Assembly (NCBI GenBank): GCA_905178155.1
Contig: CAJINV010000002.1
Coordinates: 11,720,591-11,784,590, forward strand
Direction of reading: 5' to 3'
DNA length: 64,000 bases
From: Amoebophrya sp. A120
Lineage: Eukaryota; Protista; Dinoflagellata
Shown here: positions 1 through 64,000 of the stretch, in pieces
Layout of the letters: every line of letters starts with the position of its first letter
Numbering within the stretch: the first letter of the stretch is position 1
The notes under the pieces: model-generated
The model's database searches: none
What the model saw: only the letters and a program-made list of their open reading frames with translations
What the model was told of the DNA's origin: nothing
Made by a program: the position numbers and the translations under genes

Positions 1-3000
1 CGAAGTTCAGCGCCTCGTCCATCGCTTTGGTGGTGCCCGCTCCGCCGAACGTGGTGATGTCAAAGTCGGTTTGCCCGCCGCGGAGCCCGAGCTCCACCAT
101 GGAGATCACCAAGCGGATGCGTTGGTTAGCCACGATCGGTGCCTGGATGTTGATCGAGGCCCCGACCGGGGGGTTCAGCGGGTCCACGATCGCGCCCTCC
201 GGGTTCAAACTCAGCGGCAAGGCCGCCGATTTGAAATCAAACCCTGGCGGATTGTTGGCGACCAGCCGCACCTCGGACGCGTCAGAAACCGGCGTAAACT
301 CGACTGTGATCTCACTGAACGCGCGGGCGGCCTGCTTCGAGCCGGTGAGCGATATACTGACGCTGGAGAGCTGAGGCAGGATTTCCCACGAACGAATCAC
401 CTCACTGGAGAGAATCTGGGCAGTGGGTTGCTGCGACAATATGGTGCTCCACTCGTACACGCCCGCCGAGGTGTCGGTGCCTGATGATAAATTTTGAATG
501 AATGTCGTGCCTTCACCGCATCGCGAACCACCAGAGCGACGCCATTTGATCATTCAAGTGTACTATCGCCATTTGATTTCTTTTCCACCGCTATCAGACA
601 AGCCTCAACAACATCAAAAGAGGACTAAAAAAAATAAAAAACGTCGCACCTAGTAGCGCATCCAGAAAGCAGTTCCACGTGGCTCCCGGAAGGGCACATG
701 GAGGATGGATAATGGACTTGTCAATGCCTCGCCAGTGCCAGATGCGGAAAAAGTTTTCAAACAAGAACGGCGTCTGCGAGGGATTTCTCGTATCAATGCT
801 CAGTTGGAATTGCGTGTCCTTCTCGTGCTGTACGTTTTTTTGATGATTCGAATAAATAAAATTTCAAAGAACTTGTGGGAGCAAGGCGAATGGTGTGAAA
901 CATCTAGCATGCTGGACGGCAGTGCACAGTTTTCGAAATTCGCATTCATTGTTGAATTAAAAAAAACATCAGTATAAGCAATTATTGTACCGCGATGCCC
1001 CCCATTGCGGCCGTCTGAATTTCAAACATCATCAAATTCCTGGTGCAGCGCGGTCCGGTTCGGTGACCGTTCGGCAGGGCAGCCATGTCTCCAAAGTTCT
1101 TCTGGGGGTCCAGCTGCTGCGCAGCGATGGTTTCCAGCGTTGGCAGCCACTTAAAGGCGGAGCACTGTTTCCGCGCCGGCTCGGCGAACTTGGACTCCAG
1201 CTTGAAGCCCGTGGGGGCCTCGATGACCACGATGTCACCCGGGTCCACCCGGTTCGGGAAGGCGAACGTGAAAGTTAAGTCCCGCACCTCCATCATGCCG
1301 TTGCGGACCTGCACGCCAGATTCGTCGCGGTTGACCACCATGGGCACGACGAGGGGGGGCGACCCGCTCCGGATCTCGATCGTGACCGGGTTCACCATGA
1401 AACTCGTCACGTCCGACTCATCCAGCGCCCCGGCGGCCGCGGCGGTCTCGTCCACGAACGACTCCAGCTTCCACACGTACTTGTGGTTCGTGCGCTCCTG
1501 CAGCGGGTTGTTCACCTCGATGTACTATCAAATGCAAAAATGTCTAGGTCTGGAAGAGTGCATGCTTGTCATGCTTGTCTGGCATGATTCTCAAATCTGT
1601 CATGCACGTTACCCAAGAGCGCCACTTTTCTGCCATGCAGAAACGCAGTTTGTCATGCAGAATAGGCAACACCTAGAAGCTCAGAAACTTGTCATGCTGC
1701 GCCAGCACTTGTGGCCTGCTCATGATACGCCACCCAGCATCACAAGTTTCCAGACCCAGACATTTTTGCAGTTGATATGTACACCCGGTAGTCCCGCCCC
1801 GTCTCCATGGAGGAGCCGATCAATTTCAGGTTCGTGATCTTGTCGTCCGTCTGGGACACGCGGCAGCTGGTCTCGTCCTGGCTCCAGCGCCGGCCGAAAT
1901 TCGTGCGCCCCTTCTCGTCGATCCAGTCCAGCTCCTCCACGTGGGCCGTGCACTCGAAGTTGGCGGCGACGAACCGGAAGTTCTGCTGCTGCAGCGACTG
2001 CGCCGCTGCGGTCACGCGCAGAATCTATCCTGAGGAAAAACGTCCCCACACCAGAGTCAATCTGCAACACAAATCTCCAGGTTTTGGGAGTTCTGCATGA
2101 CAGGCTTCCATCTGCAGTGTAGGGCTGGCTAGCAAGTAAAGCCGCACGAGAAAGCCACTTCCTCATCCTGTTTACAGCATTACAAATGCCAGAACACGAC
2201 TGGATATGCCTCTCATGGAGATGCGCATGACAAATGTCCCTGTCCTTGCGCATTTGCATGACAACTCTGGGGTGGGGATGTTTTTACATAGGATAGAATC
2301 CCGTTGATCGGGACCGTGTTCCACGGGCGGAAGGTGAACTATGGCGCTCTCAAACGTTACATTCTCAACTGTTACACGATTTGTCATGCAAAATTGCAAT
2401 TAGTTATCAACACGATCAAGCTGCCTCGCATGACAAGTTTTCGCCGCACTAGATAGCATTATAATCTGCGCCAAACTTGTAATGCAAAAGGCGCAACTTT
2501 CCGCCTTGGATTTTTGCCATTCTTGCATTACAAATCCATGTAACAGTTGAGAATGTAACATTTGAGAATCCCATATGAACCGCACCGGGTTTGACACCGG
2601 GATGCTGTCCGTCGCGGCCTGCCGTCGGGCGGTCGACACCGGCTTCACCTCCAGCTGCGTGAAGGTCCACAGCGTGAACCCGACGAACGCCATGGAGGAC
2701 TCGTCGCTCACGTCAATCGTCCACGTGTTCGGGTTCGGGGTCACCGGCGGATTCGCCAGAATCCCTATCCTAAACGCGTACACGTCGTTGGCTGGAGTGA
2801 TTGTTGTAGGTATTTCGAGAGAACGTTTGCACACAAAAACTACTTGACATCATCTTCTATTTGAATTTCGATTCTACTTCTGCAATAGCACTAGCAGTCA
2901 CGGTTACAGTAACTGTGATCTTTTGTTTGCCAAACCAAGAACTCAGAAAGCGTGTATATTGAATTTCCTCAAAAATTATACCGACTAAAAACGGGCTGTG

Positions 3001-6000
3001 CTTGTTGTGGGTGTTCAACCCACGGCGTTGCTTTTCCGCCTTTTCCTCCAGGAACCGTCGCGCGTCTGGCCCCTCGATCTGCAGCGTGGCCTGCGGTCCC
3101 GGGCCGCCGACGCACTTCGTGACCTTGACCTTGTAGGGCCACACGGCGTAGGTGGGGGGCCACTTGTTCCCGTCGCCGAACACCTTGTCCTCGTCCACCA
3201 CGACCGTGGGTAGACAGTCCCCGTTGAAGATAAACCCAGCGGGCCCACGGAGCTTCAGCTCCATGCAGCGGGTGTACCCCGGCTCGATGTTCGTGCACCG
3301 ACTCTCGCTCGCGTCGTTGGCCATCTTGAAAACGAAAATCAAGTTGTTGCGCTTCAGCGGCCGGTCGTTCCGCTCCGTGGCAACCCGCTGCGCCGTCGTC
3401 GTCTCTACCAGGGCGGCCTCGGTCAGCTTCGTGTTCACCGAGAAACCCGTTGCAGCGATTGGGGTGTCGAGCTGCTGCGCCGTCGTGCGCGGGGCTACCA
3501 TCTGCGAGTACGTCGCAAAATCCCAACATTGTGTGTACCTGAAGCGAAATTGGTTTTCAATAGATAACAAAGTACTGGACGTCGAACACCTGACGAATAC
3601 TGTTGCAGTCTCTTCCGAAAAGAAAGCATGCCAACATGCAAGCAGAACTACTTAATCGGCATTTTGATGAAATAGTAAAACGAAGACTTTTACCCACAAG
3701 AACTTGACGGAGAGACTTCCTGCACCACGGGATTCACGGGGTTGATGAACAGCAGCGAGAATGCATACCGTGCACCGGGGAGTCCACTTGCCCCTGCGGT
3801 AAGCAGCAAGACTGGCTTCGTAACCTGAAGATTGAGTCGCAAAAATGGGCCAATGCCTTTGCATTTTATTTCGATTTCCCTTTGATCATAATAAATGCTG
3901 CACACAAAATACAACAAACTGGTCGATTTATTTCAAAACGCACACAGTACAACCTTCGTACCGTTCCACTGGACCCCGCCACTTGGGTAGTGCTTGTGGA
4001 GACCACGATGTCGCTCGGCAAGCTCTGGTAATCGGTCCCCTGCGTCTTGACCGCGGGCATGATGGTTTCGTGCATGACGACGAAGCCCACCGGTCCGACA
4101 ATCTCCAAGCCACCGCCTTGTGGCACTGGTGTGACCGTCTGGATTTCGAAGGTCAATACGGATTCCTTCCCGGCGACGTTGGTCGAGTAGTCGACCACGG
4201 CGTTCACGAGAGATGATACGCCAACGAAAGGCACCACGCCGCCGAATGGTCGCTCCGCGAGGGTGGCGCCATCGTACCCGATTTCCACGTAGTAGTAGGC
4301 TGGCGACATCGTTGGGCCGTACATGGGCACCAGCACGTTGCACGTAAAACTGTAGAACTCAGTACCCGCGGTGCTGTAGGTCCACGTGCCCGGTGTGTCA
4401 AATTGAAGTACGTGCTCCGCGCCTGGAAGAACGGTCGGCAATCCGCCACCCGGCCAGTCAGCGTTAGGAAGCTGGCCGTTCAGCCTGTGAATTGTGTGGG
4501 AAATAGGTACAAACTTGTCGACTCATCCTCGCGCTCCTTCATTATCTGTCACCATCATCATCATCATCTAGCCTGCACAGAGTAGCGCGCACAAAAATCG
4601 CCAACAAAAGGAACAAAAAAAAAACCACACGAAAAATCTACCGTGGCGCGAACTCCGCTTGAACGGCGGCGGCCTGCTTGTAGCCGAACTTGACCGACGG
4701 ACGCCACTGGAAGCCCGCGGGCCCCGAGATGCGCACCTTGACGTTGGTCAAACTAGAGTAGAACTTCATGAAGAACACGTCGATATCCGTGCTCCCAGGT
4801 TTGTACACCCCGTTCGCCGTGTTGATGGTGACCCGCGGACCGGTTTTCCCCTCCGGCATATTGGACAGGTCGTCTTCGAACAAACCGTAGGATACGTTGT
4901 TCATGCCCATGGAGAAGGGTACATTTTCCTTGGTTCCATCAATGCGCTGCTTGACGTAGTCCAGCGTGTACAGCCGCCACTCCTGCGTCGACGCGTACGC
5001 GAAGGGCGCCGTGGCGGTGATCTTGAAGCCGTACTTGGTGTTCGCCTGCATGATCCCGTTCGCCCCGACCAGCGCCCGGTTGAAGGGCGTGGGTTCGTAC
5101 ACGCACTCCCGCACGCCGCCGGCGATAAATTCGGTCGCCACGTGGTTCTGCGACTGCGCCAGCCGCGCGTAGTAGTTATGCGGCAGCGCCTCGGCCACGC
5201 AGGGGTTCGGGAACGAGAAGCCGTGCCGGAGACTGGTCAACGCGGGTAACGGGCTCTGGTCCTTGGGGGCCTCGATGGCGACGTACGACATGTACCCAGC
5301 TGATTGCTCGGTCTTGAAGAAGACCAGCAGCTCGTGGTGCACGATTCCCCGTCCCGTGTTCGTCGCCCCGACGAGGGCCGACGGACTGATCACCGCCTCG
5401 GTCAGAAACCCTAACACCGCCACGTTCGCCGTGTAGTTCGACTCCAGAGCTTTGAATCGCATCGGCGTCGTGTGCAACAACGTCTGGTACTCACCTGTTT
5501 TATTCGTGGTCAATGTTAACAATTCGTCTCATTGCAATTTCTTTCGTCCTTTATTTCTTTAGAAGAACGACTCGGTCGAGCAAGCTTTGACAGTTTTAAG
5601 CATAAACAAAACTTCCAAGAAACAATTCTGGTCGCGATTGACAAATAAGTCACAGTAAAAGCACCTTTTCCCGAGATGGTGAGCATCCAGTCGTTCTCGG
5701 TGTCGTTTTTCTGCATGGCAACCGAGGGATTGTCGACCAGAAATTTGACCATGATCGCGCTGCCCCGGTACAGTATTCCGTACTGGTTCATTTTGAAGTA
5801 GCACGTCGTCACGTCACCCGGGGCGTTCTCCCACCCGTGGGAGTTCGTTGGCGCCGGCGCCGTGTAGGTCGGCAGCACCACGCGCGTCGTCGGGGTCCCG
5901 CGGCCCTGCGGCAGCGTGTGGTTGATCAGGTTCAGGGACGTCTCCGCGGCCCAGGGGTTGTACTTGTCCGTGGCCAGGTAGTTCATTTGCCCGGTCTCGT

Positions 6001-9000
6001 CGATCCCCATCTGGTTGGGCACCTTGCAGGTGTACCCCTTGGGGAACTTCACGGTCAGGTACGCGGAGGCGATTTCGCCCGTGGCTGCCAGGTTCGCGGC
6101 AAAGGAGGTGATGCCCAGCACGATCTTCACGTACAGCACGTTGTCCGTGTCGCCCTTGAATGGCTTCTGGTTCCCGTCCCCGTACACGTTCACGATCTTC
6201 GCGATGTTCTGTCCGACGTCCGGCTGCTTCCAGAAGTAGTTGCCGCTGGTCCGGATGTAATTCGGCTTGTTGTCGCCGACGTCCGTGACTTGGCACCCCG
6301 CGCGGGTCGGAAAGAAGCCCTTGTTGGGGATGGTGACCCCGGAAATTTCAAACGTCTGCGTGATCTGCCCGGGGAACTGCGCGGACTTCGGCATCGAGGT
6401 CATGGCACCGCCCGGGTCCAGGTTGCTCCCCGACAGGGTGCCCCCGGGAAGACGAATCTTGATGATGTTGTTGGAGCTCGCGGGTTGCTTCACCAAGTTC
6501 ACGTCATTCTGCCCGGTGAACTGCGCCACCACGGGCTCCCCGATGCACTTGTCCGTCGTGGACCCGTATTTACACACGGTGGACGAAGCCGGTGCGTTGG
6601 CACAGCGGACGGAACCTGGAGAAGTTGTGTGGGTCGGTTCTTAGTAGAAACCTTTACGGAACGAAAAAATCATGTGTAGTCAACATCTTGTTCGATAAAC
6701 TGCAAATACCACTGAAGAGAAAATCTATCTAGCACTTTGACGAAAACTGATCAGCAAAAATTTGATCAAGAATACAGCTATCGCCGGTTTTCCACACGGT
6801 GATTGGCTGCAAGTACAGGCGGACGATATAGCCCTCCTTGATGGGGTAGGTGGACTGTGCGGCGAATTGGAAGAGCAACTTGTCCGCCTGGGCGAGCTCG
6901 CGCAAAAAGTTGTTGCCCCCGAGCAACTCGCACCCGATCGGCTCCGCGAAACGTGGCGTGGTCTCGTCCGTCGCCGTGTCGCGCTTGACCGGCTGCCGGT
7001 TGAGCGCCGCAATCCCGCGCTCGATCGCGCGGTAGGGATTCACGCTGACGTCGTCGCTGGTGAAGATCTCTAGGTACTCGCCGCCCTTCTGCGCCGCGTG
7101 CAGCTCCCCGCAGTTGCCAAAGTTCTGCGTGAGGTCGCACTTGAACTCGCCGTTCATGACCACCATGTAGTCCGTTTCCGGCTGCAGCCCGTTCTTCGCG
7201 TCGAAGGCGATGTACAGCTCCCGAGTGGACCGCCCGTTGGGGTCGCTGGGGTCCAGCGGGTACCGCTTGTAGTAGCACCCCCGCGGGAGCGGAAAGCCCT
7301 TGTCCACGTCGTCGCCCCACAACTCGATGAACAGCTTGCCGCACACGGCCTGCGTCGCCTCGGCGCGGTCGTCCTCCGTGGTGGTGTCCACGATGGGGGT
7401 CGCGTCGAAATCCGTCTGGTACACCTCAAACTTGGTGTTGTCCTTGAACAGAAACTTGATCTCCATCGGGCCCTGCGCCGCCTGGTAGCTCTTGCCCGTC
7501 ATCGACCCCGCCGTCTTGAAGGAAATCAGCACGGGCGCCTTCACGTTGTACAGCTTCGTGGTCATCTGCACGGCGGCCACCGACATCGGGTCGGACGCCT
7601 TCAGCGTCAGCTTGCCGACCTCGGTCACGTACTTACCCACGTTGGACCCGTAGTGCCAGCACACCTGAGGAGACAAAAAGAGTCTGACTCTCGTCTAAAC
7701 AAGTAAATAATGGACGCAAACGAGTCTGGCAACGCGCCACGCTAGTAGACACGACATATCAAAAAGCAGCGTGAAGTCATCTAAATGTGAAAAAAAAACA
7801 TTCAGTTTAGATACCTTCATGTTCTGAATTTCGCGCTCGCCCTTGATTTCCAGTTTTGTTGTGGCCTTGTTCACCCGGCGCCATTTGCCGTAGTTCACGC
7901 CGTTCTGCGTGTTGAAGATGGGGCGGCCCACGGTCGGGGACGAGCACGCGTTCGGATAGCACTGCCTCGGAAACCCGACCGGGATGCGCCAGAACTTTGG
8001 ATCGTTGTTCGGATCCGGCTTGACCGTGTGCGCGACGATGTACTCGTCCGTGGCCCGGTCGTCGTTCCCCGTGTAGTCCGCGTAGTTGTAGCTGCCCTTG
8101 AGCAACGCCAGCTTCTCCGGGGTGCACTGGTAACTGGTGGGGTCGCAAGAGATGTTGTCGCCGAGGACGATCTGGTCCCCCTCCACGAGCGGGTTCCCCG
8201 ACAGGCCCCCGGGCACCTCGAAAAACTTGATCTGCGTCTCCGTGTCCGAGATCACCGTGATCTTCTCGATCTCGTTCGGCGGCTTGCAGTTCTCGAAGTG
8301 CGGGTCGCACTCCGTGTCCGAAGACAAAACCTGCGTCTTCAGGTCCCCGTTGACGGCCGAATTCACGTCGCCGACCTGGGTACAGCTGCTGGGGCAGCCC
8401 AGAGACAAGTACGTGTAGGCGTAGCTGCCGCGGTCCGGGTTGCCCCCGTTGTCCGTGCAGGAACCGTCGGGGTGGATGATACGCAGCTTGTTTTCGTGCG
8501 CGAGCCCGAACCCGGTGTAGGTGAGACTGAAGTCCACGTAGGTGGAGAACTCCCACCGCTCGCCGCCAGAAGGACCCTTGATGGTGGTGCGCCCCGCCAG
8601 CACCCAGTACAGCCCGTTGTCGCTGCACCCCGTGGTGGCCGCCCACTGGCAGTAGCAGACCGCCACGATACCCGCCTGCTTGATCGTGATCGAGTTGGTC
8701 AAAGACCCGGTGTTGAAGATCATCTTGTTTTTGTCCGCCGACACCCCGCCGGTGGTCCGCGTACCCCGGTAGGCGGAGACGGCGTTGGCCTCGGAGTTCA
8801 GCCCCGACTGAATCAGCTTGGTATCGTACACCGTGGTCCGACACTTGTCGTCGTCCATGGTCAGGTCCTGGTCCGGGACGATCTTCAAAATGCCCGTCTC
8901 GGTCAGGCCCATCACGTCGTAGTCGTCGGGCTCGCGCCGGAACCCGAGGATACCGCCCTCCTCAATGTACTGGACCGCCCACGCGGACGGCGTGGAGGCG

Positions 9001-12000
9001 GCGGCGTACGCCACGGACACGAACCGGAAGGCCGCGAACCGGAGCTGCCCCACCTTGAACCAGTTGTCCGCGTCCGCGGCGTTGGTGCTGGTGCACGCGG
9101 AGTCGCAGTAGCAGATGTCGAACATGATCTGGTCGTGCTTCTGCACCCGCTCGTAGAAGGCCGAGTCGTAGTTGAACATGAACCCCTGCTTGTACGTGGT
9201 CGTGCCGCCGGCCAGCGGCGGGAAGTCCTTCACCTCGCTGCCCGCGCCCCCGTTCATCGCCGTGATGTCGCTGGGGTTGGTCAGAATCGGCTTGCCGCCG
9301 GGCGTCGGGTACACGGTCACTCCGTGCGCGGGCCCGGTCGCGCGACACCGGTTGTTGGCGTCCCAAACCGACTTGTCGGTCTCGATGTCCACGGTCTGCA
9401 GCTGCATCACGATTTTCACGCGGTTGTCCGTATTCTGGATGCACGCGTGCTTGGGACACTGGACGCGCACCTTGAAGTACGTGCTCGGGGCGACGCCACT
9501 GTAGTCTGGGTCGCAGGACGCGTCGTTGCTGCGACAGATCTTGCTCAAATAAAAGTTCACGATCCCGATCTGCTGCTTATACCTGAGAAAGAGAATTGAT
9601 AAAGAAATTAAATCGGGACACCAATCTTCACAATCGAAGAAGTAATTCATTCCCGGTGTTCCGGACGTCATTTTCGAAGCACAACCGAGCTGCTCATTCT
9701 TGGACCACATGATACTACACTTCCTCGTCAACAAACTATGTTTCAACATGATGTTACAGAACTCGGACTCCTCTCTATCATCAACATATACCTCGCGAAG
9801 TTCCCTATCACGCTGGGTTTTGTGCATCCGGAGCCGAAACTGCACCAGCAAAGCCCGACCGTGAACGGCACAAATGTGGGGCCCGCGAGGTTGTTTTTTG
9901 TCGCGGGTAGCCCGAAATTGACCGTTGTGGCGTCCTTCAGCTTCACCGCATACTCGCCGGCCGCGCAATCCATACCGTACTTACACAGTTTCGTGCTCGG
10001 CGTACCTCCACAGGGGGACGCCGCCGCGGCCTGTTCTAGCGACGTGCCGGCGGTCGCGTAGGTGTATTCCGCCGTCCAACTGGCCGGATAGAACACGGAT
10101 GTCCCTGGCGGATTGGTATAGTCACCCTCGAAACCCTGTTGGTTTGTCGTGGCATCCTGCTTTGCAAACAGGCCGCCGAGGTCTTGCGTCTTGCCCGTGT
10201 AAGCCAGTTGCGTGTTGGCCACGACGCTAGTGGCGCCACCAATGATACAGTTCGACGGGTACTTGTTGGCGGTGCCGAAGGTGATGTACTTGTTGGCCGC
10301 ATTGTTGTAGCGGTTCTTCAGCAGAAAGCAATGAAACTTGTGCTGCACGTCCAGCATGCACGTAGCACTGGGCTGCCCCGTGCAGAAACCGGTATGGAAA
10401 TAGCCGTTCACAAGCAAGAACCCGCGCCACAGCTGTGCATTGTCCCAGGTCCCGTCCACGGACCAACACAGCTGGAACACACCGCCCTGCTTGAACGTGA
10501 GCCTGTGAAGGAGAAGAAGTTGACTCAGAACACTGCATGGATAGACATTTCATCAAAACCCGAAACGAAAACACGAAACTGAAAAAATGCAAACAGCATC
10601 TAGATGCAAACCGCATCTTGTTCCTGGAGAAATCATCAGTACCCGTGCCCTGCTGAGGTGAGGGTTGTTGCGGTGCCCGTTGTTCCGTCTAGCTTGTCTA
10701 TTACCGTCGTGGACGTGCGAACAAATCCCCCGAGGCCACCGCCCGCGCACCATACCGTGGGTAGTATGGCGCACTCCAAAACAGTCGCAGCCCCGTCTTT
10801 GCATGCCGTGGGGACGGTCATGCCGACGGTGGCAGTTACCGCATGACTCACGAAACGGATCTTCATATTGGTGGACGTCAGTGCCCAGTCGTCTCCCGCG
10901 TTCTTGATTTCGAGTTTGATCCCCGTGATCAGCACACCGGCAAACAGATTGGTCGTACCGGTGGCACTTGTGGCGACGATGCTGGTCGACGCGGTGCCGT
11001 CGTAGTTTACGAACGCGTAGGTTGCTTCGCCCCAGTTATTCGTGGTGGGCAGTGTGGTGGCACCGCCTCCCGTTCCGTAGGATACCAGCTGTCGCCGCAT
11101 GCGCTTTTCGAAAAAAGGCTCAAAGAGGTACCGCTTTATTGCGTTGTAAACGCCGTCGCGGTCGCTTGCGTCTTTGCCGGGTGCACCGCCATTTTCGCTG
11201 CTCAGCAGGGTTCGTCTCCTCGCACTCTCTCGGTCGTAGTAGTAGCCCTCGCGTATTATGGTTTTCGCCGCCGCTTTACCACCTTCTTCCTCGTCGGCAG
11301 AAGAGGTTGCACCGTCGGCGTTCTTACTTCCGAGGCTAACCTTCAGGTTCAATTGGTTGGTTTCTGTGTCGAACGATACTTCGTCGACCGTCGCCTGCTG
11401 CTCCGGATTCTGCTTTTTCCGCCCTGGCTGCTCCGCGAACGTGGTAAAGAAACTGCTGCCCCCCGCGAGGAGCCCCGCCGCGGCAGCAAGATACGAAGAG
11501 AAAAAGGGCTTTCTTCTGCGCTTGCGCGGTCGAAGCAGGTGAGTGGAACTTTCTTGCGGAAGATGCACTGTCTGGTTGTTTCTCGCAGCTTCGAATCCTC
11601 TGCCAGGCTGTATTGACGACGGTCTGGTTCCGCCGTCGCGCCACCGGTGGCTACAGTTTGGCCACGGTGCGGAGACACGCAAGCGGTCACGTCGCGCTTC
11701 GTCTTTACATCTTCGATTAGGTCCTGGCTCTGCGTCACCGTCCAGGTGCGCAGCGGCAGCAGGCGTTGGCGTTTTTCCACCAGTTTGGACAGGTCTCTTT
11801 TTGCATTTGGATCCGCTGACTATTGACCCTTCGTCCCTTAGTCTCTTTTGTTCAGGCTTCATCGCCGCTTCTGCCCCTGCCTGCGTAGCGTGGAAAGTGC
11901 ACTGCGCTTCGGGTTGCATTAGCGATGTTTTACTTCTGAAACGTCCGGTGTCGTCTCGCGTAAGTTGTCGCGTATTTGATGGTTTCCTACGCAGCGCCGA

Positions 12001-12813
12001 GGAGATGTAATCGCTTTGCTTCTGCGAGAGTTTGTTCGCGCTTCTCGTATCATCGACCGAAGACTGCAAAGCCGCCACGGCGTCCTCCCCTTTCCGAGGT
12101 CCTTCTGAACGCAAGGACGGACCTGAAACCTGGGAAGAAGGTCGCGGGTTGTTTGCTCTCCCACCGCTCGGGTTGCAATTCGCGTTCTTGCGCCGAAGCG
12201 AGCGGAGAGTTCGTGCATCGCATGTCGCAAGTGAGCCCGCGGGGCGCTCTGCTCCTCGTTCGCCTTGACAACTCGCAGCGCTGGTCGAAAAAGAGTTTGA
12301 GGATATCACTCCAGTCGGCGATGGAAAATGTCGATTTGCTGTTTCATGAAGTGTTGATGAGGTCGCGGTTCCGTCGAATGCGCTGACACACTCCGAGCCT
12401 CCGCGTTCTCCTATTTTGGCCGTTACGGGATTGGAAACACCATGAGGAGTTCCCGCAGCATAATGTTGCGATCTTCTCGCAGGGGGAGGCGCAGAGGACG
12501 AGGAGCTCCGTATACGGTGCAAAAAACCCCCCAACTCATACATATCCAAGAGAGTTTTCGTGGGCGTGCTGCAACGTGGCACGAGCAGGTACCTGTTTTT
12601 ATCGCCAACGTCACGAAGAGGCCGTCTATTCCTTCTAGTGGTTCTTTCTAATATTGCATCACGCCACGAAAAGATTAACGACCAGGCATTGGCTGTCCGA
12701 CGCGAGCTGCTGCGAGCTTGTTTGCCGTGATTTGTGGCTGCAAGCTCGCGTGCACAAGTGCGCAATCGTTCATAACATAACACATCTCTGCGAGAAAATT
12801 TTGTTTTGGGCAT
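1..12813 (-). CDS. Giant multi-exon secreted/surface-type protein, beta-rich with Cys-containing modules (>3000 aa; 3' end runs off the window; start codon uncertain)
   Basis: The minus-strand ORFs join in frame across predicted GT-AG introns at 10503-10642, 9583-9791, 7665-7814, 6616-6775, 5495-5664, 4485-4641, 3825-3961, 3539-3693, 2792-2981, 828-990 and 481-649, plus three TIR elements (2340-2575, 2026-2295, 1526-1777). A hydrophobic segment (FFSSYLAAAAGLLAGG) lies near 11.5 kb. Recurrent motifs include ICYCD/VCYCQ, LCW/VCW and I.GP.GF. Confidence 0.8.
1526..1777. mobile_element. Introner/MITE family A copy 1 (252 bp), non-canonical intron in the minus-strand gene
   Basis: 30-bp TIR tatcaaatgcaaaaatgtctaggtctggaa / ttccagacccagacatttttgcagttgata (2 mismatches). 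TSD tgtac at 1521-1525 and 1778-1782. Removal joins GRDYRVY-IEVNNPLQ in frame. About 90% identical (manual count) to 43992-44243. Confidence 0.93.
2026..2295. mobile_element. Introner/MITE family B (270 bp)
   Basis: ~32-bp TIR tatcctgaggaaaaacgtccccacaccagagt / actctggggtggggatgtttttacataggata. TSD gaatc at 2021-2025 and 2296-2300. Removal gives NTVPINGILRVTAAAQ in frame. Confidence 0.92.
2340..2575. mobile_element. Introner/MITE family C (236 bp)
   Basis: Long (~50 bp) TIR tatggcgctctcaaacgttacattctcaactgttaca... / ...tgtaacagttgagaatgtaacatttgagaatcccata. TSD tgaac at 2335-2339 and 2576-2580. Removal gives VSNPVRFTFRPWNT in frame. Confidence 0.92.
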
Positions 12814-13950
12814 ATGCCGGAAGGGTTTTCATGCAGCGTATTTCCCCCGCTCTCCTCGCGGCGATGGATCACCGTCATTCACCGCCTGCCGTCCATCTTT
12901 AGCCTCTCGCCACACACACACAAAAAATATTGCTGTCAGATTTTATTGGGTGAAGAAGATTCAGAATGAGCTAGCCTCTTCTGGTCAACACGGTTGTAGG
13001 GTCTATTTCTATACGCAACAAACGAAGCCGCGCCAGTCGCCAGGATTGTCGCAGAATAATTTTACTTACTTCAAATGCCGTTTTGGATAGAGGGGTGGAA
13101 GGTTTGCGAAAATCGAGCTTGCGCTAAGGGAGGATATTGAATTCAACTCGACAAGGGTCGTGCAAACGTTTGGATTCCGGGGGGGGCAAAAAAGTGAAAG
13201 TCCTGTGCTAGGGGTACTCATGCATACATATGAGCAGACCGGGAGTGTAACAAGAAATACCAGGACGCTTTTTCGATACTTGTTGCTTCTCTCGATACGT
13301 CGAAGCAAAGCAAAATCACAACCGACGATGCAAGACAGTCACGACGCAGTTCTCTCACTCTCCTGGGCTCTCGAACTGTCCTCTTCTCGGTGCCAGCGCT
13401 CTCGGTCATACATATGCTCTCGCTCTCATCGCTCGATTACTTTCTTTTCCGTGCATAAGGTCGCGCTTTGTGCATCAGTACTGAAGGCTTACCACTTCAA
13501 GGCTTGAAACGCCACGATGCGACATTTATCTCGCAGAACAATAAAGCACTTTTCCAGTCGCTTGTTTTTTCTGATGAAGATAAACGCGGGCGAGACAGCG
13601 ATGCTCGAGCAAGGTACGATTGCGCCATATATCTTAGAGCTTAGAAGACCAGCTATGGCGTACGCAACTGATGTGCCAGATCGTATCCCCTCCGGGCTTC
13701 TCGGCGGTCGCGCAATTTCGTTCATCATATGAGCCCGCGCTTCCGCACGCAGCTTCATCCCCGCAAACTTGCACAAGCGCCGTCCCGCCGATGGCCGCCC
13801 GCGGGCGCCACCCGGCTCGCCGAAGCGGAAGCCCGCCGCGCGGGAGTTCCACCAAAGCCGACCCGCCCTTGCGAGCTACGGCTTGGCCGCCGGGCCTCCG
13901 CAAATATATCGCGCGGCAGCTAGAAAACACGAATGCCCCGCACGCTAACT

Positions 13951-14273
13951 AGGGCGGGGGAAGGGCAGGGAAGGGGTCGGGAGAAGGCAGGGAGACGAGA
14001 GGAGACTAGGGAGGTGCTAGGGAGGGGCTAGAGAGGGGCTAGGGAGGGGCCAGGGAGGGGCTAGGGATAGGGAGGGGGGTAGGGAAGGGGCAGGGAGGGT
14101 GTAGGGAGGGGGGTAGGCAGGGGGTAGGGAGGAAGTAGGGAGGGGGTAGGAGGGGGGTAGGAAGGGGGTAGGAAGGAGCTATGGGGGACATGGAACACCT
14201 GGAAAATTCCAGGAAGGGGGGTAGGAAGGGGGTAGGAAGGGGTTAGGGGGGCATGGAACACCTGGAAAATTCC
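13951..14273 (+). repeat. G-rich purine tract (agggaggggct / agggggtagg units) with a 22-bp direct repeat
   Basis: Degenerate 10-11 nt G-run repeats with G-quadruplex-type runs. catggaacacctggaaaattcc occurs at 14189-14210 and 14252-14273. Confidence 0.85.
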
Positions 14274-14379
14274 GGAGTGTTGTTTTAGCGGATTTCTCCG
14301 TATTAGAATGGCCCACGATATCACTATGAGAGTCATTTCATGCGTATGCGCTCCCTCACATACCAAAACGCCATCCACG

Positions 14380-14930
14380 CATTAAATTTTTTTCGGCTTT
14401 CAAAAATTTCAAAAAAATTGAAAATTTTTCAAAACGCAAAAAATTGAAGAATTTGCGCGGAGTTAGAGCGTTAAAGTACTGCCAGCCAATAAATATGCAA
14501 TACACTATACATCTGGATGACTGTACTCGTTTTAATTAAGTAGACAAGCACAAAGTCTCAAAATTGTTTTTTTGGAAAATTTTTAAAAATTCCAGGATCA
14601 CTTCTTTTTGCTATATTTATGTGATAAAAACTCGCAATACTACGAGATTGCACTTAGCTGCTTTGAATCGCACAGCCTAAAAGCCTGGAATTCCAGAAAT
14701 TTTGCAATATTTTTCTGAAGTTGCATTTTTATAATTTTTGAATCTTCCTGGAGGTTCTGGATGTGCGGAATATGTTACAAAGAAAAAACACACCAGAGAA
14801 GTAGCTTGCGTATTTGTTTCCTTTCCTATTCTGTGTTTTTTCATGGATTCTTGAAGAATATCAGGGAACTTTCTGAATTTTGTAAATTTTTTAATTTTTG
14901 GAAAATTTTAAAATTTTTGCCCTATATGGA
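14380..14930. promoter_or_regulatory. AT-rich core of the divergent strand-switch region (putative bidirectional initiation zone)
   Basis: Non-coding, dense A/T tracts that are A-biased on the left and T-biased on the right. Lies between the 5' ends of the minus-strand and plus-strand gene blocks. The function is inferred. Confidence 0.4.
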
Positions 14931-15069
14931 TGATCCACATATACTGTTGCGATACAACCAAAGCACGTGCATTATTCTTTGCATTTTCACCAATTACAGG
15001 CGTCCAAATGAAGAAAAACGCGGAAACCGATAGGATGCAACTTCTCAGCTCATTTTCCACGCTCACCAT

Positions 15070-15270
15070 TCTGCCCTCTTTATCCCTACCTCCCCTCCCC
15101 CCCGATCACCAACATCGTCCCACCTCAGGTATACCCTCTTTCTACCCTCCCCATACCCTCTTCCCCCTGCCTATTCCCTGCTTACCCCCTGCCTACCCCC
15201 TGCGTACCCCCTGCCTGCCCCCTGCCTACCCTCTCCGAAAGGGCCCCCCTTCCCCCCTGCTGCCAAGCCC
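15070..15270 (+). repeat. C-rich pyrimidine tract (cccctgcctaccccct units), compositional reverse complement of the 13951-14250 tract
   Basis: Repeated ccccctgccta/ccccctgcgta units resemble the reverse complement of the ggtaggcaggggg units at ~14110. Confidence 0.8.
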
Positions 15271-16267
15271 CTGGGGAGCGGAGGCGCCGGCGGATGCGAG
15301 GGTGTGCCCTAGCTCCTTTGTTTACGCCGGTGCGGCCCGGTGCATGCGCCCCCGCGGGAGCGAGCTGCTCTGTCGAAACTCCTGAAAACGCGCGGGAGCC
15401 CGCCGCGTTCACCGACCGGATTAGATGGGCGCAGAGAGGCACTCGCGAGCGCTGTGAGCCTGCTTCTGCGCCTCCCGAGTAGCGGTCGGAACCGGTCGGC
15501 GCCGCCCGAGAAAGGACGGGCGCAATTGCGGATAAAATCGCCCCTGTGGGCTGCTTGGGCGGCGGTGGCCAGCCGCGGGCGCCCGCCAGGGAATAGTGTG
15601 CCCCGGCGCGACGCTTCGCTTTTTGCGCCTCCTATTCCTACTCGCGGAAGCCGATCGGCGCCGCCCGAGCGGCAGTCGGCCCATTTCCGGGAAACCCTCT
15701 GCGGCAGCCGCGTAAGTTCGCGTGGGCCGCGGCGGCCACCCGCCCCGGTCCGTGGAAAAGTAGTGCCGCGGGGGGCGTTGCCGATCTTTTTGCGCCTTTG
15801 CCGCGGGCCGATCCGAGCTTCCCCGGCGAAGCATCGCCCCGCTTCTGTCTTCCCCGGCGCGCCTAGCTTTTTTGGCGGCGCGCACTGGGGCGGCGCGGCA
15901 AGACCGCGGCCCCCGGGTAGTATTCCCTTTTCGATCCCGGGCCTACTACGTGCGGGCCTTGGCCTACTGCGTGCGCCGATGAAAGTTGGCGCTACGCCGT
16001 GCGCGCATCGACGAGGGTCGTGGCCGCCTTATCAGTGACTCACTCGCCGTGGTAGCACCCCGGTGCGTTCGTTTCGCTCTGGTACTCGTTAAACAGATCG
16101 CGAGGGTAATTTTCGCTCATCGGCGGGACGAGAGAGCGTGCTGTTCGGAGCGTATTGTCATCCTGCTTGTCACGATTTGCACGCAGTCTAATCTTCTCGA
16201 ACATAGCTGAAACTCGACGTGGTAGTGTCTTTGCATAGTGGAGAAGTAATCGCATCTAGTGAGAAAA

Positions 16268-18676
16268 ATGTCCTGCTGCATTCCGTCCTCCGTTCCGGAA
16301 CTCGATGCGTTCTTCGCACGCCAGGTCCCGACCGGGTTCACCTCGGGCGAAGCGGAAGGAGGGCAGATGACCTACGGGGAAATACTATCGGAGGGGGTGA
16401 AAAGCATGCTGACGTGCAGCGCCGCGCTGTTGCCGCCTGCGCGCGCGCGCGACTGCGTTTTCCTGGACCTCGGCAGCGGCATCGGCAAAGGGCCAATCGC
16501 TGCGAGCATTCTGGCCCGGGACCCGAGCTGCGGCCTTCGCATTTCGCGTGCGATCGGGATCGAGCTCTCGCACCAGCGGCACGCCATCGCCGAGCTCGCA
16601 CTGCACCGGATGACGCGCGACCCCGCCGCCACTTCCTCTAACAAGCGTCGTCGCTCCTCTCGCAAGCTGTCCGCTTCCCCCGGCGCCGGTCTGCTTGTTC
16701 CGCCGGTCGTTCACGCTGAGCCAGAACCAAGCTCCGAAGCGCAGCTACTCGAGCAGCAGGTGCTCCTGCAGGAGGGCGATGCGATCAAGGATTCCGTCGC
16801 CGCCATCGCTGCTGCGGACGTGATCTGGATATCCAATATGTGCTTCCCCAAAACGCTCACGACGCGCATTGCCCACCTGCTAGACGGATTTGCCAAAAAG
16901 GGCGCAGTGGTTTTTTCCAGTCGGGAGCTGTTTCTCGTGCGCGAGCACATGGACCTGGCGCATGAACAGTCGTTGCATTGTATAAAAGAACTACTACTTT
17001 TGCGTTAAGTTTGAAAATGCTTTTAAGCAACGTTGTGCTCTTGTCGAAGTCGAATCCTTGCAATCGCACGTCTGAGCACAGGAAAATTTTGCCTCGCAAA
17101 CCGTACTATCAGGTAAACCACCGATCGTCCCGCAAAGCTGGCACGGCGGGCACGAAGTTTTCGTCTACCACATCACCGGCGGCACCTGCTACGGTCGGCA
17201 GCTGCACTGGCCGCGCGGACTGGCAGCGAGTGCGTATTACACCGACGAAAAAAGTTTCCGCCGGAAAAAACACCACGACCGGCAGGAGGCGCGAAGAAAG
17301 ATGGAGTCCTCGCGTGCCACAAGTAAGCAGTCCGCGTCCACCATTGCGACGGCTGCAGATCTGGAAGCAGGGAGCCGCGACGCGGTAGCGGTCAGCGGTA
17401 GTGTTTCTCCAGAACAGCACCCCGTTTCCGCGGACCGAGGCACGTCGATGCCACTCGCGCCAGCGCACGACAATACTGGTATTGCTGCTGCTTCGGAGAG
17501 GACTACGGGTGCCGTAAACCTGTCGCAAACGCTGCACACCTGGCTTTTTGGGCTGTGCACCACGAAAGCGCGCGGGGACGGTGAAAGTGCGCAATCCTCA
17601 TCCAGCGATGAAGAAGGAGAAGACGATTTTGCCACGGACGAGGAGACCTCAGCGTCGGGGCAGGAGGAAGCGTACCCGCACCTGGCCAAGCTCACGAAGA
17701 TGCTCTCGTCCTCGAAGGGCAGCTCCAGCCTAGACCTCCTCGCCGCGCCGCTGGAGGACGACCGCCGCCGGCAGGTGTTTTGGAACGCAAAAATCAGGAA
17801 CACGGAAGACAGCATCGCGCGCGCGTTTTCCTTCTGGTCGCTGTTCGGGCGGATCCCCGAGGCGGGGGCGGATCGAATGTACAACACGGTCCTCAGCGAT
17901 GATGGGAAGCAACCCGTGGATTACCGTCTCTACCCCTGGGGCCTGCCCAAAGTACAGCTTAGCTTTTTCAGCCAAATGCTTTTGTAAAGTGAGCTTGCTT
18001 CTCGGTCTCCCACATATGAAAAAAAAAGCAGCTTGCTGTGTTTAATATCCTGCGAGTAAATTCCCAATCTGCACAGGTGCCGTCCGCGCACACGAAAGAG
18101 TTTTACAAATTAAGGGTGTCGCCGGAATTCTTAAAGGCCGCCATCATGGATGCGCTGCTGCACGACACGAGCGCATTGGATCTGCTGGAACTCCAACTCG
18201 CAACGCACGACCAGGCACACGATCTGGCATTTCGCGATTTCCGCCGGTTGGTCTACAAATACAAGCCCCACTTTTCCGCAGGTTGGTGGTAATGAATAGG
18301 TCCATTCTTTGTGCTACCGGTGTGTGACCGTGAGAGCGGTCCAACTTTCTGAGTTCTTCTCGCACGCATTTTGCATAGTCCAATTTTGCTGCTGCGATTC
18401 TCATTCATCTTTCCTGGTCGTGGTCGAAAAATTTAAGACTGCTTTACCGTGCTCCTTTTCAAAAGTTATTCGCTCCAATCAAATTGCGACGATCGTTCGC
18501 CCGACCTAGACGACGTTGCCATGCGTGTCAATGCGGCGGTTTCACAACTACCGTTGGCCGTGCACGTAGGGACGACGACAATGTTTGCTAGTTACATCCA
18601 AGGCGTCGTCGGGTTGCGGACCAGAAAAAGTGTACGTATAGAGAGCTTCTGTTTCAGTGAACTTCATCTTCATTAA
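16268..18676 (+). CDS. DOT1-like class I SAM-dependent methyltransferase (multi-exon; 3' end uncertain)
   Basis: Motifs TYGEI, FLDLGSGIGK, GIELS..RH, EGD and VIWISNMCF, then PQSW after the GT-AG intron 16980-17112. A further intron lies at 17952-18076, and a probable one at ~18290-18465. Confidence 0.75.
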
Positions 18677-19399
18677 CTTGTGATCTTGTTTTCGTTTCCA
18701 CTGCGCTGGTGTTTCTGCGTGTAATTTTTGGACAGTGGTGATCAAGACTAGGAGACTCTGTGCACAATTTCTCTTGGATGGACTTTTCATTGTTGACGTG
18801 TTCTTGCTGACAAGATCCGGTGTGGTGTTTTTGTCGAATGTTTTTTGGTTTTGCTACTGCCGCGCATCTCTCTGTTGGTAAACAAGATCAGTCTTTATCA
18901 TTTAAGAACGGAAGATCTTGATCTTTCGAGCAAGAAAACAGGTCGTACGTCTTGTTGGACAATCTTGCACATGAACCAACCGCAGCCACTGCTCTTGGGT
19001 CCGAAAGTAGTGCGCACTACTAAGTGCAGCTGTACGCGGCGTGAGACGCCCGATTCTTGATCTCAACTCGTGTGCACGATTTGGTTTTTTTTGCTGTTCT
19101 TACGCACGGTTTTGTGATCATTTGCATTTAGTCTTTAGTGAGCCTCCTTAAGGTTTGCCGCAGATTAGCGGTGCGGCTATTGCTATTCCGTAGCACGTTT
19201 TACGTACGATTTAGTCGTTGAAGCTTCGCACGATTTTTCTAAGTTAGCAATTGAATCTCAACACGACCGCTTTTCCGCGAACTGCTGACGAACTACACTT
19301 TACTGAAGCGCTTCATCTTCTTTCGTGAGACTGCAATGGATCCATAACCGATCAGGTCAGGTAGGAATTCGCGGGGGACGGAAGATCTAAATCAGAATA

Positions 19400-22300
19400 A
19401 TGCCTGTCCGCGCGGCACCTTTATTTCGCTACGATACCACTTGGTGTCTGCTCCATTGCTTCGCTCTGCTGTTCGCTTCACTGCTGGACGCGCGAACCGC
19501 TCAAGCCTTGGAATGCCGCGTGAACTTTCATGGGACCTGCCGGCAGCGGGCGTACTTGCTGGAGAAATCACTGGAGGATCTGGAAAACCTGTGGATCGAC
19601 ATATTACAGTGAAAAATGCCCCCACCCCGGAATTTGCAGAAGTTTGTCATACAAAGTTTCCAAATGAAAGCTTTTTGTCTTGCATAAAAGGATTGCGAGC
19701 GTTTCTGATGCAGAATCTGGGTGCGCAAGGTGCCTTGTGCATAACAGATCCGGCTGCTGTTGGGCTACTTCGCAACACAATAAATTTGACCTATTCAGCA
19801 TGGAAAATTTGTGATGCTGAGATATGCAAGACAGGGAATGTCTCTGTTGGAAAGGTTTGCCATAGAAATGCTCCCAAGTTCGGGGGTGGGGGCATTTTTC
19901 ATTGTAATACGACACGAGATGCGACCGGTCTTCACGGCCAGTGGACACGACAAACCCGGGGGCGCTCGCCGCTGCTCCCCGGAGCTCGGCCCGCTCGTCT
20001 TCGCCGCGTGCGCACGGCATGAACGCTTTGCAAATGAGGGAGCGCCCGTTGTTGTCCAGAAACGAGAACTTCGCTTTAGAGCTGTGGCGCTACTGCGGAA
20101 ACAGCCACGCGGACCCGATCACACTCGAAGTGTTCAAGACCGAGGTCGTGCAAAGCGACGGAACCACGGCAGACACCATCGTACAGGCCGACCAGTGGCC
20201 GCGAAGGGAGGATCTGGAAAAGCTGCAGAACCCTTACAACCAGTGGCTTCAGTTTGGTAAGACCGCGTACGAAATCAACGCGGGCGCCGCGCCAGACCAC
20301 CGAATGAGCTTCCATTGGGGACAGTACGAGCTCTCGCAGTTCTCGGACTACGAATTGGGTGCGGAGGGCTGCGACGACGTCAGTAATGGCATAGACTGGC
20401 GGGTCCTAAGGAGGTTTTTGCTCGTGCCCGACCGGAAGTGGCAGTGCGAAAAACTAGTCCGCGATCCGGCAAAATGGAACTTGATCACGATACTAGGTTG
20501 GTATAGTTTTGGTCTCTAATGATATTCGCTTGTTGTTTTGTATTTGTTCCTCTTCCTGCGTAGCACTCTAACTATAAAACATCCGGTGCAGCCAGCGTGT
20601 GTGTGTTTGCTGCTAGCTTGTTACGTCGAGTCAGCTGAGCAGGCCAGAAAGTGTCAGAACATCAAACCACTCCGCATATAATTCTGACAGAACAGTCCCT
20701 GGAACACCCGCAGGGAAACTTTCCGTACACGGGTGTTCGCGACGACTGCTACCTGGGCACGGTGTCCTTCTTCCTCCTCGACACCTTGTGCGCGGAAACG
20801 CCGGACGACTTTTTCAACAAACTGAAAAACGTCCTGCTCTACCTGGAAGGGTTGATCTTTTACGGCGACGCCGACAGTGAGGTCCGGCAGGAGTTTGGGG
20901 ACAGCAAGGTCGAAATGGGCAAGGCGATCCACGACTATGACAGTGAACATTCAGAGGAGCAAAAGTACCGCGCCAGCGTCTACTCCGGGGACGTTTTCAA
21001 CGCAACTGGTATTTCCGCTGGACGAAATGCTGACGCTGCAACAGAGGTGGCGGCGTCACCAGACACAACTTCGCAAAAGTTTTCGACGAAGGAGCAGGCT
21101 GCCTTCGAGTGGAACCGGGGAAAGGAACACTGGCAGCAACTGCAGGGCGGTGGAGACGAGGAAGTACTAGAGCAGGGCAGTCTAATGTCCAACACTCAAG
21201 CTGGTACTTCTCCGGGAGAAGCCGCCGAAGGATCCTCGCCACCCTCTGCAACTTACCCAGGCTCGCACACGATTCAAGATTACATGCAGGGCACGAGTGC
21301 AGCGGGAGAGACCCGGTCGGCGAGCGAAAAGACCGCGCGGAAGGCGGGTAGCAACTTGCACGCGTACTCGTCGCTCGTGATGCAGTCCGGATGGCCAGTC
21401 TTTGTGCTGTTCAATGACATCTCCGAAGTGGTCACAGCGAACATGCTGCCGCACTTGCCGAACCAGTGCGACTTGCTGGATACGGACTCCGACGTGGCGA
21501 AAAATTCCAACTTGTTGGAGTTCTTCACCAACTACACGAAAGGCGTTTATGTCGGCGTGGAAAAAGAGCATCACATCCCGCTGGTGAATCCGGACCGCGT
21601 CCTGAAATTCGAGGAGGCCGTGAAACAGTGGGGAAAGAGTAACCAGGGAGATGTGTTAACGACCGATAGTAGTACAACTACCGCAGAAGTCACGCAGCGA
21701 CGGCCGCCCACGGAGGTAGCGCAGGCAAAGGACTTTCAAGGAAGGGCGTTCAGTTCGGAGTCATCAACAACATCTCCGACAGCAGACAGTACCGCCACTA
21801 GCAGTCGCGCACAGCTCCCGCCTTTACTTGACTTGGAGAAGGTGCTGGTTCGTTCGAGACAAGGGAATCCCACCTACCGCGCAAAGATCTCCGTGGACGC
21901 GGAGTCTCTACTCAACGACCCGCGGAACTGCCCCTTCGCGCAAGCGGCCGCGGCCTTCGTTGGCGCCTACAAGGAGGTCGACCTGAAAGATCGGCAGGCG
22001 TGGGTGTTCCTCGCGTTCGACTTGCTTAAGTCCTGGGACGCGTTCGCCACGGACCGGTCCGGGTACGACCGCCGTTTTTTCTACGATTTGCTGACGACAC
22101 GATGGCCTATTTTGCGGTTCCTGGCCAGCTGGTTCGAGGAGCAGCAGGTGTTTCAGTTTCCGGGCCGGTACGACCGCAAAGAACAGCTGCTGCGCGCACT
22201 CAAGCAGAACCAAATTTTCATGAGTGGGAAGGACTTTCCAGGCATTCGCTCCAACACGGACCATGAGACCTGCAGGAAAAATGAAGAAAATTTTCTGCCC

Positions 22301-24538
22301 CACCGGTTTCTCGAATGGTCCATGTTTCAAGCGCGCTGGAACCGCGAAGGGACTTATCCGTTTGCGAAGGTCCGACCTGGTGTGTCTACTCGTCAGACGA
22401 CCGCTGCACATGAAGGTACTAGTGAAGAGAGTTCTCAGCATTTGTGGAAACAAAAAATTTTGCGGGCCGTTGCCGCAGTGCACGAGACCTTTTCAGACCC
22501 CCCGGATGAACCTGTGCACAACCACGGCGGTTCACCATTGGCGGCGAAAGATCCAGGGAGCTTCGCTGTACGGCTGAGGCACCTGCAGGAAGTGCAGGAC
22601 AATCTGAAGGGGCTGTTGCTGCGCGGCAAAGAACTCGAGCACAATCAGAGCTACCTTTGCACCGTGTTACCCAAGCTGGATGTGGTTTTCGTGGCAGGAT
22701 CAAAAGCCGGCGCCGGGTACGGTTCCTTTACCGTCCGGGGTCGCCAGGTCGCCCGGGGCCTGCGCAAGTTTGGTAGGGTCAAGGCAAGAGCGTGGAACTT
22801 TGAATGCACCCAGTACTGTGACCACCTGAAGCAGGCGCACGAGCAGAACGACAAGGATGTGAAAGAGTACAAGGACGGAGTGCTGCAGGTCAACTGGTAC
22901 CTCGCACTGTCCGAGGAGGAAAAGAAGACCGCGAGAATGCCGCCCATGCCGGAAATGCCGGTTTTGTTTCAGGACCCGAATGTGGTGGTGCACGTGAAGA
23001 TCCCCTGCAAATGCTTGTTCGAGCACCTCAGCCTACGGGAGACGATTCACATCTTGGATCCGATCGATTTGTTGCTGCAGGACTGGGTGATGCTCGAGCG
23101 AATGGGGTTTTCGGCGGTGCTGCTACAGACGTCGCTCGCGAGCAGAGACATGCTCGCGCATCCGACCCTGTCGGGAGACGGGAAAAAAAGTGCGCTCGGT
23201 GAGGACGAGACCATCGAGCGAACTCTCCACTCCGACCGGGTATTCGTGTCCGCCGCGTCGTCGGAAGAGCGGGCGGACCAGGAAGTGGGCGACGCGCTTT
23301 TAGACCAAGAAGAAATAAACTTTGCCGTGGAGGCGTTCTCCGCCGCCTTGCTACACGCCGTCACGATTCAAGAAACGGACGGCGCGTACCAATTCTGCGA
23401 GCTCTTGGAGAAGATTTGGGCAGCGCTGCGGGACTTGGTGGTGAAAAGCGAGACCGTGCGCAGGTACTTGGACCAACGGTGGTTTGGCGAGATTCTGTCC
23501 GCGACAAGGCTCTTTTCCGCGAACAAGCAGCACTGTGGAGCGACGTCTACGTCGCATCCGGCACAACAGGAAGAAGGCCTGAAAGAGGTCTGGCCGATAA
23601 AACACCTCGACCGCGCGGGGGCACCCGGCAGCCGGTACCTGCCCGCTCCAGCCGCGGAGCCCCAGAAAGTGGTCTCGCAAGCACCGCCAGCAATTATCCC
23701 GATCAACTTCGGTTCATCATCACCGTCCTCCGTAGAAGTACACGTAAGGGAGAAGGGCTTCGCTGGGTTCTACTGGCTCCCACTCCACCACAGCAACTTC
23801 CATGATTTGCGCAACGCGGAGCCCGGGGAAGACAACCCGAAGCAAACGTTCGGGGTGCACAGCACCCATTACGACAAGGGGCTGTTCGACGAGATCCAGA
23901 AGTTCCTGACCGCCCACACGAACGCGACCTTCCAGCACATCGATCCCAACGGGCAGTTTGTGTTCACCGGCGGCCACATTCTGAGCCCGCAGCAGACCAA
24001 AATCGTGTACAAGACCTTCCAAACGTTCGACTTCACGGCCATGCGCACCAACCAGAACTGCGACGCCGGGGAGTCCCGGCAGGCGAGCAACAACACCTTT
24101 CTGTCGAAGCAGTTCTTCTGCACGCGCTACAAGACCGGGCAGCGACTGCTGAACCACTTCGCGGTCGGCATTCCCGCGGTCGTGTTCCGAGAAACGGGAC
24201 CCATGGACGTTCTGGAGGGGTGGAACGAGGAAGAGGAAGAGGAAATGCAGCAAGGGACGACGGAGGTAGCGGAGCCAAGTAGAGAAGCGCCATCTGCTTC
24301 ATCGTCTTCATCTCCATTGGACGGGAAAGAATATCCCTTGCTCGCCTCATCGGTTCCGGAAGCCCTTGAGAAGGTCGACTTGTATCTTAACAAGTTTTCG
24401 ATCGCGGACAAGAGAAAACTTCGGCGGAAGGTGGTGGGTTTGAGCAAAGATTACAGCTTGCAAAATTTGGCCTGGAGGCTGCTTTTTGTCATCGCCGACA
24501 TCGCTGCAAAAACTGGGAAAATTGACGCGAGGGATTAA
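19400..24538 (+). CDS. Large secreted/type II membrane protein with a C-terminal glycosyltransferase-like domain (~1540 aa)
   Basis: Exon 19400-19601 has a hydrophobic N-terminus. It is followed by an introner, an exon to 20496, the GT-AG intron 20497-20690 and the long ORF to 24538. The C-terminal motifs GSFTVRGRQ, VVVHVK, ILDPID and KTGQRLLNHFAVGIPAV suggest a GT-B-like domain (inference). Confidence 0.65.
19602..19909. mobile_element. Introner/MITE family D copy 1 (308 bp)
   Basis: TIR tattacagtgaaaaatgcccccacccc / ggggtgggggcatttttcattgtaata. TSD cgaca at 19597-19601 and 19910-19914. Removal gives ENLWIDTRCDRSSRPVDTTNP in frame. Inverted homolog of 44356-44661. Confidence 0.93.
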
Positions 24539-24889
24539 AAGGCCTTTTTTGCCGAACCGGCAAACTGATGTAACACTAATGTATGAATCGACGCTTTTTT
24601 GTGTTGCACGCTACAAGCACTAGCACACTCACACAGTCGCGAAACAGTGGGTCTACAACCATTGGGAATAGGAAAAGTTTTCTATTTCAGCTCAGCTGAT
24701 CATGTTCCGGGTTGCAGGGAAATGTTTATTTAGAGGATCACGGGATCGTGAATACTGAATTTCAATTTGCACAACCATCCTGTGTATTACAAGTTACGTT
24801 CGATTTCGAAGAATGACACGGGCCGATGGTGCCATGTGTGTAAGCGTCCTTACTTTTTCTTTTCGCGGTCCACCTTAAGTGATAAACAA

Positions 24890-26389
24890 ATGTCTTCATT
24901 GCGACTTTGTCTGAGCCTTCTGGCCGCGTCTGCGCGCACGCTCGCGGATGCAGTGCAGCTCAATGCCGGATCTTCGAATGCGCGGCGCAACGGCTTCTGG
25001 ACGCAGGCGCCCGGCGGGAGCGCCCCTCCGGCGCATCAGCTCGGCCGTCCCAGGATTTTCTTGCCGCACCAGAGTGCTAGCTTTAGTTCCTTGCAATGTA
25101 GTAGCCAACACACACCGGTAACTTCGATCCTCCCAAGCGGATCTCCCGTCGATTCTGCAGCGCCTTCGATTCTGTCCAGCGCCCGGACGTTGGTAAGGGG
25201 GCGGGACGGCGACGGTGGTCGTCCTCCACCACTACAGCATACGATGACGACTGACTTCGAGCGGCAGCGGCAACTTGATGTGATTTCCGCAAACCGGATA
25301 GCGGACTTTTCGCGAGATACATGCGAGCTGGCGTTCAAGCAAGTCGCAAAACACGCAGTGGTTATCTCCATTCAGGCCCTTCTGGATTTGCTTTGCACCT
25401 CCACTGGCTTGTTGGATGAACTTAGCAGGATACACCAGGGCACGGTGGTCAAAGAACCGGAGGAGGAAAGCTCAGAGGAGTTTCCCAACCCCTGGTTGAC
25501 GCGTTGTGTCGCGCACATCACGCCCCACGTTCTGGTTTTCGTTAATTTTGCCGTGGATTGTTGCTACCCCATGTACTTCTACCGTGCTCTTCGGTTCTTG
25601 CAGCGGCAAAGACGTGGATACCACGCGCGTGAACCCGCGGACTTGTATTGTTGCGAAAATCATGAAGATCATAGGGGTGCTCGTGCTGTGATGCAAGAGC
25701 AAGACGCAGAAGCTCGGTCTTGGCAAGGTAGCAGCCACGCTGACGGCCTTCGTGCTACGGATGATATGTCTGGAGCTGGTGGCTCCTCGGTCTTTTCAAG
25801 CAGTGTGGCAGCGGCTGAGGACATGGACGTGGATACTGGAGAGCAGCAATTTATGGAAGACGACCGCGGAGAACGACTTGCAGAGGAAAGCCGTACAGCT
25901 ACACCCTCCACACCCAGTACTCGAGTTTCACTTGCAGGTAGCAGAACGGAGTGGAGTGCGAGCGTCTCGACTGTGTCTGCTGCTTGCAGCACTCTTCAAA
26001 CAACAGAATCAAACTCTAACGCAAACAGTCCTGCTTCCCCGCGTTCATCACTTTATCTTATTAACGGGTCGACGTCCGCGGTCATCTCGCCCCCAATGCA
26101 GTCGGAAACTCCAAATCGGCGTAGCGTGCGCACGGCGTGGATCGGGGAGGGGACGAACAGGTCGTCGTTATTTGCGAATGTACTTGGAAAATGCAAAACG
26201 TCGTGCCGACCTGATTTATGGTTCAGAACCTTAGCTGCAGAGCTTGCCAAAGATAAACACCTGATTCCAGAGCTCGCAAGCCTCGACGAAGCGCAATTTC
26301 GGCGGTTCGTGGTCGTTTGTCGTGTCCGCGAAATTTTTTGCTGCTTCTGCTGCAAAGAAGAGAATACGCCGTCTTGCTGCGTCTTGTAG
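24890..26389 (+). CDS. Hypothetical protein with a possible signal peptide; Ser-rich, with a Cys-rich C-terminus
   Basis: ~500-aa ORF starting at ATG 24890 (MSSLRLCLSLLAASARTLA). No recognised domain. Confidence 0.6.
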   Translation: MSSLRLCLSLLAASARTLADAVQLNAGSSNARRNGFWTQAPGGSAPPAHQLGRPRIFLPHQSASFSSLQCSSQHTPVTSILPSGSPVDSAAPSILSSARTLVRGRDGDGGRPPPLQHTMTTDFERQRQLDVISANRIADFSRDTCELAFKQVAKHAVVISIQALLDLLCTSTGLLDELSRIHQGTVVKEPEEESSEEFPNPWLTRCVAHITPHVLVFVNFAVDCCYPMYFYRALRFLQRQRRGYHAREPADLYCCENHEDHRGARAVMQEQDAEARSWQGSSHADGLRATDDMSGAGGSSVFSSSVAAAEDMDVDTGEQQFMEDDRGERLAEESRTATPSTPSTRVSLAGSRTEWSASVSTVSAACSTLQTTESNSNANSPASPRSSLYLINGSTSAVISPPMQSETPNRRSVRTAWIGEGTNRSSLFANVLGKCKTSCRPDLWFRTLAAELAKDKHLIPELASLDEAQFRRFVVVCRVREIFCCFCCKEENTPSCCVL

Positions 26390-27049
26390 GAAGAAACGTG
26401 TGCTCATGATGCAAGCGAGGCGTCGTCAGAAAAGTTGGCCTTATGTCTTGTTCGCCCGCTCTAGTGTTTTCGTTTCTTGTATGCGCTTGCATTGATAATT
26501 TCTACATTGCGGTGAGAGGCGCGGCCGTCAATCGGTCATACACCTGGATCGATTCGTGCACCTCTGCCTACTCTGACGTTCAAAAAAAGAATATGAGAAA
26601 AAGTTTTCTCGTCGTCGCATATTGTCGGTGCGTTCCCCAAAGCTTCTCGGTCCGTCCTAAAAAAATGGCGCTTGTTTTCATCGTCATCGCCGGTTCGTTG
26701 CACGCAGTCTAGCAGTCGTTCAGGCATTGTAGTCCTTCTTGATTTTTTTTCGTCCATTTCGTGCATACTGTTCATACACACGCATGCAAGGTCGACGGTA
26801 AGTTTCCAAAATATGTGTGTACGAAGAACGCCATCCTTATCCTCTCTATCCGACATAAACAGTATTAAGGATGCCCCGAAACTTTTCCTCTCGTTTATCC
26901 CGTCACTGCGTATCCCGCAGTGCCTATGTCTAGATTGTGTCCAGATTTAGAAAATAACCACAAGTTGTTCGTTGTTTGTAAGAGGTCAAAATTCCCAAGA
27001 AATATACCAGTTGTGAAATTCAGCACCCGGCCGCACTGAATATCGGGCC

Positions 27050-30000
27050 ATGGAGGATTTTATCGCCGCACGTCTAGCGGAGACGCTGGCGCGCGCCAAA
27101 GCCGTTGCGAAGGAAGCCCAGGAGCGCATATCTGCACGAACCGCGCCTGTTGGTCCGACCGTCGGCCAAACCACAGAGGCGCGCCGAAGTACTTCGCCGG
27201 ATAGTTCCTTCACAGCTTCCGCGCAGAAGAGGAGCCACGCAACGCGATCGAGATCAACTTCGCAGATGCTGCGGGCCAAAGTGCTACCGATCACATTGGA
27301 CGATTTGCTGTTGGATAGAGATGCTGTTGACCAGAATCAGTCACCAGACGCGAGCTGCAAAACTATTGTTGCGAGTGCCGAATGCGATCTGCAGCGCAAC
27401 GAGCTGCAAGAGCTGCGGGCAGTCGATACTACTACGTTCGAACCACAAAGAACCGTGGTCGTCAAAAATGATCGTCAACGAACCAACTGCAGCTGTAGCC
27501 CGCCCGTTGCACCGAGTGCGTCGCAGCCTTCCGGATCCAACAGGAAACCGCCCAGCACCATACCAAGTTCGTCCGTCCCGGCGGTTCCCGGGCTGGATCT
27601 AGCGGCCTTGAAAAGACGAAGACGGGATCTGAAAAAACTGAGTCTCACAAGTAAGCCGTTCGTGCAGACCACGAAAAATGCGAAGGTGATGCTACCCTTC
27701 GTGTTCATGGACCTGAACGAAAGCAGCGACCACGGGAGTAGTATGAACTTGAACGATAGCACGAGCGAGGCGAATTTATCCAGCCACGACGAGGGTGCGC
27801 GCAACAGCGTGGCGAGTACCAAGGAAGCGAAGGAAAAGGCAAATCCGGACCGGGCGGAAACGGTGGACGACGCTGCTTTTCTAAATCCACCGGCGGCCCC
27901 AACCTCGTCCACCGAGAGCAGAGCCGTGCGGGCGGAGGGGTCGATCCTGCCCATGGATATCGAAAACATTGCCGAGCTAGCATCGGAGTCCGACGAGCTG
28001 GGGCCTCCTGAGCCGGTCGACGCCAATCATCTGGCAGGAAGCGAGGCCACCGCAAGCGCAAGTGCTGTGGATACGAGTGTGACCGCGTCCGCAGGAACAT
28101 CTGCAGCAGCTGCAGCTGGACAGGCGCCTGACGCCGGGAGCGCCCGTGCAGGATCTTCGGACGCGAATGAGCAAAGCAGCACCCCACAGGATACGACGAG
28201 AACGGAAGTGACATCCAATCCTTCCGAGCATTCCACCTTGCGGTCGCTGTACTTGGCGACGGGAAACAAGGATAAGCGCGGGCCGACTGGCGGCAGGCCG
28301 CCGCCGAAAGTCACGCAGTCAAAGACCCCTCCGCTGAGCAGCAGTTCGCTCACTGCGACGGGTCAAACCTCCCAACAGGCGGCGTCAAAACTGGGTACGC
28401 GCGCGGCGGGCGCCCAAGCCCAGCCTGAAACACCATCAGTCTATTCCGCGCGTAGCAGCAGCGCGTCGAGCGATGTGCCGACGATGGTAGGGACAAGCGT
28501 GCTCGTGATGAACAGTGGCGACAAGAAGAGAAGCCAGAGTCTCGAGCCAGCGGCACTGCGGGAGAACTTTTTGCAGTACTCTCCCGGGGTTCGCCCGGGG
28601 CAGCTTGGCGCGATTCGGAACGCGCGCGCGAGGAACCGGAAGCAGCGCGCCGAGGCCTACAGCCAGCATCTGTACGAAAAGCACCAGGCATATGAGGAAG
28701 ATAAGCGGAGCAAGCGGGAGCAGCAGGAGCTGGAAACCCAGACGGAGCGGGAGCACGGTAGGCTCCGCTTGCTGCTGCAGCACAAGAACAGAAAGCGGCT
28801 GCTCTCGCCCGAGCAGCAAAGCTCCAGCACGGGCCTCCCCGGCCTGGAGGACAGCAAGAAGCTGGTCAGCCAGTTGTCGCGGCGGAACAAGGAGGAGGTG
28901 GCCGAGATCACGAAACGCCTCTACGATGGCGCGTTGCACCACCGGCAGGAGGAACTCGAGTACCGGAAACTGGAGTTCCAGAAGCCGCTGCTAGACGAGC
29001 AGAAGCAGCGGGCGCTTGACCGGAAAAAGGCGGTGCAGTACTACCACCACATGGTGCGCCCACACGCCCCGCCGGTGGAGAGGCCGCGCGCGAGCCGGAG
29101 TCTGTCGGCCGTGGGCTTCCATGACCGGCTGGACCACGAGGTGAACTATCGGAAGCGGAAGCTTGCGGAGCGGCAGGCAAAGCAAATCGCGGAGGCCGAT
29201 GAGCGGATCAAGGCCGCACAGCAAAAGTTGCACGATCGCAACGAGGAGCACTTCCACGGCCGACACGGGGAGGCGGGGCCCAGCTCTCCCTTCCAGCGCA
29301 GCCCCAAGGAGCTGCAGATCTGGCTGCAGACCGTGCTCGGCGAGCGCGAGCGCAGCCTCCGCGAGCGGTCGCGCGAGCGTGAGGAGCGGGAGAAGCAGCA
29401 TTTGGAAAAGGAGCTGGGGGTTTTCTGGAAAAAGGAAGAGGAGCTGAAGGCGCGCGTGTCCGCGGATCAGCTGGACGATCGGTTTGAGTCGCTGTACGAG
29501 GATGCGATGCAACGACTCGAGACCCAGGAGCAGCGAAAAGCAGCGAAGGCCGCAGAGGAGGCGACCTCCCTCCGCGCAGCGCGGGAGCGGGTCGCTCTCG
29601 ACATCGAGACCAACGCGAGCACCGTGGCTCCCAAGCGAAAATACAACAAGGATTCCACGGTGTTTGACGTGCTGTACCAGAACGCGACCGTCCGGAAGAA
29701 GGCGATCGATCGGCGGAAGAAGGAAGAGGATTACGATCTGCAAATGGACATGCGGCGCGCTGGCGCCCACGTGCGGAACAAGGTCAACCGGCAGTACGAC
29801 AAGCACTGCGGGCCCGCCATGAAAAAGGTCCGGGAACAGTCTTCCACCTTCGAGCGGCTCCACCTGCGCACGGACCAGCTCATCGAAAAGTGCACGACCG
29901 AGGGCGGCGCCATGTCCGTGAGCTCGCTGCCGCGGTCGATTCTGAAGCAGAAAGAAAAAAAAGAGCACTACGCGCTCGGCCCGGCCGCGTGTTTCGAAGC

Positions 30001-33000
30001 CGAGCTGGCGACCTTTGATCCGCAAACCGGGGCACGAAAGAGGGTCGACTACGCCCACATTCAGAACCTGCACGATCAGCACTTGATCAAACAGGTCCGC
30101 CGCGTGCAGCTGGTCATCGCGAGGGACGTTTTGTGGGACCGGCTCTTGCGGCTGGCGCGGGAGCGGGTCGCGCAGACGACCAACGGGACCGGGATGGAAC
30201 TGCATCGCAAACTGCAGAACCTCGACACTGTCGCCAACCAGGTCACGTTTTTGAAGGAGCAGGTGGATCTGTTGAAAGCCGAGGCGACGCGACGGGAGCG
30301 CGAAGAACAAGCGAAAGTAATAGATGTTGGCGTTGATGACACGACCGCCTCTGGCGCAGCAGCCCGGGTTAATAGTAAAACTCTTGCGGAGGTAGACGAC
30401 ATCCCAGCGAGATTTTCACCCGCAGGCCGTGGCAAGAAGGTGAAGCAAAAGCAGCCGTGGCAGCCGCACTGGCACAAGCTGGACGTGCTCGAGCGGGTAC
30501 AGCCGGACCGGAAAATTTTGGAAACCGTCCTGGACAGGGAGGATGCCGACGAGACGGCGAAGAGCCACGAGGTTGCGGAGTTGGTGGCTTTCGCGGAGAC
30601 CCGGGTGTACAACAAGGCGTTTTCCAAAGACAGCAAAAATGGCATGGTGGTCAAGAAGAAGGAAGCCACGACATCATCGCCGGTGACTGCGTTGAGTGCC
30701 CAGGAGTTGAAAGAACTGGTGAGGGACTTCGAACAGCGGTACCTGGTAGCGCGGGAAAAGATCCCCTTCCTTGCGGACGCCTATGACGTGTCCGTGAAGC
30801 AGACCCGGGAGGCCGCGGCGAAGTCGGCCGGATTTAAGGACTTGGAGCTCACCAGCAGCAAGGAGGTCATCGCACACACCGCGAAGCGCCGCGCTATTAC
30901 GACACACCCGCTTCAGCGCATGAAGGCCAATTCCGGCAGCCAGTCCAACCACTCCATCACGAGCAGCCTGCGTGTCACAAGGCCGGGAACCGACGCAAAA
31001 GCGGCCGGGAAAGGAGTTCGGATTGCTCCTGCAGCATCTTTATCATCCGCGGGAGTAATGAACGATATCTTGGAGGGTGGTGCGGAGTCTGACGCGCTGA
31101 TGCAATCCGCCGGGGAGATGATGCCCGACCACGACCGCGACATGCTGTCTGCGGGGGAGCAAATGCACTTTGCGGGCGAGGAAGTTGATCTCGCGTCGAG
31201 CAAAAATGAGAAAGAACCCGGCCTCAAGGGGGGCATGCGGAGATCGTTTTCCAATCCAGGGTCGAAGCAGACGAGAAGAATGCAGGACCAGAAGCAAACC
31301 AAGCTCGCGTCCCGCTGGCTGGCGTCGCAGCACCACAGTCCCCCGAAGTCGCAGCCGAGACTGGTGAAGCAGGTGGAGATTGTGAATCTGACTGCCACGG
31401 AGACGAAGACCGGGAAAAAGTCCACGGTGTTGGTGGACCCCAGCGAGTCGCTGCTCGACAAGCACCGGCGTCTGACCGCGGAGGCGGAGCTGATGCGCGC
31501 TTTGGCGTTGGAGGGCGGCAAGCCTGCGGCAGACCTGGCGAACGTGGCGGACAAGCAGCGGGCCTGGCTAACGGAATCCGAGTTCTTGCAGAATTCGGAG
31601 CTGATTTCCCCGCGGCGAAAATTGTTCAACCCCCGCACCCGGGTCCGCAGCATGTCGCCGTCCAACAGCTACAACGCCGTGGACGGGAAGTTTCTTGCGA
31701 AAAACAAGGCCCTGCTCTTCCACGATGAGCAAGTGGAGGTGGCGTTGCGCGAAGCCACTGCGGACCTTGTGGAGGTGATGGAAAAGCAGCTGTTTCCGGA
31801 GGGCTTGTTTCTCCCAATAACAAGAAGTTCTGTTTTTACCAGCAGTCTCGACGAGCAGTTCAGGGACAGCAATGCGAAAATCGCGAAATTGCTGTCCTGT
31901 TCGAGGGGGTTCAAGCAGCCGCCGAAAGCTGGAACAAATCTCTCTTCAACATCATCAGCTGCAACAACGACCTCATCTCTACTGCAAATAACCGGCGACG
32001 AAGCTGCGCTTTCCTCCCTCGCGGCGAAGCAACAGGAGAAGATCACCACCCTGGCGCAGCACGCACGGTTCGTGATTGCGGACGAGTTCGGCGATCCGCG
32101 GGACGTAGTAGTGGACTTGAAGCCGATAGACAATTTCACGGGCCAGAATCGCGGCCCTCTAGCTGCCACGCGGCAAACGTCGTTCCGCGACCTGGACCGC
32201 AAGCAGGGAAAGCACCTCCGCCACGACGCGCGCAGCCCGTCGCGGATCGCGCGGACCATCCAGGCGCTGGACTCCGGGAAGTTGAACTTAGAGGAAGTGG
32301 TTCGCCTCACGATCGCGAAGTGCCTGACGACCAGCGAGAACAACGTGAACACCTCGAACAGCACGCGGAAGGAGAGCGTGCTGAAGAAGCACAATGTGCT
32401 GGTCACCCAATCCGTGCTGGAAACCGAGCTGACGCGGCAGTTCGAGCGGTACGAGAACAAAAAGGAGATCGACTTCAAGACGCTTGCGTTCTACTGCCGC
32501 CAGATTTTGGCGCTGGTGATCAAGCGGAAGCACGCGCACGTGCAGAAGGCGCGCGAGGAGCAGGCGGCGGTAAAGATCACCGAGGAGCTGCGGAACGCGC
32601 AAAGCAAGCGGAGAGCCGAAATCGACGCGTACCGCAAGCGGTTTCTGGACTTGACCCGGTTCGAGCACACCACCGTGCGCCCGACGATCGCGCACCCCTG
32701 TCTGATCGGCACGGAGAAGGAGAAGGAGGAGAGCCGCCAGCAGCTGGAGCAGACGCTGGGCAAGAAGCTGGAGCGCGCGGAGAAGGTGCTGGCGTTGACG
32801 GCGCAGCGGAGGAGCGAGAGGCGCGGGGCGGAGAAGAAGAGTCACGATCACCAGGAGATGCTGCGGAGCAGTAGTAGACGCGGTTCGAAGATGGCCAGTG
32901 GTGCGGCCGCCGGCGGGTTCTTCGAAAACGCGACTCAGTGGATTCCGACGAAAAACGTCAAGGCGGAGAACCGGAAGTCACTTGCGGGCGCAACAGGTTC

Positions 33001-33964
33001 ATCTTCCGACGCAATGGTGAACATTCAGGAGATGGTCAGCGAGATTCAGACCTACGGCTACCAGCCTGCGGAGCGGGTTTCCCACGCGGCCAAGATGGCG
33101 CTCGCGAAGAGGAAGGAAGCAAGACGGCGCACGACGTCCGTCGGATTCGCCGCGCCCGACGTGCTGAACTTTTCCGTGTCGGACCAGGGAACCGAACAGA
33201 TTTACAGCACTACTTCAGGGGAAGAAGCGGAGATGTCGTATCCCCGCCCGCGGCCGGTCGAGACGGCACTGTACGACGGGCAGCTCGACTCCGAGTCAGA
33301 GGACCATGTGGAGCTAGACTCCAGCCTCGGCGGAGGTCCTTCTGGCGACATTCTGTCGCCATCCAAAGACAATGTGCTGTCCTCGACCAACGAGAGCGCG
33401 TCGATCATCGGCGCGCCGACGGACGGACAGGTGACGAGGATGAAACAAGGAACTAGTGATCTCGAAACTGGACAGGCAGAAGCGCGAGTGCCGAGTACGC
33501 TTTACCAGCTGGGCCAGAATTCCGACTCCTCCTTGGAGGAGAGGCCAGACTTCATGCCGGGCGAGCCGCAAGACGCAGTTTTGACTGCAGATCGCGACGA
33601 GCAAAACCTCCACCGGTACTACACCACGGCCAGCATGGAAGAGTTCGAGAGCGACCCGGACGCTAAAGCAGCTGAAGCTGTGGATTCGAATGAGGAGAAG
33701 AATCCTGCAGCTGCGCTCTCCGTCAGAGACTCGGCTGCCGCCGCCTCCGGTTCCGTAAGTAGAGCCTCCGACTCCGCACGACTGTCAGCTGGTATAATAT
33801 CATCGGGGGATCCCGTGAGCAACTATCCGGAGAGCAGCACGGTGGACCCGCTGGCTTCCGCCGCCGAAAAGATGATCTCGCAGCAAGATTCTGCGATGTT
33901 GGAAGAGCTCGAGGAGGACGCTGGCGCCGTGCCAGCCAAAATTTTAGAAGAAGCCGTAGACTGA
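27050..33964 (+). CDS. 2304-aa intronless coiled-coil/low-complexity protein (possibly cytoskeletal or flagellar)
   Basis: Single long ORF with E/R/K/Q-rich helical segments and recurring F..LY..A motifs (RLYDGA, FESLYEDA, FDVLYQNA). Confidence 0.8.
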   Translation: MEDFIAARLAETLARAKAVAKEAQERISARTAPVGPTVGQTTEARRSTSPDSSFTASAQKRSHATRSRSTSQMLRAKVLPITLDDLLLDRDAVDQNQSPDASCKTIVASAECDLQRNELQELRAVDTTTFEPQRTVVVKNDRQRTNCSCSPPVAPSASQPSGSNRKPPSTIPSSSVPAVPGLDLAALKRRRRDLKKLSLTSKPFVQTTKNAKVMLPFVFMDLNESSDHGSSMNLNDSTSEANLSSHDEGARNSVASTKEAKEKANPDRAETVDDAAFLNPPAAPTSSTESRAVRAEGSILPMDIENIAELASESDELGPPEPVDANHLAGSEATASASAVDTSVTASAGTSAAAAAGQAPDAGSARAGSSDANEQSSTPQDTTRTEVTSNPSEHSTLRSLYLATGNKDKRGPTGGRPPPKVTQSKTPPLSSSSLTATGQTSQQAASKLGTRAAGAQAQPETPSVYSARSSSASSDVPTMVGTSVLVMNSGDKKRSQSLEPAALRENFLQYSPGVRPGQLGAIRNARARNRKQRAEAYSQHLYEKHQAYEEDKRSKREQQELETQTEREHGRLRLLLQHKNRKRLLSPEQQSSSTGLPGLEDSKKLVSQLSRRNKEEVAEITKRLYDGALHHRQEELEYRKLEFQKPLLDEQKQRALDRKKAVQYYHHMVRPHAPPVERPRASRSLSAVGFHDRLDHEVNYRKRKLAERQAKQIAEADERIKAAQQKLHDRNEEHFHGRHGEAGPSSPFQRSPKELQIWLQTVLGERERSLRERSREREEREKQHLEKELGVFWKKEEELKARVSADQLDDRFESLYEDAMQRLETQEQRKAAKAAEEATSLRAARERVALDIETNASTVAPKRKYNKDSTVFDVLYQNATVRKKAIDRRKKEEDYDLQMDMRRAGAHVRNKVNRQYDKHCGPAMKKVREQSSTFERLHLRTDQLIEKCTTEGGAMSVSSLPRSILKQKEKKEHYALGPAACFEAELATFDPQTGARKRVDYAHIQNLHDQHLIKQVRRVQLVIARDVLWDRLLRLARERVAQTTNGTGMELHRKLQNLDTVANQVTFLKEQVDLLKAEATRREREEQAKVIDVGVDDTTASGAAARVNSKTLAEVDDIPARFSPAGRGKKVKQKQPWQPHWHKLDVLERVQPDRKILETVLDREDADETAKSHEVAELVAFAETRVYNKAFSKDSKNGMVVKKKEATTSSPVTALSAQELKELVRDFEQRYLVAREKIPFLADAYDVSVKQTREAAAKSAGFKDLELTSSKEVIAHTAKRRAITTHPLQRMKANSGSQSNHSITSSLRVTRPGTDAKAAGKGVRIAPAASLSSAGVMNDILEGGAESDALMQSAGEMMPDHDRDMLSAGEQMHFAGEEVDLASSKNEKEPGLKGGMRRSFSNPGSKQTRRMQDQKQTKLASRWLASQHHSPPKSQPRLVKQVEIVNLTATETKTGKKSTVLVDPSESLLDKHRRLTAEAELMRALALEGGKPAADLANVADKQRAWLTESEFLQNSELISPRRKLFNPRTRVRSMSPSNSYNAVDGKFLAKNKALLFHDEQVEVALREATADLVEVMEKQLFPEGLFLPITRSSVFTSSLDEQFRDSNAKIAKLLSCSRGFKQPPKAGTNLSSTSSAATTTSSLLQITGDEAALSSLAAKQQEKITTLAQHARFVIADEFGDPRDVVVDLKPIDNFTGQNRGPLAATRQTSFRDLDRKQGKHLRHDARSPSRIARTIQALDSGKLNLEEVVRLTIAKCLTTSENNVNTSNSTRKESVLKKHNVLVTQSVLETELTRQFERYENKKEIDFKTLAFYCRQILALVIKRKHAHVQKAREEQAAVKITEELRNAQSKRRAEIDAYRKRFLDLTRFEHTTVRPTIAHPCLIGTEKEKEESRQQLEQTLGKKLERAEKVLALTAQRRSERRGAEKKSHDHQEMLRSSSRRGSKMASGAAAGGFFENATQWIPTKNVKAENRKSLAGATGSSSDAMVNIQEMVSEIQTYGYQPAERVSHAAKMALAKRKEARRRTTSVGFAAPDVLNFSVSDQGTEQIYSTTSGEEAEMSYPRPRPVETALYDGQLDSESEDHVELDSSLGGGPSGDILSPSKDNVLSSTNESASIIGAPTDGQVTRMKQGTSDLETGQAEARVPSTLYQLGQNSDSSLEERPDFMPGEPQDAVLTADRDEQNLHRYYTTASMEEFESDPDAKAAEAVDSNEEKNPAAALSVRDSAAAASGSVSRASDSARLSAGIISSGDPVSNYPESSTVDPLASAAEKMISQQDSAMLEELEEDAGAVPAKILEEAVD

Positions 33965-34777
33965 ACTGCTCAAGGCGAGCCGTAAAGGAACTTAGCGCAA
34001 AAACACAAGTAAGTACCCCTTGATTGTTGTTTGTGCGACACATTTTACGGATATAATCTTCTAGTTGTGTGTGTTTTCATCTTTTTGTTTCAAGTTTTTG
34101 CTTTCAGGACCAAACAAAATGTTTTTCGCACCAACACCGCGAGCAAGCTGTTTCTAAAAGAAAAATCGAGCGAAGCGAACTAATTCGAAGGTGTGTTTTC
34201 GCCACTTTTTGATTGTAGTGTTTCTTTGTCGGCGGTCGAAATCTTGCAATTGTAACGACCAGAAAAGTTGTACTAGTTCGTGGACAATCTTCGGTACCGG
34301 AAGAAAGGCAGAGCAAATTTACGAAATGATCCCAAAGTCAGGCGGAGATCCAAATCGAGATCTGGAAATAGAAAGCGATCTTCGAGGCCTGTTGAGATCG
34401 ATTCTCCAAGGTTCAAAAAAGTATTGGCCATGTCGGTTCGTTCCCCGTAGATCGGTTACGTTTTCTATTGCAGACGTGCCCGTGACCTGATTCTGAAATT
34501 GGTGAAGCCACACAATCTCAATTCGCATCCAAGTGTTTTATTTCCTTCTCTTGCAGCCGAATTTCAATTTGATAACGCTACGCTAGTTTTTGATGATTCG
34601 GTTTTTCACTTGAAGTCGTAAAACGCAATATTAGAAGATAAAAAGTAAGACAATTTTAACATTAATTTGAGCCAGATCAAGAACTGTTCTTGATCGGAAA
34701 AAATTATTGCACATAGGACATAAAAATTGACCAATTGCAGAAGTTGGAAAGAGATTGAATGCTTGTTGGGAAAGAGA

Positions 34778-35266
34778 ATGCCTGACCCAGTGGCCGAACC
34801 TGAAAAGGCCCCGCGTTGTCGCGACGACCGCAACCCGATCGGTGTGTGCGCGTGCGACAAGCGCGACGAGCCCAGCTGTTGCTGTGTGTGGTTCTGTGCA
34901 CCGTGCGTGTTTACCAACTACGAAGGTTGCAACCTCGTCGCGGTGCTCGTCTGGCTGTTTCCCTTTTTCTTCGCGCCCTACGTGTGGTGCTGCTGGCAGC
35001 CGCCCATCTGGGGCCGGCACTACAACAAGGAGCGGATTCTCATCGGGCAAGCGCACAAGACAAAGTTCGTCGCCACCGGATCGGCGGCCGCCGCGGGGAC
35101 CGCTTGCGGCGCGCAGGCGTTCCCGGAGTGGAATGACGACGTGAACAGCTTTCGGTGGAGTTCCCTGGTGAACGAACAAAACAGCTACATTGAAAATTGC
35201 GAAGACGAGGAGGAGTTTCCGCTTGTTCTGGCCCAGCCCGGGGGAAACTACAACGGCGGGAACTAG
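34778..35266 (+). CDS. Small Cys-rich membrane protein (PLAC8/cornifelin-like features)
   Basis: CCCVWFCAPC motif followed by hydrophobic LVAVLVWLFPFFFAPYVWCCW. GC-rich coding composition between AT-richer flanks. Confidence 0.6.
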   Translation: MPDPVAEPEKAPRCRDDRNPIGVCACDKRDEPSCCCVWFCAPCVFTNYEGCNLVAVLVWLFPFFFAPYVWCCWQPPIWGRHYNKERILIGQAHKTKFVATGSAAAAGTACGAQAFPEWNDDVNSFRWSSLVNEQNSYIENCEDEEEFPLVLAQPGGNYNGGN

Positions 35267-36347
35267 AAGACAACTAGGATCTCGTAACACGGGCGGCAGA
35301 TTTCATCCCGACGGGAGATGGTGAAAATGGATGGTTCCAGATGACGCTGCGAAGCTTCAACATCTATGAGTTCTGTTTGTGCCTTGTAGAACAAGAACCT
35401 AACTGGATAGATGCTGATAAGTGTTGTTGCAACAAGGAACTCAAGGATGTTGAGAAGATCCCCCACGACGAAGCGACGAAGTGATTATCAGTTGTCGAAT
35501 CGAGCGGACATACTGCGCTGCGTTGTGATGGTCGCCTAATGTAACGAGGAACCAGGGAAAACGAAAAACAATGATGCGGCACCACGCAGAATCCCCTAAG
35601 AAAGTATAACATATGATATCCCAGGCGGAGGAGAAGAAATATCGAAAAAGCATCGAACATTAAAAGAACAGCTGTAAGAAAATGTTGTCAAACGGTGCGT
35701 GGAGGAACGACGGGTAGTTGCGTGGTATGCTCACCTCCGTCGCACTCCGGAGAGGACTGTACGACTACCGTCGTGCCTGCACCACCGGGCTTAATTGAGT
35801 GGAAAGTACATGACTAGATCTGGACGGTGAAGAGAAATACAAGTACGCACTACGTACTTTTTACTCCTGCACTGATGTCCACCGCATTTGTAGTTGAGCA
35901 GTAATGGTGGAGCCTCGAAGTGCGCGCCTAGCTGTGTTGCGTAAACGCAGTGTGCACGCGCGTTTTGTGGGACCACACAGCAGACAAGGTTTTGATGAGA
36001 CACAGCACGCTACAACAAGTCTTTGGAAAAAAGAAAGCACATCCTATTGACACTTTCGTCGAAGTCGCAGATGCGCAGCGCTTTCTAAAAAGGAGAAGCA
36101 ATCCATTCGGACGAGGTGCATGTTCTTTCCTGGTGAACTCGTGTGGTTCTCGTAGCGCATGATCCAGAAGTGATGTAGGAGAGAAGGAGAACAAGCGGCC
36201 TGGAGTACATTACAACTACTCGTCTTTGTCGTGCTTCAGTTTCGAGCGTGTAAAAAAGCGTGTTTTTCTTTGTACAATGAATTATATGCGCAGGAAACTG
36301 ATGCTGATTTGGTTTTGGAGCATACGTAAAACAATTTTCATCCAGGA

Positions 36348-37622
36348 ATGAGTCCGGTTACGGGAGACAGATGTGAAGATGAAAATGAGGTGGTGATAAT
36401 TCTCACACGGGAGACGGGCAGCAACGCCAAGCTGCAAGATGCGGTACTTGAGGGGATACACCGACGTGATGCAGAACTTGGACAGAAAATCGCAGTGCGG
36501 TTCCTGGAAGCGCCGGCCGTGTGTTTCCGTCCGCTGCCAATCGAGCGGAAGTTGCTCGAGGAAGCCGACGGAGAAAGATGCTTTTCTTGGGTGTGCCTCA
36601 CCTCGCCCGAGGCTGCGAGGCAATTTTGTCGTGCGCTAACCGCAGACCCAGGGCTGTTTCTCGCTTCTCTCCTAGGTGGAACGACGGGCCGTGCGAGCGG
36701 AGATGAAACCGCCACTGCTAAACATGTTGAGGCGGCAAGGATAGCCTGTGTGGGTGAGGCGACAGCGGAAGCGCTGCAAGTAGCTGTTGAGACGATTTTT
36801 TCTTCTGCTGCAGGAAACGAAGCTGGTAGTACCAATTCTGCTCCTGCCACACCCGCGCAGCGGCAAGAAAAAGTTGAGAAGCAGCTGCAAAAAGTCAAGC
36901 AGTGGGTGGAAACGCACAGTGCCGACTGCTTCATTCCCCCAACCGCAAATGCTAAGGCGCTCGGGAAAACGCTGCCGATCCGAGGACAGAAGGAGCCTGT
37001 CGATGGTGAGGGCTCCGCGCATTTTCCAAAAAATGTCAACCGAGTCCTTTTGCCCTGCAGTTCAGAGCAAAGGCCCGATTTAGCGCAGGGATTGACTTCG
37101 CGAGGCTTCGCCGTCGTGTCTCTCGCTACGTACGCTACGGGTGCGGTCGAAAGTCCTCCGTCGGAACTGGTGGAAAGCGGTTGCTTATATACAGGGCCGA
37201 CACACACCGTCGTGCCGAAGAGCACCCGGCCCACGTGTTTGTGGACATTTGCGTCCCCCTCCGCTGCGCAGGCGTGTTCGCGATGGTGCGAGCAGGGGAC
37301 AGATTTGCAGACGGGCTCGGTGCAGGCCGCTGCCTGCATAGGCGAAACGACTGCGGAAGCCTGTCGCAGGTTCTTTCCGCACGCAGAGGTTTTTTGTCCG
37401 GACGACAGTCCGGGGGTAGGTCCGTGGGCGGAGACAATTCTAGCGTGGCTCGCTACTAATACTAAACATGGCAAAGAGCAGCGGACTGGAGGTTGTAGTG
37501 CAGGAACAAGAACTGTAGTAGAAAATGATGATGTTCCGACGGCCCAAATGAGGAAGGGGGGGGCCGCCGAGAGCGTCCGAACTGCGTCGGGGGGGCGTTG
37601 CACGATAAGGCAAGCGGCTTAG
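36348..37622 (+). CDS. hemD: Uroporphyrinogen-III synthase, plant/algal type
   Basis: Motifs ILTRETGSN, WVCLTSPEA, ACVGEATA, PPTANAKAL, GLTSRGFAVVSLATYAT, ASPSA and ACIGETTA appear in the order typical of UROS/HemD. Confidence 0.88.
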   Translation: MSPVTGDRCEDENEVVIILTRETGSNAKLQDAVLEGIHRRDAELGQKIAVRFLEAPAVCFRPLPIERKLLEEADGERCFSWVCLTSPEAARQFCRALTADPGLFLASLLGGTTGRASGDETATAKHVEAARIACVGEATAEALQVAVETIFSSAAGNEAGSTNSAPATPAQRQEKVEKQLQKVKQWVETHSADCFIPPTANAKALGKTLPIRGQKEPVDGEGSAHFPKNVNRVLLPCSSEQRPDLAQGLTSRGFAVVSLATYATGAVESPPSELVESGCLYTGPTHTVVPKSTRPTCLWTFASPSAAQACSRWCEQGTDLQTGSVQAAACIGETTAEACRRFFPHAEVFCPDDSPGVGPWAETILAWLATNTKHGKEQRTGGCSAGTRTVVENDDVPTAQMRKGGAAESVRTASGGRCTIRQAA

Positions 37623-39817
37623 CACGGTGCCGAGGGTGTTTGTCCAGGTGTCTATGTGCCTATGTATATAATGGCTGAGCTGACTGCATTTAGATCGCCC
37701 CGGACCGGGGGGGGAGAGTAAGGCAACACCATACCAACGGGGGGAGATGGAAGGGCCGCGGAGGGTTGCGGGAGGTTGCGCTGGTTTCTGGGTCTACCCA
37801 GATAGCCTCCTACCCGTACATGCTTGCGCTACTTTATCACTTTTCTTTTTTTAAAAAAAAGAAAACCTTGACGCTATATAAGCTCGAGGGAGTGAGGAAG
37901 CACTATAGCAACGGGGGGAGAAGCGTTGCGGGGGGTTGCGCTGGTTTCTGGATCTACCCAAATACAGACCCACGCACACAGATGCTACTATATTACTTCT
38001 TTAAAAAATAAAAAAAAAGAAGGGCCGCAATATGCCCAGCAAATCACATATAAGCGGCGGGGAGTAGGGAAGCGCGATAGCATAGCAGCGGGGGGGGAGG
38101 CGTTGTGGTGGGTGGCGGTGGGTGGCGGTGGATTCGCGTGCTATGTGTATGTCTATATCATATAGATATATATACATGTACATGTAAGCACAGACTTTTC
38201 TAATATGCATATCTGCATATGCGGGGGGGGGAGGCTCGCGCGCACGTTTTCGCCCCTCGGTTCTTTTTCTTTTTTCAAAATTGAGAAACACGCCGGAGAC
38301 CCATTGCGCTGCAGTTCTTGCACAAGTAGCAAAAAAATGCCAATCGCGATGGTGTTGCACCTATTTGCTCTCATACCAGGAACAAGAACTGTAGAAGTAG
38401 AAAATGATGATGTTCCGCCGGCCCAAATGATGATGTTCCGCCGGCCCAAAATGATGATGTTCCGCCGGCGTCCTTGCCAGGGGCGCCCGGACTATGGCGA
38501 CCGGCTTTGGCGGTCTCGCTGGTGCGTTTGGTGGTCGTGCGGTGCTGTTCGGCACGTCGCGTCGTAGTTGTTCCGTTCGGCGCGTCGCGTCGTAGCTGTT
38601 CTGGCCTTTTACCGTTTCCTTGAGGCGTTCGTCTTCAGACACGGCGGAGTGCTCGTCTGGAGTCGAAAAAAGGGGCCGCTGCGAACTCGAAAAGCCCGAA
38701 ACCCGCTCGTGTCTGGAGACCAACGTCGCGACTGTTCGTCTTCAGACTGGGCGAGATGCTTGTTTCCGGCCGTCAGCTAAACCGGTACCTCGTCTCGTTC
38801 CGGGGGCAAGGGTTAAGAACCGCTCGCCGGGCTTTCGTGTTCACAGCAATGCGAAGTGGGGACTTTGCTATTTGCTAGTGCGTCCTGCGCCCTGTTCTGC
38901 GTCCCGCGCCACTACTGCCTTTTACCGTTTCCCGGGGCCTAGAAGGACGGTAAATGTTTGCGGCTGGAGATGGTTGTTTGCTGCTGGGCGGGCTTCGTGG
39001 CGAGAAGCGGGTGGCGCAGGGAGTGCGCACTATCGCGGTCGGCCTCGCTGGGGATCGTTGCTGGTGTTCGTTTGAAGATGTTGTTGGTGTGGGTGGACGC
39101 GTCAGTTCGTTGCAGCAGAGAATCGCGACTCTGGGGGAAAATCACCAGCAACAGGCCCCGAGCTCCCCTGTCGCGGTCGCTCGGACTATGTCGGACTGTT
39201 CTGGGTCACTGCTCTCTTGTCGCGCTGCTGGTTGTCGCAATCTTACAATGCGGCCTGCACGCGTGTTGGAGGGGCTTGCTGGTGTGTGCTAACAGGTTTT
39301 CTTGTTGGAGAGTGATAACAGAAGAAGATGAAAGATAAATCACCAGCTTTAGACCCCGAGCGTCCTTGCCTAGGTTGCTCGTACTATGACGGTCTGCACT
39401 GGGTCACTGGTTGTTATCTTCTGTTACGCTATTCGTGGACATGCGGTAGTAGACGGTCTTGCCACGTGTGGGTTCTTGCGTCTCGTCCTAGCTCCTCGGC
39501 TTCCATCCACCTGGGTCCACCTCCGTCCACGGTTTTCTCGCTTCGCTGCTGCTAGCAGAATGCAATCGTCCACGACAGTGCTGCAACGCGCGAGCAGAAC
39601 CGCAACGGGAAGAAGTTGACGAAACGTCGGGACGTAATGAACGAAAGATAGGAGACAAGGGGAACACGACGGGGACCGGCGTGTAGCAAGGCCAGTCTCT
39701 AGAACGCGCGGGGGTTCATCTTTTCTTTCAAACTACACAGGATGTTAAAGTTCACCTACAAGTGAGATCCGCCGGCCCAAATGAGATGATGATGTTCCGC
39801 CGGCCCAAATGAGGAAG
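37501..39817 (+). repeat. Dispersed and tandem copies of the ~22-bp unit aaatgatgatgttccgccggccc at three sites
   Basis: One copy within 37501-37556, three tandem copies within 38377-38469 (sharing the prefix caggaacaagaactgtag with the first), and about 1.5 copies at 39768-39817 (sharing the suffix aaatgaggaag with the first). Confidence 0.85.
37721..38120 (+). repeat. Degenerate ~170-bp tandem repeat (about 2.3 copies) with G-runs and T/A tracts
   Basis: caacggggggag...gttgcgggrggttgcgctggtttctggrtctaccca...ctttaaaaaa is repeated at ~37735 and ~37909, with a partial third copy at ~38085. Confidence 0.75.
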
Positions 39818-41083
39818 CTTTCTTGCGACGCCGAACTTCAAAGACACGCCCATGTTGATTCTTGACAGTTAGAAGAGCAGCCGCCAAACGATGACAGCAA
39901 TTGCGAGCGAGGCGTTTGTTTCCTCGCCCGCGCCCTGTTGCTTCGCTCCGATATTTGAATTTGACCACTATCAGTTTGCATGCATTGCAGCACTTCTGCT
40001 GTAAAGTTTTTGTGGAGATGAAGGTCGTGGATCGCAGAAGATCAAAAACGAGAACGCGCTGTCATAAAGGGTTCTGAAATTCAAAGTAAGTAGTTTTGGT
40101 TTGCACAAAAGGAAATCTGAAATTCAATTCTCGGTTGAAAAAATAAATGCAACATTCTCACCAGATCGAGTTCCATTCACTCAGGTCTCATTCGTGTTTG
40201 ATCGCTCTAAAGAGGGACGAAAAACGTTGCCGGATCTAGGATCTTGCCAAGGAGGATGTAAGTTTCTGCATCGTGGCAGATTGGAAGCTAGCGCACGAAA
40301 TGTAAATGCGACCGTTCACCAGAGAAGAATCATCCGACCAGACTATTAGCATTTGAAGATCTACTTGTTTCATGGGAAAAGCAGAATAACGATGATCAAC
40401 GCAAAATTGACGATCGTATTCGTCCGTCGCACAATGATGGATAGGAAAAATGAAACACCAGCTTGTGTAAAAAGTATGATTTTTCTGGACAAGTTCTCCA
40501 GGGCGCCTTTAGACGTAGGTAGAAAAGACCTCATGATATGAATGGAGTGCTGACACGTTAGCCTAGCGATATTAGCCCGAAGTTGTCTTTATCACGAGTA
40601 TCAGATTAGTTACGTATACGTGATTCGCTTTTCCTTGTCGCGCTAAGTAAAGCACTTGCTATCCCCCGTTTCCATGCGAGAAGATCTATGTTGATCTTGC
40701 TTTCGTAAAGATCTCTATGTAGCGGCGACGTTTTGTGTAAGATAAGTGTCTGTTGCTAGCTATAGTTTAATGCTGCAAGAAGAACTACTAGTTCTTAGCT
40801 GTATTCCCATATTTCATGCGAACTGTCAGCCATTGACGGTGTTTTCTGGCGGAGGACTGTGACGCTAACGTCGAGTACATCCACCTAGTGAAGAAATCAA
40901 CTTATCTTTTACAAACTTCAGAAAGCGGAAAACAAGGCAAGGTCCTTAAAACCTGGGACTAACTGTAAGATGATTCTGCGGCAAGTTTACATCGTTACGG
41001 CTGCAAATCCAAGAATTTTGGCAACGTGTGCGCACTAGAAAGTTGCATGCTTCTAGCCACACACCGAAATTCCACCGTAGAAA

Positions 41084-44000
41084 ATGTACATGTTTGGTAA
41101 AAAAGGCCAACAGCAGCTGCAACACGCGAACAATAAGACCAGGAGCGGAGACGATGATGGCGTCGATGTTCCGAGTCGGAGGTCGAGCAGTCCGATAGCC
41201 ATGGGCCGGGAGAGCACGACCTGCTGCGAGTCGGATTCCGGGATGGAGAAAGTCGCATCCTGGGAGGTAAGGGATGTGGATTTTGCAAGCCAAGGAAGCG
41301 CAACAAGAGCGCGCGCTGCCAGCCGCGAAGATGCGAAAAACGCTGAGGATCGCCTGCTGCCGCGGAACCGTTCCTCTGCTCGCGAGACGGTGAGCTCGTA
41401 CGGCGGAAATTTGAAGAATGGACCGCCCCCATTCTCGCAGCGGAGCAGTCGCCGGAATTCCGTGGCGTCAGTGACGCCGATCGAAGGACGCGATGACGAC
41501 GTGAATTCTGAGCGCAGCGAAACGAGCATATTCATTCCCCATCACGACGGCTCTTCCGGCGCAGGTTTCGGTAGTGGGTTTTACGGGTCCATGATGCAGG
41601 ACCAGATAATGCAGACGCAGGGGAAGGCAGCCGTGACAGAAGCAGAAAATGCGGAACAAGAGGAGATGGCGCAGAACAACGACCACGATGCGCAAAAGCG
41701 GGTCAGTTGCACGGCGTCTTGGGGCTTTTGGACGTGGGCGGCGGTCGTGTTGGCGACCCTATCTATTGTGGGTGCGCTCGCGGTGGGTATCTTCTACCTG
41801 GTCAAGCACTTCCAGGGTAGTGGCGGAAGTGAGCAGAAGATGCAGCTGCTCCAAATAGCGCCCGAGTTTTCTTTCAAGGACCTGCTTCTGGCCATATCTG
41901 CATCCGCTGCAGTCAACAACGGCGGGGCTCTGCAGCAGCAGGCGGCGGCTGACGTGGATCCTGCCGCCCCCGACCAACCAGAAGCAGGTGTGCAGAGCGT
42001 ACACTTTTTGGCGCCAAACAGGTCGGTGCAGGGAAAGCAGACGGCGATGATGCACAGAGAAGCGACAGAGATGTCCACCGCGTTCCAACACCTCGCCCAG
42101 CACCCGCACGAGCACTACCCGGAACATTGCAAAGTGGGGAACAACGATCGGTTGACGCCCAACCAGAAGCTGCTTTGGATGCGGCTGGTGAACATGCCAA
42201 TCGGCCCACTGGATCGGTTGGGCGCCGAAGGGCGGGAGTCTGTCATCCGGGTGGCGGACGCTCGGAAAACGTCGCTGAAGGAGCTAAAGCAGCGACTCGA
42301 AGCCGGTCTCCGACAGCATGTGAAGAACCTGAAGACGTTTCTGAATTTATTCGTCGATGCGGCGGAGCAACAGCCGGGCGATTTGGAGAACTACGTGGAT
42401 GCCGTGCTGGAGCGCGCCAAGATTCCCGTTTCCGAAGTCGGTGAAAAGGCATGCATCGCGGAGCATTTTCTGCGCATGCTGCAGTTGATTTCGGAAAAGT
42501 TTGAGCGCGAACAGCAAGGTTCTACACCACAGGGAAACGTCGACCCAGACGGACCCAACGGGGAGACGCGCACTGCCACCGTCCCCCTGCTGGCCCTCAG
42601 TTTGTGCGACGAAAGCGAGCAGCTGGAGCGGCTGTGCGAAGACGACAACGTGAAACTTTCGAAACTGCTGGCGGCGTTGCCTCGCGACGCCACGTCGGTG
42701 AGCTCCGCGCAGCGCGAAGACGACTCCGGTGCGGGCGCGGGCACGCAGCGCCGCATTATTAAAGTGGCACTGGCACGCGGAGACGAGGACGATGGACCGC
42801 AGCAGGCAAACCAGGGCGCACTGCTGGTACCAAGTACGCCGGACCAGGGATGGGCCATCGGCGGATTCCGCTTCCGCTGGGCGCAGGTGGACGTGACGAG
42901 CGATACCGCGAATGTCGGCTCGGAGCCACAGTTTCGGGAGGAAAGCACCGTTTCCTCGATGCTGGACAGCATGAATGCCATCACGTGGGACAACGCCAAA
43001 CACAAGGCCAGAGTGCAGGTGCGGAAAAGCTTTGGTTTCTGTTGAAAAAGATAAACAGAACAAGTTTTGTTTCTGTTGATGATGCTGTTCTTAATTCTTG
43101 TTTACGACTGTGCATGTATGATGATGCATTTCGAGGGTATAATTGAGTCGGTGTATTTTGACCGAGTACCTGTCACAGTTTGTACTTTGTAGCAATCATC
43201 TCCTGCTGCCGCACACATGCTTCGTTTTTTTTGCTGAAAGTATGTTCATTTTTAATTTTCAAATTTAGGTCGTGTACCAGCGCGAGAACGACCAGCCGCC
43301 ATTGCAAGTCGTGGAGCAGAATTTCAGCCCGGACGAGGTACGCAGGCATTCGCAGGATGCTGGCGGCGACGTGGCTTCGATGCCCCCGTTGCAACAGTGG
43401 CTTCACTGGGCGAAGTTGCTCTTGTTTCGGTCGGCGGTGATCGCGCACGAAAAAGCCGTGTTTTTTGAACTCGAGGGATTCCCGCTGAACGGCGCCGACG
43501 CTGAGGGCAACACGTGGTTCGAGGTGTTGGGAGACGCGAACACCGTATTGCGGGAGACGGACGTGATCGCGCTGTCGCACGACGACCTAGCGTGGCACAA
43601 GATCTTTCGTCCCCTGTTCGCGGACTCCTGCGAGGGGGCGCGGGCGAAGCAAAACCCGAACAAACGCGGCGGTCAGCCGTGTTCGTTGGAAGAGAAAGCC
43701 ATTCCCTATGTGCAGTTCCAGGCGGCGGACGACAATAACGACATCCCGGCTCATTTTCAGTACATCGCCACCCACCGCACCCGCATCCGCGGCCGGAAGG
43801 CGAGCTGCGGGCTCGCGGCCGAGCCCCATCGCCAGTGCGTGTACTTTCGTAGCTTGAACGGCAAAAGGTATAAGATCCCGCTGCGCACCGACGACCACCT
43901 TCGGGAGCTGGTGCGGGAATCCGGTCAGGACCTTGTTGGCGCCGACTGGCGCTGGGTTGCGGCGCGGAAGGAGTTGCACCTCCACCACAAGTATCAAATG

Positions 44001-47000
44001 CAAAAATGTCTGGGTCTGGAAGAATTCGTGTTTGTCATGCTTGTCTGGCATGATTCTTAAATCTGTGATGCACGTTCCCCAAGAGCCCCATTTTTCTGTG
44101 ATGCAGAAGCGCAGTTTGTCATGCAGAATAGCCAACACCTAGGAGCTCAGAAACTTGTCATGCTGAGCCAGCATCTGTAGCCTCATGATGAGACGCCACC
44201 CAGCATCACAAGTTTCCAGACCCAGACATTTTTACTTTTGATAACAAGAAGGCGGCGGCAAGTGCGGCCGCAGCTCCCGTTGGATCAAACACTGCTGCGC
44301 CCCCACCGGCGGGGAAAGCGGTAGCGCCCGCGGCTGCCGGAAATGGGGCTGCCGTTATTACAATGAAAAATGCCCCCACCCCCGAACTTGCAAGCATTTG
44401 TATTGCAAATCTTTCCAAATGAAACATTCGCCCTCTTGCGTGTATCAGCATCACAGATTTCCGATCGTGAATAGCAAAAATTTGTATTGCAAAAGATCCC
44501 AGCAAGAGCGGTGCTTGTCATGCAAGCGATGCGAAACACGACTAGAATCTGCATCAGAAAGATTCGTACTCCTTTCATGCATGACAAAAAGCTTTCATTT
44601 GGAAACTTCGCATCACAAATTCTTGCAATTTCAGGGGTGGGGGGCATTTTTCACTGTGATAGCCGTTGTAACGAATCCAGGCAGTGCAGCTGGCGCAGGA
44701 CAAGGCGCGGCTGCACCGCCCGGAGCGGTGACTAGTGGAGTTGGACTCGGGACGGAGTTGACGCAGGCGGTTTCCAACGTAGCCAACGCCCTTTTCGACG
44801 GTTCTGGCCAACACGGGAACGGGCAAAGCCAGAGCGGCCAGAGCGGGCAGCTACTTACGACAGCAGGACAGGTGGTTGGAAGTGCGGCAGCTACCGCGGT
44901 CGGTAGTTTCGCAACGGGGCTCCAGCGGGGCTGGCAGGCTGGACGTACGGCACCACCTCCAGGCGCTATCGCAACCGCAGGGACAAATCCAGCGGCCGGG
45001 GGGGGCGCAGTTGGAGCCACGAACCCAGGTGCGGCCGCTGTTGCGGCGCCGGAAGGATTGGGGCAGCGCATGGCACAAGCGGTCGATAACCAAATCCCGC
45101 ACCTGGCAGCAGGGACCGAGGCCATCGCGGCGGCGGTGGGCGAAGGGGCAGTGGCCGTCTTGAGCGCCGCACGGCAGGGCGCGCTGCAGGGAGCGGGCTT
45201 GTCGTCTGCCGTCAACACCGGAGCCGCGGCCCCCGCAATTACTGGCACCGCCAACGCCGTAGCAACTCCGAATATCGGCAACGCAGCAACGCCGACCGGC
45301 AACGCAGCTTCGTCGCAGACGATGCAGGACTCGATCAGAGCACGGATTCCAGAAGTAGTAGAAGCCGTCCAGCCGGTCGCCGATATGGAGAGAAAAAAGT
45401 TTATCATAGTCACTAATTTGCAGGGTTTGCATTACAAATTTTCTTAGCATCACAAATTTTCCTTGTATTGCAGAAACACTAGGGAAATCCCTAATAAAGT
45501 TTGGCTGTGATGCATTTTTACGCATGACAATTGCAAAAATGCGCATCAGTGATCGTGACGAACTTTTTTTGTTTGATAGCCGAGGCGAGCGGCGCACTAC
45601 TACGAGCCAGCGCAATAGCCGCGGGAACTAGCGTTGCCAGAGGGCTTTTCTCGACCGCGGATCCTGCAGCCACAGTACCGGCATCACCGCAAGTAGCACC
45701 TCCGGAAACAGGGGGTACCGTGGCGACACAAGCGGGCGCGGGACTCGCGGGTGCACCGCCAGGACCAGTAGCGTCTGTGCAAAATGGCGCAACACCTGCC
45801 CCCGCGACCCCTGCGCAGACGACGCAGGAGTGGATCAGAGCACAAAGTCCAGTTGTGGTAGGAGCGATCGAGCCAGTTGCGCGGGAGGGCGGTGCATTAA
45901 TACGAGCCAGCGCAATAGCCGCGGGAACTAGCGTTGCCAGAGGGCTTTTCTCGACCGCGGATCCTGCAGCCACAGTACCGGCACCACCGCAAGTAGCACC
46001 TCCGGAAACAGGGGGTACCGTGGCGACACAAGCGGGCGCGGGACTCGCGGGTGCACCGCCAGGACCAGTAGCGTCTGTGCAAAATGGCGCAACACCTGCC
46101 CCCGCGACCCCTGCGCAGACGACGCAGGAGTGGATCAGAGCACAAAGTCCAGTTGTGGTAGGAGCGATCGAGCCAGTTGCGCGGGAGGGCGGTGCATTAA
46201 TACGAGCCAGCGCAATAGCCGCGGGAACTAGCGTTGCCAGAGGGCTTTTCTCGACCGCGGATCCTGCAGCCACAGTACCGGCACCACCGCAAGTAGCACC
46301 TCCGGAAACAGGGGGTACCGTGGCGACACAAGCGGGCGCGGGACTCGCGGGTGCACCGCCAGGACCAGTAGCGTCTGTGCAAAATGGCGCAACACCTCCC
46401 CCCGCGACCTCTCCGCAAACGACGCAGGAGTGGATCAGAGCACAAAGTCCAGTTGTGGTAGGAGCGATCGAGCCAGTTGCGCGGGAGGGCGGTGCATTAA
46501 TACGAGCCACCGCGATAGCTGCGGGCCGGAGCGCTATCGAGGGTCTTTTTCCGACCGGGAACAGTGGAGCTGCAGCACCTGCAACACGGACGGAGGACCC
46601 GGAAGGGATCGCAGCTACGGCCACGGTCGCGGCGCATGCCCCAGTCGCTGGGGGTGCAATCGCGCCGCCGGATCCCGCTGCGGTGCCTGTCGCCGCAAGC
46701 CCAGAACAGCGGACGACGGCAGAATCTATTGCGGCACAAATACCATACGCCACACAAGCGGTCGCGCCGGTCGCGACAGCGGCTGGACAACTTCTTCGCT
46801 CAACTGCGATAACAGCTGGGGAAGGTCTCGTGGAGGGCCTTGGCTTTACGACACGCGCCGGCACGAATCCGCAGGCGGCCACAAGCGCTGCTCAAGAACC
46901 GCAAGTACCCGCGACAGGCGCAGAAGCGTCCACCCTTGGTGCACCAAGTGAAGATCGTCCCGGACAAGAAGTCGGAGACCAGTCGTCGTCCGTGATAAGA

Positions 47001-49163
47001 TACATTGAAGGACAAAGAAATCCGGTCGTGGCCGGTTCGCGTGCCGTTGGCAAGGCCGCCGCACAGGTGGCAGTGAGCGCCCTGAACGGTTTCCGAGATG
47101 GCGTGCTGCAGGGCGGCAGGGATGGCGGGTCAGCTGGAGGAGGACCGGTAGCAGCAGCCGCGTCTGCCGCATTACCCGGACTTGTTAACGGCACCGAGGG
47201 ACCAAGTATAGCTCCGAGTGATAGAAGTTCCTCTGCGAGTCCAGGAACCGTCGAACGCGCTGCCCCGGGTACGTCAAGTAGTTCATTCGATCGCACCGTC
47301 GAAGACAATGCGCGCGAAGCGGGAGCACAGGTGCGCGGGCTCGTGACGGCAGCCGGTGGTGCGTTCTTCGATGGCTTACGGAATCGCCAACAGCACGACC
47401 ACGACGAGCCTAGAATTACCATTTTGCGTCCGCCTGAGGCCACTGCAGAGCAAGCAGCGACAAGTGCTGCTGTTGCCAACAATTCGACAGGCGGACAGAG
47501 GTCAGACACCGAGGACCAGGCTTACAGGTTGGGCGTTCGCCTTCGTGCCGGCGCTGCCGAGAGCGTGTCGGCGTTTGCGGCCGGTCTTCGTGGCCAGGCA
47601 GCTCCTATGGCATCGGCCCAGCGGCCAGGGCCCACGATCGTTGCTCTAGACGAGGAGGGTGCTCCTGCAAGAACAGTTCCAACCGCTACTCCGCACTTAC
47701 GGCAGGGGGATGAATCTGGTGCATCGTCAAGTAGCAGCAGTGTCGCAAGTTTAGCCAGCGCCGTCGGGCCACGGGCTGGAGGCGTAGAACTTGCTCTTCC
47801 GTCTCCGCACGGCGAAGCGGTTCTTCCAGAACATTATCGGGAAGTGTTGCAGCAGCTGGGGATTCAGACACGCGAACAAATTGCTGAGGCGTTTCGGTTT
47901 GCAATAATTGGAGGCCTGTTCGGGTCGCAAACTTTCGACCAGTTTTCGGCAGAGTACGACCGAACGACTGACGCGACGCGTTCTTCTTTCAACAGAGAAC
48001 AGCGACTGCAAATCTTTAATTGTGGCGCGTGGCTTACCGCGCAGGCAGGAACCCCAGAAGCGCAAGAAGCGAAAAAGTTAGTTCTGAAGTGGTTGCTCGG
48101 GCAGGGAGCGGGAGCTGGTTGGGGGCTTGTAAAAGACGTTGGCAGTTATTTTAATCCGATGAAGTTGGTTCGGCCGCGCAAGTGGGCACTTTCCGGCCCT
48201 GCAGGCCATAACAATGATGAACCTGGTGGATTAGTGCGAGTTGCTTCACCCGAAGCTACCGCGGCACCTGTGACCCCACCATCGTCAGGGGCTATGCCAT
48301 CAAGGGACGAGGAAGCGCGAGCTGGAGAACCTGGTCTTGGTGCGGCGGCTGCACCTGTCGCCCCGTCGGGGCAAGGCTCTGCGGGTGAGGTAGTTCCACA
48401 TACAGGAGGGCCGTCGGACGCCGTAGTGACGCCACCTGGAGCAAACGCCCCAGCACAACAGGACGCGGCAGCAGTGGCGTCGTCAGGATCCCGGTGGTAC
48501 AAGCCCTGGACTTGGGGTAGTTCCCGAAGGACTGAACCCACTGCACAACCCGTAGCGACAGAGGACTCTCCTGCGGGGGCAGAAGGAGCGAGTCAACCAG
48601 CAGCACCGCCTTCCTCGGCACGCGAGACTACACAGCGTGGTGACAATTTTGGCGCTCAAAGCGGTGCGAGCGCTTCGCGGCCGTCCAAGTACTATGCGAA
48701 CCGGATAGCGTCGCAAGCAGCCTCTGCTTTTGTTCGACGCGGAAAAACATTCTTAGCAAGGGGCGCCAGAAGTAGTAGCCGTCCTGAGCAGGCAGCGGAT
48801 AGTGCAGCAGAAACGTCGGTGGAACAAACTGGACGTCAGACAGGCATCGAAGTTCGTCCGGCTTCCGAAGGAGGAGAGCAGAGCGATCACGGCGAACAGT
48901 CAGAGAACCGTAGCGCAGAGCCGCCGGCTGAGGTCGCAGGGGGTGGTAGTGGTGGTGGTGGTGAACAGGATCCTGCAAGAGCAGAAGATGCTGCACGGTC
49001 AGCATCGAACGGTCCGCCGGGTGCCGGTCCAGCTGTCGCGGTCACAAGTGATGCTGCCGCGAATCAAGCGAATGCAAATGAAGGTACACCAGGCCGATTA
49101 GCCAGCATTCGTGCCCGTTTACCAAGCTGGCCGAGATGGGGCCGACGTGGCCCCTCGGGTTGA
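41084..49163 (+). CDS. ~2350-aa single-pass membrane protein with an Ala/Gly/Pro/Thr-rich repeat region
   Basis: Exons 41084-43018, 43269-43991, 44249-44355, 44667-45383 and 45584-49163 sum to 7062 nt, which is in frame. Contains one GT-AG intron (43019-43268) and three introners. TM segment WAAVVLATLSIVGALAVGIFYLV. Confidence 0.82.
43992..44243. mobile_element. Introner/MITE family A copy 2 (252 bp)
   Basis: TIR tatcaaatgcaaaaatgtctgggtctggaa / ttccagacccagacatttttacttttgata. TSD acaag at 43987-43991 and 44244-44248. Removal gives ELHLHHKKAAASAAA in frame. Confidence 0.93.
44356..44661. mobile_element. Introner/MITE family D copy 2 (306 bp)
   Basis: TIR tattacaatgaaaaatgccccc / gggggcatttttcactgtgata. 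TSD gccgt at 44351-44355 and 44662-44666. Removal gives GNGAAVVTNPGS in frame. Confidence 0.93.
45384..45578. mobile_element. Introner/MITE family E (195 bp, degenerate TIR)
   Basis: tatggagagaaaaaagtttatcatagtcact / agtgatcgtgacgaactttttttgtttgata. TSD gccga at 45379-45383 and 45579-45583. Removal gives VQPVAEASGALLRAS in frame. Confidence 0.88.
45601..46509 (+). repeat. Three near-identical 300-bp (100-aa) coding tandem repeats
   Basis: The units starting at 45601, 45901 and 46201 differ by only a few substitutions. Confidence 0.97.
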
Positions 49164-50065
49164 GCACACTAGTTTAGACGCGCGGTGGAATACTCGACTT
49201 GTATGATTGACTGCGTTCTCGCGACGTGGCCGGGGCCTTATCGGGGTAGGTTCAGAGTTGCCTACAGCGGAAGTTGTGTAGCAGAGAGCTGCACGGGCAG
49301 CATCGTGTATGACTTTTAGCTTGTCAGGACCCCAAAGATGAAATGCCTGCCCAGCAAGTTTTGGTGATTTTTGGAAGAGCATTACACCATTTTGAAGCGA
49401 CAAAAATAAAACGACAATTTGGCACGTTCTCGTGGCCCATAGAAACTAAATTAGAGTATAGAACTGCCGAGCAGAGGAGTGCTGCTCGGTTGCAACGTTC
49501 GGTAGCCCCGGCATTGCAAGAGTAAGTAGCCATTTAGTTTCTCCCCCGTCTAGTATGATGAATTAGTATTCTTCTACGGTGTTTGAAACCGCTTTTCCGT
49601 AAGACAGATTTATGGCAACCCCGTTTGAGTACCCAACATTGCTTCCGTACCCAACATAAGCCGCCTACTACTTTTAGATAGTCGAAAAACCTTCGCTGAT
49701 CTTGGTAAAAACCGCAATGCAATCTTCAAGAGACTTGGGAACTAGCAAAAACCACATTCTCCATGAAAAATGAAACAGTATGCAAAGAACGCGCTCCGTT
49801 ACCGCTTTGGATTGTTAGATGGCGGTGTGCAGCAACGGCAAGCGTTCGCTTCTTCGTTCGTCCGAGGAGATTCAGAATTTCGGTATGTGTGTTGTATCGT
49901 CGAACATGCGAGCCCCTCTGTAGACGAAAAGACTACTGTAAAAATTGCGCACGGCTCGCTCACGTCAAATGATGTCTAGAGATGGTGGCCTCGTCTCGTA
50001 GAAGGTTTGTGCATCGCGTCCTGTCGTGATCGTCTGCTCTAGCTCATCTATTATGATGCTTGAAG

Positions 50066-53011
50066 ATGGTGCGACCGCGAAAGAGGAGGTCTTGTTTATT
50101 TTCGGAGATCATCTGGCTCTTGGTATTGATGTCGCATACGAGAAAGAGCAAAGCACGAGCTGCACAGGAAGCATACAACAGCACCAGCGCGTTGCTGAGA
50201 GGCCGGTGTGACTTTGGGAGCCGTCAAAGTGTCGGTTCCGCAACGGCGTACACGAAGCGTGTGCACCTGATCTGGAGTAACGGTCTGGGCGACCGGAAGG
50301 ACCTGAAGGCCGGTTCGGTGACTGATGCGGATATCGACCGTCTGCTTGAAAAGCCCAAAAAGGAGGTCCTCGCCAGAGTCGCCGCGGCTGATGTGGAAGC
50401 CCTGCAGAGACATCAAGACGGAACAAAGGACCACAGCGTTGTTCTCTGCTCTCTCCTGGGTACGGCAGATCCAGAAACGACCATCCCGGGCTATCTCCTG
50501 CCGTATTACGGAACGATTGTGGACAAGTTCCAGAATTACGAGGTATTCCTTTGGGACGACGCCGGGATAAACGAACTGGTTCGGTGGTCGCGCGACCCGG
50601 ATTTCTGGGAAGACGCGGTTCCAAAACCGCAGCCGCAGCCCTATACCAAATTTTTTGCAGAACTTTCTTCTTCTCCGTCAGGAGTGTTCGGGTCGACGTC
50701 GGGTGAGGGAGGAAGGACGGCGAAAGCGTCGTCGACGTTAACTGATGTGGAGCTCTTCCAGCGATACTACTTGGACCAAAGCCCGGCGACCAATTTCACG
50801 AAGCGGTTTCCGGGAGTTCACCCACACGAGCTGGTCAGTCGGTGGTTCAAGGACGACAAAATCTCCGAGACCGTGAAGTACCGCGACGTCTCCAAGTTTC
50901 TTGTGCTGTACCGCTACGGTGGCATGTTTCTCGACCTGGATATCGAGATTCTCCAGGACCCCACGCCTTTGTTCGAAACGCTGGTCGCAGGAGGTGGTGG
51001 AACAACGACTTCCCGTAAAAGTGATCGCGAACAGCAGAAAACAGCGTCCGTTGTGGTCGCACACCAGGAGCAGGGGCGACCGCGCTCTGATCCGGTGGAG
51101 CTGCTACATCATGGAGCGCCTAGCTATGCCAGCAAAGGAACAACAGCCCCCGCGATCGTGTTGGATCCGAGCACCGCGGCGATCTACTCGCACCCGCGGC
51201 ACCCGTTCTGGGTCGAGATCTTGTGGTACATGGACGCCACCATCACGAAAGAGCTGCTGCGCCCGGAGCCCGTGCTGGCGGTGGCGCGGGAGCGGAAACT
51301 GTCGGTCCGCGGCAGGTGGATGGAGGAGCGGACGCAAGCTACTCGTGCTTCCGGACCGTCTTTTGTCGCGGTGCCAGTGGAAAGGGACGCGTCTTTGATG
51401 TTCGAACTTCACGAAGTAGCGATCGCCGAAATCGCATCTGGAAAGGGCGGCTTTGAGGACTCGTCTCTCAGTTCCAACCGCGCAACCAGTAGAACAGGAC
51501 GTCGAGCAGGGACGACGACAACTTCTGCTGCAATTACATCGCACGATGTTGCGGCGCCAGAGGTTTCTATTACAGTTATCTCCAGTGCAACTGACGTCTC
51601 GAAATCTGGACCTGGAAAGCTCCACTACCGGTCGCGGCATTACCAGTTCGTGGTGCGCATGTTTCGGCACGCGTACGAGCGAAGCGTTTTTGGAATCCAG
51701 GGATGGAACCGCGTCTTTTTCCTGCCGACGCAGTTTTTCAACCCCTTGGAAATTGAGTGGCAAATGCTCCGGAACGCCATCCTGCGGGTGAAGCAGCAAG
51801 CCAGGACTGGTGGAGTGTCTGCTTCGAACCGTACACAGGAGCACGTGGCTGTCATGGTTCAGCGAAAGGAGCACGCACTCGCCGCACAGCTTGCTCTGGT
51901 GCAGCCTAGAATTCCTGTTGGCAAGGGCGGTCGTCGAGGCAGTAGCGCTACAACAGCGCATCCTGAGTACTGTGCACGGAAGTACGGGCTCACAAAACAA
52001 ATGTGGAAAGTGGCAAATGCTTTATATCACAAAGCAGGACTAGCGCAACGCGACCAACAGCAGGTAAAAGTAGCGGCTTCCAAGTCTGCGACCACAGAGG
52101 AGAAGGGGGCTCTCGAAGGTGCAGACCTCGGACCGTCGAAGCTGGATCTCTTATGGAAGCACGTGGACTTCAGCACCTATCTGTTTTCCTATCACCGGTG
52201 TTACGGCGCCTTCTGCCACGGCGCGTGGGCTGCGGAGGAGCGGGAGTGCCTGGCCGTGTCCGCGCTTGACCGTCACACCTGGATGCAGAAGGATCAGCCG
52301 CATGGATTTATGAAGTTTTTCTACACCGCACGGAAACAGGATGTTTTAATACAGAAAAGGAATCAACAGGCGCAGCGAAATCCGGACGGCGCTGAAAGGA
52401 ACCACAATTTCACGGTCGCGAGACGAGAGGAGAGCCTTGCGGTCGCTACCGCTTCTCGTACAACAACATTTAGTGCCGCTACAAGCAGAGGCGGATCTGG
52501 CGCTGTTGGTCCTTTGGACAAAAGAACAGAGGTCTCCAGGAGAAAAATCGCTGCTTTGTCTAGTTTCTCCGCAACCGTGCTGCGCCGGAAAAGGCCCTTT
52601 GAGGAAATGGAGAATTATCCACCGAGGGAGGATGTGGAGCGGAATGACGACGATTCGGTCCTTGATCTGTACTACCGCATGTGCGATGAGGATGAAGAGA
52701 CAAGCGTTGCGCAAGCAAATATTGAAGCGGGAGGCTTGGCTTTGTATAAGAAAAGTGATCGAAGTCGAAGTGCAGCTGCCTGTCTCACCGCAGTCGCACA
52801 GAACAGGCTGGCCGCTTCTCTGGCCGCGCATCTGCGGCCCGGTGGCGGCGATTTGCGATCCCAAATTTTTGCGGTGCACCACTACGACGGCTCCTGGCTG
52901 CCTGGCGCAGGCGGCCACGCATCGGACCGAAAAGACATAAAGTCGCGACTGCAGCTACGTGCGTATTTGCGTAAACGTGAACAGAAGGAGCACCCGCCCC
53001 GTGCACTGTAA
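50066..53011 (+). CDS. Glycosyltransferase family 32 (DXD sugar-binding; Och1/Sur1-like)
   Basis: RVHLIW, LWDD, RDVSKFLVLYRYGGMFLDLD, HPRHPFW and AVHHYDGSW motifs, with an N-terminal hydrophobic anchor. Confidence 0.82.
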   Translation: MVRPRKRRSCLFSEIIWLLVLMSHTRKSKARAAQEAYNSTSALLRGRCDFGSRQSVGSATAYTKRVHLIWSNGLGDRKDLKAGSVTDADIDRLLEKPKKEVLARVAAADVEALQRHQDGTKDHSVVLCSLLGTADPETTIPGYLLPYYGTIVDKFQNYEVFLWDDAGINELVRWSRDPDFWEDAVPKPQPQPYTKFFAELSSSPSGVFGSTSGEGGRTAKASSTLTDVELFQRYYLDQSPATNFTKRFPGVHPHELVSRWFKDDKISETVKYRDVSKFLVLYRYGGMFLDLDIEILQDPTPLFETLVAGGGGTTTSRKSDREQQKTASVVVAHQEQGRPRSDPVELLHHGAPSYASKGTTAPAIVLDPSTAAIYSHPRHPFWVEILWYMDATITKELLRPEPVLAVARERKLSVRGRWMEERTQATRASGPSFVAVPVERDASLMFELHEVAIAEIASGKGGFEDSSLSSNRATSRTGRRAGTTTTSAAITSHDVAAPEVSITVISSATDVSKSGPGKLHYRSRHYQFVVRMFRHAYERSVFGIQGWNRVFFLPTQFFNPLEIEWQMLRNAILRVKQQARTGGVSASNRTQEHVAVMVQRKEHALAAQLALVQPRIPVGKGGRRGSSATTAHPEYCARKYGLTKQMWKVANALYHKAGLAQRDQQQVKVAASKSATTEEKGALEGADLGPSKLDLLWKHVDFSTYLFSYHRCYGAFCHGAWAAEERECLAVSALDRHTWMQKDQPHGFMKFFYTARKQDVLIQKRNQQAQRNPDGAERNHNFTVARREESLAVATASRTTTFSAATSRGGSGAVGPLDKRTEVSRRKIAALSSFSATVLRRKRPFEEMENYPPREDVERNDDDSVLDLYYRMCDEDEETSVAQANIEAGGLALYKKSDRSRSAAACLTAVAQNRLAASLAAHLRPGGGDLRSQIFAVHHYDGSWLPGAGGHASDRKDIKSRLQLRAYLRKREQKEHPPRAL

Positions 53012-53211
53012 TTTGAGCTAATAGCAAAAAGCTGTTCGTGGTGGATATGTACTTACTTGCGCTCCTCAACCGCAATGCGCAAGAGAAAGGTATTCACTTC
53101 GGATTTTCAGCGTGTGAGGATCCGCTTTGATTTTTTGGAATCACCCCCCTGTAGACCGTGCGCGATGTCTTAGCGATAACGACGTTGGATTCACGTACTT
53201 ATTCTAGCCCT

Positions 53212-55858
53212 ATGGACAAAATGCGTGCACGACAATACAGGTCCTATTCGTTCCCCAGTCGTTCCGTGGGGTGCCGGTTCGGGACGCTGCTGCTGAGCGG
53301 GATTCGCTGTGCGTTGTTGCTAATGCCTCGGGTTCTTGTTCTGTACCTTCACAATGTTGTCGCGTCGGCGGTTCCGGAGGAGCACGAACCGCCCGAGCGG
53401 TTCACTGCAGCGAATATCGAGCCGTATTCGGGAGTGTCGTGGATGCTGGGCCGCATCGTCGCCGCAGATGTGCTGGAGCGAGTGCTGTTTCTGGGATACC
53501 AATTTCCGGCGGAGGTGGAACTGCGTCGAGAAGCAGTGGATATGGAGGACGAAGAGGAGACTGCGTTTCTTCAGGAGGATAACGCAAGCTACTCAGGTAA
53601 GGCAAGATCCGCGAGGACGGCAGAGATGTTGCCAGCCCAGTTGCAATTTGACTCCTACTTTGTCCACCTCGCGCCAACTTACGTGCGGCAGATGCGGTTG
53701 ATATTCGCAGACGTGCGTCGCGTCTTCGGGACGCAGTTAGAAAGAAGCGAAGCTGCCTTGCGAAGCTTTTGGCGTGCTGCCTTGGACGACTTGTACGCCG
53801 GAGGGCGGGGGGGCTCCGCGGATTTGCCAGCACAAAGCGCGAGCGACGTTCGCCAAAATATGCCTCTGTCACCGCTGCTGCGCACCAAAACCGAGACCAA
53901 TGCCGAGCACCAACGAAACATGTACCATCGTGGGCTGCGGAGCGTGCCGGTGCACTCGTCCGCGCCGGAAGGCCAGGCTCTGTCGGAGGAAGCGCAAGCG
54001 GGTGCCGCCGCCACCTCCTGGGAGATGTCAGTTTCTGAAGTCTTTCACGCGTTCAACTACTCAAGCACCCTAGCCGTAGGACCATCATCTGCGAGCCCTT
54101 CTGCTCCACAAGAGCGGTCACCGCACAAAAGCGCATATGTGACAAACAAGAGATACCGCTTGATAGACGCAGCGCTCGCACTGCTGCACAGTGACCGATT
54201 TGGGCCCTTCACGGCGACGCTGCTCGAAGCCGTCCGCACAACCGTCGAATGGGCCGAGGAGCGACGGTCTGACGACCCGCGCGGCGCAGTCATTCAGTGG
54301 ATCAAGCCGGGGAAGCGGCTCTTCGAGGTGCGGCAAACTCCGCAGACCGTGACGGTCGCGTTGCAGCGCCGCGACCCCTACTTTGAGACATTTCCCTCGG
54401 CGTCCGTGTCGGAAGAGGGGCAGAACCCGGTCGAGTACCTGTTTCTCAAGTCGTGTCTGACCAAGAGTTTTTTCCAGTCGGGCGTGCGGCTGGAGGACCT
54501 CGACATGGCCAAGCAGCGGAAAGAGGAGTCTGCCAACATCGGATTCGCGGTAGCCTCGACGGTTCTGCGGGAAGTGGACGCGCCGCACGCACTGGTCAAC
54601 GGGGGCCTGCTCAACCTCGTCCGCCACTGCACGATCAAGGACTGGGACATCGATTTTGTGGTAGACCGGAAGTGGATGCTGACTAGGAGCACGGAAACCT
54701 CGGCGAACGACCGCTTTCTGTTCAACAGCGAGCGGATATCTGCCAGATTCGGCTTGTACCGGCTTTACGCCTTGTCGGTGCAATCTTGGATGAGTGCTTT
54801 CGGTGGTCGCGCCGGACTAGAACCAGCACAGGCGAAAGAATTACAAACTGAAGCCGTACTGCACGGCAGTAGCAGTGGCAGCGGTCTTCTGCCTCCTGGC
54901 ACCTCTTTGACCACGTCCGCAACGCCAACGACCGCAGACTTGAATGTCACTGACAGAGAGAAGGATCTCGCGGCGCAGCTCGTGACCATGGAGCGGGCGG
55001 CGGACCCGAGTGTCGACCAGAAAATCGTCCCAATGGACGCCGCGTGGCAGGAGAGCTCGGGATCTATGCTGGACCTCTTGCCGCAGGTGGTGGAGGAGTC
55101 CTATTACTTCGACCGCTATGGGTATGCAAGAAAAAAACTGTGTAAGGGTAAGTCTGTGATGCAGAAAATGCAAAACAGTTACGCTTGTCATGCTCTACAT
55201 GCATGATAGGCTCGCTTCCTACGTGTTTTCCCGTCCTATCTGCGCATGACAAGTTTTTCCTGTCATGGCAGACGAACTTGTGATGCTGTTTTCCCAAAAG
55301 ACCTACACTAACACAGTTTTTTTCTTGGATAATGGCCGCACCGTGGAGACCTTGGACGTCGGAATTTATGACGAGCTACGGAACAACGTGGACTTAATGA
55401 AGGTAGACCTCTTCTACGGACGGGTGTCTCCGTCGCTGGGCGTTGACAGTACAGGAAATAAGCAAGCACGAGCGACGCGGCCTGGCATCTTTGACTCCGG
55501 TGAGGGCGATGACGAAGATGCTCTTGAAGGAGGAGCCACAGTTGGAAGAATCGCGGGGGAAGAACACATAAGCAGTGGCAACTGGAACAGCTGCGGTTTA
55601 TCTTACTACATGTGTGGAAACAAAACGATAGAGTGCTGTCTTGCGCCCTTTACGAGGACCGTGCTGAAGCCGCGTCCGCGAATCGTTGAGCGCATCGTAA
55701 CTTTCAGCTACGACGAAAACAAGGTCGTGCGTATTCCTTGGCCGCCGGACGCTGCTCTCGATCATTACTACCGCGGAGGGTTTATGTGGCCCCAACCTGG
55801 GTACGGAACGGAGAAGCATGTGCTGGCATGGAATACCGCGTGTAAGGTTGCTCTCTGA
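53212..55858 (+). CDS. LicD/fukutin-like nucleotidyltransferase-fold protein (two exons)
   Basis: NGGLLNLVRHCTIKDWDIDF resembles the LicD GxLLGxxRH...DxDxD motif. C-terminal IPWPPDAALDHYY. The two ORFs join across the introner at 55123-55331. Confidence 0.7.
55123..55331. mobile_element. Introner/MITE family F (209 bp)
   Basis: TIR tatgcaagaaaaaaactgtgt / acacagtttttttcttggata. Imperfect TSD atggg (55118-55122) / atggc (55332-55336). Removal gives FDRYGRTVETLDVG in frame. Confidence 0.9.
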
Positions 55859-56538
55859 AGAGGAAAAAAAGAGGATGACTTTACTCATTTAGCTCTCTTA
55901 TTTGGTCAACACGCAGTTTCTTTTTACAGCGCTAGCGTCGTGTCCAAGAAGGAACTTGCAAGGAGCTGACGCATAGAAATCTCGGAATGTCTCCCCACGG
56001 GAAGAAATGTTATCCTTACGCGACCGCTTGCTTTCAATGCAGTGGGGAACGTAAAACAACTGCAGCGCAAGCGAAGACGAGGCATAGATGGAGATAAAGC
56101 ACAACAGCGCAAGGACGAAAATATCAGCTGGCCCTCCAGTGCAGCATTGCGTCGTGAGGAATTTTTGCTGGTGCAGCTAGATGTATTGAGAGAGTGGGAC
56201 TAGCACGTTGCGATTTTTTTCTTTTTTACGAAAGTCACAGAGTTGTGAGTAAGCAAGGGCGCAAAAACTACGCGCTTTGTTTTTCACGAGGTTTTTTACT
56301 GAAAGTAAAACATACGTCGAATAGAAGATGAAGATTTTTGATGATACCTACAACAGCATAGCCCACCGGGATCGGATCGATCCTCGTCGGTGTGGCTCCC
56401 CCGAGACGGATCAGTGTTGGTCTGGGTGGCGACTACAGTGTTGAGTTTGTTTACAAAGTTCGTTCAGGAGGGACGAAACAAATACAAATCTAAGAGAACC
56501 GGCCTCGGGCCGCACCTTCTACTTGCGAAGGATCGAAG

Positions 56539-57807
56539 ATGGCGTCGAGCGTGGGGCACCAGACGCTGTCTTCGCTCTTGAAGTCGAAGCCCCCGGTTCC
56601 GTATGCCAATATGCTCCGGCAGGTGACGAACCACGTGAAGAAGCTGCAGGAGGAGCTCCAGGCCGAGGCGGAGACCAATATCGAGTTCGAGGACAGCTCG
56701 CGCCGCACCTTCGAGTACCTGACGCAGCAGCTGAAGGCGTTGAAACAAGCCTTCAACACGCTGTCGGACACCTTGCTGGAGGAGCTGGAGAACATTTCGG
56801 CCATGGTGACCGAGGAGCTCGCGCAGGTCAAGGACAACCCGAAACTCGTCCGGGTGGAAGAGCGGCAGGAGAAGTTCAACGAGGAGCTTCAGGACTTCTC
56901 GACGCAGACGTTCGACAAGCTGAAGCGGCTCGCGGAACAGGACTGCTTCCTGGAGTCGAAAGTCGACCAGCTGAACTCCGACATGGACACCGTGCTGCAG
57001 GTGATCCCCAAGATCGAGGACTCCTTTCTCAAGGGCGACCGCCTGCTCAACGAGCGGCAGAACGCCTTCGGGACGGAGATGAGCAAAATCAACGACTTGC
57101 TCGTGTTGCAGCAGAGCAAGCAGGAGTCCAATTTCGAAAAGCTCGAGCAGCGGTTCCGGGACATGAACTTGGAATTCGACGAAAAGATCTTGCGGTGCCA
57201 AAAAAGTTTGCAGCAGCAGATGGAGTACGTCAGCCGCCTGGTTTTGGTGACCAAAAGCGGGGGTGGAGGGCAGGCCAGTGGGGAAGCCCCGGTGGCGGGG
57301 GGTAAGGCGGATCTGGAAATGTCCGCGTCGAAAATTTTTGATGCGTCTTCGTTCTTTTCAGGAGCAACGGCACCAGCGAAGCGGGAAGGTACTTACTTAG
57401 GATGATTGCTGCACAGTCCTCCTCTATAGCGGCGTGAATGAAATGCACAATAGCAGGATTTTCACATTAAGTCTTAAAGACTTAATGTGAAAATCTCTAC
57501 AGATGAATAAGCAGAATAGACTAAAACCAAACGATCCACAGCTTCCGCGCTGCGCTCTCCCTTTTCGTGGAAGGCGAGTCCGGAAGTGAACAAAGCCGCA
57601 TCGAATCCCTACTACCCCATGAGAACAGAACTCGGGAGCCCCTTCGCGAGTGCTGCAGGCGGGCCAAACAACAGCAAGCTTAACACTTCTTTGAATGAGA
57701 AGGAAAGCGGCGAGCAGCTGTGGAGCAGCAATATCGGACAATCAGGGTCCGCGAGATTCATGCCGAGCCTGGGGCCGACTATCTGCGGGGGCGGGGGCGA
57801 GGAGTGA
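56539..57807 (+). CDS. Coiled-coil protein (two exons)
   Basis: Heptad-rich ORF. The predicted GT-AG intron 57389-57541 joins it in frame to the ORF ending at 57807. Confidence 0.75.
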
Positions 57808-58472
57808 TCTTTGAAAAGGCATGTTTTCCGACACTGTGAGGTTCTTGAACGAACGAGTCTTTCCGACTTCAGCTGTTAGCAGCTAGCAAAGGGAAGCGAC
57901 GTGATTGAAGAAAGTACTTGGGATTCGTACAACCAAAAACCGCACTAAACTTTAAACAAAGAGTTTTTTGGGTTATCATTGCCGGAGCCTGTTCGGCAAT
58001 GACGAACTACATGCAAGGTTGAGGTTCACTTTTTCTCGTGCCGTAGCTGCAGATCTGGTTTTTCTTTGTTTCTGTACTGAATTTGTGCTGATCTTCACGA
58101 ACAGCCTCGTCCTTGAGTCGTCGAATAGATCTCGGATCATCTTCTAGCATGCGAATCGTATTTTGACTTTGAAGTAGATCATGATGAAGATCCTCGAGTG
58201 CAAATTGGCTCTTACTTCTATGATCTTCGTTTGTGCTTTTTTCTTTTTTGGGATGTAAGAATCACAGTCAGTGGCACAGGTAGGTTAGAGTGACCTGCCT
58301 ATCTCGTCTAAAAAATCCAAGAGCGAAATCCGTGCGTAAGAACACAGAAGAATAATTCTCAGCAGTAAAACTAGCAGTAGCAACCCATCTGTTTAGCGAG
58401 ATGTTGCCTCGCACGTTGCATGTTTTGGTTTTTGTTGTTTTTGTTGGCGACCTGCGTAACTAGGGAACTTTT

Positions 58473-61400
58473 ATGGTCATGACTGCTTCCACGATGCTTT
58501 GGCTCGTCAACTCTATCTTCGTGCTCTTGAGTTGCGAACGCTTGAGTTTTGCGTCGTCCGCGAACCGAATTAGGCACCAGCGTTTCCTGACGCTCGACGA
58601 GTACGACCGGTTTCTGGCCCAGAAGCGGGTCCAAACATGGACGAAGCAACTCGCGAAGAGAAAAAAAAGCGTGGGAGCTTCCGTGTCAAAGTTTCGGCAG
58701 TGGGTCGCGGCGACAAGGAATGTTCGGCGGAAGACGCCATCAGCGGCAAGAAGCGAAAGACAACAGCACCATCCAGAGAGCCGCGTTGTGCCTCCTGTAG
58801 CCGACGATGAAGCTGCAGAGGAGCCGCATGCGCCCCTACGCTTGCAGCTCGAGCGCAAAGTGCGGAGATGGATGCGCAGCGTGCGCGATTTGAACCGCAA
58901 CGAGATGCTCTTCGCTGTGATGGCCAGCCGCACGATGGAGTGGCGGGCGGTGGTATCCAGGAAAAAACACCCATCCCCATCTAATTTGTGATGCAAATAA
59001 AACATGCATAATTTGCACGGTCGTTTGTCATGCAAAAAATGGATGGGGATTGGTGTTTTTTCCTGGATAGGTGGCGATGGAGGACCTGGTTCTGAAGAAA
59101 ATGCCGCACGTGCGCTACGTCGTCGAAGAGTACCTGGACAACCTGCCGCGAGAGCGGCAGTGGAAGGTGCACTTCCGCAAGCAGGCTTCGCAGGTCCGGA
59201 AGTCGAAGAACAAGGACGTGTGGAAGGTGCGGAAGGAGTACATGAAGGTGCAGCGGCAGCAACTCGAGTTCATCACGCAGCACCCGCATTTGCCGCGGGA
59301 GATCGAGTGGGTCATGTTGCTGGACGACGACACCTGGTTTGACTGGGACCAGATGAGCCGCATGCTGCGCACCAAGGATCCGACCGACCCGGTGCTGTTT
59401 TCCTACATTTTGTCCGACGCCCAAGTCATCGGCTACGACTACCCGTGCGGCGGCGCCGGCATGGTGATGAGCCGCGCCGCCTACGACCTGATCTCCAAGC
59501 CGTTGGCCGACGACTCGATCTGCCCCTTTGTGAACTTCAACGACCTGACCCTGGGACTCTGCCTGAGCACCTTTCAGGTGCCGATGGTGCATTCGGAACT
59601 GATGCACTGCATGCCCACTCTGAACATGGCCAGCCGCTCGTGGGAGAACCTGAACGACGTGCAGGAGCAGGTCGCGTTTCATCGGTTAATCGCGTCCACC
59701 AACCTGGATGGTTTGATCGACATGCTTTCCGACCGCTCGCAGGCGCTGGAGCAGATCGCGGGCCTGGGGGCTGGCTGCCGCATGGCGCCGAAACTTGCGA
59801 CCAGTGACCACGTGGACTCGCGGATGCTCATGCTGCACGAGCGCATGCTACCTAGATTCGTCGAGAAATGCAACCGAGCAGCGGGAACAGGAGCCTTCGC
59901 AGGGCCGACAACATCCGGCCATGCAGCGTTCTCTAGCAGCACTAGAAGCAGTCTCGTGTCCTCGGTCGCGCGCTTCAATCCGGAGGCTGCGTGGCGAAGC
60001 GATTTCGATCCGGGGCAGAGCAGCCTGCTGTTCCAGCTCTTCGACGACTTTCATATTCCGCACATGCAGGCCCGGAAGTTCGCTCCCGCCGACTCGATCT
60101 ACAGTCGGGCGACAGCGAAAACCTTGCCAGTTTGGCTCGAAGGCCTTGTCCGAGCAGAAGGTACTTCTAGAGCATCATCCCCTAGCGGCGGAACCACGGA
60201 AAGTTACAGCCGGCGCCACGGCCGCCCAACGGCGCGGTTGCAGATGCGGTGGAAGTTGCGGCTCATGGCGCAGCGCGCGTTTCCGGCCGCAGACCGGATC
60301 TCCTTCAGCAAAGACCACGAGTTCACGCGCGTGCTGCGCCAGCAGCTAGACATGGACGGCAAGAAGACAGAAGAACTCGATGAATTGCGCCTCGAGGATG
60401 CGTTAAGCAAACGCTTTTCGACAGATAGAGTTTCTGGCTTACCGGACTGGGTCGATGTCGTGGTGCGTAATTTCAGGGCGATGTCCCCCCAGCGGAGCCA
60501 TGGAGTCAAAGATCTTCGCACGAGCAGTTCGAGTGCAAGGGACAAGACCAAGTGTGGGAGTTCCTGGACCTTTCTCAGCTTCTACGCGAGTACAACTTAC
60601 GTGAACTTGGAGTTGATGCAGAACCTTATCCGTGACTTGCACGAGCTCTTTCCTTGCGAACGATCCGTGTCAAAGGACAGACTCGATCTTCGTCCCGATA
60701 GTGCTACCAAAATAGAGGAGCTGCACGACTTGATTTTCGATGACGATCCCATTGCAGCAGCGAAAAGTAATCACGCCGACGAAAGAACAAGCGAGATGAA
60801 CTTTGACCACACTGCGGAACCTCAAAAAAAGCAAGGGCGCGACGAAAATGCGGACGACCCCACCACTTTCGACCTGGTGTCTGGCCAGCCGCCTTTAGCC
60901 GTTGCCTACATTCACACCGAGTCGCACATCGAGCCGGCAGCTGGGGTGCTGCTGAACGAGCAAGGAATTCGAAGATTGGAGACGTGCACCGCGAAGGATC
61001 AGCGAAGAATCGAGTTGCACCCGGAGATCCACAAGTTCATTTCCGTCACGGACGAGCTGAGCGTGAAGTTTTGGAAGCAGAAGAAGCTCCACTTGCCGCA
61101 GTTGCAGCTGCAGGACAACCTGCTCGGCGTGGACGTCTATAACGTATTGAAATTCTGTGGCGTCTTCCTGGTGCACTCGCGCCGCTTCGCGCCGAATCTC
61201 ACCGGTTTGATTACATATTCCACTTGGCGCCGGCCGCACCGCGCTCCTATCTCGGAGCTGGTCACAGCCGGGCAGGTTTGGAATCACCAGCGCATGGTGG
61301 CACTCACTATTTACGGCGAGGAACGGCAAAAGTGGCTCGCACTGGAGCAGACTGGTGAATTTGTCGAGCCAGAAGCTGCAGCAAGAGACAGTAAAGTCCG

Positions 61401-61683
61401 GAGCCACGACGGGGGCCGAGAGCAAGAAACTGCAGGGGCTTCTGCTCCTTCGAGTGATGTCACAGACCCGTCACAAGAAGGAGATGCCTCCTTTTTGTCA
61501 TCAGCAGCAGACGAAATAGCTGCGCCGCCGACCCGGTTTCGGTTCGAGAAGAACATAGAACAGAGTCGCATCCCCGGCGGCATTTTTGTTGGAGACATAG
61601 TTATGACGTACCGCTCAGAACACTTCCTGGCTGACGCGCAGGCTACAAACGACAAGAGAATACGCAAGAAGGACGAGACATAG
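58473..61683 (+). CDS. Glycosyltransferase family 31 (fringe/beta-1,3-glycosyltransferase-like; two exons)
   Basis: WVMLLDDDTW, YPCGGAGMVMSRAA, NDLTLGLCL and AFH motifs, with an N-terminal hydrophobic segment. The ORFs join across the introner at 58954-59069. Confidence 0.82.
58954..59069. mobile_element. Introner/MITE family G (116 bp)
   Basis: 28-bp TIR tatccaggaaaaaacacccatccccatc / gatggggattggtgttttttcctggata (1 mismatch). TSD ggtgg at 58949-58953 and 59070-59074. Removal gives MEWRAVAMEDLVLKK in frame. Confidence 0.93.
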
Positions 61684-61987
61684 ACGCAGCCATTGGTCGC
61701 GGTTTCTCTTTTTTGGCGGTTATGAGCTTCAATTGTACAACCCGGGAAGGCCGCGGGTTGTGGTGCGTGCAGGGGTGGCCGCTGTTCTTTACAACTCTTA
61801 TTTGATCTTTTATTTGCTTACGTTTTGCTTCTTGTTCTTCCAGACTTGCAACTTTGATAATCCGTCGCCCTTTTTGATTCGTTTCGCTCCTCGTCCGCGA
61901 CCGCGCTGTTTAGCCTCAGCTTTAAATTTGAGGCAGTACTGTGTGTAGTTTTGGGTATTGCACTTCCTTTGCGTACTAGCTTTGAAA

Positions 61988-64000
61988 ATGAAGGAAAAAA
62001 GTGGCACCAAGTCACGGTTGCTGGTGCGCGGGAGAAGTCGCACAGAAAGGAACAAACGGGATCCGCACTGTGAGCAGCTACACCGGCCTGGTTCCAGCAC
62101 AGGTCTGCAGAAAACGCCTCCGCCAGCTGCTGCTGCGAGTACAAGCACGCCTCTTCGACGCAAGAAGAGTCACCCCCAAGAAGAGATCAACACTCATCAG
62201 AACGTCAAGGGTGGGCCGTCACCACGGGGGCAGGCCCACGCATCGAATCCGAAAAATGCCGCTCCAAATCCAATACATGCGGGGAAAGCGATAGCGAAAG
62301 GCGACGAGAATTTATCCACCCGGGCGGCAAAGCCTATCTTTGGAAAGGGGTTCGTGCAAGTTCCGTGTGGTCACGGTGGCGGGAAGCAAATGTCCCCATC
62401 ACCTTCTGGTGCGACGACATACGAGGAGAATAGGATCGAACCCGGTGCACCAGTAAGAGGAGCAGGATCTTGTTCGAGGCAGATGAATGCAAAGGCAACG
62501 GATCCACCAGCTGCCGGGGATGAAAGTGGTGTTCCTCAGAAGAGACGGTTGGACAGACGGGTTGTTCCGCTTCACTACTCACGCGGTTCCAACTCGTCCT
62601 TGGGCACGACCAGCAGCACGTCGTCGTCCAGGGCGTCGTCGCGGTCCACTTCCAAGAGTTCGGCCAAGAGTTCGGTTCGCGGAAACCGTGGTTCCTCGAG
62701 ACGACACGGACGCGCGCAGCGGTCAAAGAGAACATCCAGCGCGAGGACGTCGTTGGAGCAGCAGCTTCGAGGAAATGCACAAGGAAATAGAAACACTTCT
62801 AGATCTCGACCACACGACCGGGTCGTGATGAAGACCGCACGAGCGGCGGGGGCTGCTTTCAAACCACGGCAAATGATCAGGTCGCGAAGCAGCAGTGTGG
62901 CGAGTCTTTTGTCCAATGCATCGATGTCTGACCTGGAACGGGCTCACAAGAGGTTGCAGACGGTTCCAAAGTTGCGCGGGGGCGGGAAACCCACCGCGCT
63001 CTTGAACGATCTGGACCTCCACTACACTGACCCCAATACGGGCGACAAGTTTGTGCTGCCCTACGACCACCAGCCACTAAGCGATTACGTGAACTTGACG
63101 ATCAAGCAAGAGTGCAACCTCGCGATCACGTGGCGTACCTGGCCCATTCTGGACGAAGAAAAGATTTCTAGGTTTGAAACAAAAAGTGGGAACCCCCGGG
63201 ACACAACTGCACCAGAAATCAGTATACCGAAGCACGTTGTCGCACTGTCTTCGTTCTTGACACGAGTTTTCTGCGCTGTCTACCGCTGCGGACGCTTCGT
63301 TTTCATAAAGATGAAGAAGGTAGTCAAGTGTGTGGCGCGATATGTTTTTGCGTTGAAGAAGAGGAAGCAAGGAAGTAGAGCAGGACGGGACCACGGAGCG
63401 GGAGATCTTCAAGCTGCGGGCAACAAGAGAACGGCTGTGTCGGGAAGTTCTGACTCCGAAAAAGAAAGTTTACTACAAATCAGCGGTAAAAAGGTGGACG
63501 ACGTCGACGCGACGACAGGGAAACAAGGCACGCGCGATGCTGCTCCCTTCTTCTACGTGCACGGGCAAGATACAAATAACCTCAAGTTTTTGAACATGGC
63601 GATGCTCGGGTATGGGCTTTGCGCCGCTCTCACGGCCGGCGGTTTTTTTGGATCTCTCTTGCGAACGACCGCGGTCGTGAGCGATGGACTGTCTGGAGCT
63701 CCTCCGGCGAACAATTTAATCTTTCACAGTGGAGCCCGACGAGAATATGCTCGGGATTACGCGCCGCCGCAACCGGTTTTCTTGCACGCGGGATGGGCAC
63801 AAAATGTGCCTGGCCAACAAACCGCCCATACCGGTGCGAACTACGTTGCTCCGCATGGTCCCCCCGCTGCACAGCATCATCAAGTGCACCCCGATCGTGT
63901 GATTGGTGATCCCCGTGAGCTAGAGCCGCTGCGAGACCGCGTTTCGCTCCACAATAACGCCCTTGATTCTGGCAACGGCAACCTTCAGCAGCAGCAGCAG
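61988..64000 (+). CDS. Hypothetical low-complexity protein, truncated by the window end
   Basis: Manual translation from ATG 61988 (MKEKSGTKSRLL...) stays open to the window end (...GNLQQQQQ). It is absent from the ORF track, presumably because it has no stop codon in the window. Confidence 0.7.
   Translation, partial: MKEKSGTKSRLLVRGRSRTERNKRDPHCEQLHRPGSSTGLQKTPPPAAAASTSTPLRRKKSHPQEEINTHQNVKGGPSPRGQAHASNPKNAAPNPIHAGKAIAKGDENLSTRAAKPIFGKGFVQVPCGHGGGKQMSPSPSGATTYEENRIEPGAPVRGAGSCSRQMNAKATDPPAAGDESGVPQKRRLDRRVVPLHYSRGSNSSLGTTSSTSSSRASSRSTSKSSAKSSVRGNRGSSRRHGRAQRSKRTSSARTSLEQQLRGNAQGNRNTSRSRPHDRVVMKTARAAGAAFKPRQMIRSRSSSVASLLSNASMSDLERAHKRLQTVPKLRGGGKPTALLNDLDLHYTDPNTGDKFVLPYDHQPLSDYVNLTIKQECNLAITWRTWPILDEEKISRFETKSGNPRDTTAPEISIPKHVVALSSFLTRVFCAVYRCGRFVFIKMKKVVKCVARYVFALKKRKQGSRAGRDHGAGDLQAAGNKRTAVSGSSDSEKESLLQISGKKVDDVDATTGKQGTRDAAPFFYVHGQDTNNLKFLNMAMLGYGLCAALTAGGFFGSLLRTTAVVSDGLSGAPPANNLIFHSGARREYARDYAPPQPVFLHAGWAQNVPGQQTAHTGANYVAPHGPPAAQHHQVHPDRVIGDPRELEPLRDRVSLHNNALDSGNGNLQQQQQ

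Follow-up and report, generated by a model that had tools for sequence, protein, structure and literature searches.

The closest described system is that of Amoebophrya sp. A120 itself, for which Farhat et al. 2021 (PMC7789003) reported 29,850 introners in 1,954 families. These introners are repeated, hairpin-forming, RNA-supported and non-canonical; their inverted repeat is given as TAT followed by 7 nt and an A run, 5-bp direct repeats appear in Fig. S19 of that paper, and no transposase was found in A120. Gozashti et al. 2025 (PMC12130899) described A120 TIR DNA introners of 105-320 bp and placed one family, 38, in the Ginger class, with a "5-bp TSD, TA/TA Termini" and ORF similarity to Copia/Gypsy, whereas their other A120 families carry automated TSD calls of 2 to 11 and are mostly "Unknown" (58 A120 rows). 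Among the elements with integrase-type DDE enzymes treated by Kojima and Bao 2023 (PMC10045372), IS3EU and GingerRoot have TA..TA termini and Ginger2 has TSDs of 4-5 bp. Introns of euglenids (PMC11282704) and of Fritillaria (PMC13326754) are likewise MITE-derived, bounded by TIRs and TSDs and without GT-AG. The central question is how tens of thousands of introns are removed without GT-AG in one eukaryote.

We followed up nine elements in a window of A120 DNA (the whole stretch analyzed, 64,000 bp). Their positions, together with those of one canonical intron and a shared internal motif, are as follows.

Element 1, 1526 to 1777, minus strand: 252 bp with a perfect 5-bp TSD, within a large minus-strand gene; it belongs to the family of element 5, yet lies in the opposite orientation to transcription.
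Element 2, 2026 to 2295, minus strand: 270 bp with a perfect TSD.
Element 3, 2340 to 2575, minus strand: 236 bp with a perfect TSD and no A run at +11 in its ends.
Canonical GT-AG intron, 2792 to 2981, minus strand: 190 nt, in the gene of elements 1-3; it closes the length sum of the RNA contig.
Element 4, 19602 to 19909, plus strand: 308 bp with a perfect TSD; its candidate host, an ORF some 290 codons long, begins with a signal-peptide-like sequence.
Element 5, 43992 to 44243, plus strand: 252 bp, missing from the ORF of a close relative.
Element 6, 44356 to 44661, plus strand: 306 bp, of the element 4 family in reverse orientation, missing from the relative's ORF.
Element 7, 45384 to 45578, plus strand: 195 bp with the weakest TIR (16/25), also present in the relative.
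Element 8, 55123 to 55331, plus strand: 209 bp with an imperfect TSD, ATGGG/ATGGC.
Element 9, 58954 to 59069, plus strand: 116 bp, inside a gene for a Fringe-like glycosyltransferase; the sole element readable as GT..AG.
Internal motif TGTNATGC, 1526 to 59069, no single strand: two to six copies per element in all nine, on either strand.

These elements belong to the A120 introner system already published, TAT start and 5-bp repeats included, and they share with it the host, the start of the inverted repeat, a direct repeat within 3-5 nt, removal mostly without GT-AG and genomic repetition. The novelty implied by the preliminary description was therefore overrated, the system itself and the lead to a Ginger-like mobiliser being already in print, and the window adds examples. 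Element length ranges from 116 to 308 bp (n = 9), and the published terminus, taken as TAT, 7 nt and AAA, fits 16 of the 18 termini, the exceptions being both ends of element 3. In the account of Farhat et al. (PMC7789003) the direct repeats measure 3-5 nt, the splice motifs vary and mobilisation by a transposase is argued against, whereas the TSD here has a uniform length of 5 bp and TGTNATGC links the families; the uniform 5-bp TSD, the register ambiguity and a family-linking motif do not figure in the part of that paper's text available to us.

The nine elements proposed were all present, with TAT..ATA ends and TIRs of 16 to 24 matches in 25. The 5-bp TSD claimed for every one of them was perfect in eight and matched at four of five positions in element 8. 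Requiring a TIR of at least 17/25 and a TSD of at least 4/5 within 1 kb returned eight elements, whereas 100 local dinucleotide shuffles all returned none, element 7 (16/25) falling below that shuffle-tested cut-off; a scan without fixed termini had eight of the nine among 92 lax candidates. The grouping into seven families was upheld (elements 1 and 5 are 90% alike, elements 4 and 6 78% alike), and Rfam gave no match. The motif TGTNATGC occurred 35 times in the 2,144 bp of elements versus 3 times in the 61,856 bp outside them, the outermost copy usually lying 33-47 bp from an element end. Summed contig depth in run X6 was very high over the elements versus about 47 elsewhere, a sum that does not represent a copy number.

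The reading frame opened at every site (1-3, 4, 5-7, 8 and 9) once the element and one TSD were removed, as had been proposed, and the host of elements 5-7 reached 1708 codons only after removal of all three. Three public proteins named as A120 (P0001, P0015 and P0016) were 100% identical to window proteins, P0001 being identical to the excision product of element 9, and the A25 orthologue P0002 had no gap across the element 9 site. P0016 and P0017 both run on through the site of element 5. The empty sites expected in relatives were found in P0017 (about 94% identical by eye), which is gap-free at sites 5 and 6; at element 7 the ORF of P0017 enters the element and stops, showing that this element is common to both. 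A 300-bp coding repeat just 3' of element 7 provides a gap-free paralogous empty site. The elements are short, non-coding, bounded by TIRs and TSDs and, at sites 5 and 6, polymorphic for insertion, as is typical of MITEs. A search among longer proteins found no homologue of the host of elements 5-7. Most host proteins fall in no Pfam family.

We then assembled a set of 262 copies. A related assembly, in whose loci all seven window families recur, supplied 253 of these. The related assembly yielded 438 TIR pairs, and setting aside 133 of over 450 bp left 305 short TAT..ATA pairs, among which a perfect 5-bp TSD was present in 213, a 6-bp TSD in none and other lengths only rarely. When the termini were left free, 187 of 192 began with TAT and 3 more with TA. 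Across the whole set, TGTNATGC was present in 257 of the 262 copies and in 32 of 34 families. The absence of elements from intergenic DNA, as first described, is true inside the window, but 19 of the 262 copies overall are flanked by non-coding-looking DNA, and 134 of the 262 had no confident frame. A 972-bp copy in RPB1 of the related assembly behaved like those in the window, its removal with one TSD restoring the conserved reading.

Orientation could be assigned to 215 copies, 47 of the 262 being unorientable. In contrast to the GT-AG ends of canonical U2 introns, GT-AG boundaries were possible in only 16 of these 215 and, as the preliminary description had noted, in one of the nine window elements, element 9. 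Euglenid and Fritillaria introns show junction preferences (pyrimidine-purine with CAG/CTG, and AG-AC/AG-AT; PMC11282704 and PMC13326754), whereas here the base composition of the TSD equals that of its flanks, with no sequence constraint on the duplicated bases. A terminal stem joining the intron ends, as in euglenids, was predicted in all nine elements (z -5.7 and -7.2 in two separate tests).

Several candidate signals were tried and set aside. The terminal A could make up an AG acceptor with a G at TSD position 1, as in six of the nine window elements (p 0.024), but such a G is present in 63 of 215 copies overall (background 0.30). The UNAC core is the branch-point consensus. Its presence on the reverse strand of TGTNATGC suggested a branch point, but the sense strand carried 345 forward versus 319 reverse copies, and copies of elements with one form only numbered 34 versus 34. 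Inferring the cut register from AT drift in 39 mismatched TSDs was uninformative at positions 1-4 and gave 4:0 at position 5.

A single machinery had been proposed for all families. Uniform ends, a uniform TSD length and the internal motif speak for it; neither a transposase nor a splicing factor was found, and that part of the proposal stays inferential. Because the ends and the internal motif are common to them, one shared enzyme is likely for all nine elements. Probably, a transposase of the IS3EU/GingerRoot/Ginger group would bind the ends and TGTNATGC and make a 5-nt staggered cut. The TA..TA termini of IS3EU and GingerRoot are matched here, but their usual 6-bp TSD is not, the TSD here being 5 bp; family 38 of Gozashti et al. 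(PMC12130899), which resembles the window families in its published description, may share their ends. Within 406 kb of loci, neither an autonomous copy nor a transposase ORF was found in the long or unpaired copies examined: each of the seven long pairs proved to be nested, adjacent or non-coding, the 58 unpaired ends, followed in two listed loci, led to no long ORF, eight internal ORFs gave nothing in Pfam, and viral contigs gave no match. The motif itself, common to 32 of 34 families, can serve as a probe with which to look for the missing transposase or for a protein that binds it.

The elements had been put forward as non-canonical introns, and RNA-type contigs support this at four of the nine (elements 1-3 and 8), where the element and one TSD are lost; none of the four (0/4) is GT-AG-capable. 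The comparison covered elements 1-4, 8 and 9, and the evidence consists of two contigs from one run, presumed to be RNA. Removal of elements 1-3 follows from length arithmetic: a stretch of 1462 nt in the genome corresponds to 499 nt in a 5098-nt contig, and 1462 equals 499 + 257 + 275 + 241 plus the 190-nt GT-AG intron; the remaining stretch of this contig outside the listed matches is accounted for by three GT-AG introns. Removal of element 8 is seen as a joint, in one contig of depth 9.3 without a canonical intron, which passes from 55117 to 55332 and skips 214 nt (209 + 5), with four ambiguous letters and no other letters. There the RNA retains the fifth base of the downstream TSD copy, implying a cut inside the duplication. 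In this one case an imperfect duplication reveals the real cut position, and imperfect TSDs can therefore fix the true register genome-wide. A symmetric cut with one extra codon, also considered, is contradicted by exact removal at all four RNA-supported elements and fits worse than the register-choice model described below. No RNA contig bridged element 4 or 9; raw-read runs X9 and X10 yielded 7 and 4 reads, and runs X1, X2 and X4 gave one or two small contigs in the second region. The description of the host genes as otherwise intact agrees with RNA-type cover on the hosts of elements 1-3, 8 and 9 and with the orthologue for element 9; over the putative host ORF of element 4, RNA depth was 0-0.9.

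Taken together, these elements are, with good confidence, A120-type introners: short, non-autonomous TAT..ATA transposons with 5-bp TSDs that are removed from RNA with one TSD. Their mobilisation is likely due to a single integrase-type transposase common to them all, and their splicing likely proceeds via the terminal hairpin. As to how they are spliced, we tentatively favor a modified spliceosome that would be guided by a stem of 25-30 bp, not by GT/AG, and would make the two cuts at the same, fixed register within the two duplications, a reading that we consider plausible though short of probable. A fixed register in both duplications would rebuild the original exon whatever the target; the one junction, at element 8, constrains the register, and five registers remain. 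A strand test for selection on an RNA stem, comparing G-U with A-C at TIR positions 4-25, was null overall (191 versus 184); G-U was in excess only in a bin chosen post hoc, positions 21-25 (43:14). The fuller proposal we regard as doubtful: all TAT..ATA introners of A120 would form one transposon system, an undescribed relative of IS3EU/GingerRoot with a 5-bp TSD and a transposase that reads TGTNATGC, and their removal by the host would be structure-guided, at a fixed register within the duplication and without any splice-site dinucleotide. It is equally doubtful, if possible, that a relaxed ordinary spliceosome chooses the most GT-AG-like register at each site, with the hairpin merely bringing the ends together. 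Exact removal with such a register choice reproduces the published A120 splice-site spectrum, and hence the motif variety of Farhat et al. (PMC7789003), better than any single fixed register (r 0.99 and 0.95; 11,578 annotated introner introns; 39 of the 215 copies, with imperfect TSDs, left out of the model). A GT donor is also possible at element 8, at register -1, and Fritillaria handles its non-canonical introns with a modified spliceosome (PMC13326754). However, neither G at TSD position 1 nor GT-AG-capable sites are enriched (63 and 16 of 215, as above), and alignment software makes the same register choice, so that the fit to the spectrum cannot separate biology from annotation.

Unconstrained dinucleotides, orientation independence and the lack of a strand-specific branch-like motif would also suit a stem-recognising nuclease and a ligase that cut and rejoin the RNA outside the spliceosome, as suspected for euglenid nonconventional introns, which carry TIR stems and are excised in circular form (PMC11282704). 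U1 snRNA was not detected in A120, but the organism keeps U2, U4, U5 and U6 as well as almost the full set of spliceosomal proteins, those of U1 among them, and we consider this route unlikely. Precise excision from DNA in some life stage, as with ciliate IESs, would likewise remove the element and one TSD, as would joined contigs from empty alleles, and the element 8 contig crosses no canonical intron; yet elements 1-3 are lost along with GT-AG introns in their contig, identical contigs of the DNA-like run X6 run from the flank into elements 1, 2, 3 and 4, and clean excision was seen in 0 of the 15 X6 joints listed (242 further joints), making DNA excision or empty alleles very improbable. 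The idea that the elements disrupt genes that are dead or not transcribed is hardly credible: it could draw on the element 4 ORF, almost without RNA cover, and on the scarcity of Pfam families, but the hosts of elements 1-3, 8 and 9 have RNA-type cover, the host of element 9 has a conserved orthologue and RPB1 carries copies in the related assembly. Untranscribed pseudogenes, which the preliminary description had named as a possible refutation, are already excluded for elements 1-3 and 8. Retention of the spliceosome in A120 could be explained by canonical introns alone.

Because register ambiguity alone can produce the variety of splice motifs, that variety should not be taken as promiscuity of the spliceosome until tested. 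If structure-guided removal at a fixed register is true, the reported splice-motif diversity would have arisen as an artefact of mapping, and insertion of the transposon would be near-harmless anywhere in an exon and in either orientation. Within genes, the three largest families lay in the two orientations at 34:30, 17:13 and 13:13, and one family was skewed, at 3:12.

We found all nine elements at the coordinates assigned to them in the preliminary description, each ending in TAT..ATA:

1526-1777, element 1
2026-2295, element 2
2340-2575, element 3
19602-19909, element 4
43992-44243, element 5
44356-44661, element 6
45384-45578, element 7
55123-55331, element 8
58954-59069, element 9

They are 116 to 308 bp long and have a GC content of 34 to 49%, versus 56% for the window. 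A scan for TAT..ATA pairs (terminal inverted repeat [TIR] of ≥17/25, target duplication [TSD] of ≥4/5) recovered eight of them and none in each of 100 shuffles; the TIR of element 7 (16/25) lies below this threshold. As had been claimed, the elements form seven sequence families, deletion of the element with one duplication restores the frame at every site, and only element 9 can be given GT..AG boundaries. The claim of a uniform 5-bp TSD held for eight of the nine, the duplication at element 8 matching at only 4/5 positions. Terminal stems were predicted for all nine. Element 7 is inserted within a diverged copy of a 300-bp coding repeat unit, and three in-frame copies that are 98% alike follow it directly (45589-46525).

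Removal from RNA was followed in contigs from run X3, whose RNA status is a guess, yet in which GT-AG introns are spliced and several intergenic bins have zero depth. The interval between window positions 2982 and 1519 measures 499 nt in a 5098-nt contig versus 1462 nt in the genome, and the difference is exactly elements 1 to 3, one duplication each, and a 190-nt GT-AG intron. Three GT-AG introns (157, 137, and 155 nt) would account for the other unlisted stretch of this contig; of 995 solutions compatible in length, this one scored best. In a second contig, 55117 is followed by 55332 with no letters between them, a skip of 214 nt that equals element 8 (209 nt) plus 5. Because this contig retains the fifth base of the downstream TSD copy, the 5′ cut must precede TAT by 1 to 5 nt and the 3′ cut must follow ATA by 0 to 4 nt, which excludes a cut at the TAT edge. 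The contig that lost element 8 still contains a stretch resembling a GT-AG intron where the gene ends (55844-55929, plus strand); this is either 3′ UTR or a retained intron. Among the RNA-type contigs, none bridged element 9 and cover over element 4 was almost nil; the raw-read runs yielded 7 and 4 reads.

Public proteins, which are annotations rather than raw reads, support removal of elements 5 and 9. The Fringe-like excision product of the element 9 host gene is identical to P0001 (1029 amino acids, named Amoebophrya sp. A120), and the alignment with its A25 orthologue, P0002, is gap-free at this site. Two further A120 proteins match the host gene of elements 5 to 7, and P0016 covers site 5 exactly as excision predicts. 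P0017, a 533-amino-acid protein encoded on a 19.6-kb contig, is almost identical to this host, runs gap-free through sites 5 and 6, and then enters element 7 and stops. We infer that P0017 is an ORF call on unspliced DNA, in which case it comes from a relative that lacks elements 5 and 6 but shares element 7.

A search with a 20-nt terminal pattern returned 150 loci of a related assembly (406 kb; the 79 listed are one contig set), in which the largest families are over-represented because the loci were selected by the end of one family. None matches the window over >320 bp, and the best element identities are 77 to 94%. Among 305 short TAT..ATA TIR pairs, the 5-bp duplication was perfect in 213 and had at most one mismatch in 249, whereas a 6-bp duplication was found in none; with the termini left free, 187/192 5-bp cases began with TAT. 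Counting the window's nine, there were 262 nonredundant copies in 34 families, the large ones occurring in both orientations within genes. A 972-bp copy (L073, 4014-4985; TIR 25/25, perfect TSD) interrupts RPB1, and the conserved reading returned when the copy and one duplication were removed but not when both duplications were kept. This copy also contains additional internal sequence that is A rich at one end, lacks a Pfam match, and may be a nested insertion. Elements are very densely clustered at L064 1993-5233, with short exons between them, and at other loci in run X6 element ends are joined by only 15 to 40 letters.

The preliminary description placed no element in intergenic DNA. A strong exon bias was borne out, with 210/262 insertion sites scored as coding versus 356/896 control positions, but exclusivity was not, since 19/262 sites were clearly noncoding (364/896 controls) under a model that misses low-complexity exons, as the slightly negative scores of elements 5 to 7 show. 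Codon phases were skewed, at 66:37:25 (P = 3e-5) versus an even 135:125:141 in controls. With a register (cut position within the TSD) of −1 or −4, the most frequent class would correspond to phase 0. The slight preference for A/T at the TSD center seems insufficient to account for the bias.

In 215 oriented copies, TSD bases track the flanks save for a mild A/T excess at the center, and GT-AG is possible in 16. Gozashti 2025 (PMC12130899) gives all dinucleotides for three A120 families; these 11,578 tabulated introns have NT at the 5′ end in 69% and AN at the 3′ end in 68%. When the element and one duplication were deleted from 176 perfect-TSD copies at the most GT-AG-like register, the published spectra were reproduced (r = 0.99 and 0.95), whereas random choice gave r values of only 0.26 and 0.35 and any single register fitted one end only. 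Thus, register ambiguity at random 5-bp targets would suffice to produce the motif variety, and the match is the same whether the aligner or the cell chooses the register. A modified spliceosome acting at a fixed register is a tentative reading that may well prove right; Farhat 2021 (PMC7789003) reports U2, U4, U5, and U6 in A120, with U1 snRNA undetected. Choice of the register site by site is rather less probable, and a nonspliceosomal route is unlikely.

Within the window, 35 copies of the motif TGTNATGC lie in the 2,144 bp of element sequence versus 3 in the 61,856 bp outside; for the loci, the counts are 1,387 in 110,884 bp of elements versus 73 in 295,342 bp outside them. The motif is present in 257/262 copies and 32/34 families. 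Its lack of sense-strand bias among oriented copies suits a branch point less well than a putative site of DNA binding. In the terminal stems, G-U pairs are overall no more frequent than A-C pairs (191 versus 184), an excess being confined to positions 21 to 25 (43 versus 14), so that selection on an RNA stem is not demonstrated.

Most likely, the elements are inserted by a DDE transposase of the cut-and-paste type that makes a 5-nt staggered cut, and the host takes the element and one duplication out of pre-mRNA through a hairpin-guided reaction. Judged by sequence, the ends and TSD length point to a transposase of the integrase-related group. IS3EU/GingerRoot share TA..TA ends with our elements but have a 6-bp TSD, Ginger2 has a 4- to 5-bp TSD (PMC10045372), and A120 family 38 of Gozashti 2025 is noted there as Ginger-like, with a 5-bp TSD and TA/TA termini. 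No transposase was found in the long or unpaired copies examined.

The elements are real and already known: Farhat 2021 described them, with ends of TAT plus 7 nt plus an A run and one example of a 5-bp repeat. Other Amoebophrya strains are described as using GT-AG (PMC12005148), and PMC9860276 gives general introner background. Our additions are modest and testable: an internal motif, a TSD length of 5 bp that is uniform from family to family, and an account of the splice motifs by register. None of the three was found in the literature searched, figures and subscription papers lying outside it.

Elsewhere in the window, two plus-strand glycosyltransferase-like genes, with a DXD motif (50057-53011) and Fringe-like (59071-61683), lie <10 kb apart, and a HemD (uroporphyrinogen-III synthase) domain is encoded at 36330-37622 (plus strand); the parasite has reportedly lost its plastid. 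At 13940-15260, where RNA-type cover is absent, a minus-strand gene block switches to a plus-strand block. Outward-facing 11-bp arrays, G rich (14006-14273) and C rich (15163-15231), surround an AT-rich core containing A/T runs, and the region looks like a divergent promoter or an origin-like region.

Follow-up and report, generated by a model that had tools for sequence, protein, structure and literature searches.

Introner elements of Amoebophrya A120 have inverted repeats that start with TAT, followed by seven variable bases and AAA, and are bordered by direct repeats of 3–5 nt (Farhat et al., 2021; PMC7789003), and the removal of tens of thousands of Amoebophrya introns without GT-AG borders has been stated as open (PMC7789003; PMC11282704). 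Creation of introns in either orientation has been reported for the introners of Polarella and Aureococcus (10.1101/2020.10.14.339549, accessible part; PMC10228655). The window analyzed here, a stretch of 64,000 nt from Amoebophrya sp. A120, holds two copies of one element family (family A; Table 1) that share with the A120 introner elements their ends, border repeats, length of about 240–260 nt, non-canonical borders, GT-AG introns alongside, and co-oriented gene blocks, with no structural difference (PMC7789003). The introners of Polarella glacialis and Aureococcus anophagefferens are likewise MITE-like, with a target-site duplication (TSD) and introns in either orientation, but in the accessible part of their description they carry or recruit GT/GC/GA plus AG and are biased to one orientation, neither of which was found here overall (10.1101/2020.10.14.339549).

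Euglenid nonconventional introns share variable borders, pairing terminal inverted repeats (TIRs), direct repeats that blur the cut, a proposed MITE origin, and coexistence with GT-AG introns, and differ in their CDG/CHG motif (offsets 3 and 5–6), purine exon start, reported circular product, and unrelated lineage (PMC12501133, accessible part; PMC11282704). The non-canonical introns of Fritillaria borealis also combine TIR and TSD with a MITE origin and non-GT/AG borders, and differ in AG-AC/AG-AT borders, a TAC target, a conserved U1 5′ end, and reported spliceosomal removal (PMC11282704; PMC13326754, as far as these sources are accessible). The element class is already known; in the accessible portions of the sources, no earlier description of unbiased orientation or of an absent splice-site filter was found, and the available text and supplement text of PMC7789003 yielded no host-strand orientation tally, target-site null, −13/+13 bias, or internal motif.

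Structure of family A and related elements

Table 1. Features of the window, in window positions.
Feature	Position	Strand	Remarks
Copy 1 host gene (host 1)	300..12500 (tested stretch; gene extends past both ends)	-	11 GT-AG and 3 TIR introns; 3,208 codons open
Copy 1 TSD, left (TGTAC)	1521..1525		from sequence
Family A copy 1, 252 nt	1526..1777	+	TIR arms 1526-1555 and 1748-1777; reverse complement transcribed; 257-nt skip in RNA
Copy 1 TSD, right (TGTAC)	1778..1782		from sequence
TIR/5-nt-duplication element, other family, in host 1	2026..2295		275-nt RNA skip
TIR/5-nt-duplication element, other family, in host 1	2340..2575		241-nt RNA skip
Family B copy 1, in plus-strand gene	19602..19909		78% identical to 44356-44661 in reverse
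Copy 2 host gene (host 2)	41081..49163	+	GT-AG intron 43035 (or 43041)-43269; three TIR elements; ~2,360 codons
Copy 2 TSD, left (ACAAG)	43987..43991		from sequence
Family A copy 2, 252 nt	43992..44243	+	TIR arms 43992-44021 and 44214-44243; read in the forward sense by its host; removal likely
Copy 2 TSD, right (ACAAG)	44244..44248		from sequence
Second family B copy, in plus-strand host 2	44356..44661		if retained, frame would end at 297 codons
TIR element in host 2	45384..45578		if retained, frame would end at 535 codons
TIR element in plus-strand gene	55123..55331		duplication copies differ at one base, the fifth; could map the cut
116-nt TIR element in plus-strand gene	58954..59069		sole GT..AG register among 9 window elements

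The original prediction described the two family A copies as approximately 90% identical, in the same genomic orientation, and flanked by different TSDs, which agrees with the alignment: 226 of 252 positions are identical without a gap, and the 5-nt TSDs are perfect in each copy and differ between them. Compared reverse against forward, the pair matches at only 106 of 252 positions, essentially the terminal repeats, which in both copies are 30 nt long (TAT…ATA) and 93% complementary. A further 18 copies with at least 82% identity were found in a relative's assembly. Contig depth summed in the DNA-like run X7 was ~294,000 over copy 1 against ~45 elsewhere, a figure that is not a copy number. 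With its TIRs, fixed-length TSD, noncoding sequence, and random orientation, family A is probably a non-autonomous TIR DNA transposon (MITE), and by its TAT-N7-AAA ends, direct repeats, non-canonical removal, and genome-wide repetition it matches the introner elements of the Amoebophrya A120 type. Family B forms a second pair with opposite orientations within the window.

Elements were surveyed in 148 loci of the relative's assembly, where splicing was called from reading frames, together with the window, using a finder that gave one false match in 374,757 shuffled bases and that demanded TAT and not N7-AAA. The consensus of the surveyed ends was TAT(C/G)...AAA, and 249 of 305 elements, both family A copies among them, had TAT-N7-AAA at each end; the 5-nt duplication was perfect in 269 elements and had one mismatch in 36. 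Target sites were biased toward G at −13 (62/153) and C at +13 (78/153), the two being mutually independent. An internal repeated motif was also present in the elements; TGTVWTGC repeats and the G/C target are candidate binding sites for a DDE/integrase-like protein. Folding of four elements predicted terminal stems in both orientations.

Observed and probable removal from transcripts of opposite strands

Copy 1 is cleanly removed from a minus-strand transcript in two RNA samples: runs X1 and X4 have RNA-type contigs that lack 257 nt, corresponding to the element and one TSD copy, and the ~13-kb contig that skips copy 1 also skips 11 introns that are GT..AG when read on the minus strand. All three TIR elements within positions 300–12,500 are skipped in RNA as element plus 5 nt, with six to seven cut registers fitting each joint, and the joined sequence runs for 3,208 codons without a stop on the minus strand. 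The contig skipping copy 1 has the full depth of the host gene, and none of the 14 host 1 joints was seen in X7. Of the 3,295,382 raw reads of run X9, none aligned.

The frame joined across host 2 on the plus strand is interrupted by a single stop in ~2,360 codons; it would end after 262 codons with copy 2 kept in compared to 1,707 with it removed, such that copy 2 is likely removed from a plus-strand transcript. The upstream exons of host 2 score better on the plus strand than in the best minus frame by 33 and 115 log units, and genes with Pfam matches on both sides of host 2 (HemD, glycosyltransferase) also lie on the plus strand. Within 90 nt either side of copy 2, the codon score favored minus by 3.7 in one model and plus by 5.1 in another, being indecisive because the downstream exon is rich in Ala and Pro. 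No public protein matched across the copy 2 junction among 3,284 candidates of 421–2,000 residues, all shorter than the predicted host protein. The proposed placement of the hosts on opposite strands was accordingly borne out, minus through the GT..AG contig and plus through frame, intron, exon scores, and neighbors, and the splicing of the two copies, proposed for verification in RNA, was confirmed for copy 1 and addressed for copy 2 by reading frame only. Excision at the DNA level in some cells or stages, an unremoved copy 2, or a wrong strand for its host would accommodate the fact that the RNA nature of X1 and X4 is a guess, along with the indecisive local score; such readings are nevertheless very improbable given that the same contigs lack 11 GT-AG introns, that X7 is without the joints, and that frame, intron, and neighbor evidence puts the copy 2 host on plus.

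In the surveyed loci, left and right frames called independently met at element plus 5 in 88 of 96 cases, and retention would cause a frameshift at 184 of 296 locus elements. Avoidance of lengths divisible by three, suggested by the window (9/9 elements non-3n), was rejected as 112/296 locus elements are 3n. Mismatches between the duplication copies were synonymous in 31 of 57 cases compared to 0.27 expected were neither copy coding, and by this comparison one duplication copy is under coding constraint. Synonymy ranged from 38/79 to 24/39 in a relaxed set, with ~0.43 expected were the cut fixed (p from 0.20 to 0.017), and was 18/23 in a strict set counted by hand, which bears on a cut wandering within the duplication.

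A hairpin with flanking direct repeats is an anatomy known to promote template-switch artefacts, and the RNA evidence consists of cDNA-derived contigs. That the skips represent reverse transcriptase jumping across such hairpins with no removal in vivo is, however, extremely improbable: retention would break the 3,208- and 2,360-codon frames and shift the frame in the majority of locus elements counted above, one duplication copy is constrained, and the skipping contig is at the gene's full depth.

Orientation relative to host transcription

The claim that removal does not depend on orientation was upheld by the tally of family A orientation against host strand that had been called for, carried out on the 148 loci of the relative and the window, which gave 10:10. 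Broader relatives of family A lay in one orientation in 28 of 54 high-confidence cases and 44/78 of a wider set, and 20 of 27 families were found both ways, with 58 within-family pairs in the same and 63 in the opposite orientation. Among related pairs that share a single stop-free frame, for which a strand call is unnecessary, 3 of 11 were opposite. One family of 279 nt was biased (7:0). Element interiors showed no strand skew. Orientation independence had also been regarded as unusual for spliceosomal introns, a view contradicted by the precedent of the Polarella and Aureococcus introners; spliceosomal status in the present case is an assumption.

Splice dinucleotides and terminal repeats

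Under the ordinary route of Aureococcus and Polarella, a symmetric end and the duplication together would give AG and GH, and insertions deficient in these would be purged. Several features of the window are in line with this route, including an AG register in 7/8 elements, duplications beginning with G in 6/8 (giving ATA/G), and a TA..AG register allowed by both family A copies, as is a slight shortage of sites with neither AG nor GT/GC (34/178 vs 0.269 expected, p=0.018; 27/134, p=0.097). The loci argue otherwise, as AG, GT-AG, and GH-AG registers occurred at random expectation in 134–220 locus elements: at target sites, registers ending in AG numbered 66/134 (0.484 expected), GT-AG 8/134 (0.041 expected), and GH-AG 15/134 (0.109 expected), without enrichment in any cut register. 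None of the three RNA-verified TIR skips allows GT..AG, GC..AG, or GA..AG, and no AG register is available in 8/20 family A copies, leaving the ordinary route largely refuted and improbable. ATA/G as a recruited 3′ AG was rejected, G being first in 38/134 locus duplications compared to 0.29 expected. GT..AG was available in one of 20 family A copies and in neither of the two in the window, so that family A lacks U2-type borders; its assignment to introners of the Aureococcus/Polarella type, which bring GT/GC/GA plus AG along or take them from the TSD, was likewise rejected.

Since interiors are unskewed and target sites unfiltered for splice dinucleotides, the splicing signal very probably resides in the symmetric ends of the element. 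The original prediction, which located the signals in the TIR or hairpin and not in a strand-specific branch point, stands in part: symmetric ends are the best reading and an interior branch point is disfavored, and a branch point within the repeat fits as well because the 30-nt repeat, with its U-tract and branch-like words, sits at the 3′ end in either orientation. The word YTRAY was found in the last 45 nt of 103/212 elements as transcribed and 113/212 when reversed. Mismatches in the terminal repeats showed no preference for G·U over A·C (109 vs 113), so that selection for a paired RNA stem leaves no trace here, in a test that is weak because the repeats owe most of their mismatches to the master copy. 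A folded RNA hairpin and two end motifs recognized as linear sequence fit these counts equally. Conservation of the TIR would be explained equally well by transposase binding.

Possible mechanism of insertion and removal

The preferred reading, held with about as much doubt as confidence, is an Amoebophrya-type introner that spreads as a DNA transposon and is cut by a modified major spliceosome reading the symmetric ends rather than GT/AG. A transposase would insert the element at the DNA level regardless of which strand is transcribed, favoring in palindromic fashion G at −13 and C at +13 from the duplication center. Whichever strand is transcribed, the RNA would start with TAT-N7-AAA, end with TTT-N7-ATA, could form a stem of ~30 bp, and would have a U-tract and adenosines near its 3′ end. 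Both cuts might then fall at fixed distances from the stem base that sum to 5 nt, restoring the mRNA, with the U2/U5/U6 core as the putative catalyst and U1 and AG recognition skipped. The spliceosome as the catalyst of removal is, taken separately, an evenly balanced proposition.

Arbitrary sequence at one intron end or more fits spliceosomal catalysis poorly and the euglenid type well. The same transposon and symmetric end signal could hence be served by a non-spliceosomal, euglenid-like cutter that measures from the stem base and forms no lariat, a possibility that we entertain tentatively. The terminal dinucleotides are arbitrary here, Euglena introns have a paired motif 3 nt and 5–6 nt inside the cuts (PMC12501133, accessible part), their products are reported to be circles and not lariats (PMC11282704), and U1 snRNA was not detected in A120, in which 83 of 89 spliceosomal proteins were reported (PMC7789003). 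However, this near-complete spliceosome processes the GT-AG introns of the same transcript, and the U1 snRNA may simply be divergent since supplement Table S6 of PMC7789003 includes U1 proteins among those present. Further points against such a cutter are the description of Fritillaria TIR/TSD introns as excised by the spliceosome (PMC11282704) and the difference between the euglenid CDG/CHG motif and TAT(C/G)...AAA ends, the N3-CDG ... CHG-N5-6 signature not being found in the surveyed elements. For insertion, no transposase was reported in A120 (PMC7789003), and TIR elements with integrase-like ORFs were reported there in the accessible part of PMC12130899.

Implications for Amoebophrya introns

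A second, lariat-free splicing system that takes no account of terminal dinucleotides or of the strand and reads only the TAT...ATA stem and A/U tract, with ruler cuts matched to the 5-nt duplication, is somewhat unlikely; if it existed, transposon insertions in coding DNA would be harmless and the system would represent convergence with euglenid nonconventional splicing. The counts narrow the signal: either strand of the element must offer it, the target need not contribute AG or GT, and precisely one copy of the 5-nt duplication must be removed. Family A, found equally often in the two orientations, also provides a natural control for a branch point within the terminal repeat.

Observed and Probable Removal of Family A Copies From Host Transcripts

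A repeat finder recovered the two family A copies in the window as a 252-nt direct repeat with 30-nt inverted arms. Copy 1 and copy 2 were identical at 226 of 252 positions and each carried its own perfect 5-nt duplication on either side; copy 1 matched the reverse complement of copy 2 at only 106 positions, so the interior is asymmetric and its orientation well defined. The original prediction of two 252-nt copies in the same genomic orientation within hosts on opposite strands was correct (Table). In total, nine elements with TAT...ATA ends and a 5-nt direct repeat were identified in the window by an element finder that made a single false call in 374,757 bases of shuffled sequence. A weak candidate for an old element lies in an AT-rich stretch (34422-34640; TAT...ATA, perfect 5-nt repeat, 7/20 end positions paired).

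Table. Family A copies, their hosts, and genes with Pfam matches in the window.
Feature	Position	Strand	Basis
Copy 1 (host 1)	1526-1777		Repeat finder
Copy 2 (host 2)	43992-44243		Repeat finder
Host 1	300-12500 (stretch covered; the gene extends past both ends)	minus	
Host 2	41081-49163	plus	
DOT1-like gene	16250-17005	plus	Pfam match
HemD gene	36330-37619	plus	Pfam match
DXD glycosyltransferase gene	50057-53008	plus	Pfam match
Fringe-like gene	59071-61680	plus	Pfam match

Four public runs were compared over host 1, including X1 and X4, two samples from one study that are probably RNA. Contigs from X1 and X4 skipped 257, 275, and 241 nt at its three elements, in each case the element length plus one duplication copy, and the same contig also skipped 11 introns that are GT..AG when read on the minus strand. 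None of the 14 joints was found in contigs of the DNA-like run X7 over this region, and none of the 3,295,382 raw reads of run X9 was placed on it. The supposed removal of copy 1 was borne out by its 257-nt skip in X1 and X4 and the absence of that joint from X7. After joining, 3,208 codons were open on the minus strand. Each of the three RNA-skipped elements was compatible with 6-7 cut registers, none of which was GT..AG, GC..AG, or GA..AG. The 11 RNA-verified GT-AG introns (window 480-10641) were 137-209 nt long with a donor weak beyond GT, CAAY near the acceptor in 8/11, and YTRAY in only 2/11. Two spliced elements were separated by just 44 nt of exon (2296-2339), and at other sites in the genome, X7 contigs place family A ends 24-35 nt from each other.

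The reading frame suggests that copy 2 is also removed from its transcript: host 2 comprises approximately 2,360 codons once one GT-AG intron and three elements are taken out, and the frame stops at 262 codons with copy 2 retained vs. 1,707 with it removed. A codon model favored the plus strand for the upstream exons by 33 and 115 log units and neither strand decisively at the copy 2 junction itself. Pfam matches occurred in 4 of 16 frames scanned, all on the plus strand and among them the neighbors on both sides of host 2 (HemD and glycosyltransferase), and the other 12 had none. The Ala/Pro-rich part of host 2 contains an in-frame 300-nt tandem repeat (45589-46525; 3.1 copies, 98%). The switch from the minus-strand gene to the plus-strand block (13950-15260) contains a G-rich 11-nt tandem array (14006-14273), an inverted C-rich counterpart (15160-15255), and an AT-rich kilobase between them. 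This stretch may hold a divergent promoter or G-quadruplexes.

Orientation Relative to Host Strand

In a single metagenome scan, a 20-nt repeat motif picked out at least 148 loci, all sharing one assembly prefix and with at least 296 unique elements in those listed. Host strand was called with the codon model after element removal: 154 of the 296 listed elements had a high local margin and locus-wide agreement, another 49 had just the high margin, 48 had the agreement with a low margin, and the remaining 45, for which no strand could be called, were excluded from tallies unless stated. Among the matches listed, local and locus-wide strands coincided in 154/158 high-margin cases and independent left and right flanks in 96/105 (142 ambiguous, 49 too short); for the nine window elements, two models recovered the assigned strand in 7/9 and 8/9.

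These elements are probably removed from transcripts as well, judging by their flanks, which in the matches listed joined in frame at element+5 in 88/96 cases (50/55 for lengths not divisible by three), and by mismatches between listed duplication copies, synonymous in 31/57 vs. 0.27 if neither copy coded. In the best-called genes of the 148 loci, 24/39 listed mismatches were synonymous vs. 0.43 for a fixed cut (p = 0.017), and the overall listed set (38/79) was not clearly above the fixed-cut share; the cut could wander within the repeat.

The proposed occurrence of family A in both orientations held up in the tally, which was 10:10 for 20 listed copies at ≥82% identity (two in the window) and 7:3 for listed high-confidence locus copies only. 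Broader listed relatives gave 28/54 and 44/78 in one orientation. Of the 27 listed families in which two or more members had a callable strand, 20 included both orientations, and one listed family was 7:0. Clustering on interiors gave 58 same- and 63 opposite-orientation pairs among the matches listed, and 3/11 listed related pairs inside one stop-free frame, requiring no strand call, were opposite. Sense and antisense copies were equally alike (0.90-0.91; 16 listed copies). A second family in the window also has an opposite pair (19602-19909 and 44356-44661): both copies lie in plus-strand hosts, and one is 78% identical to the other in reverse.

Location of the Splicing Signal

Against a null in which each element was re-inserted at random nearby positions, no enrichment was found among the listed matches for registers ending in AG (66/134 vs. 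0.484 expected), GT-AG (8/134 vs. 0.041), or GH-AG (15/134 vs. 0.109). At best a weak effect is suggested by registers starting with GT (70/134 listed vs. 0.44; p = 0.067) and by the shortage of listed sites offering neither signal (p = 0.097, 0.018, and 0.047 for three sets). On the transcribed strand, T/A skew was absent from interiors (101 vs. 100 of 212 listed), compared to +0.145 in canonical introns (n = 11), and branch-like words near the 3' end were equally frequent in both orientations of the listed elements. Because target registers were unenriched, interiors unskewed, and branch-like words symmetric, the ends are the only candidates, apparently independent of both strand and target. 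Repeat positions 11-13 were paired in 203-206 of 212 listed elements, position 4 in 132, and position 7 in 95. In the terminal repeats of these 212, G·U mismatches were as frequent as A·C, without wobble preference. Terminal stems were predicted on both strands in all four elements folded. The idea that the signal lies in the symmetric ends is supported by the lack of strand skew and target enrichment; the ends may act as a stem or as two motifs and may include a branch adenosine. One almost fully palindromic 116-nt element (58954-59069) has a duplication giving a GT..AG register. Such a register is expected by chance in about 4%, and may account for some "canonical" introns that contain inverted repeats.

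Target Preference and Internal Motif

Insertion sites in the window and the matches listed favored G at -13 (62/153 vs. 0.28 background) and C at +13 (78/153 vs. 0.26) from the duplication center, independently of each other, as a palindromic preference often in TGY context; the copy 1 and copy 2 sites carry both. This preference may be the fingerprint of the transposase. Listed insertions were biased in codon phase (94/56/53 of 203), likely because the offsets land where codons are rich in G (first position) and in C (third position). The motif TGTVWTGC occurred in 303 of 305 listed elements from all families (e.g., window 1567, 1598, 1651, and 1690), at 15 per kb vs. 8 occurrences in the remaining 61,811 nt of the window. 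It was on both strands in 236 listed elements, with the first copy approximately 30-45 nt from an end and a spacing mostly of 31-32 nt, about three DNA turns, and is a putative transposase-binding repeat.

Comparison With Known Introners

Family A is a real feature and a member of an already published element class. The available text of PMC7789003 describes Amoebophrya introner elements with inverted repeats and 3-5-nt direct repeats, an A120 inverted repeat of TAT, seven variable bases, and AAA, and non-canonical introns averaging 240 nt. Here, TAT-N7-AAA was at both ends of 249/305 listed elements and the mean listed skip was 253 nt. The statement in PMC7789003 that direct repeats are variable, with no border signature, already pointed in the direction of the counts here. 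In the portions available, introns created in either orientation, always with recruited or carried splice sites and an orientation bias, are reported for Polarella classes (10.1101/2020.10.14.339549) and Aureococcus (PMC10228655); one pipeline admitted opposite-orientation matches (PMC9860276), and another study demanded same-orientation ends and listed diverse TIR introners for A120 (PMC12130899). Euglena (PMC12501133) and Fritillaria (PMC11282704; PMC13326754) provide, in their available text, the two mechanistic models.

The available text of PMC11453091 adds nothing further on orientation, and in that of PMC7789003 "orientation" appears four times in the main text and three in the supplement (those shown concern gene order), and "strand" is absent from it. 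The orientation tally, target-site null, -13/+13 bias, and internal TGTVWTGC motif were not found in the available portions of the accounts cited here, nor was a later paper on splicing of these elements found in literature outside subscription journals. The orientation and target-site counts provide a useful but incremental constraint on the open splicing mechanism.

Follow-up and report, generated by a model that had tools for sequence, protein, structure and literature searches.

Introners and Related Mobile Elements

The introners of Amoebophrya sp. A120 have been described as about 30,000 elements grouped into 1,954 families (PMC7789003). The accessible text of that study gives them non-canonical splice sites, short flanking direct repeats and inverted ends composed of TAT, seven looser bases and at least three A, with a mean of about 240 nt for non-canonical introns. 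The elements analyzed here are of similar length and have the same properties: TAT-N7-AAA ends, a flanking direct repeat and, as seen for two elements and deduced for two more, excision from RNA without canonical splice sites. This match suggests that the window belongs to A120. The difference is that the same text describes the ends and repeats of 3–5 nt, whereas an internal motif, a spacing rule and a uniform 5-bp duplication do not appear in it. It reports no transposase in A120 and argues against general mobilization by a transposase.

Two other groups of elements are close to ours. A120 family 38, as tabulated in the available part of PMC12130899, is a TIR DNA element of about 810 bp that likewise has a 5-bp duplication and TA/TA termini; it contains integrase-like ORFs resembling Copia/Gypsy proteins, and its likeness to our elements comes from this table listing rather than from sequence. 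Most other A120 entries there belong to the "TIR DNA, unknown" superfamily, and one is a Mutator element with an 8–9 bp duplication. In their ends and duplications, our elements also resemble IS3EU/GingerRoot, which, in the consulted parts of PMC10045372 and PMC6839031, share the TA..TA termini, the inverted ends and a duplication without base preference. However, the IS3EU/GingerRoot duplication is usually 6 bp rather than 5 bp, and GingerRoot inverted repeats are 100–150 bp long versus about 30 bp here. The term "subterminal" is absent from the main texts of both papers.

Repeated short motifs inside the ends, with imperfect palindromes and an unlike layout at the two ends, are found both here and in piggyBat (PMC11707139, accessible part), where similar binding-site arrays in Ac, Tol2, Tag1 and Tn7 are cited by title. 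In piggyBat, the sites serve a single element with the transposase it encodes, whereas here the same motif is common to 13 end classes and extends over the whole short element. Our search of accessible article text and of supplements available as text found no description of the internal motif. Searches on Amoebophrya introners returned no report of a subterminal motif or of shared internal motifs, and for the motif string combined with transposons the titles among the matches listed concern other systems. The motif strings are also absent from the supplement text available for PMC7789003 and PMC12130899.

Elements in the Window

The analyzed window is the whole stretch of 64,000 nucleotides. 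A motif-blind scan identified nine elements in it, with TAT…ATA inverted ends and a 5-bp target duplication; seven of them were recovered too by a scan without the TAT requirement. TA..TA termini are present in all nine, and the duplication is perfect in eight. Family letters A–G are those of this analysis and may differ from those of the original prediction. Motif counts called strict refer to TGT(C/G/A)ATGC on both strands.

Element A1 (1526..1777, 252 bp, duplication TGTAC) has 30-bp inverted ends, lies in a minus-strand gene and carries five strict motifs (1567+, 1598+, 1651+, 1690+, 1737-). Element B (2026..2295, 270 bp, duplication GAATC) has four, at 2095-, 2177-, 2225- and 2256-, as does element C (2340..2575, 236 bp, duplication TGAAC), at 2382+, 2428-, 2478+ and 2525-. 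Element D1 (19602..19909, 308 bp, duplication CGACA) contains a single strict motif, 19810+, along with seven matrix sites of lower score. Three further elements are A2 (43992..44243, 252 bp, duplication ACAAG), 90% like A1, with six strict motifs between 44033 and 44203; D2 (44356..44661, 306 bp, duplication GCCGT), with four (44448-, 44516+, 44579-, 44610-); and E (45384..45578, 195 bp, duplication GCCGA), also with four (45429-, 45447-, 45506+, 45522-). Element F (55123..55331, 209 bp) has the imperfect duplication ATGGG/ATGGC, with one mismatch, and four strict motifs (55155+, 55186+, 55244-, 55279+), and element G (58954..59069, 116 bp, duplication GGTGG) has two in the same orientation (58987+, 59026+). 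Such short, non-coding, multicopy elements with inverted ends and a target duplication have the features of non-autonomous TIR transposons (MITEs).

A further 321 elements were taken from 153 loci (L001–L153) of a metagenome assembly; about two-thirds of them belong to the end class used to fetch the loci. In one run, 13,772 contigs matched three elements with their flanks, a figure that is not a copy number. Of the resulting 330 elements, 322 were kept for clustering, the eight of at least 450 bp having been dropped beforehand; conservation tests used families of at least five copies (22 families) or at least four (270 copies). A occupies end positions 11–13 in 89–95% of 642 ends, with class C deviating; TAT was required by the finder. 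The 13 end classes differ in their inner inverted ends, and families B and D, as well as E and F, were grouped in the same classes.

CACTA transposons have CACTA/CACTG termini and a 2–3 bp duplication, and hAT transposons typically have an 8-bp duplication, with 5 bp in the hAT5 subgroup. TAT termini and the 5-bp duplication do not agree with CACTA, and the duplication typical of hAT is likewise not seen, although a hAT5 element may be considered. The hAT/CACTA label of the original prediction does not fit these ends and duplications; the nearest elements are IS3EU/GingerRoot and A120 family 38.

Distribution of the Motif

The nine elements (2,144 bp) contain 34 of the 37 strict matches in the window, and three (21568, 25687 and 49379) fall in the remaining 61,856 bp, an enrichment of about 327-fold. 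With one element per family, 27 matches were observed, whereas 2,000 dinucleotide shuffles gave 0.43 on average and never more than 3. In a blind search, the best gapped 8-mer was TGTNATGC, with 27 copies in all seven families; in 200 shuffles, the best reached at most 9 copies and 6 families. Outside the elements, 9,800 bp of DNA with a GC content of 48% or less contained no match, and neither did the five ordinary introns skipped by an RNA contig. The motif is present in 315 of the 321 further elements, including 116 of the 120 with ends outside the fetching class. The full site reads A-Y-Y-T-G-T-V-A-T-G-C, on either strand.

These counts agree with most of what had been predicted about the distribution: every window element has at least one strict match, the 116-bp element has exactly two, the motif is rare outside the elements, and it is enriched over DNA of matched composition. 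The expectation of five or more copies in families A, C, E and F held strictly in family A. There are four strict sites in each of C, E and F, and with one-mismatch variants C and E reach five, whereas F remains at four.

Arrangement of Sites

Sites facing inward peak at 36–37 and 44–48 bp from the tip (family-weighted, 62 families). When each of the 62 families is represented once, 27 of 108 same-orientation pairs lie 31–33 bp apart; 4.8 were expected, and none of 2,000 permutations reached this number. These representatives are related, which makes the p values optimistic. The spacing recurs outside family A (15 of 57, 2.4 expected), when each end class contributes a single element (6 of 27) and in the seven families of the window (6 of 24), with 0 of 1,000 permutations in each case. 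Of the suggested spacing periodicity, the 31–33 bp recurrence stood; a 10.5-bp period did not reach significance in the set reduced to a single element for each end class (p 0.24), and 16 bp fits as a period too. A weak inverted half-site, GCA, occurs 16 bp downstream of the motif, at 16 of the 78 sites outside family A and 14 of the 65 within it (next best offsets, 5 and 7). Some element tips read as the reverse motif, a likeness that is weak outside a few end classes. In 102 of the 330 elements, strict sites have a single orientation.

Conservation and Descent

The motif core differs from the family consensus at 4.3% of positions versus 14.5% at other interior positions, and it is the lower in all 22 families; the inner inverted end, at 5.5%, behaves like the core. 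The ratio of core to other changes is 0.20 on internal branches versus 0.40 on terminal ones (Fisher p 2.5e-5). Copies were also divided by age with a split-half test, since binning on the same sites biases the ratio. From copies with the fewest to those with the most private changes, the private-change ratio is 0.88, 0.62, 0.48 and 0.33; the first quartile is indistinguishable from neutral (p 0.57), and a flat error rate of the metagenome assembly would mimic its value. The terminal-branch ratio is still 0.40, and host selection could give the same.

The families had been called otherwise unrelated. Their interiors indeed do not align: with motifs and ends deleted, 33 of 34 cross-family pairs have z of 2.0 or less, and the exception, A1–F with z 7, reflects a brief match centred on a motif variant that the deletion had left in place. 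However, TAT-N7-AAA-like tips and the 5-bp duplication are common to all, and some families align end to end through their motifs. Because of these shared ends and the same duplication length, all families likely constitute one superfamily.

Removal from RNA

At A1, an RNA contig skips 257 nt, the element plus one duplication; at F, the RNA joint 55117 to 55332 skips 214 nt, the element plus 5. For B and C, removal was deduced jointly from contig coordinates (516 nt). At G, RNA contigs stop at both borders, and no contig bridges it. The run is presumed to be RNA, which a skipped GT..AG intron supports. Of 170 sites scored, 148 have their reading frame best restored by excision of the element plus 5. 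The duplication provides no fixed splice dinucleotide, G being first in 54 of 159 oriented elements. As a separate candidate, the duplication was considered as a source of an AG acceptor, as it would be in six of the nine window elements; this failed on the 159 oriented elements.

By transcript strand, the 159 oriented elements carry 258 versus 218 sites (p 0.07; family orientation p 0.15), and no strand-specific signal placed at the 3' splice site, of the branch-point or enhancer type, is apparent from these counts. Elements with a single site orientation run 27 one way and 21 the other relative to the transcript, and among 252 tests for strand-biased 5-mers none stood out beyond one at p 0.0009. 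The degenerate base is identical in the two end copies in none of 12 representatives, where 36% would be expected, and in 35 of 119 copies, where the expectation is 45%; because it matches below expectation, the two copies do not behave as an RNA helix. In folded RNA, 78% of motif bases are paired versus 62%, a comparison made without a shuffle control.

Role of the Motif

A shared protein-binding site of the subterminal transposase type had been proposed, and this part of the original prediction gains from the fixed distance to the tip, the 31–33 bp spacing and the conservation on internal branches, which make the motif a candidate site. Judging from sequence patterns, the motif is probably a double-stranded DNA site for the mobilizing protein, needed for transposition, with an integrase-type transposase or a cofactor as its likely reader. 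Tips that read as the reverse motif, the integrase-like ORFs of family 38 with its 5-bp duplication and TA/TA termini, and the subterminal arrays of other transposons speak for this reading as well. One transposition machine might serve all end classes. It would load on the motif arrays, possibly along one helix face, bring both TAT ends together and insert the element through a 5-bp staggered cut. Copies losing sites would stop copying, so that the motif is retained even as the intervening filler becomes too divergent to align. For excision from RNA, the likely guide would be the pairing of the inverted ends and not the motif. A source of the machine was sought: no transposase domain was found in 25 scanned ORFs from long copies and low-GC ORFs (612 listed), and no autonomous copy among the loci examined. 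Nesting of elements or unrelated internal sequence accounts for the eight longest copies, and no Pfam domain was detected in the ORFs scanned from two of these. Scans of viral contigs for A-type ends and for three-motif arrays found nothing.

The prediction had also offered a splicing mark, read on RNA or on DNA during transcription, that recruits a cutter of introns without fixed GT/AG. Exact removal at A1 and F (and, as deduced, at B and C), the restored frames and the variable dinucleotides speak for such a mark, as does the failure to detect U1 snRNA in either of the Amoebophrya strains A25 and A120 reported in the available text of PMC7789003. The conservation persisting on terminal branches points the same way, as does the slightly better preserved core of copies in coding context compared with non-coding-like ones (ratio 0.44 versus 0.62; p 0.15, noisy labels). 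However, non-coding-like copies are equally rich in strict sites (3.4 versus 3.2 per element), 6 of the 330 elements have no strict site, and private change is near neutral in the least diverged quartile. We consider this explanation unlikely; a site on double-stranded DNA is the likelier because conservation is mostly on copy-making lineages, strand is ignored and no covariation is seen.

All of the DNA-level evidence would fit equally well a host chromatin or DNA-bending factor that binds the motif as a transposition cofactor, or selection on the elements to carry the motif. Such a factor accounts for the sharing of the motif across end classes with differing inner inverted ends and for the absence of a transposase reported for A120; near absence of the motif from ordinary host DNA is not what a general host site would show, and some tips resemble the motif, so we regard this possibility, too, as improbable. 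It is quite unlikely that a single protein, possibly a host-domesticated integrase-type transposase, reads the motif on DNA both for copying and, during transcription, for marking the element for exact removal. A functionless relic of common ancestry, or of internal duplication of a 31–32 bp unit, agrees with the common tips and duplication length and with the end-to-end alignments, and a duplicated unit would yield fixed spacing. It is very unlikely and largely refuted, as the filler between sites is unalignable across families, whereas the core shows only a third of the variation, in all 22 families.

Implications

The accessible text of PMC7789003 leaves the movement and splicing of A120 introners as open questions. 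A single conserved site with one spacing rule suggests that the families share one mobilizing machine. The motif offers a DNA bait for the copying protein and could be used to search for the autonomous element; its mutation is a way to test transposition against splicing. If the dual-role protein were true, it would mean protein-guided splicing for tens of thousands of non-GT/AG introns in a parasite without a detected U1 snRNA.

Distribution of the motif

The window is eukaryotic DNA in which long GC-rich coding stretches alternate with ordinary introns and a few genes are recognizable; a domain scan of 10 ORFs recognized Fringe-like, DXD glycosyltransferase, and HemD domains in three of them. 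A finder based on inverted TAT…ATA ends and a flanking duplication, and making no use of the motif, identified nine elements of 116-308 bp: A1 (1526-1777), B (2026-2295), C (2340-2575), D1 (19602-19909), A2 (43992-44243), D2 (44356-44661), E (45384-45578), F (55123-55331), and G (58954-59069). The 5-bp duplication is perfect in eight elements and retains four of five bases in the remaining one. The tips read TAT, then seven looser bases, then A's, the same pattern as that described for the introner ends of Amoebophrya sp. A120 in PMC7789003, which suggests A120 as the host. The window elements belong to the known A120-type introners.

The strict motif TGT(C/G/A)ATGC occurs 37 times in the window, with 34 matches in 2,144 element bases and three in the other 61,856. 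With one element per family, dinucleotide shuffles yielded a mean of 0.43 strict matches versus 27 observed, and a blind gapped 8-mer search recovered the same motif, above any gapped 8-mer in shuffles (at most nine copies). The controls suggested with the original prediction, composition-matched DNA and introns, contained no strict match in 9,800 bp of low-GC non-element window DNA or in five intervals skipped by an RNA contig. The observation behind the original prediction holds: the motif is repeated in the elements and rare elsewhere.

Independent copies were obtained by scanning metagenome contigs with one end class and not with the motif, which gave at least 153 loci, all from one assembly. 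Their BLAST matches to the window are short and lie at element positions (68-91% identity among the 25 longest of 313 listed). The finder, which made one match in 76 shuffled loci, extracted 321 distinct elements, of which 315 have a strict match (median three), as do 116 of 120 elements with end classes other than the fetching one. Strict-match density is 11.7 per kb in element-like DNA versus 0.29 per kb in the rest of these loci; among 60 of the 99 outside matches listed, many are clustered or adjoin unpaired ends. A matrix built from 62 family representatives reads A-Y-Y-T-G-T-V-A-T-G-C and carries 14 bits; T is almost never the base at V. This relaxed form is less specific, because at a score of at least 8 it finds 26 window positions outside elements and 45 within.

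The supposed unrelatedness of the families holds for interiors and fails for ends. Once the motifs and ends are removed, z is ≤2.0 for 33 of 34 pairs from different families; however, the 330 elements form 13 end classes, all with the common tip pattern and duplication, and B and D belong to one class, E and F to another. The families are best regarded as one superfamily.

Other features were also observed in the window. The remains of an element-like end (TAT, seven bases, A run) lie at 12511-12860, where no partner end, duplication, or strict motif was found. At 13950-15260, an AT-rich core is flanked by G-rich and C-rich 11-mer arrays facing each other, around which neither TAT ends nor a duplication was found; a 1,104-bp metagenome element (L019:505-1608) resembles it in inner layout and differs in sequence. 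Three 300-bp tandem copies, 97-98% identical, begin directly after element E (45584-46483) within a long reading frame. A dispersed repeat with ATGATGATG occurs at 37501, 38377, and 39778.

Arrangement of sites

Sites that face inward are most frequent at 36-37 or 44-48 bp from the tip. A distance of 31-33 bp between sites in the same orientation is far above chance in all five subsets tested (27/108, 15/57, 8/25, 6/27, and 6/24). At 16 bp downstream of the motif, GCA is enriched, which is how an inverted half-site would start. In our own reading the 31-33-bp spacing may correspond to three helical turns, although a 10.5-bp period fails with one element per end class and a 16-bp lattice fits too.

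In copies that have the A-type end (window 1735-1777) but other interiors, seen as loose ends in sequencing runs X6 and X10, the motif adjoins the end; X10, which contributes such copies, does not cover the gene at this window position. Three long metagenome copies with extra sequence (L025:632-1465, L026:5314-5770, and L048:571-1051) carry (ATG)n or (AATG)n runs directly beside the ATG in a copy resembling the motif, a possible sign of a second element or of repair using the motif.

Removal from RNA and role of the motif

In a contig from run X6, position 1519 is followed directly by 1777, so that A1 and one duplication are missing, and its coordinates imply equivalent removal of B and C. At F, 209 + 5 nt are skipped at a joint from 55117 to 55332 and the final base of the right-hand duplication is retained, which places the 5' cut upstream of TAT; the imperfect duplication around F (55118-55336) locates this cut within the upstream copy. 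Among the allowed registers at F, one has a GT start and none has GT..AG. No joint of this kind is listed for the DNA-like run X1, whose contigs run into the element. Removal of the element plus 5 nt is the best frame restoration in 148 of 170 metagenome sites above threshold (245 examined), and no fixed GT or AG was found at these sites.

Comparison of copies suggests selection on the motif. The core is less variable than the filler, that is, interior bases outside it, in all 22 families (4.3% versus 14.5% overall), and its deficit of change is stronger on internal (0.20) than on terminal (0.40) branches. In run X1, at the positions where A1 and B depart from the motif (1633, 1565, and 2103), most matched copies agree with it, among 40 of 148 rows listed. 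In a split-half test the deficit vanishes in the quartile with the least divergence (0.88, p 0.57) and is strongest, at 0.33, in the most diverged one; errors in the assembly and sparse sampling may obscure this pattern.

The original prediction proposed a protein-binding site, either for a transposase or for recruitment of splicing. We favor the former: the motif is probably a DNA site for a mobilizing protein, arrayed inside each end. Such a protein would bind the arrays. The quartile pattern is as expected if inserted copies accumulate mutations without constraint and further copies arise only from those whose sites are intact. The slightly better conservation of copies in coding context, which is not significant, would suit a splicing mark; this explanation is unlikely, however, given the absence of significant strand bias in 159 oriented elements, the unbiased orientation of families relative to the transcript, the degenerate positions in the end copies, which lack the agreement that a helix would require, and the 102 of 330 elements with the motif in one orientation only. 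Motif bases are paired more often than filler in folds of 120 elements (78% versus 62%), as expected of complementary repeats in any case. Binding of a host cofactor seems equally improbable, and a relic is the least plausible explanation.

As to the source of the predicted mobilizing protein, a domain scan of 25 ORFs found no transposase, and PMC7789003 reports none in A120; PMC12130899, however, describes one A120 family that has TA/TA ends, a 5-bp duplication, and ORFs resembling integrases. By analogy, the elements would behave as non-autonomous transposons with arrays of subterminal sites, which are known from other transposons. TA..TA ends are shared with IS3EU/GingerRoot, but the usual duplication there is 6 bp, compared with 5 bp here. 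Nor do the elements fit CACTA.

No mention of the internal motif, its spacing, or its pattern of selection was found in the text of the freely available papers and supplements searched. The motif is real, and this shared internal motif is a new feature of already known introners.
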